DNA of 64,000 nucleotides from Acidobacteriota bacterium (GCA_965209055.1 OZ242374.1:3104001-3168000), one strand, 5' to 3'. Positions 1 through 64,000 are shown, numbered from the stretch's first letter. Notes: generated from the sequence alone by a model not told the origin. Numbers and translations: made by a program.

Positions 1-1
1 C

Positions 2-946
2 CAGCGCCGGTGTGTTCGGAACCGTCAGTCCCACACTGGCCCCGCCGTGGTTCACGGACGCACCCCGGATCACCGCCCAGATCCGATCGCCGTCGGCCTT
101 CGCCTCGCTCAGGCGTTTGAGGACCACGATCCCGCAGCCCTCACCCCGCACGTAACCGTCCGCCGAAGCATCGAAGGTCTTGCACTGGCCGGCAGGGGAC
201 AACATCATCGCTTCGGCTCGGAGTTCGTAAATGCGGCCGTTCAGGATGGCCTGCACACCGCCGGCAATGGCCAGATCCGCCTTGCCGTGCTGCAGATCCG
301 CCACCGCGTCATGTATTGCCACCAGAGCCGACGCGCAGGCGGCGTCCACGGCCTTTGCCGGCCCCCTGAGGCCCAGTACGAAGGAGACCCGGCCGGCGGC
401 ACCGTTCAGGTTCGTTCCGCTGAGGGCGTACAGGCATCCGGCAGCCTCGGAGGGTTTGGCCGATTCCACGACCAGCATGCGGTATTCGTCGTTGCTGATC
501 CCCGCGTAGACGCCGGTGCGGCTCCCTTTCAAACGGTGCGGATCGATCCCCGCGTCCTCGAGAGCCTGCCAGCTCACCTCCAGCATCATGCGCTGCTGTG
601 GGTCCAGCAGTTGAGCCTCCACCGGGGATATCCGGAAAAACGAGTCGTCGAACCGGTCGATGTCGTCCACGAAGGCGCCGAAACGGCAGCCTTCGCTCTG
701 CACCGCATCGTCGCCGAAGATCTGGCCCCAGCGCCCGACCCCCGAACCGGGGACCCCTTCGCTGACGGCATTCCCGCCGGCTTCAAGCAGGCGCCAGAAG
801 TCCGACAGGTTCGCCGCGCCGGGAAACCTGCATGCCATTCCCACGATGGCGATGGGCTCTCCGGAACTCATGCCCGTTCGGTTTTCCGCAGCATGTTCGT
901 CGAGTGGTCTTTCTGACGGTCCTGAATCGCCGTCATGTCCCATCAT
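2..946 (-). CDS. Type I polyketide synthase, N-terminal ketosynthase domain (runs off window start), SupA-like
   Basis: Manual translation of the minus strand from ATG 946 (GAGGGGA RBS upstream) gives EPIAIVGMACRFPGA, DPQQRMMLE, GPAKAVDAACASSLVA (active Cys) and DGYVRGEGCG. The listed + strand ORF 47..916 is its antisense shadow. Confidence 0.93.
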   Translation of the reverse strand, partial: MMGHDGDSGPSERPLDEHAAENRTGMSSGEPIAIVGMACRFPGAANLSDFWRLLEAGGNAVSEGVPGSGVGRWGQIFGDDAVQSEGCRFGAFVDDIDRFDDSFFRISPVEAQLLDPQQRMMLEVSWQALEDAGIDPHRLKGSRTGVYAGISNDEYRMLVVESAKPSEAAGCLYALSGTNLNGAAGRVSFVLGLRGPAKAVDAACASALVAIHDAVADLQHGKADLAIAGGVQAILNGRIYELRAEAMMLSPAGQCKTFDASADGYVRGEGCGIVVLKRLSEAKADGDRIWAVIRGASVNHGGASVGLTVPNTPAL

Positions 947-966
947 GTTCTCCCCTCTGGCGCAGA

Positions 967-1563
967 CTATGACTCTTCAGGCGGCGGCATGGCCACCTTG
1001 ACCTGGGCCGCCCTCAGGAGCTTGTCCCGGATGAGATAACCGGGCCGGTACTCCTCGAGCACGGTGCCTTCCTCATGGTCCCGGGTGAACTCCCGCAGCA
1101 CCGCCTCGTGGACCCTGGGGTCGAACTGGCTGCCGACTCCGGGAGCGGTCGTCACCTGGAACTTCTCCAACAAGGCCTTCATCTGCTCGGCGAACAGCCG
1201 GTAGCCCTCCAGGTACGGCGTGAAGGCAGGGTCCGGATCGGCCGCCGACAGGATCTCCAATCCCTTGGCACAGGCGTCCAGTATGGGAAGCAGCTCCAAC
1301 ACCAGGTCGGACTGTCCCTGAACCCGCGCTTCGAACCGGTTCTTCTCCGTCCGCTTGCGGTAGTTGTCGAACTCAGCCTGTTTCCGGAGCAGCAGATCGT
1401 AGTATTCGTCGCGTTGCCGGGCGAGGTCCTCGAGAGCCTCTTCGTAGACCGACTCGGCGGTCTCTTCCGAAGTGGAGTCCTCCGGCGGCAATTCCCGGTC
1501 TTCTTCGTCCCGGGTGTCTTCAATCTGATTCTGGATGTCTTCCGGTCGTTCCATGGTCATCAA
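967..1563 (-). CDS. grpE: Nucleotide exchange factor GrpE
   Basis: LRKQAEFDNYRKR, LLPILD, FDPRVHEAV and GYLIRDKLLRAAQVKVA motifs; directly downstream of hrcA. Confidence 0.96.
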   Translation of the reverse strand: MMTMERPEDIQNQIEDTRDEEDRELPPEDSTSEETAESVYEEALEDLARQRDEYYDLLLRKQAEFDNYRKRTEKNRFEARVQGQSDLVLELLPILDACAKGLEILSAADPDPAFTPYLEGYRLFAEQMKALLEKFQVTTAPGVGSQFDPRVHEAVLREFTRDHEEGTVLEEYRPGYLIRDKLLRAAQVKVAMPPPEES

Positions 1564-1698
1564 CTCTTCGTCGTCGTTAAGATGGCGCCGATCGTAACAG
1601 CCGAACGTTGCAATTCAGCGGTAATCGTATCCGGCTGGCTGCGGTTCGGAACCGGCCCTGCGGTTCAGGGCACAGGTTGGTGGTATGACGGAGGCGGC

Positions 1699-2766
1699 TC
1701 AGGCCCCGCTCAGGATCTGACCGAAGAGCCGGGCCACATAGCCGACCAAGCTGATCCCCCTGTCGTACTTCATCCGCCTGGGGCCGAGAATCCCCAAGCT
1801 GCCCGCCACACGTTCCCGGTAGAGATAGGGTGAGGAAATCATGGCCCATCCCCGCATCTCGGGGATATGGCGATCCAGATCCAGCGTCACACTCGGAGCG
1901 GGTTGGTCCGCATCAAGGCGCTCGGTGAGAACCTCGGCCAATCGGCTCTTTTTCTCCATGGTTCTGAACAGGCCGGCCGCCCGGTCCTGATCGTTCAACT
2001 CCGGTTGTCGAAGCAGCCGCGAGGTCCCGCCGAAATAGACTTGGGAATCACTCCCCGGGTTACGCCTCGACCTGACCAGACTGGCCGTCCCCAGGCGGAT
2101 GGCGTCGTTGCGGGGACGGCTGTCCTGCGCGGTACGGGACTCGAGCCTCCGCAGTTCGCGGCGGATCTGGGAAAGGGTCTGTCCCTCGAATTGGTCTTGG
2201 AGGCAGACGCCGGCGCGGTCCAGGTCCTCCTGGCTCAGGCGGCGGCCGGTCGCGATCAGACGGCTCTGAACCAACCCCGCTCGAGTCACGAGTATGGCCA
2301 AAATCCGGCGGGACGAGATCCTGACAAACTCGATCCGTTTCAGGACCGACACCGACTGAGGCGGGGCCATGACGAACCCCAGATTGTTGGAAAGCCGGGA
2401 AAGAATCTGGGACGTCTGGATCATGAGATCGCCGGGGTCCGTCTCCTGCTCCAGCATCTCCCGGATGCGGGCCACCTGGCGGTTGGGCAGGTCCGGAATC
2501 CGCTCCAAGCCATCGACATGGAACTGGATCGCTTTGCTCGTGGGGACCCTTCCCGCGGACGTGTGCGGTTGATTCAGGAATCCTGCCTGCTCCAGCCGGG
2601 CCATCAGGGCTCGAATGGTAGCGGGACTGATCCCCTCCTGATGGAGAGACGCCAACCTCTTGGAGCCGACCGGAAGGCCGGTTCGAATGTACTCGAGGAC
2701 CAGCAGCTGAAGCAGTTGGTGAGCGCGTTGAGTGAGTTCCGCGGAAGGCTTACTCTTCGTCATCAC
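1699..2766 (-). CDS. hrcA: Heat-inducible transcription repressor HrcA
   Basis: EYIRTGLPVGSK, SPATIR, QPHTSAGRVPT and GILGPRRMKY motifs. Confidence 0.96.
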   Translation of the reverse strand: MMTKSKPSAELTQRAHQLLQLLVLEYIRTGLPVGSKRLASLHQEGISPATIRALMARLEQAGFLNQPHTSAGRVPTSKAIQFHVDGLERIPDLPNRQVARIREMLEQETDPGDLMIQTSQILSRLSNNLGFVMAPPQSVSVLKRIEFVRISSRRILAILVTRAGLVQSRLIATGRRLSQEDLDRAGVCLQDQFEGQTLSQIRRELRRLESRTAQDSRPRNDAIRLGTASLVRSRRNPGSDSQVYFGGTSRLLRQPELNDQDRAAGLFRTMEKKSRLAEVLTERLDADQPAPSVTLDLDRHIPEMRGWAMISSPYLYRERVAGSLGILGPRRMKYDRGISLVGYVARLFGQILSGA

Positions 2767-2799
2767 GAGCCGGCAAATCTGTCGCGAATCGCCGGGATT

Positions 2800-3651
2800 T
2801 TATAGCACAACGGCTTGGCCGGAGGCAATGCCCAGAGACCACTCCCGGGAGTCGTCGATCGTCTCTTGGAAGCGGATGCCGAACACCTTCTGAAAGCCCC
2901 GAATCAGCGCCTGGGACAGATCGTCGAAGGAGACCGGACGGCCGGCGGCTTCCGACACGCCGATGGTCTTCGACCTGAGAAACTCCGCGTCGACTCCCAG
3001 GGCGGCGGCCATGAGATCGTAGTGAATCACCAAGGGAATCGAACCATGCTGCAGAAAGCTGCGCTTCGTCTTCTTCTGGGCGCTCCCCACCATCTTTCTG
3101 GCGCCATGGACGAGCTCATGCCGTGAAGGGGCCACGAAACAGGGCTTCTGGGCCCGTGACAAGGCCCTGTCCAGGAGCGTGTCTCCCGGCGCCGCGGCGG
3201 GGCGAATTCCCAGCCGGGACAACCCGGTTCGCAAGGCCGACGAAATCCTGCCGTGGATCCTCCGGACGCTCTGCAGCGGAAAATGACGTCTGTCGTTGGA
3301 GGTCACCATGTAGGTGAGTTCGTCGTGGTGGAACACGGCGCGGCCGCCGGTGGGACGACGGACCCAGGGGATGCCGTGGGCTTGGCAATAATCCCTGGCG
3401 AAGGCCAGCTCGGGTGTCTGATGACAACCCAGCGAGACGGTCGGTTCCCTCCAGCCGTAGAAACGGACCAGTGTCACGGGGCGGCGGCTGCGCTCCGTGA
3501 AGTGCTGCAGGCGCCGGTCGATCCGCATGTTGGAAGCGCCGTCCAGTGACGGACTCACCACGCAGAACCAATCTTGGGAGGCCACGATGTCAGTCGGAGT
3601 CAATGGGACGAGCCCTTGGCCGGGCCGCAGGCCGGTCCGGGGAGGATCCAA
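2800..3651 (-). CDS. Lipoate-protein ligase A / LipM-like octanoyltransferase family protein
   Basis: NMRID, VSLGCHQ, VRRPTGGRAVFH, KMVGSAQ and LQHGSI motifs; start codon uncertain. Confidence 0.9.
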   Translation of the reverse strand: MDPPRTGLRPGQGLVPLTPTDIVASQDWFCVVSPSLDGASNMRIDRRLQHFTERSRRPVTLVRFYGWREPTVSLGCHQTPELAFARDYCQAHGIPWVRRPTGGRAVFHHDELTYMVTSNDRRHFPLQSVRRIHGRISSALRTGLSRLGIRPAAAPGDTLLDRALSRAQKPCFVAPSRHELVHGARKMVGSAQKKTKRSFLQHGSIPLVIHYDLMAAALGVDAEFLRSKTIGVSEAAGRPVSFDDLSQALIRGFQKVFGIRFQETIDDSREWSLGIASGQAVVL

Positions 3652-3699
3652 CGGCGGGTGGATCCTCCCCGGATGGCCGCGCGGGGATGGAGGCCGTCC

Positions 3700-5331
3700 T
3701 CAGGGTTTGCGAAACGAGACGTAACGCACGGATGGTTTTCGGTTCTGATTGATGCTGATGACACGGAGGATGATGGCTTCGTCGGACCCGATTTCGTCGA
3801 TGGTCTCCTTGAACTCCCGATCGGTCTGCACCGCTTCTCCGTTCACGTGGGTGATGATGTCGAAACGCCTCAGGCCTGCCTCGTCACCGAGACTGCCGGG
3901 CCAGATTTCGGTGATGAAGACTCCACCCTCCTCGTCCAGGCCCAGTTGGTCGGAATCACGGGGATTCAACGTCCGCCACCGCAGTCCGATCTCTTTGCGC
4001 CGTTTTTCCTGGTCCTCCTCCTCTTCGAAGGAAAGTCCTCCGGCCTCCGACCGTTCCTGAGCCTCCATGGTGCGTTCCGCCAGCATCACCGTGAAGTTCT
4101 TCACTTCACCCCGGCGAACCACGACCACGGGAAGCGCGTCGCCGGGGGGAGTGTTGGCCACGGTCACACGCAGGTCGAAGTTGTTTTCCACCTCCTGGTC
4201 TCCCAGCCTCACGATGATGTCCTCTTCCCGGATACCTGCGTCGTATGCCGGTCCGGTCTGGTTCGGCTCGCCTCTCTCATCCACCAATTGCGTGACCAGC
4301 ACGCCGTCACCGTCCTTGATTCCCTCCGGATCCTCGCCGGACACTCCGAAATATTCGGCCATCTCCGGGTTCAAGGGCCGGTCGTTCATGGAGATCCCCA
4401 TCCAGCCCCGTTCGATCTTCCCCTTGCTCACGAGCTGGTTGTAGGAGTTGACGAAGACTGTGGACGGGATGGCGAACCCGACCCCCTGCGATCCGCGGGA
4501 ACCGGAGACGATGAGCGTGTTGATTCCCACCACCTCACCCGACATGTTCACCAGCGGGCCGCCGCTGTTGCCCGGATTGATGGCGGCGTCAGTCTGAATG
4601 AAGTCCCCGAACGCCGTTGCCATGACCGGACCGCCGATGACTCGCGCCGTCGCCGAGACGATCCCCGCGGTGATGGTCTTGCCCACGCCGAAAGGATTGC
4701 CGATGGCCAGCACCCACTCGCCGATCCGAAGGTCGGTGGCATCGCCTACCGGGACGAAGGGCAGAGGTTCCGGAGCCTCGATCTTGATCACCGCAAGGTC
4801 CGACTCGTGATCGACGCCCACGACCACGGCAGTGTGGGTCTCCCCCGTATGGAGGGTCACGGAGATCTTGTCGGCCACCCGCCGCCCACCTGTCTCCTGG
4901 ACCGGCGCGATCACATGGTGGTTGGAGAGGATGTATCCCTGGTTGTCGACGATCACCCCCGAGCCCAGGCTGGTCCGCCGGGCCGGTCCCCGGGGCATGC
5001 GGTTCCAGAACTCGTCTCCGAAGAATTCCCGCAACTCCCTCTGGCGCCGCTCCATGTTGACGATGGAGGTGGTGTTGATGTTGACGACCGCCGCCTCCAC
5101 CGACTCGGCCACCCGGGTGAAACCTTCCGTCAAACTGCCGGCGTTGGCCGCGGCAAGCGGTTTTCCCCGTCCCTCAGGAGTCTTCAGCCGGGACTGCGGC
5201 TCTTTCTCCGTGCTGGAGACACCGTCCAGAACGAGCACGGTTCCGATGGCGATGCCCACGACCAAAGCGGCCAGGACGGCGAGAAATCCGACACCGGTCC
5301 GGTATCGAAAAAGGGTGTATCGCAAGGTCAT
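3700..5331 (-). CDS. HtrA/DegP (Do) family serine protease with two PDZ domains
   Basis: N-terminal TM segment, SLGSGVIV, SNHHV, DLAVIK and QTDAAINPGNSGGPL, followed by two PDZ-like regions. Confidence 0.95.
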   Translation of the reverse strand: MTLRYTLFRYRTGVGFLAVLAALVVGIAIGTVLVLDGVSSTEKEPQSRLKTPEGRGKPLAAANAGSLTEGFTRVAESVEAAVVNINTTSIVNMERRQRELREFFGDEFWNRMPRGPARRTSLGSGVIVDNQGYILSNHHVIAPVQETGGRRVADKISVTLHTGETHTAVVVGVDHESDLAVIKIEAPEPLPFVPVGDATDLRIGEWVLAIGNPFGVGKTITAGIVSATARVIGGPVMATAFGDFIQTDAAINPGNSGGPLVNMSGEVVGINTLIVSGSRGSQGVGFAIPSTVFVNSYNQLVSKGKIERGWMGISMNDRPLNPEMAEYFGVSGEDPEGIKDGDGVLVTQLVDERGEPNQTGPAYDAGIREEDIIVRLGDQEVENNFDLRVTVANTPPGDALPVVVVRRGEVKNFTVMLAERTMEAQERSEAGGLSFEEEEDQEKRRKEIGLRWRTLNPRDSDQLGLDEEGGVFITEIWPGSLGDEAGLRRFDIITHVNGEAVQTDREFKETIDEIGSDEAIILRVISINQNRKPSVRYVSFRKP

Positions 5332-5446
5332 GCTTCTATTCCTCCGCTCGAATTCGAATCGCGATCGACTGTCTCTTCTTTCGTAAGGTTATACGCTGGC
5401 TCTCCGGCCGGGGTTCACATTCTGACGGCGATACTCCCGCCCCCGG

Positions 5447-7618
5447 TCAGACCAGCCTGACCCTCGCATATCTCTGGTAGAACTTCTTGATGCCCCGCCC
5501 TGAGAACGAGACGGTCAGCTTGAGATCGTTTCCGGCTGGCTGAACCTGCAAGACGATTCCGCGCCCGTAGTCGCGATGCTCGACTCTGGCGCCCGGTGTA
5601 AGGCTCCGGCTCATGGAACTGCCGTCCGTCCCTTCCGGTCCGGGACTCGGGGCCCCGGATCGTCCCGGAGAGCGACCGGCGCCCCAAAGCTGGGCCTGTG
5701 ACCATTCGGGTCCGGAGTATCGCACCAGGCGGCGGGGAATTTCCGACAGGAAGCTGCTCGCCTGGCGGCGTTCCTCCAGGTCTCCCCCCCACATCCTCCG
5801 GGTGCGGGCGAGGGTGAGGATCAGGCGCTTCCGGGCCCGGGTCATGCCCACGTAGCACAGCCGCCGTTCTTCCTCCACATTCCCCTCCGCCAGCGATCGG
5901 GTGTGGGGCAGCAGCTTTTCTTCCAGTCCTACCAGGAAGACGATGGGAAACTCCAATCCCTTGGCGTTGTGGAGCGTCATCAGCGTGACCGGGGCCGCCT
6001 CGTCGTAATCGTCCGCTTCCGACCGGAGCGCGGTCTCGTCCAGGAACTCCTGGAGGCTCCGGCCGGAATCCACATGGTCGCGAGCGACGCTCAGGAGTTC
6101 CTGCAGGTTCATCAGCCGGTTGTTGGCCTCTTCCGAATCTTCTCGTTCCAGTTTCCGGACGTATCCGCTGGAATGCAGGATCTGTTCCAAGATGCTGTGC
6201 AGTGGCTGCTCCAGGTCGATCCACCGCTGCCATTGGCCCACGAGAGCGACGAAACGTTCCAGGACGTTTCGCAATCTGCGGGGCGCATCCTCCTGTTCGG
6301 CCTCCCGGCAAACGGCGTCCCAGAGCGAGTCGCCGCTTCGCGCCGCTCCCAGGCGGAGGCGGGCCAGGCTCTGTGCGCCGATGCCTCTCGGAGGAGTGTT
6401 GATGATCCGCTCCAGCGCCAGGTTGTCCCTGGGATTGCGGGCGACCCTCAGGTAGGCGAGGGCGTCCCGGACCTCCTTCCGCTTGTAGAAGCTCACACCT
6501 CCTACCAGACGGAATGGGAGGCCGAAGCGGTTCAAAGTATCCTCGAACTGCCGGGACAGAAAATTGATGCGATACAGGACGGCGATCCCCGTCTCTCCCT
6601 GTTGAAGGTAGCGTTCGATCCTCCGGCACACGAACAGCGATTCCGCGTGAGAGCTGTCCGCCGAATGGACCTCGACCGGCTCTCCGCGGGGATTCTCCGT
6701 CCAGAGCCGTTTCGGCTTTCTCTCCGAGTTGTGAGAGACCACCGCCGTGGCGGCGTCCAGGATGCTCTGGCGGGAACGGTAGTTCTGTTCCAGCTTGACC
6801 ACGACCGCTCCGGGAAAGTCCTCCTCGAAGCTGAGAATGTTGCCGATGTCGGCTCCCCGAAAGGCGTAGATGGACTGGTCCTCGTCACCCACGGCAGTCA
6901 CGTTCCGGTGGGTCGAGGCCAGATGGCGCACCAGGGCGTATTGGCTGGCGTTGGTGTCCTGGTATTCGTCGATGAGGAGATACCGGTACCGGTTCGACCA
7001 GGCCTCCCGGATTTCGGGCTGTTCCCGGAAGAGTCTGTCGGCAAGCAGAATCAGGTCGTCGAAGTCCATGGCGTTGGACTTCTCCAGATGCTCCTGATAG
7101 TGCGCCATCACCGGCTCCAGTCCCTCGCGGCCGTAGGGATCATCGTCGAAACGGAAATCGTAGACTCGCCTCCGGCTCCGGTTTTTCCTCTTGCTGATGA
7201 GGCTTCGGATCCTGCGCACCGGCGAACTGATGCCCGCGTCGGCGCAGATCTTCTTGAGAATGGCGTTCTGATCGTCCGTGTCGCAGATGGCGAAGTCCCG
7301 GCCGTAGCCCAGGTGTTCGGCGTGCCGGCGCAGAACCCGGACGCAGAAGGAATGAAAGGTTGAAAGCCTCGGGACCCGGTCCGGTCCCTGCAGCAGGCCT
7401 TCCACCCGAAGACGCATTTCCTCGGCCGCCTTGTTGGTGAAGGTGACCCCCAGGATCTCCCAGGGACGGCATATCCCCTGGTGGATCAGGTGGGCGATCT
7501 TGCAGGTGATGACCCGCGTCTTTCCGCTTCCGGCGCCGGCCACCACGAGCATGGGACCATCGGTCGTGGTGACGGCCAGCTTCTGCCGGTCGTTCAGACT
7601 TTGGAGATAGTCGTCCAT
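5447..7618 (-). CDS. UvrD/PcrA ATP-dependent DNA helicase
   Basis: AGAGSGKT, TFTNKAA, DEYQDTN, GDEDQSIYAFRGA, LEQNYRS, KGLEF and EERRLCYVGMTRA, plus a C-terminal Tudor-like domain. Start taken at MDDYLQSLN. Confidence 0.96.
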   Translation of the reverse strand: MDDYLQSLNDRQKLAVTTTDGPMLVVAGAGSGKTRVITCKIAHLIHQGICRPWEILGVTFTNKAAEEMRLRVEGLLQGPDRVPRLSTFHSFCVRVLRRHAEHLGYGRDFAICDTDDQNAILKKICADAGISSPVRRIRSLISKRKNRSRRRVYDFRFDDDPYGREGLEPVMAHYQEHLEKSNAMDFDDLILLADRLFREQPEIREAWSNRYRYLLIDEYQDTNASQYALVRHLASTHRNVTAVGDEDQSIYAFRGADIGNILSFEEDFPGAVVVKLEQNYRSRQSILDAATAVVSHNSERKPKRLWTENPRGEPVEVHSADSSHAESLFVCRRIERYLQQGETGIAVLYRINFLSRQFEDTLNRFGLPFRLVGGVSFYKRKEVRDALAYLRVARNPRDNLALERIINTPPRGIGAQSLARLRLGAARSGDSLWDAVCREAEQEDAPRRLRNVLERFVALVGQWQRWIDLEQPLHSILEQILHSSGYVRKLEREDSEEANNRLMNLQELLSVARDHVDSGRSLQEFLDETALRSEADDYDEAAPVTLMTLHNAKGLEFPIVFLVGLEEKLLPHTRSLAEGNVEEERRLCYVGMTRARKRLILTLARTRRMWGGDLEERRQASSFLSEIPRRLVRYSGPEWSQAQLWGAGRSPGRSGAPSPGPEGTDGSSMSRSLTPGARVEHRDYGRGIVLQVQPAGNDLKLTVSFSGRGIKKFYQRYARVRLV

Positions 7619-7749
7619 GGAACGCGGGTTCTCCGTCGCCGTGGCCGCGGGCAGGGCCGGCCCACGACGATCAGAATGAAGAAAGGGCCGGGAAAGCGTC
7701 GTGCTGTCCCGGCCCTTGTGATGAATCTGCTTTTGGCAGTCCGGAAGGC

Positions 7750-8748
7750 TCAGGTGACCCGCTCGACGAACTCTTCGATTCCGGCGAGGGAGTCGTTGTG
7801 GGTGGACTTGTAGAGCTGCTCCAGGTGCTTGCGGCAATGCTTGGCATGAGGCGCGCCCCGTTGAACGGAGCCGCGGGCGAAAGCCGTCATGGCGTCATCG
7901 ATCCGGTTCTGCTGCCATCGTCCCATGCCGATGTAGAAGTAGGCTTCTCCCCGGAGCCCCCGCGAGGAGGTGGCGCGCAGAGCGCGGCTGTAACTGGAGA
8001 TGGCGCCTCCCCAGTTTCTGGACTCGGCGGCGTTGCGGCCCACCGCGCCGTGGGCAATGGCCGTCTGCGCCTTGACGTACTTGTCCCATTCCGCCTGGGA
8101 GGTGCCCTGCGGTTTCTTGAGCTGGGAGAAGGCCCTGATGGTCTTCCGGCCATATTCGGAAGCCTTTTGCCACTGCTTCTTGGTCACGTAGATATTGGTC
8201 AGCTCGGCCACGATCTGGTAGGTCTCCGCGGGCTTGAGCCCACCGACCGCCTTCTCGCCGTATGAGATGTACTTGGCCTCGTTCTTGGGCCCGTAGGAAA
8301 GGGCCAGGATGTAAGCAAGTCCGGCGGACGGCATCTTGGCGTAGAACTTCTCGCCGTATTGGGCCGCCTTCGGGAGCTGCCGGCTCTGGAATGCGGCGTA
8401 GGTGACCATCTGCAGGGCGTTGGGTTCGTTCGGGTTCAGGGCCAGGAGCTTCTCACCGGCCGAGACCACCTTCCGGTGGTTACCCTGTTTCTGGTACGCC
8501 TGAAGCAACTTCACGTAGTTGCCCAAGCCATACTCGGTGAGCTTCGAATCGGGATTGGCCTTCATGAACCCGATGATGGCGTCCTCGCGCTTACCGAGGT
8601 TCGGTTCGTCGATGGCCGCCTTGTAGACCTGATACTCCTGGATGCTGTAGGGCGTCTGCTGTTGTCCCACCACGGGGCTCAAGACCAGGGCCGTCATGGC
8701 CAAAGCCAATCCGACTGCCAGACCCTTTCGGCGCGCTTTGAATGTCAT
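7750..8748 (-). CDS. Exported TPR-like helical repeat protein
   Basis: Signal-peptide-like GLAVGLALAMTALVLSP followed by TPR-like repeats (EAYFYIGMGRWQQNRIDDAMTAF); start uncertain. Confidence 0.7.
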   Translation of the reverse strand: MTFKARRKGLAVGLALAMTALVLSPVVGQQQTPYSIQEYQVYKAAIDEPNLGKREDAIIGFMKANPDSKLTEYGLGNYVKLLQAYQKQGNHRKVVSAGEKLLALNPNEPNALQMVTYAAFQSRQLPKAAQYGEKFYAKMPSAGLAYILALSYGPKNEAKYISYGEKAVGGLKPAETYQIVAELTNIYVTKKQWQKASEYGRKTIRAFSQLKKPQGTSQAEWDKYVKAQTAIAHGAVGRNAAESRNWGGAISSYSRALRATSSRGLRGEAYFYIGMGRWQQNRIDDAMTAFARGSVQRGAPHAKHCRKHLEQLYKSTHNDSLAGIEEFVERVT

Positions 8749-8916
8749 CAATTGCTGTACCCTCCTCATGCAGTGTAATAAGGTTGAGGTTCGAAGCAAG
8801 TGGGAGCGACACTACCACAAGCCGCGTCCCGCGTGCAATATCCCTTCGAGCCGTCGAAGCGGCCTTCCAGGCAACCATCGCCGGCGGTTCGGTCACTCCC
8901 AAGGAAGAGTCGCGTC

Positions 8917-9906
8917 ATGAGTTTCCCGGAACCGCCTCCCGCCCTGGAAAACGTGGATCTGGCCCGTATCGACGGCTCGGACGAGACGCTGGCCATCACA
9001 CCCAATTGGTTTCCCATGCGCCGATTGGCTGCGTCCATCCGGAGCGTGGGCGTGGTCACGCCCTTGCACCTGCAGCCGGCGCCGGGCGGCGATCTGAGAA
9101 TCGCCATGGGGTTTAGCCGCTACCGCGCGGCGCGGGCTTCGGGCGTGCGCGCGGTGCCGGCGTTGGTCCGGACCCGGGCCTCCGACCGGAAACTCTTCGA
9201 CTGCGCGCTGGCCGAGAAAGCCGCCGGCCCGCTTCACGATCTGGAGCGGGCGCGGGCTCTGGTCAAGCTCAGGGAGCAGTTCGGGGTCGAAGAGGAATCC
9301 CTCATCGACCGGTACCTGCCGCTCCTGAACGCGCCGCCCAGCCGCTACCGCCTCCGTTTCCTCCTCCGCCTCGGACGCCTCGACGAAGTGTTGCAGCGCG
9401 CCGTTCACCGGGTCCTGGACCCGGAAACGGCCTTCCGGCTGGCGGCTTGGACGGTTGCGGAGCGGGAGCTGTTTCTGGGACTCCTGACGCGGTATGAACC
9501 GGGCCGAAACCGGCAGCGGGAACTGTTCGACCTGCTGGACGACCTCAGGTCTGCCGAGCGCCGGCGCGGGTCCGAAGGGCTGGACCGGGTCTGGAAGTCG
9601 TCGGGCGCCGGAGAGGCGGATGAGGACGCCGGGACGGTCCGTCCTCTTCGGTTTCGCCGGATCCTGGATTGCCTCCATCGGCTGCGCCGGCCCCGCCTGT
9701 CCCGGCATCAGGATCGCTACCGCCGGCTGAAGGGTGATCTCAAGATCCCCCCCCAGATCCGGTTGCAGGTTCCCCCCTACTTCGAGGGGGATCAGCTCTC
9801 GTTCTCTTTCTCCTGCCGCAATCAGGCCGAGTTTCGCCATCTGGTGGGCAGGCTCGAGGAGATGGGCAACCGTCGGGAGCTGGGACGGATCTTCGAACTC
9901 TTGTGA
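8917..9906 (+). CDS. ParB/Srx N-terminal-domain protein
   Basis: LAASIRSVGVVTPL...IAMGFSRYRAA resembles ParB boxes I/II (degenerate GxRR), followed by an HTH-like LERARAL region. Confidence 0.7.
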   Translation: MSFPEPPPALENVDLARIDGSDETLAITPNWFPMRRLAASIRSVGVVTPLHLQPAPGGDLRIAMGFSRYRAARASGVRAVPALVRTRASDRKLFDCALAEKAAGPLHDLERARALVKLREQFGVEEESLIDRYLPLLNAPPSRYRLRFLLRLGRLDEVLQRAVHRVLDPETAFRLAAWTVAERELFLGLLTRYEPGRNRQRELFDLLDDLRSAERRRGSEGLDRVWKSSGAGEADEDAGTVRPLRFRRILDCLHRLRRPRLSRHQDRYRRLKGDLKIPPQIRLQVPPYFEGDQLSFSFSCRNQAEFRHLVGRLEEMGNRRELGRIFELL

Positions 9907-9993
9907 CGGTCCATGACGGTCCGTGCGCGGGATTGATAAGCTTTTAGTCCGTCCCCCGTCCTGCGGTGGAAGGGGCGAGCGGAGGCCGACGCC

Positions 9994-11115
9994 ATGGTTT
10001 CGTACAGACCGGACAGGATTTACGTGGAACGCTGCGTGGCGGACTCGTGGGTCACCCGGAACGTGTTGCGGCGGCTTGCAGACACGCCGGTCGAATGGCT
10101 CGACGACTCCCGCGCGCTGTTGTCCGAGTCCCGCCGCTTGAGTCCTTCCCTGGCGGCGGCCAAGAGATCCCTGGTGTTGGCGCGGCACAAGGGGCGCTTT
10201 TTCAAGGATTGCCCGGCCAGCCGGTCACGGGGCGAGCGGAACGTCTGCTGCAACTACTTCGTCGTCAACTACGCCAGCAACTGCCACATGGAGTGCAGCT
10301 ACTGCTATCTCCAGACCCACCTGAATTTTCCCCACCTGGTCGTCTACGCCAACTATCGCGACCTCTTGCAGGAGCTCGAGACACGCTTCCGATCCCATCC
10401 CAAGACTCCCTTCCGGGTGGGGACCGGAGAGTTGGCCGACAGCCTGGCCCTGGATCCGCTGACCCGCTATTCGGTTCCCCTGGTGGAATTCTTTTCCCGC
10501 TTCGATAACGCGATCCTGGAATTCAAGACCAAGTCGGATTGCGTCGACAACCTGATAGGGCTGGAGCATGGTGGACGGACCGTGGTGTCGTGGTCCATCA
10601 ATCCCAGGCCCGTCCAGGAGAGGGAGGAACATCGCACGGCGAGCATCGATCGGCGGCTCAGGGCGGCGGAACGTTGCGTTGCCGGGGGGTACCGGGTCGG
10701 ATTCCATCTGGACCCCATGATCCACTACCCGGGCTGGGAGCGGGACTATGAGGACCTGGTCGACGAGATATTCCGCCGTTTTCCGCCCCGGTCCGTGGCC
10801 TGGATTTCCCTGGGCAGCCTCCGCCTGAGCGCCGGGTTGAAAGCATTCATGAGGTCCCGATTCCCCCGAAGCGGACTTCCGCTGGGAGAGCTGGTCCCGG
10901 TCCCGGACGGCAAGCTCCGCTACTTCTGGCCGATTCGGGTGCAGATGTACCGTTCGACCGTGGAGTGGGTCAGGGACCGCAGCCCCCGGACCCCCGTCTA
11001 TCTGTGCATGGAGCGTCCGGGAGTCTGGAGCAAGGTCTTTGCCCAGGCCCCGCCGGACGAGAAGCGCCTGGGCCGCCGTCTGGCCGGCAACCTGCCGGTT
11101 ACTGCGGCACGGTGA
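9994..11115 (+). CDS. Radical SAM protein, spore photoproduct lyase (SplB)-like
   Basis: CHMECSYCYL CxxxCxxC motif, GTGELADSLALD, EFKTKS, VVSWSIN and GFHLDPMI, typical of the SPL family. Confidence 0.9.
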   Translation: MVSYRPDRIYVERCVADSWVTRNVLRRLADTPVEWLDDSRALLSESRRLSPSLAAAKRSLVLARHKGRFFKDCPASRSRGERNVCCNYFVVNYASNCHMECSYCYLQTHLNFPHLVVYANYRDLLQELETRFRSHPKTPFRVGTGELADSLALDPLTRYSVPLVEFFSRFDNAILEFKTKSDCVDNLIGLEHGGRTVVSWSINPRPVQEREEHRTASIDRRLRAAERCVAGGYRVGFHLDPMIHYPGWERDYEDLVDEIFRRFPPRSVAWISLGSLRLSAGLKAFMRSRFPRSGLPLGELVPVPDGKLRYFWPIRVQMYRSTVEWVRDRSPRTPVYLCMERPGVWSKVFAQAPPDEKRLGRRLAGNLPVTAAR

Positions 11116-11599
11116 ACCGGAAGCCGTTGATGTCCATCTCGGCGCGGGTGGACATCCAGTCCCGGGGCAGATCCTGGATGTAGAGGGTGAAGCTCCGTTT
11201 CCTCATGGGCTGGATCGGGGCCGTGTAGGCGCCCGGCCGAATTGGAACCCGGGTCGTTTCCCAGACCGGCGTGTCGTAGTTGAAGAAGATCATCTTCATC
11301 TCGACCACGTCCAGCGCCCGCTCCCCCTGATTCTCGATGGTGGCGGAAAAAACGGCCATTCGGTTGCCGGCAATGTTCTTGGCCATCTGGAGGCGGGGCC
11401 GGGTCAGGCTCACGTGTTCCCGATACCAGCCGTAGTCCGAATCCCCTTCCCGGAGCACTCCGGTCAAATCCTCCCGCTGCTGGGGCTTGGGATCATGCAT
11501 GAAGATGACCACACTCGTCAGAAGGATGGCTGCCAACCCGACGGGAATCAGGATTTTCCAATGCTCTTTGGTGCGGGCGGCGGCGTTGGTCTGAAACAT
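11099..11599 (-). CDS. Hypothetical membrane-anchored protein (Ig-like periplasmic domain)
   Basis: N-terminal TM helix then a beta-rich domain; coupled to the upstream Pal-like gene. Confidence 0.65.
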   Translation of the reverse strand: MFQTNAAARTKEHWKILIPVGLAAILLTSVVIFMHDPKPQQREDLTGVLREGDSDYGWYREHVSLTRPRLQMAKNIAGNRMAVFSATIENQGERALDVVEMKMIFFNYDTPVWETTRVPIRPGAYTAPIQPMRKRSFTLYIQDLPRDWMSTRAEMDINGFRFTVPQ

Positions 11600-11612
11600 G
11601 GTCGGTCTACTC

Positions 11613-12449
11613 CTACTCCTGGATCAGGACAAAATGAACTCTCCGGTTCAAGGCCCAGGACTCTTCCGACTGGCCCGTGTCGAAAGGCCGTTCCTCTCCC
11701 AGGGCGATGGTCGACATGCGGCCGGGATCGATGCCCGCGTCCACCAGAAATTGGCGCACCACCTGGGACCTCTTGTCGGCCAGAGCCAGATTGTATTCGT
11801 CGGTGCCGCGCTCGTCACAATGCCCTTCCAGGACGAACCGGACGTGAACGTTTTCAGGCTGGGAAAACCAGCGGGCGTTGGCCTCCAGGATGGACCTGTT
11901 CTCTGCATCGAGCGCGCTGCTGTCGAAGCCGAAGAAAACGGGCGCGACACTGAGCGGGATTTCATCGTCGCGAGCCGCCGGGAACAGGTCTTCCTGGTCG
12001 ATCGCTCCGCTCCGGTCCGTCGAAACCTCGATCGTCACCAGGCGCTCCACCGTGCCCCCCGGTCCTGTGGCGCTCAGCCGGTAGGAGGTCGTTTCTTCGG
12101 GAAAGAGCTTGATTCTTCCGGACGGATCCACGACTCCGATGCCCTGGTCGATCCGCACTTCGCCGGCGCCCTCGGTCTCCCATGACAGCAGGGCCGAGCC
12201 CCCTGGCCGGATCACGGACGGCTCGACGCGAATCTCCAAGCTGGGCGCCGGGGCAACGGCCGGCTCGGCCGCGTCGGTCCCGGTTGTGGAAGTGCCGGCG
12301 CCGGCGCCCCGGTCGGCGGCGCTGGGAGGAAGGGGGGGCACCCGGTTTCTGCCGCAAGAGGCCCCCGCCAGGACCAGAAGCCCCAAGACCAGGAACGGCA
12401 GAAGACGGGATGGAATCTTGAAGAGGTCCCTTTCAGCGGGTGGAAGCAT
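11613..12449 (-). CDS. OmpA/Pal-family peptidoglycan-associated lipoprotein
   Basis: Lipobox LAGASC; C-terminal VFFGFDSSAL, EGHCDERGTDEYNLALADKR and NRRVHF. Confidence 0.92.
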   Translation of the reverse strand: MLPPAERDLFKIPSRLLPFLVLGLLVLAGASCGRNRVPPLPPSAADRGAGAGTSTTGTDAAEPAVAPAPSLEIRVEPSVIRPGGSALLSWETEGAGEVRIDQGIGVVDPSGRIKLFPEETTSYRLSATGPGGTVERLVTIEVSTDRSGAIDQEDLFPAARDDEIPLSVAPVFFGFDSSALDAENRSILEANARWFSQPENVHVRFVLEGHCDERGTDEYNLALADKRSQVVRQFLVDAGIDPGRMSTIALGEERPFDTGQSEESWALNRRVHFVLIQE

Positions 12450-13704
12450 ACTCAGGTCCGGCGATGATGGTGGTGAAGTTTACCGTATCCAAATGACGAC
12501 GGGCAACCCGCCTCACCTCCTCGGCGTCGACGGCGCGGATCCAATCCGGATACAGGCGGATGAAGTCCGGGTCCAGGCCGAAGCGTTCCGCGGTCAGCAG
12601 AAACCGGGCCACGTGGGCGTTGGACTGGAAACCGAATACGAAGCTGCCGGTCAGATAGTTCCGGGCCAATTCCATCTCCTCTTCCGTAGGTCCATCCTTG
12701 ATGAGACTCTCGATTTCCTTCATGAGTCCGCTCACGGCGGCGTCACGATTCGACGGCGAGGTGCAGATGTAGGCGAGGAACCGTCCCGGATAGCGGCCGG
12801 CCGACCCGGTGAGGTCGCTGTAGGTGGCATAGGCGAGGCCCCGGCGGTCCCTGAGCTCCCGGGGAATCCGGCTGGTGAACCCCGGCCCGCTGCCCAGGAC
12901 GGCGTCCATCACCTGGAGCGCATAGAAGTCGGGGTGGTCCCGGGTCACGCCCAGGTGGCCCAGGCAGACGTGGACCTGTTCCCGGCCCTCCAGGACCCGC
13001 TGCCGCACCCGGGGTGCACGCTGGCGGCGGGGCGCCGGAGGCCGGTTCTTTCGGAAGCGGCCGTTTCGCCACGATCCCAGGCGGCGGTCCACCAGATCCG
13101 CAACCTGTGCGTGACCGGCGTTCCCCACAACCACCAAAACCGTGTTCCCCGGAGCGTATCGCAAGCGGTGAAACTCCCGAATGTCCTCGATCTGCAGCCG
13201 CCTCAACGACGCCGGGGTGCCCAGGCCGGGGAACTGCAGCGGACCGCCGCGGTAGATCTCCCGGTTCAACAGGTTGCTCACCACCACCTGCGGGTCGTCC
13301 TCCAGCGCCTCCAACCGGGTCAGTGCCTTCTCCCGCTCCAGGCCGAATCGTTGCCGGGGGAAGGTGGGGCGGGAAAGCATCTGGGCCGCCAGATCGAGTC
13401 CTTCCGGCAGATCGCGGTCCCTGAGATGGAGCGAGATCCCGGTCAGTTCATGTTGGCAGTAGGTGGAGAGGTTGCCGCCCGCGTCCTCCACCAGGCGGGA
13501 AATGTCGTCGGCCCGGTATTTGGCCGTTCCTTCCTCCAACATCCGTGAAGCAAGGGCCGCCAGTCCCGGCTGCCGGAGCGGGTTCTGGTCGGTGCCGGCG
13601 AGAACGAAGGCGTTGACCGAAACTACGGGTAGACGGTCGTTTCGACAGGTGAGGAGGACCAGTCCGTTTTTCCAGACCCGTCGTTGGAATCCGTCCAGAA
13701 CCAT
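12433..13704 (-). CDS. M16 family peptidase subunit (lacks HxxEH)
   Basis: NGLVLL, PGLAALASRMLEEGT, YAPGNTVLVVVG and ELRDRRGLAY. Confidence 0.9.
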   Translation of the reverse strand: MVLDGFQRRVWKNGLVLLTCRNDRLPVVSVNAFVLAGTDQNPLRQPGLAALASRMLEEGTAKYRADDISRLVEDAGGNLSTYCQHELTGISLHLRDRDLPEGLDLAAQMLSRPTFPRQRFGLEREKALTRLEALEDDPQVVVSNLLNREIYRGGPLQFPGLGTPASLRRLQIEDIREFHRLRYAPGNTVLVVVGNAGHAQVADLVDRRLGSWRNGRFRKNRPPAPRRQRAPRVRQRVLEGREQVHVCLGHLGVTRDHPDFYALQVMDAVLGSGPGFTSRIPRELRDRRGLAYATYSDLTGSAGRYPGRFLAYICTSPSNRDAAVSGLMKEIESLIKDGPTEEEMELARNYLTGSFVFGFQSNAHVARFLLTAERFGLDPDFIRLYPDWIRAVDAEEVRRVARRHLDTVNFTTIIAGPEYASTR

Positions 13705-13731
13705 TTTCGATACTCTCGGCTGCGGGTTGGG

Positions 13732-14994
13732 CTATCCGGTCTCCACGACGCCGACCGTCCAGCGCCGTCCGGACCAGTGCCCGGCCGCGGCCGCCATGAC
13801 CTCCTCGGCGGTCAGCCGGGAGATTCGCTCCACGTAGTCGTTCCAGTATCCCGGGCGCTGCAGCGCTTCCATGGAGGCCAGTTGCATGCATTGGTCGAAT
13901 GTCGTTTCCAGTTCGAAAAGAGACTGGTTGATGCACTGGTTCTTGGCCCGGATCAACTCGTCCCGGGTCAGCGGTTCGGTGCACAGTTGCATGAGTTCGT
14001 GGACGAGGAGTTCCTCGGTCTGCTGCAGGTCGGCATTCTCGCGCAACTCCAGGCGGATCAGCAGGAGGTAGGGGTCGAAGGTGTCGCCCATTTCGGTGTG
14101 GACCAGGGACGCCAGTTGGGTCTCTTCGACGAATTTCCTGTAGAGGCGTGAAAGCCGGCCCTCGGAGAGCACCCGGTCCAGGATCTGAAAGGCGTCGTGG
14201 TCACTCTGATGAATGGAGGGTGCGGGCAGGGCCATCAGCATTCTGGGCACGCGGCTCCGGCGCCGGACTTTGATCCTGACCCGGCCGCTGTCCGCCGCCT
14301 CCCGGGGCGGACGCGGCGGCGGCGGAAGACCGGTGGATGTCTGACGGAAGAGCCGCTCCACCGTCCGGAGAGTGAAGTCCGGGTCCGTGTCGCCGGCGAC
14401 GGCCAGCACGGCGTTCCCGGGGACGTAGTATCGGCGGTAGTGTTCCACCATCTGTTGCACGGTCAGCGCCTCGATGTCCCGGCTCATTCCGATGATGGGG
14501 AAGCGGTACGGGTGCCGCTCGAAGGCCGTCAACTCGACCGACCGGCGAAGTGCGCCCCAGGGATGGTCCTGTTCCATTCTGGATTCTTCGAGGATCACCT
14601 GCCGCTCCAGTTCGAACTCCTGGGGGTCGAAACGATTGTTCGACATCCGGTCGGCCTCGATTTCCAGAGCGCAAACCCATCGGTCGGAGGCAAAGCTGAA
14701 AAAGTAGCCGGTATAGTCCTGCGTGGTGAAGGCGTTGTTGGAGCCCCCATGGAGTGCCGTGATCCGGTCGATCTCTCCGGGGCCGTAGCGTCCGGTGCCC
14801 TTGAACATCATGTGTTCCAGGAAATGGGAAATGCCGGTCCGGCCTGCAACCTCCACTCTGGATCCCACCCGGTAGCAGACCATGGTGGTGACGACAGGAC
14901 TGGTGGGGTCCGGGCGCACCAGCAGGGTCAGACCGTTGTCGAGACGGTAGCGATGGACCGGAGGAACCCGGAAGCCGGGGGTTTGTCCCTTCAA
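13732..14994 (-). CDS. M16 family zinc peptidase (HxxEH intact)
   Basis: LDNGLTLL, YRVGS, GISHFLEHMMFKGT, NAFT and ERQVILEE. TTG start at 14994 chosen because AAGGAA lies upstream. Confidence 0.92.
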   Translation of the reverse strand: MKGQTPGFRVPPVHRYRLDNGLTLLVRPDPTSPVVTTMVCYRVGSRVEVAGRTGISHFLEHMMFKGTGRYGPGEIDRITALHGGSNNAFTTQDYTGYFFSFASDRWVCALEIEADRMSNNRFDPQEFELERQVILEESRMEQDHPWGALRRSVELTAFERHPYRFPIIGMSRDIEALTVQQMVEHYRRYYVPGNAVLAVAGDTDPDFTLRTVERLFRQTSTGLPPPPRPPREAADSGRVRIKVRRRSRVPRMLMALPAPSIHQSDHDAFQILDRVLSEGRLSRLYRKFVEETQLASLVHTEMGDTFDPYLLLIRLELRENADLQQTEELLVHELMQLCTEPLTRDELIRAKNQCINQSLFELETTFDQCMQLASMEALQRPGYWNDYVERISRLTAEEVMAAAAGHWSGRRWTVGVVETG

Positions 14995-15093
14995 GACCGG
15001 TTCCTTTCGGGGATGTCCCTTCTCCCGGCAACCGGAGATCGCGCGATCTCTTTTGCCCCGCGCTCGCGGGACACTGATACAATGTTTCGATCC

Positions 15094-16509
15094 ATGAGGA
15101 ATCCAGTCCAGCACTCCGGCTCCCGTCCCGGCAGGGCGATCCGGGCGCTTCCGATCCTGGCCGCTGTCATCGCCATGATTATAGCGTCAGCTCCCGGCGC
15201 GCCGACGGTGAAGCTGGCGAAGTTGAGCGTTCCTTCGTTCGAGCGGAAGTCCCTGCTGAACGGGATGGAGGTGCTGATGCTCCCGCCCGGCCCGTCGCGC
15301 CGGTCCTTCCGTCTCATGATCGAGAACGGGGCCGCATTCGATCCGGTGGATAAGTGGGGCATCACCCATCTCACCACCCGGATGTTGCTGGAGGAGACCG
15401 AGATCCGCTCCGGTGACCTGATTCGGCGGCAGCTCGAAAGCCTCGATGCCGAGTTGGAATTCCAGGTCGATTGGGATGCCATTTACCTCTACGGAAACGC
15501 TCCGGAAGGGAATCTCCCCGCGGTCCTGGGACTGCTGGGGGAGATCGTGGTGCGTCCCTTTTTTCGGGAGGAGACCTTCGAGCGGCTCAGGGCGCAGCAA
15601 CTGGAAGAGGTCGAAAACCAGATGAAACGACCGGAAGTGGTCACCCAGAAAGCGTTTCTGGCCAATCTCTTCGGACCGAATCCGTACGGACACGGCGTTC
15701 TGGGAACCGTGGAGACGCTCAACAACCTGGAGTTGAGAGACGTCAAGATCCAATACCGGAAGCTCTTTCTTCCCAACCAGGCCAGACTCGCGCTGCACAC
15801 GTCAGCCGAGCCGCAGGACTTGTTCCGGGAACTGAGTCGCCGCTGGGGCGTCTGGATCCGCGCCGAAGCGGCCCCGTTCACGTTTCGCCGGGCTCCGGCC
15901 GGGCAGGGATGGCGCATTCTGCTGCAAGACCTGCCCGGGGACGAGGCCCTCTTTCGCTGGGGCAGGCTCGGCGTGGAGATGGGCAGCAGGGACTACTACG
16001 CCCTCAAGATGTTGGAGGAGTATCTGACCCTCTCCTTGCCCGGCTTGGCCCGGGTGGTGGAGGCCGAGCAGCAGATCCAGGCCTCCTCCCGGGTGAAGGC
16101 CTTTCGAATGCCGGGATATCTCCAACTGAGCCTCAGAACCTCCTCGGATCGCCTGATGCCTTATCTGAAGGAGTTTCTTCAGACCATGAGCGGACTTCGG
16201 AAGGGCGAGGTGGACTCGTCTCTGATGGAGGAAGCCAGAAGCCTGGCCTATCTTGAATTCCGCAATCGATTGGAAGATCCGGTGGGCCGCCTGACCCGCA
16301 TACTGGACACCAGCCTCTACGATCTGGGTGTCACCTACATCGTGAACTATGGACTCCGCCTGCGGCGGGTGACACCCGAGGACTTTCGCACGCTCCTGAT
16401 GGAGTACCTCTCACAAGACTCTTCGCTGCTCGTCGTCGGTGGTCCCGCCGCTGATCTCAAGCCTGAACTCGAGGAATTGGGGCCGGTTCAAATCTCCACC
16501 GTCCATTGA
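15094..16509 (+). CDS. Exported M16-family peptidase-like protein (no catalytic motif)
   Basis: Signal-like ILAAVIAMIIA, LLNGMEVL, GITHLTTRML and NPYGHGVLGT; start uncertain. Confidence 0.8.
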   Translation: MRNPVQHSGSRPGRAIRALPILAAVIAMIIASAPGAPTVKLAKLSVPSFERKSLLNGMEVLMLPPGPSRRSFRLMIENGAAFDPVDKWGITHLTTRMLLEETEIRSGDLIRRQLESLDAELEFQVDWDAIYLYGNAPEGNLPAVLGLLGEIVVRPFFREETFERLRAQQLEEVENQMKRPEVVTQKAFLANLFGPNPYGHGVLGTVETLNNLELRDVKIQYRKLFLPNQARLALHTSAEPQDLFRELSRRWGVWIRAEAAPFTFRRAPAGQGWRILLQDLPGDEALFRWGRLGVEMGSRDYYALKMLEEYLTLSLPGLARVVEAEQQIQASSRVKAFRMPGYLQLSLRTSSDRLMPYLKEFLQTMSGLRKGEVDSSLMEEARSLAYLEFRNRLEDPVGRLTRILDTSLYDLGVTYIVNYGLRLRRVTPEDFRTLLMEYLSQDSSLLVVGGPAADLKPELEELGPVQISTVH

Positions 16510-16630
16510 ACTGCATTTGGGGCTCGGCTATATTCTAGAAGACTGCGGCGATTTTTGTCCGGAGCTTGGCAGAGGTTTATTCACCACATTTGGTGGGCCG
16601 GCAACCGCAAGATCGCCCCAGGGTGCGACC

Positions 16631-17104
16631 ATGACGGAATTGGCTGAGAAGGTGGAATTCCTGCTGCGCGGGGCCGTAGAGGAACAGGGGTTGGAACTGG
16701 TTCATGTCCAGTTCCTTGGCCGCCGCCGGAGTCCTTTGTTGAGAGTCTACATCGACAAGCCCGGAGGCGTTACGTTGGAGGACTGCCAGAGTGTCAGCCG
16801 GCAGGCGGGCGTGCTGCTGGACGTGGAGGACCTGATCTCCGGCCGGTACGTGTTGGAGGTGTCTTCTCCGGGTCTGGACCGCCCTCTCTTCCGCGTGGAG
16901 GACTACCGGCGATTCTCGGGACGCGAGGTGCGCCTCGTCACCCGCGAGAAGATCGACAGCCGTCACAAGTTCACGGGTTTCATCCAGGACCTTCGTGACG
17001 GCGTCGTGGAGTTGGACTGCCAGGACAAGACTTACCGGATCCCCTTCGGGATGATCGCCAAGGCCAACCTGGTCCACCGGTTCGCCGACTCGTTCCGGAA
17101 GTAG
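16631..17104 (+). CDS. rimP: Ribosome maturation factor RimP
   Basis: LRVYIDKPGGVTLEDC and YVLEVSSPGLDRPL; precedes nusA. Confidence 0.96.
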   Translation: MTELAEKVEFLLRGAVEEQGLELVHVQFLGRRRSPLLRVYIDKPGGVTLEDCQSVSRQAGVLLDVEDLISGRYVLEVSSPGLDRPLFRVEDYRRFSGREVRLVTREKIDSRHKFTGFIQDLRDGVVELDCQDKTYRIPFGMIAKANLVHRFADSFRK

Positions 17105-17146
17105 AATCGGCCGCAGCGGGCGGCAACAGTGAGGATATAGCGAAGC

Positions 17147-18484
17147 ATGTCGAATGCCCTGAGTCAGAGCGTCGAGCAGCTCAGCCGGGAAAAAGGCGTC
17201 GAATCCAAGGTCATTTACGAAGCCCTTGAGGACGCCATGGCCGCCGCCGCCAGGAAGCATTTCAGGACCGAGGAAGATCTGCAGGCGCGTTACGATCCGG
17301 TGACCGGCACCATCGAGGTGTTCGCCGTCAAGCGCATCGTTGAGGAAGTCGAAGAAGCAGAGACCGAGATGGCTCTGTCGGAGGCCTTGCAGTACGACGA
17401 GAGCTTCAAAGTGGGGGATTACCTGGAGATCCCCAAACCACCCTTGGAGCTGGGGCGAATCGCCGCCCAGACGGCCAAGCAGGTCATTTTCCAGAAAGTT
17501 CGGGAAGCGGAACGGGAGAACGTCTTCGAGGAGTATTCGGGCCAGATCGGACAGGTGGTCCACGGAATCGTGCGGCGCTACGAGGGGGGCAATATCGTGC
17601 TGGACATCGGCCGGACCGAGGCCGTGCTCCCGTACAACGAGCAGGCCCGCACCGAGGAGTATCGCCCGGGGGATCGGGTGCGAGCGGTCATCATCAAGGT
17701 TCACCGTCTCTCCAAGGGTCCCCAGATCGTCGTCTCCCGGGGCGATCCCAGCCTGTTGATCCGTTTGTTCGAGGCCGAGATTCCCGAAGTCTACGACCAC
17801 ACGGTCATCATCAAGAATGCGGTTCGGGAAGCGGGCGAACGCGCCAAGGTGGCGGTGTCGAGCCGGGACGACAACGTGGACCCGGTGGGAGCCTGCGTCG
17901 GCATGAGAGGCAGCCGGATCAACGCGGTGATCCGGGAGTTGCGGGGAGAGAAGATCGACATCATCCAATACTCGGACGACATCGTCGAGTACACCATCAA
18001 CGCCTTGAACCCCGCGCGAATCTCCAAGGTGCTGGTCCAGGACCCGCTGGACAAGGTTCTGGAAGTCATCGTCCCGGAGGATCAACTGTCTCTGGCCATC
18101 GGCAGAAAGGGACAGAATGTCCGCCTGGGTTCCAAGCTGCTGGGTTGGGAAATCAACATCAAGAGCGAGGAGGACAAGAAACGGGAGATCCTGGCTCAGA
18201 TGGAACAGCTGGCCGTACAGGCCGAACAGGCCGAACAGGCCGCGCGGGCGGGCCTGGAGGAGCTGGAGGGCCTGGGTGAAAAGACTCGGATTCGCCTCCA
18301 GGAAGCCGGTGTGCAAACCATTGAGGAACTTGCGAAGCGAACGGTCGAGGAATTGACGACCATTCCCATGATCGGCGAAAAGTCGGCCCTTAAGCTCCTT
18401 GCCCTGGCGGAGGCGTGGGTCCCCGACCAGGCGCAGGACGCGGTCGTGGAAACAGCCGGGGAAGTCGAGGCTGAGTTGGTCTGA
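17147..18484 (+). CDS. nusA: Transcription termination/antitermination factor NusA
   Basis: GRIAAQTAKQVI, REAGERAKVAV, DPVGACVGMRGSR and LSLAIGRKGQNVRL. Confidence 0.98.
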   Translation: MSNALSQSVEQLSREKGVESKVIYEALEDAMAAAARKHFRTEEDLQARYDPVTGTIEVFAVKRIVEEVEEAETEMALSEALQYDESFKVGDYLEIPKPPLELGRIAAQTAKQVIFQKVREAERENVFEEYSGQIGQVVHGIVRRYEGGNIVLDIGRTEAVLPYNEQARTEEYRPGDRVRAVIIKVHRLSKGPQIVVSRGDPSLLIRLFEAEIPEVYDHTVIIKNAVREAGERAKVAVSSRDDNVDPVGACVGMRGSRINAVIRELRGEKIDIIQYSDDIVEYTINALNPARISKVLVQDPLDKVLEVIVPEDQLSLAIGRKGQNVRLGSKLLGWEINIKSEEDKKREILAQMEQLAVQAEQAEQAARAGLEELEGLGEKTRIRLQEAGVQTIEELAKRTVEELTTIPMIGEKSALKLLALAEAWVPDQAQDAVVETAGEVEAELV

Positions 18485-18572
18485 ACCATTGATATGATGG
18501 ACGTGCAAGCGGTTGTGGGCCGATGGAGTCCGCACCGGGGCATGTAAAGCGATAGGAAGCATCAAGACGGTT

Positions 18573-21065
18573 ATGGAACAGGTGAGAGTCAACGAACTGG
18601 CTTCCGAATTCGAGATGCGGAGTACGGCCGTCATCTCGGAGCTCAAGAAGATCGGGGTCTGGGTGCCTTCACCCGAAACTCCGGTGGACTTTGACATCGC
18701 CAATCGAATCCGCCGGCGCCTGCAGCTCGTCATCGACACGGCGCAGGAGGAGCAGGCCCGGTCCGTCAAGGCGAAGGTCAGGAAACGGCCGGCCGCCAAG
18801 CCTCGCAAGACCATCAAGCAGTTGGGACAGCCCAGGAAAGCCGCGTCGCCTGCGGCAGAGGCGATCGACAGCCCGTTCCTCATGGGATCGCTGAAGCCCA
18901 GAAAGGGGACAGGCAACTATCGGCGGGTCGTGACCGAGGCGCCGGAGGAGATCCTGGAGAAGACCGAGGTCACCATCGAAGACGAGCCCATCATCGAAAA
19001 GGTCGAGGCCCAGATTTCGGCGGAGCTTCTGGAACAGGCACAGCGAATGGTCCTTTCCACCCCGGCGCCGGTTACGTCCACCGGTCTTCCTCTGGTGCCG
19101 CCCGGTGGGGCCCCGCCAGTGGTTCCGCCACCGGTATCCGCGCCACCGCCGACGGAAGATGTGGTGGTGCCCACTCCTGAGGAAGCTCCCACTCCCGATC
19201 TGCCGGATGAGGCGGTCGAGGCCGCCACGGCTGCCGAAGCCGAGGCTCCCGCCGTCGAAGCCCCGGAGACGGAAGACCAGCCCGCCGAGATGGTGAAAGA
19301 GCCCGAGGGCCCCGCCGTGATCACGGTCAGCGATTCGGTGACCGTGAGGGAACTGAGCGAGAAGTTGGGGGTCAAGAGCAAGGTGCTCATCAAGGAGCTC
19401 TTCTCCCGGGGCGTGATGGCAACCATCAATCGGAGTCTGGACCGCGACACGATTCAGCAGTTGTGCGACATCTTCGAGATTCAGGTCGAGTTCGTCACCG
19501 AGCAGGAGGCCCTGGTCCAGGAGGAGCAAGTCGTCGAACGTCCGGAAGACGTTCGCGTGCGGGCCCCGGTCGTCACCGTCATGGGGCATGTCGACCACGG
19601 AAAGACGTCGCTCCTGGACGCCATTCGAGAATCCCGTGTGGCCGAATCCGAAGCCGGGGGCATCACGCAGCATATCGGCGCCTACCATGTCTCCGTCGAC
19701 GGCAGCAAGATCGTCTTTCTGGACACTCCGGGCCACGAAGCCTTCACCCTGATGCGGGCGCGCGGCGCCAAGGTGACCGACGTGGTGGTCCTGGTCGTCG
19801 CCGCGGACGATGGCGTCATGCCGCAGACTCTCGAGGCCATCGACCACGCCAAAGCCGCCGACGTTCCCATCGTGGTGGCCGTCAACAAGATGGACCGGCC
19901 CGACGCCAGGCCGGACCGGGTCAAGCAGCAGTTGGCGGACCGCGGACTCACTCCGGAGGACTGGGGCGGGGACACGGTCATGGTCGAGGTGTCCGCCTTG
20001 GTGCACACCAACCTGGACCTGTTGCTCGAGATGATCCTCCTGGTGGCGGATCTGACGGAGAGAACCGCCAATCCCCAGAAGCCGGCCGTGGCGGTGGTGC
20101 TGGAGGCTCAACTGGATCGGGGGCGAGGCCCGGTGGCGACGGCGCTGGTGCAGGACGGGACCCTCCGGGTGGGGGACTCCTTCGTGGTGGGCACGGCTTA
20201 CGGCAAGGTCCGCGCCATGTTCGACGACCGGGGACAGCCCGTCGTGGAGGCCGGACCCAGTTCTGCCGTCGAGGTCCTGGGACTGCAAGATCTTCCTCAG
20301 GCGGGAGACTCCTTCCAGGTTTTGGCAAGCGCCGCCAAAGCACGGGAAATCGCCCAGCAGAGGAGTCAGGAGCAGCGCCGGAAGGAACTGGCCAGATCGG
20401 GGCCTGTGGGTCTGGAACAGCTCTTCGCCCAAATGGGAAGCCAGGAAGTCAAGGAACTCGACTTGGTCATCAAGGCCGACGGGCGCGGATCGGTCGAGGT
20501 CCTGGAAGGATCGCTTCGAAAACTGAGCGGAGAGAAGGTCCGCATCAAGATCGTCCACAGCGGAGTCGGCGCCATTTCCGAGTCGGATGTCCTGCTGGCG
20601 GCCGCCTCCAATGCCCTGGTGGTGGGCTTCAACGTCCGTCCCGAACGCAACGCCCAGATGACCGCCGAGCGGGAGCAAGTCGAGCTTCGCATGTACACGG
20701 TCATCTACGAGCTGATCGAAGAAATTCAGCAGGCCATGCTCGGTCTTTTGGAACCCACCATTCGCGAGCGGTTGGTGGGCCGGGCGGAAGTGCGCGACAC
20801 TTTTCGCGTGGCCAAGTTCGGAACCATCGCCGGATGCTTCGTTCGGGACGGGTCGATTTCCCGCAACTCCCTGATTCGACTGGTTCGAGACGGCGCCGTC
20901 ATTCACGAAGGCCGGACCGCCTCGTTGCGGCGATTCAAGGAGGACGTCAACGAGGTCAGGAGCGGGTACGAGTGCGGCATCTCCATCGCCAACTACCAGG
21001 ACATCAAGGTCGGAGACGTGATCGAAGCCTTCGTGAAGGAAAAGGTCGCTCCCCAACTCGTTTAG
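18573..21065 (+). CDS. infB: Translation initiation factor IF-2
   Basis: [38 protein letters not shown] and [10 protein letters not shown]. Confidence 0.98.
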
Positions 21066-21099
21066 TCCGGTTTCTCCATAAACGCCCGCCTGTTCGCCG

Positions 21100-21390
21100 A
21101 TGCCCATCGTTTTCTGTTCCCTTGAAATCTACCTCCCCTACAGCCGGTCTCTGAAGGAGAAGCGCAACGTGGTCCGCAAGACCGCGGACCGCCTGCGTTC
21201 CCGGCTCAACTTCTCCGTGGCCGAGATCGATTACCAGAATCTGCACCGGAGGGCCCGGCTCGGAGCGGTCTCGGTGGGACCCGACCGGGTGACTCTGGAA
21301 CGCGTTTCCAATCGGCTCATCCGGGAGAGCGAGAAGATTCTGGGAGGGGATCTGGTGGACTACCACGTCGAAATCTTCGATCATGACTGA
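21100..21390 (+). CDS. DUF503 (YlxP-like) protein
   Basis: SRSLKEKRNVV and FSVAEID motifs; conserved position after infB. Confidence 0.9.
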   Translation: MPIVFCSLEIYLPYSRSLKEKRNVVRKTADRLRSRLNFSVAEIDYQNLHRRARLGAVSVGPDRVTLERVSNRLIRESEKILGGDLVDYHVEIFDHD

Positions 21391-21470
21391 CGGCTCCTGG
21401 CCCGCGTTTCCACGAGATTCTCTCGCTCCCGCCCTTTTGGCCCCAGGGCCGTCTGTGCTAGATTTGGACG

Positions 21471-21779
21471 ATGATGCCTCGTAGAGCATCCGTGCACGCC
21501 GGACCCGCACGACGTGGCTCCGTCCGGCGCGCCTGGGTCGTCATCCTGACATTGGCAGTCACCGGTGCCGCAATCGCCGCGGCCATCTGCCACGAGGAGC
21601 ACGCATCCGGACACGACTGCACGGCCTGCCAGTTCCGGCATCAGCCCGCCGCCGAACTCTCCGGATCCTTGCAGATCGGTTTCTCGAACGTTTCGGCGCC
21701 GCTGAAGCACGCTGGCGACGGCGGATGGATCTCATCCGGTCATTCCCGCAGCCTCTCCGCCCGCGCACCCCCCGCCTAG
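21471..21779 (+). CDS. DUF2946/CruR-like leader peptide (TM segment, HDCxxC, C-terminal RAPP)
   Basis: Hydrophobic stretch VVILTLAVTGAAIAAAI, His/Cys cluster CHEEHASGHDCTACQ, and C-terminus SARAPPA. Confidence 0.7.
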   Translation: MMPRRASVHAGPARRGSVRRAWVVILTLAVTGAAIAAAICHEEHASGHDCTACQFRHQPAAELSGSLQIGFSNVSAPLKHAGDGGWISSGHSRSLSARAPPA

Positions 21780-22032
21780 TTCCCGTTACATGTTTAGTTC
21801 GCCTTTAGTACCGCCATCGCCGGCGATACCGCCCGATTCGGTGGTGCAGGCAAATGCGCCCCGTGCGACCGATGTGTTGCCCGGCGCCGCGCGGGCCCGC
21901 GACTTCCGGTACCGCCCAGGGGAACTCTTCCCCAGGTCCGGCGTCGGCGCACGTTCCATGAGGTTTCCATTCCCGGCGGCGGATCAGTGAACCGTTGGGA
22001 CTCAGGAAGGGGAATCCAAGAAGGAGAATCTG

Positions 22033-22233
22033 ATGAACCGATTGACAGCAACTGGCATTACAGAGACAGGGGACTGGCGAGCGCTCAACGACCGCCTCGT
22101 CGCCGCGCTCAAACCGTTCGCACCGCCGCTGGCTATCTCGTTCCACGGCGCCGGCGAGACGCTCGAGGCGACGGTCGGGCTCAACCGCGCGATGGCGCCC
22201 TGCGCCTCGGCGGACGCGAAACGGTTTGGATGA
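22033..22233 (+). pseudogene. Short ORF or truncated gene fragment with strong RBS
   Basis: AAGGAG RBS before the ATG; 66 aa; abuts the next gene; looks like an N-terminal remnant. Confidence 0.35.
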
Positions 22234-22237
22234 GCCG

Positions 22238-23365
22238 ATGGCGAAAAAAGTCCGGTCATTCGACATTGTCATCGTTGGCGCCGGGGCCGCCGGTCTCGGT
22301 CTTGGTGTGACGTTACGCGACCTCGGAATCGAGAACTTTGTGATTCTCGACCGCTCCGCCATCGGCGCCTCATTCCTGCGTTGGCCCCGGCAAACGCGCT
22401 TCATCACGCCGTCGTTCAACAGCAACCAGTTCGGCAGCCTGGACCTGAATGCCATCTGTCTGTACACCTCGCCGGCTTACTCGGTTGGCGTCGAGCACCC
22501 CACGGGGGAGGAGTACGCCAGCTATCTGCGAGGGGTTGCGAGGCATTTTAACTTGCCCGTGGAGACCGGGATCGACGTTCGCTCGGTCGCGAGGAGACCT
22601 CGATCCAACGGGTTTTGGGTGAAGACGAGTCGCGGCGACGCCCGCGCGCGGTTCGTGGTCTGGGCGGGCGGCGAAATGCAGTACCCGCGGACCCATTGCT
22701 TCCACGGCTCCGAGCTTTGCCTGCATTACTCCAATGTGACCTCATTTGACGATCTCAAAGGCGCCGAGAGATGCATCATCGGCGGTTCCGAGAGCGGCAT
22801 CGACGCCGCCGTCGCGCTCGCCGCCGCCGGTCGACGAGCCGTCGTCTTCGACCGCGAAGAGCCGTGGAAGCGAACAGGGCCGGACCCCAGCGAACTCTTG
22901 TCGCCCTTTACGAAGACGCGTCTGAATTCGGTAATTGACTCGGGTCGGGTGACGTTGCGCGGAGGCTGTCCGGTCATCGGCGTCAGCCGCAAGGACAATG
23001 GCTATCGGTTGGCGCTCAAGGACGGCGACGTCGTCCACTGCGCCGAGAAGCCGATTCTGGCCTCCGGATTCGCCGGTTCGGCAAGCCTCGTTCGCTCGTT
23101 GTTCGATTGGCGGGATGATGGTTTCCCGTTGCTGACGGAAAACGATGAGTCCACCGTGGCGAAAGGGCTATTCCTGGTGGGGCCGCAGGTGCGCCAGGAC
23201 GATATCATCTTTTGTTTCATCTACAAGTTCCGCCAGCGCTTCGCCGTGGTGGCCAACCAGATCGCCCAACGCCTGCGGATCAGCGTGGAGCCGCTCGAGG
23301 AGTACCGCCAGCACGGAATGTACCTCGACGATCTATCGTGCTGCAGTGATGATTGCGCTTGTTGA
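22238..23365 (+). CDS. NAD(P)/FAD-dependent oxidoreductase with Cys-rich C-terminus
   Basis: IVIVGAGAAG FAD-binding motif, second Rossmann IIGGSESGID, FCFIYKFRQRF, and ends CCSDDCAC. Confidence 0.9.
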   Translation: MAKKVRSFDIVIVGAGAAGLGLGVTLRDLGIENFVILDRSAIGASFLRWPRQTRFITPSFNSNQFGSLDLNAICLYTSPAYSVGVEHPTGEEYASYLRGVARHFNLPVETGIDVRSVARRPRSNGFWVKTSRGDARARFVVWAGGEMQYPRTHCFHGSELCLHYSNVTSFDDLKGAERCIIGGSESGIDAAVALAAAGRRAVVFDREEPWKRTGPDPSELLSPFTKTRLNSVIDSGRVTLRGGCPVIGVSRKDNGYRLALKDGDVVHCAEKPILASGFAGSASLVRSLFDWRDDGFPLLTENDESTVAKGLFLVGPQVRQDDIIFCFIYKFRQRFAVVANQIAQRLRISVEPLEEYRQHGMYLDDLSCCSDDCAC

Positions 23366-23377
23366 AGGAGCCGTGAA

Positions 23378-25006
23378 ATGCTCCGGACGTCACTTCGAAC
23401 TGTCGTTCTGTTGGGTAAAGAGAACGTCGGCAAGACGCAACTGGCCGCATCGCTGACGGGTGCGTCCAGCGCTGCCTCGAACTTCCGAGGCGCCAACGTC
23501 GGCTGCGACTCCTACCGAGTGGACGACTGGGAACTGATCGACACGCCCGGGCTGCTACGAAGCTCCGATGTTGAGACCACCCGGCTAGCCCTGGAGCGCC
23601 TGCGTGGCGATGATACCGTCCTACTGGTCGCCCAGGGAACCGAACTGGACGCAGACCTGGCCGACCTGATGCCGCTGGTAGCGGGTCGACTGGGCGCACT
23701 GGTCGTGACCCATCGGGACCGACTCGCCCGGCTGGAAGTGGAGGCGCGGCTGGGAGAGCTGGCGCGCCGGACGGGTTTGCCGGTGGTCTTCGTAGACGCT
23801 CGACGACTGGACCCCAACGACCGTCAAGGGCTGATGCAGGCGCTGGAAGCGCCCGGCACGATCCCCGCCGAAGCTGGTTTGAGCTTCCGCGATCTGATCG
23901 TCCGTCCGCGCCCTCTTTTCCTGGATCGCTCCGCCCTCGGGCCATTCTGGGCGCTGCTGCTGTTGTTGACTCCCGCCTGGGTCGCGGTGGATGCCGCTAG
24001 TCGTCTCGCGGACCGAATCGACCCCTGGGTTCGCGTCCCGACTGAACTGCTGGCCGGGTTGTTGGCGAGCTGGCCGCAGCCGCTTGCGGAGATCCTGGCC
24101 GGCGACTACGGCTTTGTCACGATGGGGCCGCTGCTGTTGGTGTGGGCGACTCCGCTGGTCGTGCTCCATGCGCTGCTGATGGGTGCGTACAAGGCGAGCG
24201 GCTTGCTTGATCGCCTGACAACCGCCATGAATCCGTGGCTGCGGCCGTTCGGCATGACGGGCCGGGAGTTGGCGCGCGTCGTGATGGGTTTCGGCTGCAA
24301 CGTGCCCGCCGTCATCAGCGCGCGCTCGTCGTCGGCTTGCTCGCGCGGCGTATGCGTCTCGGCCATCGCTTTCGGTTCGGCCTGTTCGTATCAGTTGGGA
24401 GCCACGCTGGCGGTCTTCGCCGCGGCGGGACGACCCGGGTTGATCGTATTCTACCTGCTCTATCTCGGCGTTACGACTCTCGCCTACTCCCGCCTCAGCG
24501 CACCTCCGGCGGCTCGTTCTCCCTTCAATGTGCTGTTGACGGAGGGCCGGGTATTCTTGACCTGGCCGCGCCCGCGCGCCGTCTGGCTTGAGGCGCAGGG
24601 CGTTGTTGGGGAGTTCTTTCGCAGGGCCTTGCCGATCTTCTTTCTGATCACAGCCGCAGCTTCTCTGTTGCATTGGCTGGGCGCGCTGCAAGCTGCGTCG
24701 GCCGTCGTCGAGCCGGCGATGGCCGCCTTTCGATTGCCCTCGGAGGCGGCCCTGGCGGTGGTTTTGGCGAGCGTGCGCAAGGACGGCATCCTGCTGCTGG
24801 CGGAGCCGGGCGTCGCCGCAAGCCTCAGCGCCGTCCAACTGTTGACGGCCGTCTACCTGGCCGGCGTGCTACTGCCTTGTCTGGTCACCTGTTTGACGAT
24901 TGCGCGCGAGCAGGGTCGCGGATTCGCGCTGCGGTTGGTGGGTCGGCAGGCTGTGGCAGCCACCGGGTTCAGCGCTTTGCTGGCGTGGGGCGGCGCATGG
25001 CTGTGA
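23378..25006 (+). CDS. FeoB-like protein: small GTPase domain fused to gate/nucleoside-recognition membrane domain
   Basis: GKENVGKT (G1), SNFRG, IDTPG (G3), THRD (G4-like), MGFGCNVPA and LLPCLVT; many TM helices; shorter than canonical FeoB. Confidence 0.85.
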   Translation: MLRTSLRTVVLLGKENVGKTQLAASLTGASSAASNFRGANVGCDSYRVDDWELIDTPGLLRSSDVETTRLALERLRGDDTVLLVAQGTELDADLADLMPLVAGRLGALVVTHRDRLARLEVEARLGELARRTGLPVVFVDARRLDPNDRQGLMQALEAPGTIPAEAGLSFRDLIVRPRPLFLDRSALGPFWALLLLLTPAWVAVDAASRLADRIDPWVRVPTELLAGLLASWPQPLAEILAGDYGFVTMGPLLLVWATPLVVLHALLMGAYKASGLLDRLTTAMNPWLRPFGMTGRELARVVMGFGCNVPAVISARSSSACSRGVCVSAIAFGSACSYQLGATLAVFAAAGRPGLIVFYLLYLGVTTLAYSRLSAPPAARSPFNVLLTEGRVFLTWPRPRAVWLEAQGVVGEFFRRALPIFFLITAAASLLHWLGALQAASAVVEPAMAAFRLPSEAALAVVLASVRKDGILLLAEPGVAASLSAVQLLTAVYLAGVLLPCLVTCLTIAREQGRGFALRLVGRQAVAATGFSALLAWGGAWL

Positions 25007-25617
25007 GCCCGATCATCGGCGCCCACCGGCGCAAGGGGCAAAAACTGCTGCACCGGCAGTGCTGGAACTGGGGCCGGGACATCGAGCGTCCGGAAGGCAA
25101 CCTCCTGCTCGAAGCGGGCTTCCTCAAGAGACGGCCGCCCGAAGGAGCAGTAGGATCGAGCTGCTATACGCTCACGCTGTCCGACGGCGACATCCTCATG
25201 GTGTGGGGTTTCGGCCTCCTGTACGGAACGCTGCACAAGGGCGGCGTCTTCCTCAACCGCTACGAGTTTCACCCCCTATGGCTGCCGTTGGAGATGGTCC
25301 GGGAGCCCATTTGGAGGCCCGACATGATCCCGGCTGCACAGACGCCTCCGTCGCCCCGCGTACCGGTTGACTTGACCGTCGCCGCCATTCGGCGCATCGC
25401 GGACTATGAGGAGTGGGCGCTCGCGCGCTGCGGTCTGGAGTATCGTCGCGCCATTCTGCGCCAATGGAAACGGCCTTCCGAGCGACTGCCGCCGCAGACC
25501 GTTCCTCAGGCTTGGCGCTCGCTCGCCGATGCAATCGACGGCCAACCGCACCTGCATCCCCCGCGCCGACCTGTCCCAGCGGCAGACGGGCCGTCTTTCG
25601 GCGAGGTTCGGGACTAG
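25003..25617 (+). CDS. Hypothetical protein
   Basis: GTG start overlaps the previous stop (GTGA); protein-like sequence (QCWNWGRDI, VWGFGLLY). Confidence 0.6.
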   Translation: MSPIIGAHRRKGQKLLHRQCWNWGRDIERPEGNLLLEAGFLKRRPPEGAVGSSCYTLTLSDGDILMVWGFGLLYGTLHKGGVFLNRYEFHPLWLPLEMVREPIWRPDMIPAAQTPPSPRVPVDLTVAAIRRIADYEEWALARCGLEYRRAILRQWKRPSERLPPQTVPQAWRSLADAIDGQPHLHPPRRPVPAADGPSFGEVRD

Positions 25618-25780
25618 GAGCCTGTCCGAGAACTCGGCGTTGACCGATCCGGCGTCGTTCGCAGCCTTCGCCTGCCAAGAGCTGGGCCTGTTTTGCCAAG
25701 GGCTGGTATGCTCTCCCCGCACTCCTGGTGCGGCGCACCGAACTCACGGATTCGGTGTGTCGCGACGCAGGCACGGCGCC

Positions 25781-26755
25781 ATGCTCGAGGAAATCGTCCG
25801 CTTCACCCGGGATCACCATCGCTTCGCCGTCACTTCTCACGCTCGCCCCGACGGGGATTCCATCGGGTCGGAGCTGGGATTGGGACTGGCCCTGGAAGCT
25901 CTTGGAAAGACGGTCACCATCGTCAACGCCGATCGCGTGCCGCGGGTCTACCGCTGGCTCCCAGGCGCCGAACGAATTCGGACCGTCGACCGGTTGGAAG
26001 GGAATTGGGACGCCGTCTACGTCCTGGAGTGCAACGACCTGAACCGCCCCGGGGTCCGGAACCTGGATCGCTATCCGGTGGTCAACATCGATCACCATGC
26101 CCGCACCGAACCGTTCGGGACCTTCAACTGGGTGGACTCGGGAGCCGCGGCCGTCGCCGAAATGGTGTACCGGCTCCTGTTGGAACTGGAGGTGGCCGTC
26201 ACGCCCGAAATCGCCACCAATCTCTATGTGGCGATTCTGACCGACACCGGCTCGTTTCGGTTTTCCAGCACTCACGCCGGGACCTTCCACACGGCTGCCC
26301 GCCTGACCGAAGCGGGGGCGGACCCGGGCTGGATCGCCCAGCAGGTCTACATGAACCAGCCGCGATCCCGGGTGGGTCTGCTGGTCAAGGTCCTGGACAC
26401 TTTGGAGATCCATCCCTCCGGGAGGATCGCGTCGATCTACCTGTCGCAATCCATGTTGGCCGAAGCCGGAGCCACCGAAGAGGACGCTGAGGGTCTCGTG
26501 AACTATGCCCTGGGTCTGGAGGGCATCCGGATGGCGGCCTTGGTCCGCCAGGGCAGGGACGGTCAGGTTCGGGTCAGCCTGCGTTCCAAGGGAGACTACG
26601 ACGTAGGGTTCGTGGCGTCCCGATTGGGTGGTGGAGGGCACCGAAATGCGGCCGGCCTGAGAATGGAGGGAGACACGGCCCATGTGGCCGCGGAAGTCCT
26701 GGGCCGCCTGGAGCAGCTCTTGGATCCGGTTGACCAGGGGTCCCCGGCATCTTGA
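25781..26755 (+). CDS. nrnA: DHH/DHHA1 phosphoesterase (NrnA-like oligoribonuclease/pAp phosphatase)
   Basis: SHARPDGDSIGS, NIDHH, ILTDTGSF, VSLRSK and GGGGHRNAAG. Confidence 0.9.
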   Translation: MLEEIVRFTRDHHRFAVTSHARPDGDSIGSELGLGLALEALGKTVTIVNADRVPRVYRWLPGAERIRTVDRLEGNWDAVYVLECNDLNRPGVRNLDRYPVVNIDHHARTEPFGTFNWVDSGAAAVAEMVYRLLLELEVAVTPEIATNLYVAILTDTGSFRFSSTHAGTFHTAARLTEAGADPGWIAQQVYMNQPRSRVGLLVKVLDTLEIHPSGRIASIYLSQSMLAEAGATEEDAEGLVNYALGLEGIRMAALVRQGRDGQVRVSLRSKGDYDVGFVASRLGGGGHRNAAGLRMEGDTAHVAAEVLGRLEQLLDPVDQGSPAS

Positions 26756-27690
26756 GCAGACGGCGAACCCGGCGGCGCAGGGCCGCAAGCAATGCCGCCG
26801 GCCGCTTTCGAAGCGGCTCGCGCGGTCCCGCTCCGGACGGTGTCCTGGTCATCGACAAGCCGGAGGGCCCCACCTCCCATGACGTCGTGGAATCGGCGCG
26901 GCGCTCGCTCGGGACCCGCGCGGGGCACACCGGCACCCTGGATCCCCTGGCGACCGGGGTCCTTCCCCTGGTCCTGGGAAAGGCGACTCGGCTGAGCCGT
27001 TTCTACCAGAACCAGGACAAGGAGTACCTGGCCGGAATCGGTCTGGGGAGAGCGACCGAAACCTATGACCGGGAGGGAGCGGTGGTCCGGGAAGGTCCGG
27101 TTCCCGACCTCTCGACCCGGGAGGTTCGGGAGTTGTTGGATCGATTCGTGGGCGAAATCCCCCAGCGTCCGCCGCTCTACTCGGCCGTTCGGGTCGGGGG
27201 CCGCCGGCTCTACGAATTGGCCCGGCGCAAGCAGCAGGGAGAGCCTCCCCTCCGCCAAGTCAGGATTCATGGAATCGAGTTGTTGGAACGGGGCAGGGAG
27301 GAGTGGACGCTCCAGGTTCACTGTTCCGCCGGAACCTACATCCGATCCCTGGCTCACGACCTGGGCGAAGTGATCGGCTGCGGGGCTTTTCTGGAGAGTC
27401 TGAGACGGATTCGCTCCGGTTCCTTCGACCTGTCCCGGGCGGTATCGCCCGAACGGATGGGGGAGGAATGGGAGCGCGCCCATTTCCCCCTGGAGGCGCT
27501 GCTTCCGGAGCTTCCCCAGGTCGAGTTGGAGGATCCCGAAGCGAAGCGGGTCCGTCACGGGGGACAGGTCGTTGTCGATCCGCCTCTCCCCGGCGGCTGG
27601 TGCCGGATCTTGCACGGGGGCCGCCTGGTGGCCCTCGGAGAAACGGACGCCGCGACGATTCAACCTTCAATCGTCCTGGACCCGCTGTAG
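26752..27690 (+). CDS. truB: tRNA pseudouridine(55) synthase TruB
   Basis: IDKPEGPTSHDVV, GHTGTLDPLATGVL, PPLYSA and CSAGTYIRSLAHDLG. Confidence 0.97.
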   Translation: MSRRRTRRRRAASNAAGRFRSGSRGPAPDGVLVIDKPEGPTSHDVVESARRSLGTRAGHTGTLDPLATGVLPLVLGKATRLSRFYQNQDKEYLAGIGLGRATETYDREGAVVREGPVPDLSTREVRELLDRFVGEIPQRPPLYSAVRVGGRRLYELARRKQQGEPPLRQVRIHGIELLERGREEWTLQVHCSAGTYIRSLAHDLGEVIGCGAFLESLRRIRSGSFDLSRAVSPERMGEEWERAHFPLEALLPELPQVELEDPEAKRVRHGGQVVVDPPLPGGWCRILHGGRLVALGETDAATIQPSIVLDPL

Positions 27691-27704
27691 GGAAATCGAG
27701 AGGG

Positions 27705-28478
27705 ATGCCGGTGAAAGGGACCTTTCCGGAATTGGCGCCGCTGGTGGAAAGGCTGCGCGGGCGGCCGCGCTTCCTGGTCTTCACGGGAGCGGGCATCTCC
27801 ACGGGATCCGGGATCCCCGACTTCCGGGGACCCCAGGGCGTCTGGAAGAAATGGACGCCGGTTTACTACCAGGAGTTCCTGAATTCCCGTGAGGCGCGGA
27901 TCCGGCACTGGCAGTACAAGCTGGAGGGCTGGGAGGGGTTCCGGGACGCCATGCCCAACGCGGCCCATCGTGCGTTGTCGCGCCTGGACCGGCAGGGGCG
28001 TCTCGATGCCGTGGTCACACAGAACATCGACGGCCTTCACCAGTTGGCCGGACATCCCCCGGGAAGAGTCATCGAGTTGCACGGAACCAATCGGATGGTG
28101 GAGTGCACCGGCTGCGGCCTCCGGCAAGACCCGGACCCCGTCTATTCGGAGTTCGCCCGAACCGGCGATCCACCCCGCTGTTCCTGCGGCGGTTACCTGA
28201 AGCCGGCGACCGTCTCCTTCGGCCAGGCCATGCCCCGGGACAAATTGGCGTCGGCTTTTGAGGCGGCCGCCCGGGCCCAGGTGGTCTGCTCCATCGGATC
28301 CACGCTGGAAGTGGAACCGGCGGCCTCGGTGCCCCGGGCGGCCCGGCAGGGAGGCGCCTTCTACGCCATCATCAATCGAGGCGAAACCGCGCACGATCAC
28401 ATCGCCGATCTGAAGGTCGAAGCGGACGTCAACCGGATCCTGCCGGCGCTGGCCGAGCGGCTGGCGCGCCTCTCTTGA
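27705..28478 (+). CDS. Sirtuin (Sir2/CobB family) NAD-dependent deacylase
   Basis: TGAGISTGSGIPDFRG, TQNIDGLHQ, ELHG, Zn-binding CxxC...CxC and IINRGET. Confidence 0.95.
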   Translation: MPVKGTFPELAPLVERLRGRPRFLVFTGAGISTGSGIPDFRGPQGVWKKWTPVYYQEFLNSREARIRHWQYKLEGWEGFRDAMPNAAHRALSRLDRQGRLDAVVTQNIDGLHQLAGHPPGRVIELHGTNRMVECTGCGLRQDPDPVYSEFARTGDPPRCSCGGYLKPATVSFGQAMPRDKLASAFEAAARAQVVCSIGSTLEVEPAASVPRAARQGGAFYAIINRGETAHDHIADLKVEADVNRILPALAERLARLS

Positions 28479-28532
28479 TCCCCTCTTTCCCGCCGTAATA
28501 GACTGACGCGTCCCCGGCGCCAGAATTCTCCC

Positions 28533-29420
28533 ATGACCCCTCACGACCCCATCCACGTCTGTTGGACCATCGACTGCGAGGCCACCCAGGAGGCCATCGA
28601 CAACACCGCGTTGGGCATTCGCTCTCTTCGGGGTTTTTGCGACCTGTTGCTGGCGAGCGGTTGCGCCGGCACCCTGTTCGTGGTTCCGGGAGACGCCCGG
28701 GCCTATCCCTCGCTCCTGCGGGAGCTGGCCGGCGCCGGGTTCCAGATCGGCCTTCACTTCCATCCCCAGGAGGAGGGGCACCAGGACTATTGCGGCGCCT
28801 ATACGGCCGAGGAACAGTACGCCATGTACCGCCGAGCCCTGGATCAGTTTGCCGACGCGGTCGGATTTGTCCCCGAGACCTTTCGAACCGGGAACTGTTC
28901 GGCGAACGACTCCACTTTCCCGGTGACCGAGAACCTGGGATTCACCAGTTGCTCCCATTCCATGCCGGGACGAAACATGCCCGGGCTCCGGAGCAACTGG
29001 GTCAACGCTCCCCTGAGCGTCCACTCGACTCACCGCGCGAACCGGCTCCTGGAGGGAGACATGCGGCTGGTGGAGGTCCCCGTCACCACCGATCCCGACT
29101 CCATGCTCTGGTCCGGAGGGCATCCCCAGGACCTCCGGGTGGAACTGTTCGACGCCAAGAACCACCGCTACATGATCGAAAAGGTCCTGTCGAGGGAGCA
29201 GGCCCGGCCTCCCGGCCTGGTCCGGACGTTGGTGGTCCTGACCCACAACATCTTCGACTATTCGGACCCCGCGGATTTTCGCCGGCACACCCTGCAACAG
29301 ATGATCCGCGACTTTGGACAACTGGCGGAGCAGAAGGCAATCGAGCTGACTCCCTCGACCATCGGCGCGGCGGCCAGGGCTCACCGGCGCGCCGCCGGAA
29401 CCGGACAGGAGGTCCACTGA
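28533..29420 (+). CDS. Polysaccharide deacetylase-like (NodB/CE4 fold) protein
   Basis: WTIDCE, TLFV, IGLHFHP, FRTG and VLTHN metal/catalytic-type motifs. Confidence 0.7.
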   Translation: MTPHDPIHVCWTIDCEATQEAIDNTALGIRSLRGFCDLLLASGCAGTLFVVPGDARAYPSLLRELAGAGFQIGLHFHPQEEGHQDYCGAYTAEEQYAMYRRALDQFADAVGFVPETFRTGNCSANDSTFPVTENLGFTSCSHSMPGRNMPGLRSNWVNAPLSVHSTHRANRLLEGDMRLVEVPVTTDPDSMLWSGGHPQDLRVELFDAKNHRYMIEKVLSREQARPPGLVRTLVVLTHNIFDYSDPADFRRHTLQQMIRDFGQLAEQKAIELTPSTIGAAARAHRRAAGTGQEVH

Positions 29421-30595
29421 TGGGTGCCGGGCAATCCTCCTATCCCATTCGAGAGATCCCCTTCGGATCCATGGGCGGTCTCTACGACCAGGACGACGTC
29501 CAGGCCGCGCTGGAGGTGATTCAAGCGGCAGCGGGTGCCGGCGGCAGCTTCTTCCCCCTCCCCGAGGAGGGGGATTTTCAGAACGCCTTCGCCCGCCACG
29601 AGGGGGCGGACCATGCGGTGGCGGTCAACAGTTGCGGCACCGCCCTGGATCTCTGCATGATGGCGCTGGGCGTGGGTCCCGGAGACGAGGTGATCACCAC
29701 CCCCCTCACCTTCGTCTGCACCGCCACCTGCGCACTGGCCCGGGGCGCCGAAGTGGTCCTGGCCGACGTGGACCCCGACACCCTCTGCCTGGATCCGGTC
29801 CAGGCGCGCCGCCGCATGACCGACCGGACCCGGGCCGTGATCCCCGTACACTTCGCCGGTCTGGCCGCCGACTGCGGCGCGTTCGAGCGCCTCACGCGCG
29901 AAACCGGAGTGGCCGTGGTCTACGACGCCGCCCACGCCGTCTCCACCAAGTGGCAAGGACGGCCCATCGGCGGCTTCGGACAGGCCAGTTGCTACAGCTT
30001 CCAGTCCAACAAGAACATGACGACCCTGGGGGAAGGAGGCGCCGTGACGACGGACGACGACGAGTTCGCCGAGAGCGTCCGCCGGATGAAGACCTTCGGC
30101 TATGTTTACGGCAAGGAGACCCGTGTGGTCACCGTTGGATTCAACTACCGGATGACCAAGGTCCAGGCGGCGGTGGGAATCTCGCAACTCAGGAAGATCG
30201 ACCGGGTGGTGGCCCGCCGCCTCGAGGTCTTCCGCGAGATGCACCGGCAATTGGAAGGGGTGGAGGAGATCATCCGTCCCGCCGGGATCGAGCCCGGACA
30301 CGGGTGCCACCTCTATGTGTGCCGCTTGGACACCGACCGGGTGCCTTTCGGCCGGGACGCTTTTCTGGGGACTCTCAAGCAGAAGTACCGGGTGAGTTGC
30401 GGCATCCATTACCCGCCGGTCTGGAACTGGGACGTCATGGCGCGGCGGGGCTACGGCGAGGCCGCGGCCGGCTGTCCCGCGGCGGCGCTGGCCGGGGATC
30501 AGGTCTTCAGCCTGCCCCTGTTTCCCCAGACCACGAACGAGGACTGCGCCTACCTGGCCTGGGCCCTGAAACAGAGTCTCCTGGAAACCGCATGA
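29420..30595 (+). CDS. DegT/DnrJ/EryC1/StrS PLP-dependent sugar aminotransferase
   Basis: AVNSCGTAL, GPGDEVIT, PVHFAG, YDAAHA, SFQSNKNMTTLGEGGA, GFNYRMT and LPLFP. Confidence 0.95.
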   Translation: MGAGQSSYPIREIPFGSMGGLYDQDDVQAALEVIQAAAGAGGSFFPLPEEGDFQNAFARHEGADHAVAVNSCGTALDLCMMALGVGPGDEVITTPLTFVCTATCALARGAEVVLADVDPDTLCLDPVQARRRMTDRTRAVIPVHFAGLAADCGAFERLTRETGVAVVYDAAHAVSTKWQGRPIGGFGQASCYSFQSNKNMTTLGEGGAVTTDDDEFAESVRRMKTFGYVYGKETRVVTVGFNYRMTKVQAAVGISQLRKIDRVVARRLEVFREMHRQLEGVEEIIRPAGIEPGHGCHLYVCRLDTDRVPFGRDAFLGTLKQKYRVSCGIHYPPVWNWDVMARRGYGEAAAGCPAAALAGDQVFSLPLFPQTTNEDCAYLAWALKQSLLETA

Positions 30596-31593
30596 CGGCG
30601 CGCAAGGTTCGCTGGGCCCTGGTGGGGGCCGGAGACCTGGCTCGAAAGCGGCTCGCCGCCGCGATCCGGTCGCAACCCGGCAGCATCCTGCGCAGCCTGG
30701 TCAGCCGGGACCCGGAGGGCCGGGCGCCGGACTTGAGGACGCTTTCGCCCGAGGCGGTCCAGGTCCGCTTCGAGGAGATGCTGGAGGACGATTCCGTCGA
30801 CGCCGTCTACCTGGCGACGCCGGTCTTTCTGCACGCCCCCCAGGCCATCGCAGCCCTGAAGGCGGGCAAGGACGTCCTGGTGGAAAAACCCATGGCCATG
30901 GATCTCCGGCAGGCCCGGGAGATGTGCCGGGTCGCCCGGGACCGGGGCCGCAGGTTGTCGGTGGCCTACTATCGCCGCTTCTGGCCCCGCTTCCAACTGG
31001 TCAAGGAGATGCTGGACCGGGGCGAACTGGGAGAGTTGGTCCTGATCCGGATCGCGCTGCACAGTTGGTATCCGGGACGGGGCGGGGAGGCCGCGGACTG
31101 GAGGATCACTCCTTCCCTGTCGGGTGGGGGAGTGCTCAGCGACGTGGGTTGTCATCGGCTGGACCTGCTGGCCTGGTGGCTGGGCCCGCCCGGCAAGCTG
31201 GTGTCCCGGGTCCTGACCCTGACCCACGGATATTCGGCTGAGGATTCGGTCACCGCGCTTCTGGAATGGGAGGGCGGTCCGGCCGGCACCGTCTCCTTCA
31301 ACTGGAACAGCCGGACCTGGACCGACGAGATCCACCTGGTGGGCACCGACGCCAAAATCACCCTCCATCCGTGCGACGGCGAGACGGTGACCATCACGGC
31401 GGGACGCGACATCCGGCAGCGGTCCGTGCCCAACCCGGAAAATGCCCACGGCCCCGTCGTGGACGAATTCGCCCGGTCCATATTGGAAGACCGCCCGCCC
31501 CGCTTCGACGGCCCGGAAGGCCTCCAGGCCACTCGAATCATGGACGCCGTCTTCCGTTCCGCCCGCCAGGGCGCCTGGACGGAACTGGACTGA
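30592..31593 (+). CDS. Gfo/Idh/MocA family oxidoreductase
   Basis: ALVGAG, DAVYLATP, VLVEKPMA and GGGVLSDVGCHRLD. Confidence 0.95.
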   Translation: MTARKVRWALVGAGDLARKRLAAAIRSQPGSILRSLVSRDPEGRAPDLRTLSPEAVQVRFEEMLEDDSVDAVYLATPVFLHAPQAIAALKAGKDVLVEKPMAMDLRQAREMCRVARDRGRRLSVAYYRRFWPRFQLVKEMLDRGELGELVLIRIALHSWYPGRGGEAADWRITPSLSGGGVLSDVGCHRLDLLAWWLGPPGKLVSRVLTLTHGYSAEDSVTALLEWEGGPAGTVSFNWNSRTWTDEIHLVGTDAKITLHPCDGETVTITAGRDIRQRSVPNPENAHGPVVDEFARSILEDRPPRFDGPEGLQATRIMDAVFRSARQGAWTELD

Positions 31594-31597
31594 ACCC

Positions 31598-32863
31598 GTG
31601 GACGACTCGACGCTGGAACAACTCCGCTCCGATTTCGAGTCGGTCAGCCGGACCCTCGGGGACGGATTGCGCCGGCGGACGCCCCGGCTGGTCGCCCTGG
31701 TGGCCAAGTGGCAGAAGGAAGACCTGGTCCCGGGCCTGAGCGACCTGGACTTTCGAGTCATCTGCGACGACGGGACCTCGGCCGAAGACTGGGTCGAGGT
31801 GGATCGCGCGGTCGGGGAGATCCACCTGGAGATGGTCCGTGCGCACCCGGAATGGAACCGGATCAACGAGCACACCGCCGGGGCCGGCCTCACCGTCGGG
31901 GAGGCCATGGACGGCCGCTTCCACAACCCCGAATACGCCGCCTGGTCCGTCTGGTGGGGAGAAGGGGAGTGGTATCGGGAATTGGCCCGCCGGATCCGCC
32001 GCCGGCCCTTCGACCTGTTGGACGAGCACTACCACCTCAGCCGATTCCTGGGCTACTACTCTCCCTACATCCAGGGCATCGATCCCCCTATCAACCTGGG
32101 CCGCTTCGAGCCCAAATACCCGCTCCATTCCCGTTGCTGGCACTACTTCGCGCCTCCCATGCTGTCGGCGGCCTCCCTGCTGGCGAGGCGCAATCTCTCC
32201 GGCAAGCGCCGGGGGCTGGGCTGGCTCCATGAAGCGGGACACGCCAAGGCGGCGGTGGAGGCGGTCCTGCACCAGGTCGACAGCCACTACGAGACGCGGG
32301 AGTTGGGCGACCCGGGGCGTCTCGGCGAATTCGAGGATTTCCTGTTTACGGCCTTCGCCGAGTTGCGCGATCCGGTGCGGGAATCGGTGCGCCACCTGCC
32401 GCTTCCGCCCACGTCGGACCCCGGCGTGTTGAAGCGGAGCCTGACGGCCATGGTCTCCGATCCCCTCTCCACCCTGATCGAAAACGTGCGCTTCGTGCGG
32501 ATCCGGGCCGGCCGCTACCATTTCTACGTCAATGCCCCCCGGCACTTCGAGGTCCAGGAGCTCATGGCCATCGAGCTGAAGTGGGCGCGCAGACTGAATC
32601 ACGGCATATTCAGCAGCATCCGGGCCATTCTGGAAGAAGATGGACTGACTCCCGCGGAGTGCCTCCGCCGGCTGGAGATCGAGGTGGACCCGGTTCAGGC
32701 GGAAGCCATGGAGTTCATGGCGGACCTCTCCTCACGCACTCCACAGGACCCGGATCTGCGGCAGCTCTTCCAGGAGGCCGTGGGCCGCTTCCCCCACTAC
32801 TACCGCCTCCTGGAGCAGTCGCTGACCCGAAGCCTGGAACGGGTCTCGCACGGGAGCGCATAG
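31598..32863 (+). CDS. Hypothetical protein with nucleotidyltransferase-like motif
   Basis: PGLSDLDFRVI resembles the Pol-beta superfamily SDxD motif; operonic with the upstream genes. Confidence 0.6.
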   Translation: MDDSTLEQLRSDFESVSRTLGDGLRRRTPRLVALVAKWQKEDLVPGLSDLDFRVICDDGTSAEDWVEVDRAVGEIHLEMVRAHPEWNRINEHTAGAGLTVGEAMDGRFHNPEYAAWSVWWGEGEWYRELARRIRRRPFDLLDEHYHLSRFLGYYSPYIQGIDPPINLGRFEPKYPLHSRCWHYFAPPMLSAASLLARRNLSGKRRGLGWLHEAGHAKAAVEAVLHQVDSHYETRELGDPGRLGEFEDFLFTAFAELRDPVRESVRHLPLPPTSDPGVLKRSLTAMVSDPLSTLIENVRFVRIRAGRYHFYVNAPRHFEVQELMAIELKWARRLNHGIFSSIRAILEEDGLTPAECLRRLEIEVDPVQAEAMEFMADLSSRTPQDPDLRQLFQEAVGRFPHYYRLLEQSLTRSLERVSHGSA

Positions 32864-32931
32864 CAGTTCCTCCCGGCGGGAATCGGGCCTTTCCAACAAA
32901 CCCGGCGGGAGGTGTAGACTCATGCTGGGAA

Positions 32932-35370
32932 ATGCGGATTTCAGGGACGCGAATCGGAAACTGGCCTTGCGGTGTCGTCGTCCTGGCCGTGGCCTCCTTG
33001 ATCCAGCTCCCGTCCATGGGCCGGTCCGGTTCGTCCGAAGATGCCGTCCAGGTCCAGTCCGTCCTCCATGACCGGTGCCACTCCTGCCACAATGCCCGGT
33101 TGCTGCAGGGCGGGCTCTCTCTCCAGACCCTGACCGACGTCTTGAAGGGGGGCGCCAGCGGACCGGCCCTGGTCCCCGGATCCAGTGGGGACAGCCTCCT
33201 TTTCCGGCGGGTCAGCGGAATCCAGGAACCCCGGATGCCCTTCCGGAAAGAACCCTTGTCCCCGCAGGAACTGGCTCTCCTGCGGAGGTGGATCGACCAG
33301 GGAGCGAGGTGGCCCACCGATCAGCCGCCTCCGGCGGCAACGCCCCGGCTCGCACCCCGTTGGCCCCGGATCCCGGAAGGGCCGGCGCACCTCACCAATC
33401 CCATCGACCGCTTCGTGGCCGCGTTCCTCTCCGCTCAGGGGAAACCCTTTCCCCAGCCGGTCCCGGACCGGGTCTTCCTGAGGCGGGTCCACCTGGATCT
33501 GTGGGGGCTCCTGCCTTCCCCCCGGGAAATCGAGAGCTTCCTCTGGGAAGAGGATGAAGATAAGCGGGAACGGCGGATCCGAGCGTTGCTGGAGGATTCG
33601 GACCGCTACGCCGAGCACTGGATGAGCTACTGGAACGACCTGCTGCGAAACGACGAAGGAGTCCGCTACCACGGGGAGCGCGAATCCGTATCGGAATGGT
33701 TACAGAAGGCGCTGCAGGAGAATCTTCCCTACGACCGGTTGGTGCAGTCGCTCCTGAACCCGGCCGCCGAGGACGATCCCCGGGGTTTCCTGGTCGGCGT
33801 CAACTGGCGGGGCGAGATCAGCGCCAGCCAGAGACGATCCATGCAGGCGGCGCAAAACAGCGCCCATGTCTTCCTGGGTGTCAACCTGAAGTGCGCCTCC
33901 TGCCACGACAGCTTCGTGGACCGCTGGAAGTTGTCCGACAGCTACGGCCTCGCCAGTCTCTTCGCCGAGGAGGATTTGGAGTTGGTGCGCTGCGACGCCC
34001 CGCTTGGACGGACGGCGTCCCCCCGGTTCATCTTTCCCGAGTTGGGGACAGTTTCCGCCGGCGGCCTGGAGCAGCGTCGGCGGCAGGCGGCGGCGCTCTT
34101 CACCTCGCCACGCAACGGCCGCTTCGCCCGTACCCTGGTGAACCGCATCTGGGAGCGCCTGCTGGGCCGCGGGCTGGTCCCGGAGATGGACGATCCGGAA
34201 AGCGCCGCCTGGTCCCCCGATCTCCTGGACTGGCTGGCCTGGGACTTCGTGGAGAACGGCCACGACCTCAGGCGGTTGCTGGTTCAGATCCTGACGTCAC
34301 GGACCTACCAGATGCCGCCGGTCCAGGACTCGCCGGTGGCAGGGGCGGCCTCCGCTTTTGGCGGACCGGTCCCCAGACGCCTGACCGCGGAGCAGTTCCT
34401 GGACGGTGTCTCCTCGGTGACCGGCGAGTGGAAGATCCTGAACTCGGCGTCGGGCGACGCGGGCCGGCCCGGCCGTGCCTGGAGATTCAAGTCCAGCCCC
34501 CTGACCCGGTCACTGGGACGTCCCATACGGGACCAGGTGGTGACGGCGCGCAACCACGAATCCAGCACCCTGCAGGCCCTGGAGCTCTCGTTTGGAGACG
34601 AGTTGAACCGGTTGATCCGCCGGGGAGCCGCCAGATTGGCCGGGCAGCTCCGGCCGGCGCCCCGGAATCATTTCGACAGCGGAAACGTCAGATGGGGCAG
34701 GGTGGAGGTCGACGTCGACATCGAGGAGTTCCGCGAGTTGCGGCTTCTGGCGGTCGATATGGATTCCTACGATCCCTCGCGGGTTCGAGTGGCCTGGGCT
34801 GACGCCGAACTCGCGGGTCCGGAGGGAGTGACGCCGTTGCACCGCATCCAGGGTGAAGGAGGCTTCCAGCAACGTCCCGTCCGATTCGTTGAGCGGACGA
34901 CCCGGCGAATCACGGCGGAGGACGGGACAACCCGCACGGTCGCCGACAGGACCCCCCATGCATATTCCGAGGCGCTCGTCACCGGACTGCCCGGTGAGCT
35001 GGTCTTTCCTCTGGACGGCACGGGATTCACACGTTTCCGGGCCGTTGTAGGGGTGGACGAGAAAAGCCTGGGGAGCGACATCCACCCCAGCGTCCGTTTC
35101 TTCGTTTTCGACCGTGAGCCGGACCGGGATCGCCTGGTCCGGGAAGAAGGCGATCCTCCCGTTGCCCGGACTCCGGGCGTCGAGTCGGAGGACGAATTGG
35201 TCACCTGGCTCTACCGCTACTGCCTGGCGCGGGATCCATCCGGTTCGGAGCGGAAACTGACCCTCTCGCTGTTGGGGAATCCCCGACCCGGGGGAGCACT
35301 GGACGCGGAAGGGGTGGAAGACCTGCTCTGGGCCCTGTTCCTCTCGCCCGAGTTTCAGACCATTCGCTGA
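32932..35370 (+). CDS. Planctomycete-type cytochrome c protein (PSCyt1 + DUF1549 + DUF1553) with NPCBM-like insert
   Basis: CHSCH, WIDQGA, NPIDRF, FLRRVHLDLWGLLP, CASCHD, VNRIW, ILTSRTYQ and RRLTAEQ; FRAVVGVD is NPCBM-like. Confidence 0.9.
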   Translation: MRISGTRIGNWPCGVVVLAVASLIQLPSMGRSGSSEDAVQVQSVLHDRCHSCHNARLLQGGLSLQTLTDVLKGGASGPALVPGSSGDSLLFRRVSGIQEPRMPFRKEPLSPQELALLRRWIDQGARWPTDQPPPAATPRLAPRWPRIPEGPAHLTNPIDRFVAAFLSAQGKPFPQPVPDRVFLRRVHLDLWGLLPSPREIESFLWEEDEDKRERRIRALLEDSDRYAEHWMSYWNDLLRNDEGVRYHGERESVSEWLQKALQENLPYDRLVQSLLNPAAEDDPRGFLVGVNWRGEISASQRRSMQAAQNSAHVFLGVNLKCASCHDSFVDRWKLSDSYGLASLFAEEDLELVRCDAPLGRTASPRFIFPELGTVSAGGLEQRRRQAAALFTSPRNGRFARTLVNRIWERLLGRGLVPEMDDPESAAWSPDLLDWLAWDFVENGHDLRRLLVQILTSRTYQMPPVQDSPVAGAASAFGGPVPRRLTAEQFLDGVSSVTGEWKILNSASGDAGRPGRAWRFKSSPLTRSLGRPIRDQVVTARNHESSTLQALELSFGDELNRLIRRGAARLAGQLRPAPRNHFDSGNVRWGRVEVDVDIEEFRELRLLAVDMDSYDPSRVRVAWADAELAGPEGVTPLHRIQGEGGFQQRPVRFVERTTRRITAEDGTTRTVADRTPHAYSEALVTGLPGELVFPLDGTGFTRFRAVVGVDEKSLGSDIHPSVRFFVFDREPDRDRLVREEGDPPVARTPGVESEDELVTWLYRYCLARDPSGSERKLTLSLLGNPRPGGALDAEGVEDLLWALFLSPEFQTIR

Positions 35371-35383
35371 AGTTCCGCCTTTC

Positions 35384-35438
35384 CTACCCGCCGGCCCGCC
35401 GCTTCGCCAGGTAATCGGCCAAACCCCGGCTCCAGTGG
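35384..35438 (-). other. Displaced original 3' end of rfbD / left attachment site
   Basis: Minus strand reads HWSRGLADYLAKRRAGG*, matching the rfbD C-terminus HWSRGLADYLAGTRSGR*. 35406-35438 matches 62158-62190 at 31/33 nt. Confidence 0.9.
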
Positions 35439-35581
35439 CGCGCTTCGCCAAGGGGACAGTTTCGTTCACAAGGGCGCGCTTCGCCAAGGGGACAGTTTCG
35501 TTCACGCGCTTCTCCCAAGGGCGCGCTTCGCCAAGGGGACAGTTTCGTTCACAAGCAGAAAAAGGGGACAGTTTCGTTCAC
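35437..35581 (+). repeat. Clustered REP-like repeats upstream of RAYT
   Basis: GGCGCGCTTCGCCAAGGGGACAGTTTCGTTCAC at 35437, 35473 and 35520, plus a partial AAGGGGACAGTTTCGTTCAC at 35562. A related inverted GGGACTGTCCCTTT lies near 36961 on the other side of the gene. Confidence 0.85.
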
Positions 35582-35795
35582 GGAGGCCACAAGGGTGCGG
35601 GCTCCTTACGCTGTTTCGCTTCCAAGAGGACGCAGGTGGTCACTTGGTCGGATTTCTCGGTCACTTCGGGAATCCCGAGAATTGCCGGTTTTCTAAAGTT
35701 TTCTTCGCCGTTCTTGGTTCTGAGTCGTTGTTTTCATCAGGGACGTGAACCGACGCCCCATCGTGTCCGAGTTGGTTGAACCGAGTATCGTAGCC

Positions 35796-36731
35796 ATGGC
35801 CCGAACCGCACGACACAAGAGCCCGGACGCCGCCTTCTACCACATCACCAATCGTGTCACCGGCTCGCCCGATTGGTTCCCCTTCGAAGACCCGCAAGCC
35901 CGTCAGAAACTCCTGGACATGATTTTGTTCTACGTCAACGCCTACCGGTGCCGTCTGGCCGCTTTCCAGATCATGGGCAACCATTACCACTTCATCGTCC
36001 ATTTTGAAAAACCCCGCCCCTTGTCCCGACAGGAGTTGAAGGAGAGCGCCCACAAGCTTTATGGACGCAAGGCCGAGGAATATACCGCCGATTGGACCGA
36101 CGCCGATTGGAAGACGTTCAATGAGCGTCTCTTTGACCTGTCCAAACTGATGGCGAACGTGGGCGGGTTCTATGCCCGGTGGTACAACCGCACGTTTCGA
36201 AGGCGGGGCCACTTGTGGGGTGACCGGTTCAAGAACTCGGAGCTATTGGGACTTGAAGCCGTGCAGGACGCCGTCCTTTACGTGGAACTCAATGCCGTCC
36301 GGGCCGGAATGGTCAACCGGCCCGAGCAGTGGAAGTGGGGCTCGGCCCGCTGGAGAGTCACCGGCCAGGATCAGGACCTGATCCCCCTGGAGGAACTGTT
36401 CCCGCCGGCTCCGGGAACCGATGTCTACGGCAGTTACCGGGCTCGCTTGTACTATCGAGGCGCCGTCCCCACCCGGGACAACCAGGCGGCGATCCCCGGG
36501 TGGGTTGTCCTTCAGGAGCAGCACCGTGGCTTTACCCGCGCCGGAGCTTTTCGTCGGCGTTTGCGATTCCTGACGGACGGAATAGCCGTCGGGCCGGCGG
36601 AGAAGGTGGCGCAGCTGCTGGAGGCCTATCGGCAGCAAGGTCGATATCGACGTCGCCGACACCCCATCCCCCAACTGGACGGAGTGCTGTATTCCCTGCG
36701 AGAGCAACGCTCAAACGCGTTCGTCACATAG
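35796..36731 (+). CDS. REP-associated tyrosine transposase (RAYT, Y1 HUH family)
   Basis: FYHITNR, AFQIMGNHYHFIV (HUH), GHLWGDRFK, YVELNAVRAGMV and WKWGS. Confidence 0.9.
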   Translation: MARTARHKSPDAAFYHITNRVTGSPDWFPFEDPQARQKLLDMILFYVNAYRCRLAAFQIMGNHYHFIVHFEKPRPLSRQELKESAHKLYGRKAEEYTADWTDADWKTFNERLFDLSKLMANVGGFYARWYNRTFRRRGHLWGDRFKNSELLGLEAVQDAVLYVELNAVRAGMVNRPEQWKWGSARWRVTGQDQDLIPLEELFPPAPGTDVYGSYRARLYYRGAVPTRDNQAAIPGWVVLQEQHRGFTRAGAFRRRLRFLTDGIAVGPAEKVAQLLEAYRQQGRYRRRRHPIPQLDGVLYSLREQRSNAFVT

Positions 36732-37093
36732 CCTCGCCTGATCTCTGGCCGTCAATTCATCCGCCGCACGCCGCGGCATCGAACGACCAAGGTCACCTGA
36801 TCCCGCCCAATAGATTGAATCGTCCTCCTGATGTGTGGCAAGTCCTGCGGACTTTCCTCCGGACTTCCCTCCATTTGGCAGCGGATCACTCTTTCTGAGG
36901 ATCGGGATCGTCCCTATCTTCCGGTAACCTCTTTCCCGGGACGGATCGGCGGACGGATCGGGACTGTCCCTTTCTGAGGAGGACCGCCCCGTGAACGTCA
37001 CCATATGAGGGGGGACTCTCCTTTATCCCCCCGGAGTGGGGGTTGGAAATCCGTTACTCTGTGCAGATGAGAAACGGGAATAATCCTTTATTG

Positions 37094-38245
37094 TTAACAG
37101 GTTATCCCAATTCTTCCCTCTAGTTGTTCTCCCTTGGTTCTTACCCGTTGCCTGTTTGTTGCCGGTTGCGTTTGTGAGTCTTCGTTAGCCTGTGCCTCTC
37201 GAATGCTCTGGAGCGCATGCGAACTGACATACCCCGCGTAGCGCATCGTCGTGCTGATGGCCGAGTGCCCCATCAGCTTCTGCACCGTCCTCACGTCCAC
37301 CCCCTGCATCAGCCAGTGGCTGCATCGGAATCGTCTCAGGTCGTGAAATCCGACCTTCAGGCCGACCCTCTCGCCGGCCCGGCGCAGTGGCATGTCGGGA
37401 TTCACCCATCTCGTCCCAGTCCTGCTGTTGACAAAGACGTATGAGGTGTTCAGGAATCGTGGGAGCCCTGCCAGATATCCGGTGGCGTACTGCGACAGCG
37501 GTATCTCCCTCGTCCTGTCGTTCTTGGTGAGTTCCACCCATAGCAGCCTCCGGGACAGGTCCACCCGTTTCCAGGTGAGCGACAAAGCTTCGCCCTTTCG
37601 AATGCCCGTCTCGCCGATTACGGCGATCATGGCTTGCAGGTAGGGGTTGTCCACCGCCTCGACCAGGTCGCGGAACTGTTGAACTGTCAGAGGTCGGAAG
37701 ACCTTCTTCGGTTCCTTCAGTTTGGGGAACCGAATCAGCGGGTGCGTGTCCACCTCTCCGCACTCCAGCGCGTAGGAAAATAGCTTGCTGATGGCGGCGA
37801 TGGCGCGGTTCACCGTGGCCGGCTTCACCTGCTTCTTCCTCTGGGCGACGTAGCGGTGCAGGTCTTTGCGTTGGAACTCCTTCAGGGGAATGTTCCCCAG
37901 CATGGCATTGAGGCTCTTGAACGAACCCTCATAGCTCCGCCAGGAGCGCATGCGAGGTTTGCAATACTCCTCGAGAAAACGCTTGTAGAAGCTCCGGACC
38001 GTCCAGATGGTGCGTTTCCCGCCGGCGAGCTCCCGCTTGAGCTGCTTCCAGGTGCCGTCCAGGATGCTGGACTCGATTCGTGTTTGAAGCGCCTGTGCAC
38101 TCCGGTAGTTGGGGGCGTACATTCGAAGCCGACCGGATCCGTGCGGCCAGTACTTGCTGACGACGAAACGTCGTCTCCCCCGGCGATCCTTCACCTTGTA
38201 GATGCCCATGCATCTCCTCCTTTCTGGATCCGGGTTCTTCGCCAT
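37094..38245 (-). CDS. Tyrosine recombinase / phage-type integrase
   Basis: PATVNR, ETGIRKGE (R), TKN (K), FHDLRR (HxxR) and LMGHSAISTTMRY (H, Y). Confidence 0.95.
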   Translation of the reverse strand: MAKNPDPERRRCMGIYKVKDRRGRRRFVVSKYWPHGSGRLRMYAPNYRSAQALQTRIESSILDGTWKQLKRELAGGKRTIWTVRSFYKRFLEEYCKPRMRSWRSYEGSFKSLNAMLGNIPLKEFQRKDLHRYVAQRKKQVKPATVNRAIAAISKLFSYALECGEVDTHPLIRFPKLKEPKKVFRPLTVQQFRDLVEAVDNPYLQAMIAVIGETGIRKGEALSLTWKRVDLSRRLLWVELTKNDRTREIPLSQYATGYLAGLPRFLNTSYVFVNSRTGTRWVNPDMPLRRAGERVGLKVGFHDLRRFRCSHWLMQGVDVRTVQKLMGHSAISTTMRYAGYVSSHALQSIREAQANEDSQTQPATNRQRVRTKGEQLEGRIGITC

Positions 38246-38595
38246 GGGGCGAATCGTACCACGGCTCCAGAGAATCGACGGAGGCGTTCAGGTTCTTTAG
38301 AGCGAGGACGCGGCGGCGCCTTCTGCCGCCGGTTTGGGGTGAAACGGATGTCTTTGGCCCTTCGTGGCCGGGAACGGACACGTCAGCAGCCCCGGATCGC
38401 CGCGTGGCGACACCGGCAAGCTCTCCGAGCGCATGGTCGGCGGCTCCATCCGGATCACAACGCGGGACCAAGAGCCCTGGACCCCGACCGGGGTCGAGGT
38501 CCTCCAACGGCGGGCCGATTTCGCCCGGGTCCGCGATTCCGGCAAGCCGTTACGGATGACGGACCGGGGGAACTCTCCCCCCAGACCCCCCAGTG

Positions 38596-38642
38596 GCGCC
38601 CTCAAAGAGTCAGGCTCACCATGCCGGACTCTTTGAGGGCGC
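38596..38642. repeat. Perfect 16-bp inverted repeat (hairpin) upstream of the integrase
   Basis: GCGCCCTCAAAGAGTC-N15-GACTCTTTGAGGGCGC. Confidence 0.8.
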
Positions 38643-38971
38643 TCCTGTTTGTCGCGTCCCATAAGAATGGGTCCCTCGCGCGGTCTCGGACTGCTTCCAG
38701 CCGGGAGCAGACTTTCTTCCGTAGGGGGCGCTGATTGTGGGGTCAGCAAAACGACGCACCCTGTGGGAAATCTCTGATTTTCCACAGGGTGGGGAGGCTC
38801 GAACCCAGGGCCTCGGCGCTCTCTGGAAGGGATTTTCAGTTGGTATGTGTCTCTTCTTCTTGTCCGATCAAAATCTCTGGTAGGGCAAGGGTTCAACTCC
38901 ATTTCTCGCGGGGCTGAGTCTGGTCCCGGCCTGGACGGCAGGGTGGAGGGAGCGCGCCGGGGGCGGCAGAA

Positions 38972-39223
38972 TCAGGAGCGGGACCTAGGCACGGGATCCC
39001 CTCGCGATTTTTTCCGAATCCGGTTCCGAAGAGCATAGACCCAGATCAACGCGCCGCGGAGGGTCAGAGGACTCCAATCAAATGCTTCGGCTTTTTGCCG
39101 ATGCCAAACGATGAATGAGTCGCAGAGGTTAGCGGCCAAGTCCCATTGGCGATTGTGTATTGCCGCCCGGATCGCTCCGGCTTGCGCTTCATATTCGCCG
39201 TCCCAATCCCGAGAATTCTTCAT
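38972..39223 (-). CDS. Hypothetical protein
   Basis: 83-aa ORF with ATG overlapping the upstream ORF stop; no recognisable motif. Confidence 0.35.
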   Translation of the reverse strand: MKNSRDWDGEYEAQAGAIRAAIHNRQWDLAANLCDSFIVWHRQKAEAFDWSPLTLRGALIWVYALRNRIRKKSRGDPVPRSRS

Positions 39224-39637
39224 CTGCCTTCACGCTTATGGGCACTAATGACCGCTTTGGAAATAATCCAGGCGCTGACGTTCACATAGCGTTCCGCCTT
39301 TAGACATTCTGGGGCTCTATCCAGATCGTCGTCAAGGCGGCACTCATCCTTCAAGCGCACCACAACTTGTAGCCTGTGGTGGCACATAGATGATGCTGTG
39401 CCACGCGTAGGGAACAGACGCCTTGCATTGCCATAATAGGTCTTCAGAATTCTTCTAAGAGGCCTTCCCGACAGGAATACTTGATTCAATCATCTACATC
39501 GTCCAGATAAGTCCAGTATTGTCCATAAGTGTTTGTATATGATGGATTTATAACTAGACGGGACATCCGATATTGTCCCATACCGATCCGCCGAGTCCCC
39601 TTGCATCCACCATTTGGTGGAGGGTATAGTGGTAGGT

Positions 39638-40837
39638 ATGAGACTCCCGAAACGACCTCCGCAACGCAAGCCGCGCGGGCAGCATCCCCTCAATGCACTG
39701 ACACCGGCCTTTGTCCGCAACGTGAACCAGGCCGGACGCTACTGCGACGGCCACGGCCTCTATCTCGACGTGCGGCCCACGGGCAGCCGGGGCTGGATCC
39801 AGCGCCTCACCATCCGGGGCCGCCGAACCGAGCTCGGGCTCGGCGGATTCCCCCTCGTCTCGCTCAAGGAAGCGCGCGAGAAGGCTTTCGCCAACCGGAA
39901 GCTGGCCCGCGACGGGGGCGACCCCCGGGCCGAGAAGCGGCGGGCCGAGTCGATGCCCAGCTTCGCGGACGCCGCTGGGGCGGTCTGGAAGCAGTTGCGG
40001 CCGGGCTGGCGCTCCCCCCGGCATGCGCGGCTCTGGCTGAGGAGCCTGGAGCGCCACGTCTTGCCTCATATCGGATAGATACCGATTGCGACGGTGACGA
40101 GCGCGGACGTGATCGGGATTCTGGCTCCAATCTGGCACAAGAAGGCCGCTACGGCCCGGAAGCTGCGCCAGCGCATCAGCGCGGTCCTGGAGTGGGCCGT
40201 GGCGATGGATCTTCGGCCCGACAACCCGTGCGACCGGATCGGTCCGGTGCTCGGCTCGCAGGGGAAAGCCGTGCGTCACATGCGGGCGTTGCCTCACGGG
40301 GAGGTTGCGTCTGCACTCCGGACGGTGCGGGCATCGAACAAGCGGCCGGTCGTGAAGCTGGCGTTCGAGTTCCTGGTGCTGACGGCGACGCGCTCCGGCG
40401 AGGTCCGGGAAGCGGTCTGGACGGAGATTGACCGGAACCAGGGTGTGTGGACCATCCCGGCCGGACGCATGAAGGGGTATCGGGAACACCGGGTCCCGCT
40501 AACCCGCCCTGCGTTGGAGATCCTCAAGGAGGCGAAGGTGCTCGGTCGGGGCAACCGGCTCGTTTTTCCCAGAGTGAGCGGGAAGCCACTCGGGAGGACC
40601 GCCATGTCGGAACTCCTCCGGGGGTTGAGGATTGCGGCGGTGCCGCACGGGTTCCGGTCGAGTTTCCGGGACTGGGTGGCGGAGGAGACGGATCATCCCC
40701 GCGAGGTGGCGGAGGCGGCTTTGGCGCACAAGGTGCGCAACCCGGTCGAGGCCGCCTACCGGCGCACGGATCTGTTCGAGCGGCGGAGGCGTCTCATGGA
40801 CGACTGGGCGAGCTATCTGGCTGGCGAGAGTCGATGA
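39638..40837 (+). pseudogene. P4-like tyrosine integrase (Arm DNA-binding domain) with in-frame TAG at 40076-40078
   Basis: DGHGLYL and ELGLGGFPLVSLKEAR, then in the same frame after TAG: LTATRSGEVR, PHGFRSSFRDW, ALAH and AAYRRTDLFERRR. Confidence 0.92.
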
Positions 40838-40905
40838 CCAGCGGCCGGACTAATCCGTTGGGCTGACAACGGATACCCGCCCAAACCGGTTGGCGAGAAG
40901 ATGAA

Positions 40906-41213
40906 TTTGACCGCTGAAAAGTGGCTTTCGTGCCAGTCTGGGACTGTGAATGGGACATGCGGGGTGGATTCACGAAAATCGGTCCTGGCGATTCACAAAT
41001 CCGATTGCACCGATCTCTTTGCCTTTCATGCAGTTACGGCCACATTCCCGGCTTCGCCGTGCCCGCACGGGGAAATCGGAGGTGGACGGGAGCGACCCCC
41101 CCTTTTTCCTGCCCGGTGCGGGCGCGGGGGTGTTGCGCCATTCACATTTGCGCAGCACCCCCTGGGGGGGTCGCTCCCGTCTCATTATCCCTAGCGGGAA
41201 GGCCAGAAATGAC
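40906..41213 (+). repeat. Hairpin-repeat family A, copy 1 (stem 41085-41181)
   Basis: GACGGGAGCGACCCCCC...GGGGGGTCGCTCCCGTC with an inner GGGGGTGTTGCGC/GCGCAGCACCCCC stem, followed by TCATTATCCCT. Confidence 0.9.
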
Positions 41214-41569
41214 ATCCGTGGCGTGGCAGAATAGAACCTAATGAGCGCCGGGGGGATCCGGAACCCATTTAACTCGTCCCACTGCGCCGACCGTCTGAGC
41301 GTCGGACAGGCGCCCAAAACAGGAAGAGGACCCGGATGGAATTCGCCGATTCCATCACCTCCATACAGGGAGCCAGAACGCCGGCCACGAGCCTATACCT
41401 ACACCTTCGTGCCGTCATTTCAGACCAACATATACACTCTACGGTGATTTTTTCGCGGATCGGGCCGAAGATCACCGGGAGAGCCCAAGGAAGCTGATTT
41501 CAGCGTAGATCTGGGATCGTCTTGCTACGGGTGGGGGTATCAGCGACAATAGAAGCTAGCAGAGACTCC

Positions 41570-42796
41570 ATGCAAAGAATAGCCGCCGCTCTCGTTGCAG
41601 TCTTGTGGGGCAGCGTCACTGCGGACGGCGCCCAACTTCCGCCGGAAACATCACTTGGCGCCCAGAAGGAGTTAGTGGTTGGGGATGTTGCGCCCGGATT
41701 CGACACTGGAGGAACTCTCCAATTCCTTGAAGGAGAAGACCTGGAATTTTCCTCTCTTCGTGGAAAAACAGTAGTCTTCGAGTTCTGGGCAACATGGTGC
41801 GTTCCATGCATCCAAGCTATTCCTCACTGGAATGACCTGATCAAGGAGCTTTCCGGGAAACCCATTACTTTCATCTCCATTTCAATTGATGAAGACGAAT
41901 CTCGGCTTCGTGACCTCCTAAAGTCAACACCTATCTTGGGCCTATCGGCCTGGGACCCAGATCGAAAATGGTTCAAGGCCTACCAGGGGACATCCGTCCC
42001 CCACACTGTGATCGTGGATTCCGCTGGCAAAATCGCCGGGATCACTTCACTTAAGAAACTGACCGTAGGAATACTTGAGAAGATCACAAACGGTGATCCC
42101 TTTAATCTTCCCCCAAAGCAGGTGTCTTCCGCCAACGCGGATTGGGATCGGAAAGAGATTGGCTGGGACGATGGGATCGAGCCTTTGGCGCAGGTCATCA
42201 TCAAACCTGTGTCTGTAACCGGCTCTGCCTTGAATTATTCTCCCGGAAGCAATCGACTCTCTGGAGATGGTTTGCGTCTTGAGACCTTGGTCCATACGGC
42301 GTATGAAACAAGCCTCCTGTATCTGGATTACCGCTTGCCTCACTCAAGACAAGGGTACCGTGTCTCAGCTTTCGTGCCACAAGGACAAGAGGCTCGACTT
42401 CTGCCTCTCCTACGGGAGACTCTAAAAGCCAGCCTGGGATTGTCCATCCGTTGGGAAACTCAAGAGAAAGAAGTACTCGTTCTGAAGCAGCTGCTGGGCG
42501 AGGAGAGTAGGCTTAGACCTTCACAAGCAGAGCAAAGTGCCCGCGGGTGGAAGCGGGGCACCCTCTATGGAACCAAGCAAACTATGGAGGAACTTTGTGT
42601 CGCTGTCGCTAATCTGATGGAGATTCCGGTCGTTGCTGAGACCGCCCTCAGTGGCCAATACGATTGGGAACTCCCCTTCCAACCGGGCAACCCGGATGTC
42701 TTAATGGCCAGCCTGCGCAAGAGGCTAGGTTTGGTGGCGGAAAGAGCCCGCCGCCAGATTCAGGTTCTCGTCGTCGAAAAGGCCGTGTCTCGATAA
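41570..42796 (+). CDS. TlpA-like thioredoxin fused to TIGR03435/DUF3738-like domain, exported
   Basis: Signal peptide, RGKTVVFEFWATWCVPC, and C-terminal PVVAETALSGQYDWEL...LGL...VLVVEKA. Confidence 0.85.
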   Translation: MQRIAAALVAVLWGSVTADGAQLPPETSLGAQKELVVGDVAPGFDTGGTLQFLEGEDLEFSSLRGKTVVFEFWATWCVPCIQAIPHWNDLIKELSGKPITFISISIDEDESRLRDLLKSTPILGLSAWDPDRKWFKAYQGTSVPHTVIVDSAGKIAGITSLKKLTVGILEKITNGDPFNLPPKQVSSANADWDRKEIGWDDGIEPLAQVIIKPVSVTGSALNYSPGSNRLSGDGLRLETLVHTAYETSLLYLDYRLPHSRQGYRVSAFVPQGQEARLLPLLRETLKASLGLSIRWETQEKEVLVLKQLLGEESRLRPSQAEQSARGWKRGTLYGTKQTMEELCVAVANLMEIPVVAETALSGQYDWELPFQPGNPDVLMASLRKRLGLVAERARRQIQVLVVEKAVSR

Positions 42797-43141
42797 CGTA
42801 CGCTGGCAACCCCTGAAATCGGTCCCTTCAGGACACAGGATCAGGTGGTATCGGTTTTCTCTCGTGGACTCTTTCAGGTGTCGGCATCTCCCCTGGTCCG
42901 CTACCGAGTCTCCCGCGAACTACCCAACAAGTTTTCGCCCGACGCAATCTCGGACGCCTTCCTCGACAATGGGACGACCGCGTGCCATTCATTGCCACGA
43001 TGGCCGCTGGTTAGAGTTCCCCGGCTTTTCCGGGAGCAGGGATCAACTTGTATTCGCCCGGAAACACGGTCCTGGAGAAGCGGATAAGACTCCTCCAATA
43101 GGGGTTAGGGTTCCAAAAGATCAACCTGTTGGACTCTATTC

Positions 43142-43735
43142 CTATCCACCGCAGGCTTCTGCGTTCGCTCGCAAGTACTCACTCAGGAAGCCATCGAGGA
43201 GACTCGTAAGACGATCGACGATGGGTCCAGAATCGTTGCCTCCCACTTCGTCGCTGCCAAACCCTACGCCACGAGACCTCCACGTCGTCGCCGTGTGCTT
43301 CCATCCGCTGACCGGATCGGTCACGATCTTGTTGAATCGCAGAGAGATGACGAACGCCGTTGCCTCCGAGGAGACTCCCATGAAATCGACAGAGACATCC
43401 AGATACGCATGGGCCGCTTCGCTTCTCAAACCTGTGTAGGGACCCAGGTAGATGTGTTTCCCCCGTAAGCTGTTTTCGGCTACGGCTCCGATGCGGTCCC
43501 CAAGGAGTTTGAATTCCATTGGAGTGAGATCGTTTGGACCCTCAGTACCACGCGAATATCCCAACCCAACACCCAGTTCTATGGGACGACAGGCGTTGTA
43601 AAGCCTGAAGTGATCGTAACCCGGGAGAGCCGAGGCGGGTTGCTTCGCAGCGAGTCCGGTTTGAACCACGGCCAGGGCGGCGAAGGAGATGGTCTTTAGT
43701 ATGAGGCCGGAAGGGTGAATGCTTTGGTAGGTCAT
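43142..43735 (-). CDS. Hypothetical exported protein
   Basis: Hydrophobic N-terminus, FRLYNAC, and C-terminal FLSEYLRANAEAC. Confidence 0.65.
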   Translation of the reverse strand: MTYQSIHPSGLILKTISFAALAVVQTGLAAKQPASALPGYDHFRLYNACRPIELGVGLGYSRGTEGPNDLTPMEFKLLGDRIGAVAENSLRGKHIYLGPYTGLRSEAAHAYLDVSVDFMGVSSEATAFVISLRFNKIVTDPVSGWKHTATTWRSRGVGFGSDEVGGNDSGPIVDRLTSLLDGFLSEYLRANAEACGG

Positions 43736-43820
43736 AATTCAAGATTTTACCACGGGCCGACTATTAGAATCTCTTCCTCACCTGATTTGGAACTCCCGCC
43801 GTCGGGGACGACCGAAGTAT

Positions 43821-44243
43821 TTTTTCCACGTCGATCCGGGACACGCGACCGACAAGGACTTGCGCTCCTGAGCAGCCTTGCGCCGGCGTCTCTGGGAGAG
43901 CTTGCACGAGAAGGGCCGCACGATCCAAGGGGTGGCCGTCGCCCGGGAGGACCGGGCGCTGGAACGGGCCGAAACCGTGTTGCGCCACTGGATCCGGGCC
44001 TCCAGCCCCAAGGTTAACTTAGGGGACCCTGCGGCGGCCAGAGAGTACGCCAAGAGCAAACGGACCGTGCTCACGGGAGATTCGACCGTGATCAATCCCT
44101 GTGGCGGCTTGACAGCCGCGTTGAAGCGGGCGATCTGGTGCCAAACGTTGGTAGATACAGCAAACCGCTCCGTCGGCGGGGTCATCAACAGCTATTGCAG
44201 GGGGAGCGCAACTCGTTTGCCGGAGGCTGATTTTGACCGCTGA
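43821..44243 (+). pseudogene. C-terminal remnant of an uncharacterised mobile-element gene (paralogue of 48932..49330)
   Basis: FHVDPGHATDKDLRS*AALRRRLWESL...VAVARE..LERAETVLRHW aligns by eye with the 48932..49330 fragment; TGA replaces the Trp codon. Confidence 0.75.
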
Positions 44244-44530
44244 AAAGTGGAATTTCGTGACGATCAGGGAGCGCACATGGGACAACGGGGGGCATGTGCA
44301 CGAAAGAGGCCTTTCGGTGTGCACGGACACTTTTCTCTAACCGCCTATGCCCGTTCCAGTTACGGCTCGCCTCGCGGCGTGGCGGTGCCGAACGGGGAAT
44401 TCTGAGGTGGACGGGAGCGACCCCCCTGTTTTGCCTCCCGGATCGGCAATGCGGGGCAGGCAAATGTGCACTCTCCGTGCCATCACCTTGGGGGGTCGCT
44501 CCCGTCTCACTATCCCTGGCGGGAAGGCCC
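44232..44530 (+). repeat. Hairpin-repeat family A, copy 2 (stem 44410-44506)
   Basis: TTTGACCGCTGAAAAGTGG start shared with copy 1; same 17-bp arms but different loop sequence. Confidence 0.9.
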
Positions 44531-44579
44531 CTGTGACGACCTCCAGACAACTTCAACCGCTTGTGGCAAGATAGCGACC

Positions 44580-46349
44580 ATGTACCAGACCGGCCTTACC
44601 ATTGAGGAGACCCTCAAACAAATCCAAAAGCGCGACCTCGTACTCCCCGCGATCCAGAGGGAGTTCGTCTGGCGTCCAGAGCAAATTTGCCGACTCTTCG
44701 ACAGCCTGATGCAGGGGTTCCCGTTCGGAACGTTCCTCTATTGGAAGGTGGATCCGGAGAACAGCGACAAGTTCAACTTCTACGGCTTCGTGCTCGACTA
44801 CCACCAGCGTGACAATCGACATTGCTCGCCGCTTCCGTCCATGCCAAACACGCCGCTCACCGCAGTGCTCGATGGACAGCAGCGCTTGACGGCCCTCAAT
44901 GTCGGACTACGAGGGAGCATGACGTGGAAACTGCCGCGTCTGTGGTGGAACAATCCCAAGGCCTTCCCGAAACGACACCTCTATCTGGACCTCCTGTGGA
45001 ACGCTGGCGAGGATGATGAGGAGGGGACCGGGTATCGCTTCAACTTCCGGCGCGAGGCCGAGCCCCGCCAACGCGATGCCACGGCGGGGAATGATGCCGA
45101 ATGCTGGTTCCGCGTGAGCGACGTGTTGTCGATGGACGGTGGTCCGGCGATGGTGCGGTGGCTGAACAGGCGCCTCAAACAGCGGTTTGTGGACCATGCC
45201 TACGAGACTCTCGACCGGCTTCACAGGGTGGTCCGTAAGGACCACGTGGTGGCGTACTACAAGGAGCGGAGACAGACACTGGACGACGTCGTACAGATAT
45301 TCATTCGTATGAATGACGGCGGCACCCCCCTCTCTCACTCCGACCTGCTCCTGTCGATCGCCGTGGCGCAATGGACAACGCACGATGCGCGTGAGGAGAT
45401 TCACGAACTCGTGGACGGGCTCAATCGGATCGGCTTGGGGTTCTCCTTCTCGAAGGACCTGGTTCTCAAGGCCGGACTGATGCTGAGCGACATCGGGAGC
45501 GTGGGATTCAAGGTGGACAACTTCAATCGCGAGAACATGGCCGTTCTCGAGGAACAGTGGACATCCGTCAAATCGGCGCTCACGTTAACGGTCCAGTTGG
45601 TCGCGGGGTTCGGTTTCAGCCGGGCAACGCTAACCGCGCATAATGCCATTCTGCCCATCGCATACTACCTGCACCGGAGCAAGCATGCGGAGTCGTTCCT
45701 CAGCCACAGCGGGCATGAGGACTACCGGGAGAGGATTCGCAGATGGCTGATCCGCAGTCTGCTGAAGAGCGGTGTCTGGGGCAGTGGCCTCGATACGTTG
45801 CTCACAGCGCTGAGGAGGGTGATCCGCGAAGATGCGACCCAGGAATTCCCTGCCGCCCGGCTTGGCGAGGAGATGGCCCGCCGAGGGCGGGAACTCGTGT
45901 TCAATGATGAAGAAGTCGAAGAACTGGCGGACACGGAGTATCGCAGCCCGCGCGTCTTCGCGCTTCTCTCGCTCATCTTCCCCTTCGTGGATCTGGGGAA
46001 GCTGTTTCATGTGGACCACGTCTTCCCGGTCGCGAAGTTCAGCAAGCGCAGGCTGCGCGATGCGGATATCCCCGAGGAGAAAATCGAAGGATTCCGGGAG
46101 CGGGTGAACCGGCTCGGCAACCTCCAACTCCTGCCCGGGCCGGTAAACACGGAGAAGAGTGCGACCATGCCGGTCGAATGGTTGGCTCGGGCGTATCCTG
46201 AAGAAATGCGACGAAGGTCACACGTTCACGATCACATGCTGGGCTCCGTACCTGAAAAAATGACGGGGTTCGTTGATTTTTACAGCGCGAGAAGGACGGG
46301 CCTCGTCAAAAGAATCAAGAGGCTGCTGGGGAACGAGGGTTCCAACTGA
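44580..46349 (+). CDS. GmrSD-family (DUF262 + DUF1524/HNH) modification-dependent restriction endonuclease
   Basis: LPAIQREFVW, LFDSL..GFPFG, LDGQQRLT, IFIRMNDGGTPLS and HVDHVFP...NRLGNLQLL. Confidence 0.88.
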   Translation: MYQTGLTIEETLKQIQKRDLVLPAIQREFVWRPEQICRLFDSLMQGFPFGTFLYWKVDPENSDKFNFYGFVLDYHQRDNRHCSPLPSMPNTPLTAVLDGQQRLTALNVGLRGSMTWKLPRLWWNNPKAFPKRHLYLDLLWNAGEDDEEGTGYRFNFRREAEPRQRDATAGNDAECWFRVSDVLSMDGGPAMVRWLNRRLKQRFVDHAYETLDRLHRVVRKDHVVAYYKERRQTLDDVVQIFIRMNDGGTPLSHSDLLLSIAVAQWTTHDAREEIHELVDGLNRIGLGFSFSKDLVLKAGLMLSDIGSVGFKVDNFNRENMAVLEEQWTSVKSALTLTVQLVAGFGFSRATLTAHNAILPIAYYLHRSKHAESFLSHSGHEDYRERIRRWLIRSLLKSGVWGSGLDTLLTALRRVIREDATQEFPAARLGEEMARRGRELVFNDEEVEELADTEYRSPRVFALLSLIFPFVDLGKLFHVDHVFPVAKFSKRRLRDADIPEEKIEGFRERVNRLGNLQLLPGPVNTEKSATMPVEWLARAYPEEMRRRSHVHDHMLGSVPEKMTGFVDFYSARRTGLVKRIKRLLGNEGSN

Positions 46350-46458
46350 AGGGGATTGGCCGCTAGAGACGGCCTTAGAAGCCCTCGACCCTCACTAGCT
46401 ATGGTTCATTCTTTCGCTTCATGCTCCCGGTCAGTCTGTTGGAAATCCCCCCTGCCAT

Positions 46459-48400
46459 CTAGTCCGAAGTTCCAGCCATAGAGACAAGATAACTCCTTGA
46501 TTTCAAAAGGATAACTCACGAACTCGACTTCGTCTGCACGGGGAACGTCCGAACCAGCTCCAGTGCCCGTCGCTGCAGCGGCGTCGGTTCCGTCACTCGT
46601 TGCGCCCTCGGACCGTCCGGGTCCGAGGCCATTCGGCACTGGTGGCGGGCCCGCGTCCCCAGCTCCGCCATCAGCGTGGCGAAGCTGTGGATCGGCAGCC
46701 CGTCCTCGGTCTGCCGCTTGCTCTTCTTCCGTTTCGCCGACGCCGACGGCTCGGCCCTCAGCACCGGGTCTCGTCGTGCCCGGTGCGCCTCCAGGTCCTC
46801 GTCATCGAACAGCAACGGGGCCAGGGCTCGGCGCAGATGCCACTCGACGTAATACGACAGCAAACACAAGAACAGGTGCGCGCGGACCCGCCTCTCCGCC
46901 CGGTGTCGGATGGGCCGGATCTGCAAGTCCACGGTCTTCAGGCAGCGGAAGGCCCGCTCCACGTTCGTCAGGTTCTTGTAGCTGCGCACCACCTCGGGGG
47001 TCGGCAACCGGTCCTCCGGTTCGCTGGTGCGCAGGATGTAGAAGCCGTCCAGTTGCGCCTCGCGGGCAATGGCCTCACTCCGCCGGGCGTACTCGAAGCG
47101 CCCATCCTCGATCACCAGCTGGAAGTGCTTGGCCATCTTGTGCCGGTTCTTGACCCGACCCACCTTCTCGGCGATCTGGATCGCCAGCAACGGGGTCTTG
47201 GTGCGCCGCGCCACCTCCCGGGCGATCCGGGCCAGCTTCTCTTCCGTGGCCGCCAACAGGTCCTGGCGTTTGCCCCGTCGATACTCGGCCAGCATCGGAT
47301 TGTAACAGACGACGAGCCGTACTCCCGGATAGGACTCGGTCTGGATCTCCGCCAGGTGCTGCTCGTCGAAGAGGGAGCGTTGAACGGCTTTGTTTTCAAC
47401 CAGTTTGCGAATGGCCTCATGGCGCAAGGCCGAGATCCAGCCCAGTCCCGGATGGCGCTTCAGGTGCTTGATCTGGGTCTCGGTCAGCAGACCCCGATCC
47501 CCCACCAGCACCACCCGCTTCAACCCGAAGCGCTGACGCAGCCTCTGCACCTGATCCGGTACCGTCACCGGGTCCCCCGTGTTGCCCGGATAGGCCTGGA
47601 CGGCCACCGGCCGTCCCGCCCGATCCGCCATCACCCCGTAGACCACGATCGGTCGGCCCCGCTTGCCGTCCCGGCTGTGGCCGAACCGCATCAAGGAACA
47701 GGTGTGGCCTTCGTAGAAACTGCTGGAGAGGTCGTAGAGCACGTGATCGCCTTCGGCCAAGTGCCGCCGGGCCAGTTTCTTCTCAATCCTCTCCTGACGT
47801 TGGAGCAACCAGTCCATGACTTGGTACAGGTCGTGCTCGTCGGCGTCCTCCAGGGAGAGCTCGGAGGCCACGGTGGTGGTGTGCCAGAGGCGGGTGGTGG
47901 CCAGCTTGGAGGCGGGATGCAGCAAGCGCTGCATGATCAGGGCCAGCACCAGGTCCCGCTGGCGCGACGGGCGGTAATCGATCAGAGCGGGGAGTCGGAG
48001 GTGGCGGAGGGCCTTGAGGAGGACCTCGACATGACCGTGGGGGAGGGAGCGTTCGATGACGAAGAGTTCGTCGGGGTGAACGAGGGGGACGTTCTTGAGG
48101 ACGAGTCGCATGCGTTGGATCTTGTCCTGTGGCCAACCGGTGAGGTTGGCGATGGTGCGTTTACGGACGCGTTTGCCTTCGCGCCAGCCTTCACGGAGGA
48201 GGACGGCGGGGCGGGAATTTCGGTTGGGGACGATGTCGATGTACATGGCAACCATTATAGTACATAACAATATTATTTTACACTGGATAAGTCTTTTTAA
48301 ACATGGGAACAAATAAGGGCAGACTGGACGCCTCTACCGTAAAGGAATCAACCATTTAGCTCGATTTCAAGGGCGTGAAATGTCTGGAACTTCGGTCTAG
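46459..48400 (-). mobile_element. IS1634-family insertion sequence
   Basis: Terminal inverted repeats CTAGTCCGAAGTTCCAG and CTGGAACTTCGGTCTAG (16/17 match) flank the transposase. Confidence 0.88.
46516..48246 (-). CDS. IS1634-family DDE transposase
   Basis: MYIDIVPNRNSRPAVLLRE, LYDLSSSFYEG, FGHSRDGK, VGDRG, VERAFRCLK and RVRAHLFLC. Confidence 0.93.
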   Translation of the reverse strand: MYIDIVPNRNSRPAVLLREGWREGKRVRKRTIANLTGWPQDKIQRMRLVLKNVPLVHPDELFVIERSLPHGHVEVLLKALRHLRLPALIDYRPSRQRDLVLALIMQRLLHPASKLATTRLWHTTTVASELSLEDADEHDLYQVMDWLLQRQERIEKKLARRHLAEGDHVLYDLSSSFYEGHTCSLMRFGHSRDGKRGRPIVVYGVMADRAGRPVAVQAYPGNTGDPVTVPDQVQRLRQRFGLKRVVLVGDRGLLTETQIKHLKRHPGLGWISALRHEAIRKLVENKAVQRSLFDEQHLAEIQTESYPGVRLVVCYNPMLAEYRRGKRQDLLAATEEKLARIAREVARRTKTPLLAIQIAEKVGRVKNRHKMAKHFQLVIEDGRFEYARRSEAIAREAQLDGFYILRTSEPEDRLPTPEVVRSYKNLTNVERAFRCLKTVDLQIRPIRHRAERRVRAHLFLCLLSYYVEWHLRRALAPLLFDDEDLEAHRARRDPVLRAEPSASAKRKKSKRQTEDGLPIHSFATLMAELGTRARHQCRMASDPDGPRAQRVTEPTPLQRRALELVRTFPVQTKSSS

Positions 48401-48519
48401 TTCACTACCCCTGACTGCTATGCTGCTCTTCGGGTCCGGATTCCCTCTCCACGGCCCAATTCCCGGCCCGCGCAAGCTCTTCAAACTTGGAGTTGAGGCT
48501 CGAAACTCGCCCATGAAGT

Positions 48520-48672
48520 CCACGGCTTGACCGAACGGTTACGTCCGTTCACGGCCACGAAGGGCCAAAGACATCCGTTTCATCCCGGTGGAAAGAATGG
48601 TGGAGAAAGCGGTGTCGATAAATTCGTAACTCTTTTATAGTGAATGGGGTACGGAAGTTATAGAAACAGTCC
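48520..48672 (+). repeat. Orphan right end of an IS66-like element plus repeat family C
   Basis: CCACGGCTTGACCGAACGGTTAC followed by GTCCGTTC and ~120 bp homologous to 61017-61146. Confidence 0.75.
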
Positions 48673-48674
48673 GC

Positions 48675-48945
48675 AGGGATCAATGAAGAAGTGAGCGCCC
48701 CCCCCGCACACGCCGCGCCGGTGTCCAACGGAGTGGAACACTGACAGCGCTTGCGTGACGTGCGAGGCACGAAAACAGGGGGGTCGCCTCACTTCTCCTG
48801 CCCGGACTCCCCGTCCGGGCGCGCCTCCTCCGGAAGGACGGGGACAACCCGAAGGGGCTCAACAGGATGGCGGAAAGGGGGCGTGTAACACTCGCCGCTC
48901 CGGGAGTGGAACACACCCCCCCATGTGTGTTTCACATCCCGGGAC
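48675..48945 (-). repeat. Hairpin-repeat family A, divergent copy 3 (stem 48688-48795)
   Basis: Minus strand reads GAAGTGAGGCGACCCCCC-TGTTTT...GGGGGGGGCGCTCACTTC-TTCATTGATCCCT; the arms are co-varied relative to the other copies. Confidence 0.75.
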
Positions 48946-49330
48946 TTCGCCGGACAGGCCCCCGGAGGTGGAACACGGCCTCGGGACCCGGGCTGGCCCA
49001 GCGCCGCAGGATCTTCCCGGCCCGCTCCCGGCGGAGGTCGTCGCGGGCCACCGCGACCACGTGCACCGGGTGGTCTTGTGCGCGTAGCGCAGCCCAGAGC
49101 CGGTTGTGCTCCGCCCCCCACGAGAGCAGCTCCGGGTCGGTGTCCCGGCCGGGATCGACGTAGACGAAGGTCGCCCGGACCTTCTCCAGGGCCAGGGGGA
49201 GCTTGCGGGGGAAGTACCGGCACCGTCCCTGGGCATGGCCGGCATAGTGGCGGCACGGGAGCAGACGCCGGGAAAGGCCCAGCGCCTGCAACAGCTGCGT
49301 CACCTGCGGATCGACGAGGTCCATGGGGAG
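48932..49330 (-). pseudogene. Internal/C-terminal remnant of an uncharacterised mobile-element gene
   Basis: LGLSRRLLP...RYFPRKLPLAL...ATFVYVDPG...LLSWGAEHNRLWAAL...VVAVAR; no intact 5' end; lies just upstream of hairpin copy 3. Confidence 0.7.
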
Positions 49331-49399
49331 GCGAAAGGGCTTCCCAATGTCGATCGGGAGGTGTAAGGGAGACAAAGGACGCGAGTTACATCCCGGAAG

Positions 49400-49630
49400 C
49401 CTTTTGACTTACACCTCCGATTTCCCCGATCTCTTTGTCGCTCCTGCCGTTACGGACACATTCCCGGCTTCGCCGCGCCCGCACGGGGAAATCGAAGGTG
49501 GACGGGAGCGCCCCCCCCTTTTTCCTGCCCGGTGCGGGCGTGGGGGTGTGGCGCAACTTACGTTTGCGAAACACCCCCTGGGGGGGCGCTCCCGTCTCAT
49601 TGCTCCCTGCGGGAAAGGCCACGAATGACA
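49400..49630 (+). repeat. Hairpin-repeat family A, copy 4 (stem 49501-49596)
   Basis: GACGGGAGCGCCCCCCC...GGGGGGGCGCTCCCGTC; flanks closely similar to copy 1. Confidence 0.9.
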
Positions 49631-49719
49631 AGCGTGAGATCGCCCTCGACATTTGCAAATGGCCATTGACAGTTGACACTGGATATGACCGTCTCCTCCC
49701 GCATCTCCTGATATTTTCC

Positions 49720-49749
49720 CCGACACTTTTCACGAACCTCCGGTATGTA
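49720..49749 (+). promoter_or_regulatory. Candidate alternative-sigma promoter motif, copy 1
   Basis: CCGACACTTT-N11-CGGTATGTA, upstream of the 49994/sigma operon. Confidence 0.6.
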
Positions 49750-49993
49750 TCCAAACAACCGGACCTTCGGTCTGGACCTCGATGCTCTATGAAGGGAGGC
49801 TACACCCACTTGGATGTTTTGCACTGTCCATCCAAATCTCGCCAATACGGGGTGAAGGTTGCGAGCGGTCGCTTTACCTCAATCGCAGACAATCGAGAGA
49901 TTCGGGTGAACATCCACGGATAGGCACGTTTCGTCACATCTGCCCCTTCGCGGGCGATTTCATTGACGTACTGAAGGTAGAAGGAGGTCAAGA

Positions 49994-50326
49994 ATGACCG
50001 AAACAAGGTTCAAGGCAGCGCTGACTCCTGCCAGACGACGCCTCGTCGAGGTGATGCAGGAGATCAACTACGGTCGGATCGATCAGTTCGAAGTACGCGC
50101 GGGGGACCCGGTACTCAATCCACCACCCAGGATGGTGTGCCTGATCGTGTTCGGCAAGAACAGCGGACCGAACGCATCTCGCAATCAGGAGGAATTCGCC
50201 CTCAAGAAGCCGGTCCTGGAGTTGTTCGAGATCTTCGATCGGGAGCGGTCGCTCTCAATCCAGGAACTCGTGGTCAGCGACGGTTTACCCGTCCGCATGA
50301 CTGTGGCAAACGCGATCCGAATCTGA
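49994..50326 (+). CDS. Hypothetical protein preceding the sigma factor
   Basis: AAGGAGG RBS; LTPARRRLVEVMQEINYGRI...DGLPVRM. Confidence 0.75.
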   Translation: MTETRFKAALTPARRRLVEVMQEINYGRIDQFEVRAGDPVLNPPPRMVCLIVFGKNSGPNASRNQEEFALKKPVLELFEIFDRERSLSIQELVVSDGLPVRMTVANAIRI

Positions 50327-50513
50327 ACCCCTGACTCGAAATAAACAGCATTGTCCACACACCAGACAACTGGCTGGCCGCAAGAGACGGAGGTCGTTGT
50401 GGGTGTCGCTGAAACCGGCGGCCTCACTGCGCTAACGCATCCCCGTTTGAATACGGCTGACCCGGAAAAGATCGACACCCACTCAAGCCTACCCAAGGTC
50501 CTGTGGAGGCTCA

Positions 50514-51101
50514 ATGGGTTTCGACAACTACGACCACGGCGTCGATCCATATGCTATTCGACTAATCAAATACAAAGCGAGAATGTTGGTGGGAAAAGCG
50601 GGATTTACGGCATCAGATCGCGAAGATCTGGAGCAGGAGTTGATCCTCGACCTGCTACACCGACTGCCGAGGTACGACCGCAACCGCGCCCGGCGCAGCA
50701 CTTTCATCGCCCGGGTGGTCGAGCACAAGATCGCCAATCTCATCAAGGCACAGAAGGCTGGCATTCGCGACTACCGGCGCTGCCGCTGTTCTCTGAATGA
50801 CCGGTTCGAAGACGAAGACGGTCGCTCCATCGAGCGGATAGATACCCTGGATCAGGAGCATAGCGGCACGCACACTGGCACGCAATCGGGACCCTCCGAC
50901 GAACTTCGCTGTCTTGCCATCGACATGGGCTACGTACTCGAAACCCTTCCTCCCGAACTCCGCGACCTGTGTCAGCGCCTGGCAAAGGAAACTGTCACCG
51001 AGATCTCCTGTAGCACCGGTTTACCGCGGGGAACGATCTACGAGTCCATCAAGAGGCTCCGGAAAATCTTCAGGGACGCCGGCTTGAAGGATTACCTGTG
51101 A
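50514..51101 (+). CDS. Sigma-70 family (ECF-sized) RNA polymerase sigma factor
   Basis: GGAGG RBS; region 2-like DREDLEQELILDLLHRLPRYD...STFIARVVEHK and region 4 HTH TVTEISCSTGLPRGTIYESIKRLR; 195 aa. Confidence 0.82.
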   Translation: MGFDNYDHGVDPYAIRLIKYKARMLVGKAGFTASDREDLEQELILDLLHRLPRYDRNRARRSTFIARVVEHKIANLIKAQKAGIRDYRRCRCSLNDRFEDEDGRSIERIDTLDQEHSGTHTGTQSGPSDELRCLAIDMGYVLETLPPELRDLCQRLAKETVTEISCSTGLPRGTIYESIKRLRKIFRDAGLKDYL

Positions 51102-51570
51102 CGGCTCTGACGGTTGTAGGATCCTGCCGCCGCAGAAGTAGCGTCCGACGATAGCAGAACATCCTGAAGGTCTCGTTGAATCAGGGTAATCGCTTCGTTA
51201 TGCACGACTCGCGGAAACCGGCATCTGAACTTCGGCCGCCAGCACAAGAGTGTCCAAAAGTGGGCCCATGGCTGTCGATGCCGGTACTGGGAATCAGTGA
51301 TCCAAGAGACGAGTTCGGCGGAGACGGTCTACGAATTGGAAACTGGGGCTCGGAAGGTGCGCCTTCCCGGGTCGGTTTAGACACTGAACCTGGTGGTGGA
51401 TGGACAGGTTCGGAACCCGCTGAGGCTGCTCACGAACCGAAGGTGTCCCGGCCTCGACTCGATGACCCTCTCGTCTACCACAAGTCTATCCTGTCACCGA
51501 ACTGTGGCATTCGGCGGATCGTGATCGAAGTGGATGAGCCCCCGTCGACCGAAGCCTGCGCCAAGTCCAT

Positions 51571-51788
51571 ACTGGATATGACCGTCTCCCGCCGCATCGA
51601 CTGATTTTTCCTCCGACACTTTCGATCAACCCCCGGTATGTATCCCAATGATCGGACCGTCGGTCTGGCGTGCCGGAACAACCCGGTGGCCGGACAGGAG
51701 TCCATAGCAGCATCCGCGAATCTTTGCGGTGGAGCTTGGGTTCCCATGGACTCCACAGCGTAACGCTAACGTTTAACAACGAAAGGAG
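51571..51788 (+). promoter_or_regulatory. Duplicated 218-bp promoter/leader cassette, copy a (motif 51613-51642, hairpin, AAAGGAG RBS)
   Basis: Closely similar to 58275-58492; truncated by IS5 just after the RBS. Confidence 0.75.
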
Positions 51789-51793
51789 ACTAA

Positions 51794-52982
51794 GGAAGGT
51801 CTGAACAAGTCGATTCAAGGGACGTGAGAGCCGTTATTGTTTCGGCTTTGCGGTGTCCAAACCTTCATTATGAGGAGTACCACCCTGGCAAGGCTCTGGG
51901 TGCCCCCATTCTCAGACTGATTCCCCGAATCTCGACGCACCTCTCCCGCGCCCGGATCAGGCGTTCACGCCAGAGCGCTCGGCGATCATCAGATTGGCGA
52001 ACCCCACCAGCAAATAGATCCGTTGGGTGTTTTTCGCCAGCCCCCGGTAGCGCACCTTCGCGTAGCCGAAATGCCGTTTCAGGTACCCGAATACATGTTC
52101 TGCCTTGGCCCGAACCGACGCTTTGCGCCGCTCGGCCAACGCCGCCTCACTCTCCGGTGGCAGCCGCCAACGCTTCCCCGGCTTCATCATCACCTGCCAA
52201 TCCACCGGCCGATCTCGATTCTCCGACCGCTTTCCCACTCCCTGGTATCCCGAATCCCCCCAAACTTGAGACTCCGAGCCGTGCAGCAACTCACCGGCTC
52301 GCGTCACGTCATGCTCGTTAGCCGGCGCCGTCACCACCGTGTGCGCCACCCCCGTCTGGGCGTCCACCCCCAGGTGGGCCTTCATTCCGAAATACCACTG
52401 TTTTCCCTTCTTCGTCTGATGCATCTCCGGGTCCCGCGCCCCCTCCCTGTTCTTGGTCGAGGAAGGCGCCGCCAGGATACTCGCGTCCACGATCGTCCCC
52501 CGGCTCAGCCGCAGGCCTTGCCGCTGCAGGTGAGAACCGATCTCCTCGAACAGCGCCTCCCCCAGACCATGCTCCTCCAGCCGATGACGGAATTTCAGAA
52601 TCGTCGTCTCGTCCGGCAGCGGCCCCGTGAGCTTCAGGCCCACGAACCGCCGCACCGACTCCACCTCATAGAGCAGATCCTCCATCCCCGGATCGCTCAG
52701 GTTGTAAAACAGCTGCACGCAGTGGATCCGAAGCATCGTCGAGAGCGGGTAGGGACGCCGTCCCCGTCCCGCTTTCGGGTAAACGGGCCGAATCCGGGCT
52801 TCCAACTGCTCCCATGGAATCAACCGGTCCATCCGGGCCAGAAATCTCTCCCGACGGGTCACCCGCTTCTTGCCGTCGTATTCCAGATCTGCGAACGTTC
52901 GTTGCGACATCATCTATCCTCCATGCAGTGATGATGGAAGAATTATCGTGCAGAACGCTGACTCGACTTAATCAGACCTTCC
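51794..52982 (-). mobile_element. IS5-family insertion sequence
   Basis: Inverted repeats GGAAGGTCTGAACAAGTCGA and TCGACTTAATCAGACCTTCC; flanked by CTAA and TTAG. Confidence 0.92.
51957..52913 (-). CDS. IS5-family transposase
   Basis: GRRPYPL, PDETTILKFR, IVDAS, QWYFGMKAH, WGDSGYQG and KVRYRGLAKN. Confidence 0.96.
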   Translation of the reverse strand: MMSQRTFADLEYDGKKRVTRRERFLARMDRLIPWEQLEARIRPVYPKAGRGRRPYPLSTMLRIHCVQLFYNLSDPGMEDLLYEVESVRRFVGLKLTGPLPDETTILKFRHRLEEHGLGEALFEEIGSHLQRQGLRLSRGTIVDASILAAPSSTKNREGARDPEMHQTKKGKQWYFGMKAHLGVDAQTGVAHTVVTAPANEHDVTRAGELLHGSESQVWGDSGYQGVGKRSENRDRPVDWQVMMKPGKRWRLPPESEAALAERRKASVRAKAEHVFGYLKRHFGYAKVRYRGLAKNTQRIYLLVGFANLMIAERSGVNA

Positions 52983-53591
52983 TTAGGTATCGGCTCCGGC
53001 GACTTGGAATCCCTCCTCCGTATCAGCGGAACTACCGACACTGATCAGCGTCGATCCCCTGATGGTCGATACCACCACAGGGCCCCTTAATCCCCCGTGG
53101 CGTCGTGGGACAGAGCAGCATTGCGGAGCTTCACGGCGCGGTTGCAGTGGGTCTGAAGATCGAAACCGCTGGGTTCCCTCACATACACGGGGAACGTCCG
53201 GAGCGAATCGGGAGTCCCCCAAACATCCTCTTCCATGTGCGGATCCCACTGAGAGTAGCCTCATATTACCATGGCCCCCGTGAATGGGCCGGGCGTGGTG
53301 GTACTTGCGGCCACGGGAGCGATATCCGTAACGGGTCAGCGCAAGCGGATGAGCACTTAGTCGACCTCGATTTCCCCAAGGGTTACCAGGTCTTCCTCAT
53401 TCACGACTGCGTACCCCGGCCGGATGTCAATGTGGGATGTCCTTTGGAATTGCCAGTTGTGCTTGAACCCGGTCGGTCCCAAGCAGACAGCAACATCCTC
53501 TGGACAATGTGTCTTCTTCAAGACAGTGGCCGCCCGTGAGAACCCACGACTTGTGAATCAGGGTTCCGGATGAGCCCTTTGTTCTCTGTCG

Positions 53592-53936
53592 TCATGCCCT
53601 GCCGCTCACGCAAACTTTGCTGACCATCGAGAGCAGGCCTTCGGCTGCATTTAGAACTTGAGTGACCTGTTGAAGCTTTGCCAGGGCGGTTTTCAGACCT
53701 TCGATGCTCGTGAGAATACCCTCTTCGTTTTCTTTCAAGCTATCACGAATGTCTGCCAGGGCCGCGTTCCCGATACGCAGCCTCGCCGCTTGGGTCTCCA
53801 AGAGAACTCTCCCGGCTCGATCAATCTCCTCCTTGGTCCTCTCCCGCAGGGCCAGCTGCCATTCGGGAGACATCATTTGCACTACCGTATTCCGGAGTTG
53901 CCGAACTGTTTCGATTCGAATCTTGAACGGCGCCAT
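53592..53936 (-). CDS. Hypothetical coiled-coil protein
   Basis: GGAGG RBS inside the upstream gene end; 114 aa, amphipathic helical. Confidence 0.65.
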   Translation of the reverse strand: MAPFKIRIETVRQLRNTVVQMMSPEWQLALRERTKEEIDRAGRVLLETQAARLRIGNAALADIRDSLKENEEGILTSIEGLKTALAKLQQVTQVLNAAEGLLSMVSKVCVSGRA

Positions 53937-53941
53937 GGGAC

Positions 53942-54931
53942 CTATTCCTCCGCACCCTCACTGATCGCTTCCAGAAAAGCAACGAGTTCACCCATGTCAT
54001 GAACCAACGCAGCAATGTTGGTTTCACGCCCTTCCACAAGGGCCACAAAGCTCATCTTCAGGTTCTTCGCAGCATCAGCCGTCGCGGCGACACTCGAAAG
54101 CAGCAACGCCGATGTCAGCACGGTCTTGCGATCCTCTTTCCACCCCGATGGAAGGGCGCCTCTGCCTTGGAAAGGATCGATGATCCTCTCCGTTTCCAAC
54201 GATTGCAGCCGCACTTGCAGATCTGCCTCCAGATCTTCGGAAATAAAGGCCATTGCGCTCTGCTGGATTTCGAGTTCTCTTTCCAGCGTCTCAACGCGTT
54301 TCTTCAACTCACTCTCCAGCGCCTTCTTCTGAAAGTTCCCGACCACGATTTCGACGACTGGACCAATAAAATCCGATACCGGCTGACCACCGATCTCAGC
54401 ACCCCGGATGCGGCTGTTGAGGTTTCCCAACGCCTGGAATACTCCATCGGCCGATCTTCCCAGGTCTCCTCGCGTCTCCCTGTCCGCCAGAGCCCCGAGC
54501 TGAATGAAGTAAGCTTTCAGCAAGTTGGCATGACGACGAAGGTCGGCCAAGAGAGACAGGCGCTTCTTCAGAAGAGCGTTGTGCTCGATAATTGCCTTCT
54601 GCCGTTTCTCCGGTGTCATGTTCTGACGCAGCCGGATGAGTATGGTGCTGTCTCCGTCTATGGCTGCCGATCCAGCTTCTTCAATGAGCAGCCCAGTGGC
54701 ATCCGCATACGCAATACCCGCCTGGGAGAACTCCTTGAACTGTTTGAGTCGTCCTGTCGCGCACGAGGTTGCGAGTAGCAGGAGAAGAGCTATTGAACTT
54801 CTTGATAGAAGAGAAGATCTGAGGTTGGATCGCCAACATGAAAAAATGGTCTTCGCTTGGCTCGGGCTCTTGACGCCCGGAATGTGTCTCCTGCAACTCA
54901 CCCGGAGAAGCATCTTCTCTTTCGCAGGCAT
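53942..54931 (-). CDS. Hypothetical helical lipoprotein
   Basis: Lipobox-like ALLLLLATSC followed by long amphipathic helices; start uncertain. Confidence 0.7.
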   Translation of the reverse strand: MPAKEKMLLRVSCRRHIPGVKSPSQAKTIFSCWRSNLRSSLLSRSSIALLLLLATSCATGRLKQFKEFSQAGIAYADATGLLIEEAGSAAIDGDSTILIRLRQNMTPEKRQKAIIEHNALLKKRLSLLADLRRHANLLKAYFIQLGALADRETRGDLGRSADGVFQALGNLNSRIRGAEIGGQPVSDFIGPVVEIVVGNFQKKALESELKKRVETLERELEIQQSAMAFISEDLEADLQVRLQSLETERIIDPFQGRGALPSGWKEDRKTVLTSALLLSSVAATADAAKNLKMSFVALVEGRETNIAALVHDMGELVAFLEAISEGAEE

Positions 54932-55012
54932 TAACTTTTTCCTTCCGCCATCAACGCAGACATTGGCAACGCCTAAACGTAGCCTTCTCTTGGATCAGCC
55001 CGACTAACGCGG

Positions 55013-55855
55013 TTACCTTCCCTTGGCCCGGTTCGCCTCATTGGTACCTGTCGCACGCAGGTGTGAGATTCTGCTCAGCAGATCGAACCAGAATGGTGCA
55101 CCGAGACTGATCGCCATGATGGTCATGATCCACCCAACGATCATTCGAAAAGTGATTTTCGGGAAACCTCCCGGATAGCCGATCGGAAACGTCTCGATCT
55201 GCTTTTCCGCGTTGATCTCAATAGTGTCTTCGTTGCTGCCCGCTTTGCCGGCCTCGGCCGCAATCACCGTGCGTAACGCATCGTTTATCCACAACTGCTC
55301 GGCGATATGGATCGAATCGGCGTTGAAAGCAACCGTAACGACCATGGCGATCGCCAGCAGGAAATACTTGACTTGGCGCTTATACCAGCCGGAGACTCGG
55401 TCCATGCCATCGTCGAACCACGCGGACAGTCGCTGGCTGATTCCATCCACTGTGTTCTCGTCCTTTTTCGCCAGGCTGAGCAGAAGATCTCGCGCGGGAT
55501 TGGCACTCTCAATTTTTTTGATGGTGTCGCGAAGTTGGCAGGCGGTCAGCTCGCTTACGCTTTTGCCGGCCTTATCCTTGGCAACTACTTCGAGAAGCGC
55601 AACGGTGAAAATCTCAGGCTGGATATACGAGGGCAACTTGCCCGGCTTGCGTAGGCCCTTGATCAGCGGATGTTTGTAGACTGACCGTGCGTACTCGCTG
55701 CCGACGAGGTTCTTGATGCCTTTCTCAAGATTCTTGGAGCGAAGACCGAAAATACTGGCGATGATCTCCTGTATCGAGCTGCAAACCAGACTCAGCAGCA
55801 CGTAGAAAAAGATCAGTCCGATGGCGACGTCCATAATCGGAGTGTCCAGCAACAA
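55013..55855 (-). CDS. Uncharacterised integral membrane protein
   Basis: GAGGAG RBS; TM segments DVAIGLIFFYVLLSLVCS, WFDDGMDRVSGWYKR and GWIMTIMAISLGAPFWFDLL. Confidence 0.8.
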   Translation of the reverse strand: MLLDTPIMDVAIGLIFFYVLLSLVCSSIQEIIASIFGLRSKNLEKGIKNLVGSEYARSVYKHPLIKGLRKPGKLPSYIQPEIFTVALLEVVAKDKAGKSVSELTACQLRDTIKKIESANPARDLLLSLAKKDENTVDGISQRLSAWFDDGMDRVSGWYKRQVKYFLLAIAMVVTVAFNADSIHIAEQLWINDALRTVIAAEAGKAGSNEDTIEINAEKQIETFPIGYPGGFPKITFRMIVGWIMTIMAISLGAPFWFDLLSRISHLRATGTNEANRAKGR

Positions 55856-56073
55856 TCTCTCCTCTCTTCGGGTTGTTCGCTACCCTGCATTTCTCATCAC
55901 ATGGAACAACGAACGGAAAATGAGCCGCTGTGTGGGCGATTCTTCATCCACATGACCTTCCCGCTGGCCCATTGCAACTGCCGGACAAATTCCATCTCCG
56001 TCGCGATCCTCCGTTTCAACCAGTCCCCCTCGGATACGCCTGTCACCGAGCCGGGACTGAGGCTTCGCCATGT

Positions 56074-56445
56074 TTATTTCTCCATGATGAGACGGATCAG
56101 AAAGCTCACCAACCCACCCACGGCGGCTCCCAAGGTCAGCATCAGGCCGACCACCTTCCACATGGTTTCAACGCCCATCTTGTCGGATAGCCCGGTCTCG
56201 ACGGTCTTGATGTCCTCCGCGTGCCGATGCAGATCCTCTTGGACGTTGTGCATGAGGAGGTCTATCGTTTCCTTGTCTGATTTTTTTTCGATCTCGCGCT
56301 CAATCTTTTCGAGGCGCGCTTGAATCTCACGACGATGATCGTCGAGGATGCTGCGGAACTCGTTTCGCCAAGACTCGAATGTTTGTATGAGTAAGCGCTC
56401 GCTCTCCTTCCAGTCAAAGTGCTGGCCCGGATGTGACTCATCCAT
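56074..56445 (-). CDS. Coiled-coil protein with C-terminal TM anchor
   Basis: AAGGAGG RBS before MDESH; coiled-coil then WKVVGLMLTLGAAVGGLVSFLI. Confidence 0.7.
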   Translation of the reverse strand: MDESHPGQHFDWKESERLLIQTFESWRNEFRSILDDHRREIQARLEKIEREIEKKSDKETIDLLMHNVQEDLHRHAEDIKTVETGLSDKMGVETMWKVVGLMLTLGAAVGGLVSFLIRLIMEK

Positions 56446-57341
56446 GGGGTCCTCCTTGTCGCCACCAAGCGTCGGAAGTCTTGTGGATCGTTTCTCCACA
56501 AATGATTTGGGGCATGGTGTCGGGTTGTGGTTTTGGCCTAATGGTCACCCATTCTTCAGCGCCAACATTGACGGTGTCCCCGGTGTCTGTATCGAGCAAG
56601 ACCGAGTGCTGCAGTCAATCATAGGGCGAGTGGCCGTAGGTACTTCCTGTATTCCGGCGTTTTGATTCGTCACGGTGCTGGCTCGGAGCGGATGCCGCAC
56701 CTGCTTTCCTCTGGATTCCGACAAACCTGGGATCCGCTCGTCCAAAACCAGAAACATTCCGGTGTCGTGATTGTCGCCATAACGCAAGCAGCGGGAGCTC
56801 AGCCAGACTAGGTTTCTGTACCGCAACGGAAAAACACCAGAATCACCCTCCGGTATCGGCCCCAGTGGCCCGAATCGTTGGCTTCGCTCTCACAAGATCA
56901 CCATTCGCCCTTCCAACGGTGCATGTCGATCGCTTCATGCTGGTATTGGCTTTCATATCCGGTTGCGGCTGATTTGGCCTGGCTCAGGGCAGCCAGTCTT
57001 CTGATCGTGACCAGCGTGACGGACAGGGTCGGAAGGAGTTCCTCGTATTCAACAACGAATGTGAAGATTTACCCAAACCGTTGCGTGTTTCACTTCTGGG
57101 AATAAATGCCAATCCCGCCGCGTCAGAAAGTCGCCAACTCGTTTTCCAGACGGGATACCTCGATGGATCTGTGTCTTCCGATTACTTCTTACTGTCTTGA
57201 AAGACGAACCGGTTGCTCTCGCGGACGATATGGGTCATCAGCACCTGTCCCTCAATCTAGATTCGGAACATCGACCGGATCACGCTGAACTCGCTACGTC
57301 GGTCTCCGTCCGCACTACGATCATCTGTAGGCTCCAGCGAA

Positions 57342-57371
57342 TACCTACCGTCGCGTCGGCAAAAGTGTCGG
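57342..57371 (-). promoter_or_regulatory. Candidate alternative-sigma promoter motif, minus-strand copy
   Basis: Reverse complement reads CCGACACTTT-TGCCGACGCGA-CGGTAGGTA (same 11-nt spacer length); points toward the 56445-53592 genes. Confidence 0.55.
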
Positions 57372-57609
57372 CCAGACCTCCGGTGCGGACAGGGATCGGT
57401 CAATCTGCCTAATCTCAGCCCGTTGAATGTGCGGAATCCGGTTTCGCCTGGTTTATTCGGTGCGCCGTGGAAAGGCGCTTTCTCATAGGGGGTGCGAAAC
57501 CCGCACGACGACTCTCGCTTCATCCGGCAGCAGTCGGAGGGGACCGCAGGCCGGGGGCACGGTCGTCAGGACAAACTCTCTCCCGACATGGGCGATTCGG
57601 CGTCCGTCT

Positions 57610-57855
57610 TCACCAGAGTCTGATTTGGCCGATCCTTTTCTCGGCCCGTTCCCGATAGCGCGCCGCCCGCAGGGCGCGCTGGCAACGCTCACACAGGGGG
57701 GCCACGATCAGGGTGTCCCGTCCGCAGCGGGCGCAGGGCCGGGATTCCATCCACTGCCAGAGGGTCTCGGTGAGATCCCCGCAACGTTCGCAATGCTGCT
57801 CACCTGGACCGACGCGAAGGACTCGGCATCCGGCGCAGGTTCGCTCAAAGCTCAT
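57610..57855 (-). CDS. Small Cys-rich protein (four CxxC)
   Basis: CAGC, CERC, CARC and CERC; ATG overlaps the stop of the upstream ORF. Confidence 0.5.
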   Translation of the reverse strand: MSFERTCAGCRVLRVGPGEQHCERCGDLTETLWQWMESRPCARCGRDTLIVAPLCERCQRALRAARYRERAEKRIGQIRLW

Positions 57856-58043
57856 CGACGTATAGACCGGCGCCCGTGTCCCGACTCGCAGAATTCCCCG
57901 CAACGAGGACAGTTCGGACAGACGCCTCGATAGCTACAGTGCGGGCAGCGATAGGAGTGTCGTCTGCGGAGCCGGTCCACCGCCCGCTTCCTGAGCGTCT
58001 CCAGCCGTTCCTCGTGGATGTCAGGGACGCTCATGCGTCCCAT
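57852..58043 (-). CDS. Small Cys-rich Zn-ribbon-like protein
   Basis: YRCPHC...CPNCPRCGEFC; ATGA coupling to the next ORF. Confidence 0.45.
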   Translation of the reverse strand: MGRMSVPDIHEERLETLRKRAVDRLRRRHSYRCPHCSYRGVCPNCPRCGEFCESGHGRRSIRR

Positions 58044-58274
58044 CTTGCCCGTTCCGGGTGTCACATTGTGGGCTTCCCGCAGGATCAGTGAATCGTCGGG
58101 ACCGCTTTTTGCGAATCCACCCGGCGTGTCCCATTCACACTCCCGGACCGGCACGTGACCCCCTTTACGCAATGTCGAAACGAGCCACACAAGCCTTATC
58201 AGCCGGGAGTGCCCCAGCACGACGATCAGAGCGTGGCCCTGGCCCCACGGTACCCGGAACTGGGCGATGTCCAA

Positions 58275-58492
58275 ACTGGATATGGCCGGCTCCCGCCGCA
58301 TCGACTGATTTTTCCTCCGACACTTTCGATCAATCTCCGGTATGTATCCCAATGATCGGGCCTTCGGTCTGGCTCACCGAAACAATCCGTCGGCCGGACA
58401 CGAGTCCGTAACAGCATCCGCGAATCTTTGCGGTGGAGCCTGGGTTCCCATGGGCTCCACCGCGTAACGCTAACGTTCTACAACGAAAGGAG
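58275..58492 (+). promoter_or_regulatory. Duplicated 218-bp promoter/leader cassette, copy b (motif 58317-58346)
   Basis: Motif, then GCGGTGGAGCC/GGCTCCACCGC hairpin (58430-58463) and AAAGGAG 6 nt before ATG 58499. Confidence 0.75.
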
Positions 58493-58498
58493 TCCGAC

Positions 58499-59296
58499 AT
58501 GGGATGGAACAGTCAAGAGCATTGGAAAGAGAATTTCGAGCGCGACACGAACAATCTCACAAGCTATGACGATTGGGATGTATGGAACTCGGATTTTCTG
58601 TACTATCCAGCCATAGTCCGCAACGACAGGTGCAGACTCGCCTTGGGATCGGCGTCGTCGCCCGAAGGGTTCACCGGCGCGGTCACTGCCGACCCACACA
58701 CCCCCCGATCACATTTCAACGAAGGAACAAACCGCCGGAACAAGTGGAGGGCCACGATGGACTTCGATCCGAAGCTCCGTTACGACCCTATTTACGGTCA
58801 TGCCGCAGTCTTCCTGCGAGTCCACAACAACCGGAGATACCGGAACCCGGACACGGGCAAGTCGTCCAACGACACCACTCGCTTCGGGTGCTTCATCCGG
58901 GGGGAGGCGACCGGGAGCACTCCGCAAGGCGCTCTCCAATTGGACGGAGACAAGCGAAACACCAACCCGCTGGAGAAGTGCCGCGTGATAGAACGATTCT
59001 CCCTCGACGAGGACCCGTTCGACAACACGACGGGCGCCATCTACCGGGTGGAGATCATTGAGGAGGAACTGTACTTGCCTCCGCTACAGCAATGGATCGC
59101 GCAATGGCAGGCCAAGGTCTACAACGGGTCCGGTCAGAAGATCGGCGAGAGTACGACCCGGACGGCCCGGTATCTGGAACAGCAAGGCATGGTCATCCCG
59201 TCACTCGACCATTCCAGGATCGCAATCGGTTCTGGCCCCGCACGCCAAGGCCGGGTTGATGCAACCGAGGTAGCAACGAATTACTGGATTTACTAG
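58499..59296 (+). CDS. Hypothetical protein (Trp/aromatic-rich, probably beta-rich)
   Basis: Strong RBS, 265-aa open frame, no recognisable motif. Confidence 0.7.
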   Translation: MGWNSQEHWKENFERDTNNLTSYDDWDVWNSDFLYYPAIVRNDRCRLALGSASSPEGFTGAVTADPHTPRSHFNEGTNRRNKWRATMDFDPKLRYDPIYGHAAVFLRVHNNRRYRNPDTGKSSNDTTRFGCFIRGEATGSTPQGALQLDGDKRNTNPLEKCRVIERFSLDEDPFDNTTGAIYRVEIIEEELYLPPLQQWIAQWQAKVYNGSGQKIGESTTRTARYLEQQGMVIPSLDHSRIAIGSGPARQGRVDATEVATNYWIY

Positions 59297-60102
59297 AGAG
59301 TAGACTCAGCAATGCCTTGGGGTTCCGCAACGACAGGGACGTGCCGGATGTTTCCCGTCTCGTGTGAGAACCCCAAGGCACCCACCGCAATCCGAGTCTC
59401 CCCGACGATGCGCACGATCCCACCGAAATGATGCGGGTTTCCCACCGACTCCTCTAACGGGATCAATTCTGAAAGAAACTTACTCAGCCGACTCATTGGA
59501 GCAATCGTCCACCTTGCCTCGACCGGCCTCCGCAAAGGCTTCCCGTACATAACGTACATCTGAACTCTCACTCTCTGTTCCTCGTGAGTTGGATTGACAA
59601 TCGAGATCGCTGTCTCCTGATCGTCCTTGTCCCACCGAAACCCGAAGAGTCGGAATGCGGGCGCAGGTTCCACCGCTGCGGAGGAAGCAGCGGAGGACAA
59701 GGTCGACGTCGGATCATCCCCGTACTTAAGCACTGTGCTGACTGCAAGGAGCTTGCGATTCTCCGGGTACACGATCCAGGCCCATCCGTTATGAATCGTC
59801 TCGCTCAAGTAAAGAGGATGGAAAACCACCGTCTCCGTGGCATTATCGGCGAGTGTGCGGTCTTCTCCCTCCCCGTGGACGAATTGGCCGTCCTCAGTAA
59901 ACTCACGCACCTTGAAGGTCGTAGGAAGACCGGACGCCTCCATTACTGAAATCTCCGTGGTGTAAGAGAGTTGAGCGTAGATGGGGACGACGAGCATCTT
60001 GAGCAGGACGTCCGTAGTGACGAATGGCGCTTGCGAATGCCCGGCCAGAAGCAACAGGGGCAGGTGCGGCAAGGCGACTAGCAATGATTTGGTCTTACTC
60101 AT
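59293..60102 (-). CDS. Hypothetical exported protein
   Basis: Signal peptide MSKTKSLLVALPHLPLLLLAGHSQA; two similar beta-rich halves (YTTEISV, QETAISIVNP). Confidence 0.7.
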   Translation of the reverse strand: MSKTKSLLVALPHLPLLLLAGHSQAPFVTTDVLLKMLVVPIYAQLSYTTEISVMEASGLPTTFKVREFTEDGQFVHGEGEDRTLADNATETVVFHPLYLSETIHNGWAWIVYPENRKLLAVSTVLKYGDDPTSTLSSAASSAAVEPAPAFRLFGFRWDKDDQETAISIVNPTHEEQRVRVQMYVMYGKPLRRPVEARWTIAPMSRLSKFLSELIPLEESVGNPHHFGGIVRIVGETRIAVGALGFSHETGNIRHVPVVAEPQGIAESTL

Positions 60103-60684
60103 GGTCTGGCCAAGAGTATCATCAATCGAGAGGGGTCGGAGCTGGTCGGTTTCGAACCGACGTTTCCTGAGCCTCAGTCAGGTGTGTTGGCCAAGATAAA
60201 CAGTCTCCAAGTTCGAACGGTATCCCAACGTGGAAAATCAGAGATTTCCCACCGGGTGAGCCCTCTTGCTGGCCTGACAATCTGCGCGCCCCACGGACGA
60301 AAAACCGCTTTCGTCCGGAGGGTCACTCAGGTTTCCCTGACTGGCGGACCAAGAGGCACTCTTTCTCCCAGCGGATCACCTCCAAGACGGTGGCCGTTCA
60401 AGAGTCCCCTCCTTTGGTAGTGATCTTGATGACCCGCCCCACCAGGTTCTTGGAGAGCTTGCCGGTGATGTCCAGTTAGGACGACGCCCAGGAGCAGTCT
60501 TCGAGCTTGCAGGGGTGCCCTGAGATTTCGCAGGTGTTTTGCCATCGACACCGTATAGGTTGGACAGGCGCCGGGCTGGGGGCTATTGACTGGCAGCACA
60601 GATCAGAGCATCACCGAGCCACGCTGAGCGGTTCGGCCTCGGGGGTGTCGCCACGCGGGGATCCGGGGCTGCTAACGTCCGTTC

Positions 60685-61016
60685 GTAACCGTTCGGTCAG
60701 GCCGTGGAAGATCGGTCGATCGGCATCCTCGCCGCAGTGATCAATTCCATTTGGGTTGCTGTCGGGCTTGAACCACTCTTGGCGGCGGCAAGACCTCCCG
60801 GGGAAAGGATAACGGCAGGTGATCATCGGCCGAAAAATTCTTGCACGGCACGCGATCCGACTGCATCGTTCCGACACCATGGGTCAAATTACCGCTCTGG
60901 GCCTCCATCCCGTGGGAGGTGGAAGAGTGGCGCTTCGTCAGGTGCTCACCCCCATTGAGCGTGGGACCGCAGGCCCGGCTCAGGAAGTCGATCCCCACGG
61001 CTTGACCGAACGGTTA
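60685..61016. mobile_element. IS66-like MITE or internally deleted element (~332 bp)
   Basis: TIRs GTAACCGTTCGGTCAGGCCGTGG and CCACGGCTTGACCGAACGGTTA; 8-bp direct repeat GTCCGTTC at 60677-60684 and 61017-61024. Confidence 0.8.
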
Positions 61017-61149
61017 GTCCGTTCTCGGCCACGAAAGGCCAAAGACATCCGATTCATCCCGGTGGAGAGAATGCGGGGAAGAGCGGTGGTGGAAATTCTA
61101 TAAATCTTTTATTTTAAATGGTTTAAAGACTTTATAGAAACAGTCCTCC

Positions 61150-61445
61150 AGGGATAATTGAAACGGGAGCGACCCCCCCAGGGGGTGTTGCGCAAATGTG
61201 AATGCGCAACACCCCCACGCCCGCACCGGGCAGCAAAAAGGGGGGGGCGCTCCCGTCCACCTCCATTTTCCCCGTGCGGCCACCCGGTGGCCGGAAATGG
61301 GGCCGTAACTGACTGAAAGGAAAAAAGATCGGGGAGAGTGCATTTGTGCGTCACCGGGACCGCTTTTTGTGAATCCACCCCCTTTGTCCCATTCACATCC
61401 CGGATCGGGCGCGAGACCCCCTTTACGCACTGCCGAAACGAACCA
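61150..61445 (-). repeat. Hairpin-repeat family A, copy 5 (stem 61163-61256)
   Basis: Reverse-complement match to copies 1 and 4, with a perfect 14-bp inner stem GGGGGTGTTGCGCA/TGCGCAACACCCCC. Its upstream part recurs alone at ~58098-58188. Confidence 0.9.
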
Positions 61446-62135
61446 TCATAAGCCTTTGCGACTGCCAAGTGCGTTCACCGTCAATCACGACCTGGAAGGA
61501 GCGAATTTCCGCCGCTGGTTGCACCTCGACCGCCCGCTTCAGTGCGACCGTCACCCCGCCATAAGAGACGAATCGGCGGCAACCAAGTCTTTTTCGGCGT
61601 TTCCGATCGGCACGCCGGTTTTACGCCCAACTGTCAAAACATTGGATGCGTAGGATGGCCCCTGTCGACCTGAAACAGGTGGATGAAGGGTCTGGCACCT
61701 TTGAATCGGAGGCGTGAGAAGGAAACCTGCGCAGAATGGCGGCGCGGCGTATTTCGTGGTAGCGTCCAACCCATGATTCTGGCCCTTGCGCTTCTCCTCG
61801 CCGTCGTCGCCTGGATCTGCTACGCCGTCGCCCGCGCCCTCGACGCGAGTCTTGAAGAGGCGGACTGCCAAGCGGCTGCGGTGTTGGTAAACGACCGTCG
61901 AATCGCATTCACGATGTCTCCGAGCATCGGGAACACGAGGTAAGGGAAAAGAGCGTGTCGGCTTTCAGGAGCAAATTCTACTGCCTGTTTGTTGCCTGTT
62001 CAGCACGCCAGACATGGGGAGTCAACCACTTTACCGATTCGGCGAAGAACCCGGTAATCCATTGAAAACGGTAATGTTTGGTAGTTATTGACTGAGGGAC
62101 GGTTGGGATTGGAAAACCCCCACTCCGGGGCGCTC

Positions 62136-62996
62136 CTACCGTCCGCTCCGTGTTCCTGCCAGGTAGTCGGCCAAGCCCCGGCTCCAGTGGGGCATCGGGT
62201 CGAGGCCCGCCCGCGTCAGGGCGTCGTTGGCCAGGACCGAGTACGCAGGGCGGGCAGCCTTGGCCCCGAACTCCCGGGAGGTGATGGGAGTCAGATCAAC
62301 CGTGAGGCCGGCCAACTCGAAGAGCCGGTGGGCGAATTCGTACCAGGTGCACTCGCCCCGGTTGGTGACATGGACGGTTCCCCGGGCCTCCGAAGCGAGC
62401 AACTGAACCATCTTGGGAGCGAGGTGCGCCGTGAACGTGGGCGCCAGGCGCTGATCGTCCACCACGCGAATGGGGCGGCCCCTCGCGGCAAGTCGCAGCA
62501 TGACGGCCACGAAGCTGTGGTCTCCGGCCAGACCGTAAAGACCCGAGGTCCTCACGATCAGGTGCCGCCGGCACTCTGCTCGAAGCAGATTTTCGCCGGC
62601 CAGCTTGGAGGCTCCATAGACGTTTACGGGGGAAGGGGGATCTTCCTCCGTGTAGGGCGACGTCCGGCCGCCGTCGCCGCCGAATACGTAGTCGGTGCTC
62701 ACGTGCACCAGGAGCGCGTCCAGGTCGTTGCAGACCCGGCCCAGGTTCAGGACCGCGTCGGCGTTGGTCCGGAAGGCCCTGGACTCGTGGTCCTCGCAGT
62801 CGTCGACGCGGTGGTACGCTGCGGTATTGATGACGGCGTTCGGACGGAGCCGGGTCAGAACCTCTCGTGTGCGGACGTGGTCGCAAATCTCCAGACCCTG
62901 ATGAGAAAGGGGTAGAACCCGATCCGGATTGCCCAGCTCCCGCACCAGGTCGGATCCCAACTGTCCCTTGGATCCGATCACGACCACTCTGCGCAT
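62136..62996 (-). CDS. rfbD: dTDP-4-dehydrorhamnose reductase
   Basis: IGSKGQLG, INTAAY, HVSTDYVFGG, YGASKLAGE, VVDDQ..PT and RPAYSVL. Confidence 0.96.
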   Translation of the reverse strand: MRRVVVIGSKGQLGSDLVRELGNPDRVLPLSHQGLEICDHVRTREVLTRLRPNAVINTAAYHRVDDCEDHESRAFRTNADAVLNLGRVCNDLDALLVHVSTDYVFGGDGGRTSPYTEEDPPSPVNVYGASKLAGENLLRAECRRHLIVRTSGLYGLAGDHSFVAVMLRLAARGRPIRVVDDQRLAPTFTAHLAPKMVQLLASEARGTVHVTNRGECTWYEFAHRLFELAGLTVDLTPITSREFGAKAARPAYSVLANDALTRAGLDPMPHWSRGLADYLAGTRSGR

Positions 62997-63151
62997 GCGG
63001 CGTCTCCCTCGGTCCGGCTCCCGAGATCCGAAGATTAACAGTTCCAGGAGAGGAATTCGGGCTTGAACGGAGAATGCGCTTACAGTGCAGCGCCCGGTTT
63101 TGATTTACTGTACCGCTGAGACATCCGCGATTGTTGATGTGAGGTAAAAGC

Positions 63152-63319
63152 ATGCCCAAAGACCATCATGAGCACCACGCCGGTTGTCATCACCATGGCC
63201 CCGACAAGCACGCGCATGACCTTGGCGGGGCCGACCGGCGCAATCTGACTTCGCCTCCGACTACGACGTTCTCACGTCTCGCTTCAGTTGGAATACACGG
63301 CGGAAGACTGTATCGATGA
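63152..63319 (+). pseudogene. His-rich short ORF, probable N-terminal remnant of a CDF (CzcD-type) transporter
   Basis: GAGGT RBS; MPKDHHEHHAGCHHHGPDKHAHDLGGADRRNL then unrelated sequence; 55 aa. Confidence 0.5.
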
Positions 63320-63431
63320 GAATCACGACGTCGGTGACGTCGTTGCTCCCTGCGCCGCCGAGGGAATCGAGACGGGCTGACCCGAATCTCAATCCCGGAC
63401 GCTGAACCGGCGTGCCATGGAAACTTTTCTC

Positions 63432-64000
63432 ATGTTTCAGCTTGCCGGTTCGCTGGCCGCCCCGGTCGTGGGCGCGTTCTTCTACAGGTGGCTTCATGGC
63501 CGAAGCGGCGCCGTGCGCCTCTTCGACCGGCTCATGTACGTCGCCGTGCCGGCGATCGTCCTCTGGCAGGTGCTGCCCCATTCCTGGGCAAACCATGGGG
63601 TCCTCGCAATCGTGGTTCTCCTTCTGGGGATGGGCACACCGAATCTCATCGAACGGGTCTCCCGCTCGCTCGCGCCCCACACCGACAATCTTGCCCTCCT
63701 GGCCGGTTTTTCGGGCCTGTTGGTACACGCGTTTCTGGAAGGCGGCGCTCTGGTGTCCAAGGACGCGCGCGTCTCCTACGCCGTGATCCTTCACCGAATC
63801 CCGGTCGGCTTGATGATCTGGTGGATCTTGCGGCCCCGCCACGGCTTCCGGGGCGCGGCGGCCGGAATCGGGACCATTCTTGCGGCTACCGTCGTTGGAT
63901 ACGCCGTCGGTAGCCGGATCTTTGCCGATGGGGACGGTGTCGAGCTCTACCAGGCCTTTGTCGGCGGATCGCTGCTCCACGCCGTGTTCCACCAAAGTCT
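63432..64000 (+). CDS. ZIP-like metal transporter/permease (runs off window end)
   Basis: Manual translation MFQLAGSLAAPVVG...; multiple TM helices with LVHAFLEG, ILHRIPVG and GSLLHAVFH. Confidence 0.7.
   Translation, partial: MFQLAGSLAAPVVGAFFYRWLHGRSGAVRLFDRLMYVAVPAIVLWQVLPHSWANHGVLAIVVLLLGMGTPNLIERVSRSLAPHTDNLALLAGFSGLLVHAFLEGGALVSKDARVSYAVILHRIPVGLMIWWILRPRHGFRGAAAGIGTILAATVVGYAVGSRIFADGDGVELYQAFVGGSLLHAVFHQS

Follow-up and report, generated by a model that had tools for sequence, protein, structure and literature searches.

The locus and its features

The window is a 64,000-nt stretch of an Acidobacteriota genome (OZ242374.1:3104001-3168000, assembly GCA_965209055.1). The whole "island" in it is one int2-type integrative element of 25 kb that contains nested insertions, IS copies and cargo (Table 1). 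Its flanks are the halves of a palindrome, GGAGTGGGGG-TTTTCCAA at 62109-62126 and ATTTCCAA-CCCCCACTCC at 37033-37050. The earlier note had described five nested hairpins of ~100 nt in this island. All five are present, at the stem positions and on the strands listed in Table 1, but each is the 3' half of a larger module and the repeat unit is ~289 nt rather than ~100 nt. The module opens with hairpin P1 on its 5' side, has a three-way junction and a long-range pairing, and closes with the conserved tail ATCCCTGCGGGAAGGCC.

The copies differ in sequence and surroundings. Copy 2 is a TGCACAT/ATGTGCA variant, in P1 and in the inner-hairpin loop, with GmrSD cargo downstream, and copy 4 is a TGTAAGG/ACTTAC variant with a sigma-factor block downstream. 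The tail of copy 3 is interrupted directly after the octamer CCCTGCGG by a sequence that we call class F (ACTGTTTCTATAA), which also directly follows the tail of copy 5. In the sixth, partial copy, the 5' part is fused directly to the tail-like GATCCTGCGGGAAGCCC, after which a zinc-ribbon-type ORF follows. The inverted tail at the left end of the int1 unit is seen as a weak model match at 39461-39509 on the minus strand.

Table 1. Module copies and associated features in the window.
Feature	Position	Strand	Remarks
int2-type integrative element (whole "island")	37043..62108	-	
int2, Xer-like tyrosine recombinase of the carrying 25-kb element	37094..38245	-	
Inverted tail copy	39461..39476	-	GGCCTTCCCGACAGG on + strand; left end of int1 unit
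int1, P4-like tyrosine integrase	39462..40837	+	frameshifted here; directly upstream of copy 1
Module copy 1	40916..41204	+	R1 161 bits; P1 40916-~41001; junction outer stem 41085-41181; tail 41182-41204 (TCATTATCCCTAGCGGGAAGGCC)
Module copy 2	44241..44529	+	R1 118 bits; stem 44410-44506
Module copy 3, diverged	48664..48968	-	R1 35 bits; stem 48688-48795
Module copy 4	49332..49620	+	R1 142 bits; stem 49501-49596
Sixth, partial copy	58060..58166	-	5' part and tail, without hairpin
Module copy 5	61139..61438	-	R1 142 bits; stem 61163-61256
Left arm of int2-type carrier element	61439..62108	-	orfX remnant directly upstream of copy 5

Structure and covariation

We built a covariance model, R1, from 53 module copies. 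A search of the window with R1 returned exactly five matches, which are the five reported hairpins on the same strands, with E-values from 1e-37 to 3e-7. Scored on the opposite strand, copies 1 to 5 reach 29, 32, 13, 22 and 23 bits (forward scores in Table 1).

Both compensatory changes that the note had read from the outer arms are confirmed, from AGCGA/TCGCT to AGCGC/GCGCT in copy 4 and from GACGGGAG/CTCCCGTC to GAAGTGAG/CTCACTTC in copy 3. The outer stem is 17-18 bp long, encloses ~60 nt of further hairpins and has the base sequence CCGCACGGGG ... ATCCCTGCGG, and the distal stem covaries (GGACGGG/CCCGTCC, GACGAT/ATCGTC, GGCTGGG/CCCAGCC). The long-range pairing joins 7 bp of the 5' segment with a hairpin loop ~170 nt away and is retained across six sequence variants. 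Across 55 copies, both-sided changes occur in 25 of the 51 pairs; shuffles gave 12.8 +/- 1.9 and none of 500 reached 25, while slid controls had 11-14 pairs with double changes. The covariation extends over six helices and the pseudoknot-like long-range pairing. With covariation above the controls and both helices and pairing kept, the data support the note's proposal of an element selected for its structure and acting in single-stranded form. Counts of G-T versus A-C mismatches (outer stem 26 v 22, P1 5 v 6, inner hairpin 36 v 19) do not pick out the sense strand.

The tail forms a mini-hairpin of its own. Its innermost pair is CG in 23 cases, UA in 8 and GC in 2, and its loop is free in length and sequence (TGC, TTGC, GTGC, TCC, TAC, TGGC). 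At 13 metagenomic loci the GGAAGG of the tail is invariant, half of it buried in this covarying mini-hairpin. The module also contains repeated 7-mers ~100-170 nt upstream of the tail.

The note had not recognised the hairpin as a described family, and Rfam has no match to the module either. At gathering thresholds Rfam gave 0 matches in the whole window, and its best matches by E-value over 40700-41400 reached at most 22 bits against cut-offs of 32-85, all of them to unrelated families. We set aside an intrinsic terminator or REP element, as we found no terminator-like site at 40700-41400 and the unit is 289 nt with several helices. A REP/RAYT link was also rejected; the window's Y1-type ORF adjoins no module copy.

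The home locus in a conjugative element

The 6.08-Mb genome has 68 BLAST matches to the module, of which 63 bear the tail. The copies with this 3' end are spread across the genome, so the hairpin is not a mark of the window's island. One of the 63 lies in an integrative conjugative element (ICE), at C1:1832114-1832252 (-), between an unnamed gene that we call orfX and the coupling-protein gene, within a VirB2/B4/B9/B10/B6/B8 ... VirB11 cluster. The order orfX, module, coupling-protein gene recurs at all seven VirB4 loci examined (G000, G003, G010 twice, G012, G020 and G021), with the module on the same strand as VirB4 and 5.8-6.0 kb downstream of it. We considered metagenomic orfX loci whose match was full-length and which continued for 350 nt or more past the gene; of these 41, 34 show a same-strand model match 159-194 nt after orfX. 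Of 21 downstream ORFs tested, 13 are coupling proteins. The module normally belongs before the coupling-protein gene of a conjugative element.

At 13 of the metagenomic loci the coupling-protein ATG lies exactly 10 nt past the model match, behind a spacer of variable sequence and fixed length. In the genome's own ICE and in G020 the coupling protein starts 48-54 nt past the tail and has a separate GGAG in front of it. The module always points the same way as the genes on either side of it, whether beside int1, an orfX remnant, orfX and the coupling protein, or at the G082 locus.

All eight of eight congeners have the module. The genome has a single ICE of this kind and most congeners have none; seven congeners hold 4-25 module matches without the VirB4 of this ICE.

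Islands that carry the module

All 36 of 36 full-length copies lie behind int1 (7) or behind the orfX remnant of int2 elements (29). The two island families, with the P4-like integrase int1 (~16 copies) and the Xer-like integrase int2 (~27 copies), together account for about 43 integrase copies in one genome. Both have att-like ends, and the smallest islands are ~2.7-3.4 kb. Int1 has the Pfam domains Arm-DNA-bind_3, Phage_int_M and Phage_integrase. The "X" of int2 elements is orfX minus residues ~187-255, so that the int2 elements share this remnant, as well as the module, with the ICE; int1 islands share only the module. Eight elements, seven of int2 type and one of int1 type, were searched with Pfam: they have integrases with defence or other cargo, and no match to MPF, T4SS or relaxase families. 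Many of the small integrase islands bear defence cargo. The module is internal to two integrase-based element families and to a conjugative element, and does not by itself define the new mobile element that had been suggested.

Homology between copies does stop shortly after the hairpin, as the note had it: it ends ~23 nt past the stem, after TCAnTnATCCCTGCGGGAAGGCC, and at least nine classes of sequence follow. These differences may come from island recombination at the shared module, or from other elements inserting at the tail octamer. A role of the module in cargo exchange is possible, given that the cargo sequence switches there.

Alternative readings

The main alternative, which we regard as possible but less likely than not, is that the module acts in mRNA as a structured leader; lying between the cistrons of orfX and the coupling protein, it would be a riboregulator that sets downstream translation. 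The GGAAGG of the tail may be a ribosome-binding site, half sequestered in a UCCN-loop-N'GGA mini-hairpin, and the 5' segment may pair either locally in P1 or with the inner-hairpin loop, as a switch that ribosomes might drive when they terminate on orfX, immediately upstream. The module would then be the islands' ready-made expression and regulation cassette for cargo and integrase, perhaps tied to ICE activity. The strand shared with both neighbours in all four contexts agrees with this, as do the covarying helices and pseudoknot-like pairing, the mini-hairpin with its covarying innermost pair and free loop, and the fixed distance to the coupling-protein ATG. In many copies an island ORF begins 6-27 nt past the tail (for example the zinc-ribbon ORF in GGAAGGCCACAAATG), and in orfX-remnant copies the stop codon of the upstream ORF lies within the 5' pairing segment. 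A comparable arrangement is found in repY/repZ of IncI/IncB plasmid replication, where a hairpin loop pairs with a distant segment close to a ribosome-binding site and the translation of an ORF further upstream plays a part, although the system, the genes and the sequence are all different. However, the module has no Rfam family and no sigma-70 promoter or terminator was predicted for it, the mismatch counts do not single out the sense strand, and several of the "ORFs" straight after the tail look non-coding (proline- and arginine-rich, no family). In the own ICE and G020 the tail is not the ribosome-binding site, because the coupling-protein start has its own GGAG. Nor does a leader easily account for ~60 copies that, on unrelated islands, have retained the complete fold together with an orfX fragment in decay. 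It can coexist with an origin of transfer in the same DNA.

The note had also offered a cassette recombination site and an element terminus. We judge improbable an attC-like site at which the tyrosine recombinases nearby would cross over within the tail octamer, capturing and shuffling cargo as cassettes. The likeness to integron attC sites is that of imperfect ~100-nt palindromes between cargo genes, near tyrosine recombinases, which keep structure more than loop sequence and putatively function in a folded single strand; here, cargo blocks are separated by copies of either orientation that have integrases nearby. A 4,038-bp int1 element is flanked, by comparison with an empty paralogous site, by a duplication of the octamer, and its insertion site resembles the tail (ATTCCCTGCGGGA). 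Class F sequence starts directly after the octamer in five copies, an inverted tail stands at the left end of 5 of the 10 int1 units of the window's subfamily, and the partial copy has the look of a deletion between similar motifs that removed the hairpin part. Yet the module's ancestral and conserved place is within a T4SS cluster and adjoins no integrase, ~190 nt of conserved structure lie upstream, and integrases of two unrelated families go with one and the same module. Against the integron-integrase model TIGR02249 (cut-off 265) int2 reaches 61.3 bits, and int1, with its arm-binding domain, is P4-like. The central "overlap" is constant in neither length nor sequence (TGC, TGGC, TAGC, TCC ...), which fits a hairpin loop and not a shared crossover region, and most copies have an uninterrupted tail that runs on beyond the octamer (GAAGGCC). 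With no IntI, no R/L boxes, no RYYYAAC or GTTRRRY core sites at the stem base and copies on both strands, an integron-type site does not fit. The ends of both element families are other sequences, which counts against such a site too, and the module is not an element terminus. Similarly improbable in our view is another single-strand DNA function of an excised or transferred circle, such as a single-strand origin, a site that primes synthesis of the complementary strand or an Frpo-type promoter. The strong, strand-biased model scores, the elaborate, orientation-dependent fold of ~290 nt, the position at the head of cargo and a primase-helicase-like gene in the ICE (CHC2 zinc finger and AAA_25) are consistent with it, but nothing links the module to the primase gene and no -35/-10 pair was found in the module region. 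Of an Frpo-type promoter one would expect the folded strand to serve as template for the downstream genes, whereas here the better-scoring strand is the sense strand.

The module as a proposed origin of transfer

Among the options raised in the note, a transfer origin is now the best supported, since the module is a constant component of a gene cluster for type IV secretion (conjugation). We put the chance that it is the oriT region of the ICE, carried by hitch-hiking islands, at about even. Like oriTs in general it is a non-coding, inverted-repeat region beside DNA-transfer genes (at 7/7 VirB4 loci and 34/41 orfX loci). The stretch with the highest primary-sequence conservation is preceded on its 5' side by a long inverted repeat, an arrangement typical of an oriT. 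The rearrangements at the tail, with class F sequence directly after the octamer in five copies and the octamer duplicated around the 4,038-bp int1 element, count for this reading too.

MOBP-type oriTs (RP4, Ti border, H. pylori tfs4) have a nick consensus of (C/T)ATCCTG(C/T) just 3' of an inverted repeat (PMC3772185), and the module likewise has its inverted repeat immediately 5' of a conserved short sequence. The tail in this genus, TATCCCTGC, is one base longer than that motif, with one extra C, and one copy (C1:1583532) reads GATCCTGCGG at the same place. In metagenomic relatives the motif is not kept: the place is taken by ATCCCTCCGGG, ATCCTTCCAGG and GTCCGTCCCGG (variants listed against the motif as TCCCTCCGGG, TCCTTCCAGG and TCCGTCCCGG). 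The module differs further in its stem of 17-18 bp enclosing hairpins, and no MOBP relaxase was found with PF03432 in G000, G001, G004, G020 and G023.

The search for a relaxase was wider than this. PF08751 had no match in the own genome, the HxD..HxH motif is absent from ICE ORFs of at least 150 aa, and neither Pfam nor NCBIfam assigns a family to the unknown ICE ORFs. The oriT of plasmid pAD1 also has a large inverted repeat. The MOBC relaxase of this plasmid, TraX, carries a winged helix at its N terminus and binds short repeats situated 70-120 bp from nic (PMC12857230). OrfX, which adjoins the module, has the N-terminal winged helix-turn-helix expected of MOBC, and the repeated 7-mers of the module lie ~100-170 nt from the tail. 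However, orfX has no match to PF13814 up to E 10, and its C-terminal domain has no significant structural match: searched as part of a larger fold (best E 3e-3), it gave weak Foldseek matches only, of PD-(D/E)xK type (VC1899 at E 3.3e-3, a Cas4-family protein and R.BspD6I). An orfX profile found nothing among PDB sequences. An ESM Atlas match at rank 18 (score 0.84), with PF13814 in 41% of its members, is a lead only.

Several observations count against an oriT: the nick-motif likeness absent from metagenomic relatives, the lack of a relaxase among the searched genomes and ICE ORFs, and the scarcity of the ICE itself. The fold, with its three-way junction and 7-bp long-range pairing, is more elaborate than those of known oriTs, and the constant co-orientation and fixed ATG spacing point to translation. 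Should the transferred strand have the inverted repeat on the 5' side of nic, the genes downstream would be sense on that strand; by the plasmid leading-region rule the opposite gene polarity would be expected.

The islands resemble a pattern called the "iOriT hitcher", which a preprint by Ares-Arroyo et al. (bioRxiv 10.64898/2026.01.13.699239) describes for genomic islands in proteobacterial pathogens. Those islands have only the oriT in common with their helper, are more numerous than it is, and carry defence genes close to the oriT. Here too a non-coding region beside the DNA-transfer genes of an ICE recurs on integrase islands that lack relaxase and mating-pore genes, outnumber the helper and have defence genes beside the module; the int1 and int2 elements have the integrase and the shared module of a hitcher, with the identity of the module as oriT as the premise. 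The differences are that the preprint looks for a region next to a relaxase, and no relaxase was found for this ICE, and that its integrative elements are always >4 kb, with one 2-kb exception, while the smallest islands here fall below that size. The number of integrase copies in one genome, the uncultured Acidobacteriota host lineage and the junction and long-range pairing of the module also set our case apart.

The module has a covarying structure, a syntenic place in the ICE and copies on islands lacking transfer genes. What we infer is nicking, transfer and the identity of the relaxase. In an origin of transfer, the 17-18-bp inverted repeat and inner hairpins would fold in the displaced single strand, a relaxosome protein, for which the orfX product is the candidate, would recognise the invariant stem core AGCGACCCC/GGGGTCGCT and the conserved tail, and the strand would be cut in the tail or adjacent to it. 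Carrying the module would let islands be mobilised by the ICE machinery, and most likely the islands carry it so as to be transferred with the conjugative element.

Extent and distribution of the module

Five hairpin stems, picked out in the earlier note, can be read directly in the sequence at the positions and on the strands listed in the table. A search of the 64-kb window with our covariance model, R1, returned exactly these five copies, at 161, 118, 35, 142 and 142 bits, and on the opposite strand the same copies scored 13–32 bits. By repeat finding and alignment, homology among the copies begins about 170 nt 5' of the stem, and the whole unit, which we call the module, is about 289 nt long. 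The note had also reported that homology stops shortly 3' of the hairpin, and this is the case: sequence is common to all copies up to TCAnTnATCCCTGCGGGAAGGCC, with at least nine downstream classes beyond it.

The finding holds up and goes beyond five copies in one island: the module recurs in the own genome and in other genomes and has a home in a conjugative element. In the own genome (6.08 Mb, a single contig), BLAST with copy 1 gave 68 matches, 63 of which have the 3' end. All eight other species of the genus have the module, as do 4 of 32 further genomes of the order, and a covariance-model search across the phylum found it in 7 of 151 sampled genomes, including its own. A search of PLSDB plasmids with module DNA gave no match. 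The note recognised no described family, and indeed no Rfam family matches the module. Regular-expression searches for orphan tails returned about 1,000 matches with a loose pattern and 19 with a strict one; we used neither.

Positions of the module copies and associated features (window coordinates unless a contig or locus is named)
Feature	Position	Strand	Remarks
Module copy 1	40916-41204 (stem 41085-41181)	+	
Module copy 2, stem	44410-44506	+	
Module copy 3, stem	48688-48795	-	
Module copy 4, stem	49501-49596	+	
Module copy 5, stem	61163-61256	-	the int2 element's own copy
Sixth copy, partial	58060-58166	-	5' part and tail; hairpin part absent
int2 element	37043-62108	-	two junctions are matching palindrome halves
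Target palindromes, with int2 and the tRNA-like segment	37033-38262, 62109-62126		
DDE transposase gene	46516-48312	-	interrupts island; truncates gene 3' of copy 3
DDE transposase gene	51957-52913	-	interrupts island; IS with ~23 genomic copies
Zinc-ribbon ORF	57600-58060	-	
Zinc-ribbon ORF	L036:6321-6533	-	
Zinc-ribbon ORF	L019:1811-1996	+	
Direct repeats	49671-49775, 51564-51668, 58268-58372		78-81% identical; bracket sigma-factor block
Segment skipped in public runs	49700-51601		
328-aa ORF	35432-36731 (with the repeats)		~5 genomic copies
Three 41-nt direct repeats	35432-35555		5' of the 328-aa ORF
orfX	L136:399-1328	-	310-aa ORF in the own genome
Diverged module, own genome	C1:1832114-1832252		between orfX and coupling-protein gene
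Two modules, G020	G020:C1:2736490-2758300 (L128, L129)		19.5 kb apart
int1 element	C1:2675592-2679629		4,038 bp

Fold and covariation

We drew the structure by hand on an alignment of 55 copies (A2). It has a 5' hairpin, P1 (TGTGAAT ... ATTCACA), a small variable hairpin, an outer stem of 17–18 bp enclosing two inner hairpins, and a short stem extension in which an upstream GGGG pairs with CCCT of the tail. On this structure 90.3% of cells are paired, and 25 of 51 pairs have double-sided changes, compared with 12.8 +/- 1.9 in shuffled alignments and 11–14 in slid controls. None of 500 shuffles reached that count, which bears out the covariation that the note had claimed from compensatory changes in single copies; these changes are AGCGC/GCGCT in copy 4, replacing AGCGA/TCGCT, and GAAGTGAG/CTCACTTC in copy 3, replacing GACGGGAG/CTCCCGTC.

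The P1 7-mer is variable, being TGTGAAT, TGTAAGT or TGCACAT on islands and TGCCGCA, TGCCCCA/G, TGCCACA or TGTTACA in conjugative-element copies. Its variation is tracked both by its local partner and, about 170 nt further downstream, by the second inner hairpin's loop. This long-range pairing has 91.9% of cells paired, versus 19–48% in slid controls, and double changes in 27 cells, versus 8.3 +/- 2.4 shuffled (0 of 500). Among 39 distinct metagenomic copies, 18 of 29 pairs were double-changed, against 12.1 +/- 1.4, in an alignment that favours the structure because it was fitted to the model. The tail also holds a mini-hairpin, TCCN-loop-N'GGA, with an innermost pair that is CG in 23 sequences, UA in 8 and GC in 2, and a loop that varies in both length and sequence. 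From these paired changes we conclude that the module works as a single strand, RNA or DNA. Counts of G-T versus A-C mismatches do not tell which strand (outer stem 26 and 22, P1 5 and 6, inner hairpin 36 and 19), and the marked surplus at one pair in the stem extension comes from a single conserved G-T.

The home locus in a conjugative element

It was the diverged copies that revealed the home of the module. In G020, a genome from another family of the order, both module matches lie directly 5' of a type IV coupling-protein gene, and one of them is inside a VirB3/B4/B9/B10/B6/B8 ... VirB11 cluster. The first of these coupling-protein genes is split and adjoins the VirB cluster; the second is intact, and its module lies behind an Eco57I-like gene. 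Between the two modules are IS copies and a Thoeris ThsB-like gene.

The own genome has a diverged module between orfX, a gene for a winged-helix protein, and a coupling-protein gene, within a VirB2/B4/B9/B10/B6/B8 cluster. Of 41 related genomes, six, including the own, have the VirB4 of this cluster, and at all seven VirB4 loci the covariance model places a module 5.8–6.0 kb downstream on the same strand. We then counted those of 62 metagenomic orfX loci in which the match was full-length and was followed by 350 nt or more of sequence. A same-strand module starts 159–194 nt (median 170.5) 3' of orfX in 34 of these 41, and the seven loci with no module match include the most distant orfX (35–49% identity). 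Coupling proteins made up 13 of the 21 downstream ORFs tested at the metagenomic loci. The module is the intergenic unit between orfX and the coupling-protein gene of a conjugative-element family, acquired by two families of miniature integrative islands.

Islands carrying the module

All 36 full-length copies in the own genome sit 3' of either int1 (7) or a short ORF, X (29). int1, a tyrosine integrase of the P4-like type, has the domains Arm-DNA-bind_3, Phage_int_M and Phage_integrase; the genome holds about 16 copies, of which the one in the window is frameshifted. X lies in the left arm of elements whose last gene is int2, an Xer-like recombinase with about 27 genomic copies. These elements run left end, X, module, cargo, int2, tRNA-5'-half-like segment, right end, with half of a GC-rich palindrome on each side. 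Since X is orfX minus its middle (residues 127–186 and 256–307 are kept), the int2 elements contain a piece of the conjugative element, namely the orfX remnant and the module. Their target palindromes are GGAGGGGGGACT-GTT-AGTCCCCCCTCC and variants (e.g. L031, L034-L038, L040 and the window). The tRNA-like segment, GTAGCTCAGTTGGACAGAGC ..., lies between the int2 stop and the right end and terminates at an anticodon-stem-like palindrome.

Most of the cargo in the seven int2 elements examined serves defence. It includes a type ISP restriction enzyme, an Eco57I-like enzyme, a type I R-M system accompanied by an IrrE-like peptidase, a fusion of a methylase to Mrr, GmrSD-Schlafen, AbiTii and Abi-alpha; an LRR protein is present as well. 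The island of the window is itself one int2 element, with junctions that are the halves of GGAGTGGGGG-(T/A)TTTCCAA-CCCCCACTCC. Its other module copies arrived with units nested in it, which comprise an int1 unit, TlpA-DUF3738, GmrSD and sigma-factor blocks, and two IS copies.

In the contigs of each of the four public runs there is a form that skips 49700-51601 in the repeat-bracketed sigma-factor region, with 5 other letters at the joint and sides of only 30 nt, which suggests that the sampled population holds a variant lacking the sigma-factor block. A zinc-ribbon ORF of 60–71 aa (CxxC...CxxC) is a frequent 3' neighbour of island modules; many copies are frameshifted, and no family scored above threshold for it. 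The 328-aa ORF has a weak match to IS200-like Y1 transposases (PF01797, 28 bits), and the 4-kb int1 element of the table sits at the 3' end of one of its paralogues.

Recombination at the tail

Three observations at the tail octamer support the note's impression that cargo switches at a fixed place. The int1 element listed in the table is flanked by duplicated CCCTGCGG, and the empty paralogous site reads ATTCCCTGCGGGA; one class of downstream sequence, class F, starts directly after CCCTGCGG in five copies; and an inverted tail is found at the left end of 5 of the 10 int1 units of the window's subfamily. These events fit either an integrase crossover in tail-like sequence or relaxase-type strand joining at a nick. 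They give no ground for calling the hairpin attC-like, since an integrase is absent from the conserved home locus and copies differ in the length of the "overlap". Contigs of the four public runs (one sample) were broken inside repeats over 37000–56900, and the joints listed there had sides of just 20–30 nt or were located at other repeats.

orfX and the search for a relaxase

The orfX family is widespread and tied to type IV secretion clusters. The G000 (own) and G020 proteins are 43% identical, and 3,534 homologues were found at E <= 1e-3, none with an informative name or Pfam domain save one VirB8 fusion. The protein has a winged helix and an unassigned alpha/beta domain, and E124, E126 and K127 are invariant. 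For the C-terminal alpha/beta domain Foldseek gave only weak rows (VC1899, a Cas4-family protein and R.BspD6I; best E 3.3e-3), and VIA-align rows covered the winged helix alone. orfX did not match PF13814, its profile found nothing below E 0.19 among PDB sequences, and tblastn against PLSDB plasmids gave no match. According to a review (PMC12857230), MOBC relaxases are PD-(D/E)xK enzymes, and the pAD1 protein TraX, which has a winged helix at its N terminus, binds repeats 70–120 bp from nic. These fold features and likenesses make orfX a candidate relaxase or oriT-binding protein, no more.

We found no canonical relaxase in the own genome or in the conjugative-element loci. None was named by PF03432, PF08751 and PF03135 in the own genome, by a scan of the element's ORFs for a three-histidine motif, or by Pfam and NCBIfam on its ORFs of unassigned function. 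In five further genomes the sole PF03432 match was in G082, at a locus far from its module.

What the module may be

Our best estimate, which we hold at about an even chance, is that the module is the oriT region of the conjugative element. An oriT is obligatory for every conjugative element. The module is a conserved non-coding region with an inverted repeat adjoining the coupling-protein gene, and dozens of integrase islands free of transfer genes share with the conjugative element only the module and the orfX remnant. A similar pattern, with islands that lack transfer genes and have an oriT-type region in common with a helper, is outlined for "iOriT" islands, which place defence genes beside an oriT and in which hitchers outnumber helpers (bioRxiv 10.64898/2026.01.13.699239). 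The tail in the genus is also one base off the MOBP nick consensus, beside an inverted repeat (PMC3772185). Against an oriT we count that this nick-motif likeness is gone in metagenomic relatives, that no relaxase was identified in the own genome or the element's loci, that the fold is richer than in known oriTs, and that there are several translation-like features.

Those features point to a structured RNA leader of the coupling-protein gene, a reading we find possible but less likely than an oriT. In 13 loci the ATG is exactly 10 nt past the model match, with a spacer fixed in length and free in sequence; an invariant GGAAGG precedes it, half paired in the covarying mini-hairpin, and the module and its neighbouring genes always have the same orientation. 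However, the start codon in G000 and G020 is 48–54 nt off, behind another GGAG, and a pure leader poorly explains the island copies. Promoters and oriTs overlap in well-studied plasmids, and here too a single region could serve both functions. A fuller version, which we judge unlikely, would combine the oriT of an undescribed system with a new non-HUH relaxase family (orfX, with a winged helix and more than 3,500 unnamed homologues), a pseudoknot-gated leader of the coupling-protein gene, and relaxase-mediated strand exchange at the tail that swaps the defence cargo of dozens of miniature integrase islands as cassettes. A tyrosine-recombinase site is very improbable, and some other single-strand DNA function has if anything a slimmer chance; a small remainder is assigned to no reading.

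Of the options that the note had offered, a transfer origin stands as our best estimate; another of them, an element terminus, was rejected, as were an integron site and a described RNA family. We also rejected an omega RNA or IS200/IS605 end (TnpB/TnpA adjoins no copy), an IS110 bridge RNA (no recombinase of that kind is present), integration into a tRNA or tmRNA gene (ARAGORN predicted neither in the window), and a terminator (the scan gave nothing above shuffled expectation). A group II intron and a retron were considered and dropped. The promoter scan of the module region likewise gave nothing above shuffled expectation.

Significance

An oriT with hitcher islands is a known phenomenon; the alternative would be a large structured RNA leader. 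Under either reading, the covariance model is a practical metagenome marker for these elements. Current models recognise no relaxase in them, and the module, if an oriT, points to orfX as a candidate. If the module is an RNA leader, it would be a new structured RNA of large size that controls a conjugation gene, and its pseudoknot-type interaction is well supported. If the dual-use reading is true, the whole would amount to an integron analogue linked to conjugation.

Should the module be an oriT, it would extend the "integrase plus oriT" hitcher idea, established in six nosocomial proteobacterial species (bioRxiv 10.64898/2026.01.13.699239). Compared with the hitchers described there, the islands here are far smaller, starting at about 2.7 kb, and there are far more of them, with about 43 integrase copies in a single genome; they are loaded with restriction, abortive-infection and other defence genes. 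The module would then offer a way to study conjugation in uncultured Acidobacteriota and in neighbours that share their habitats.
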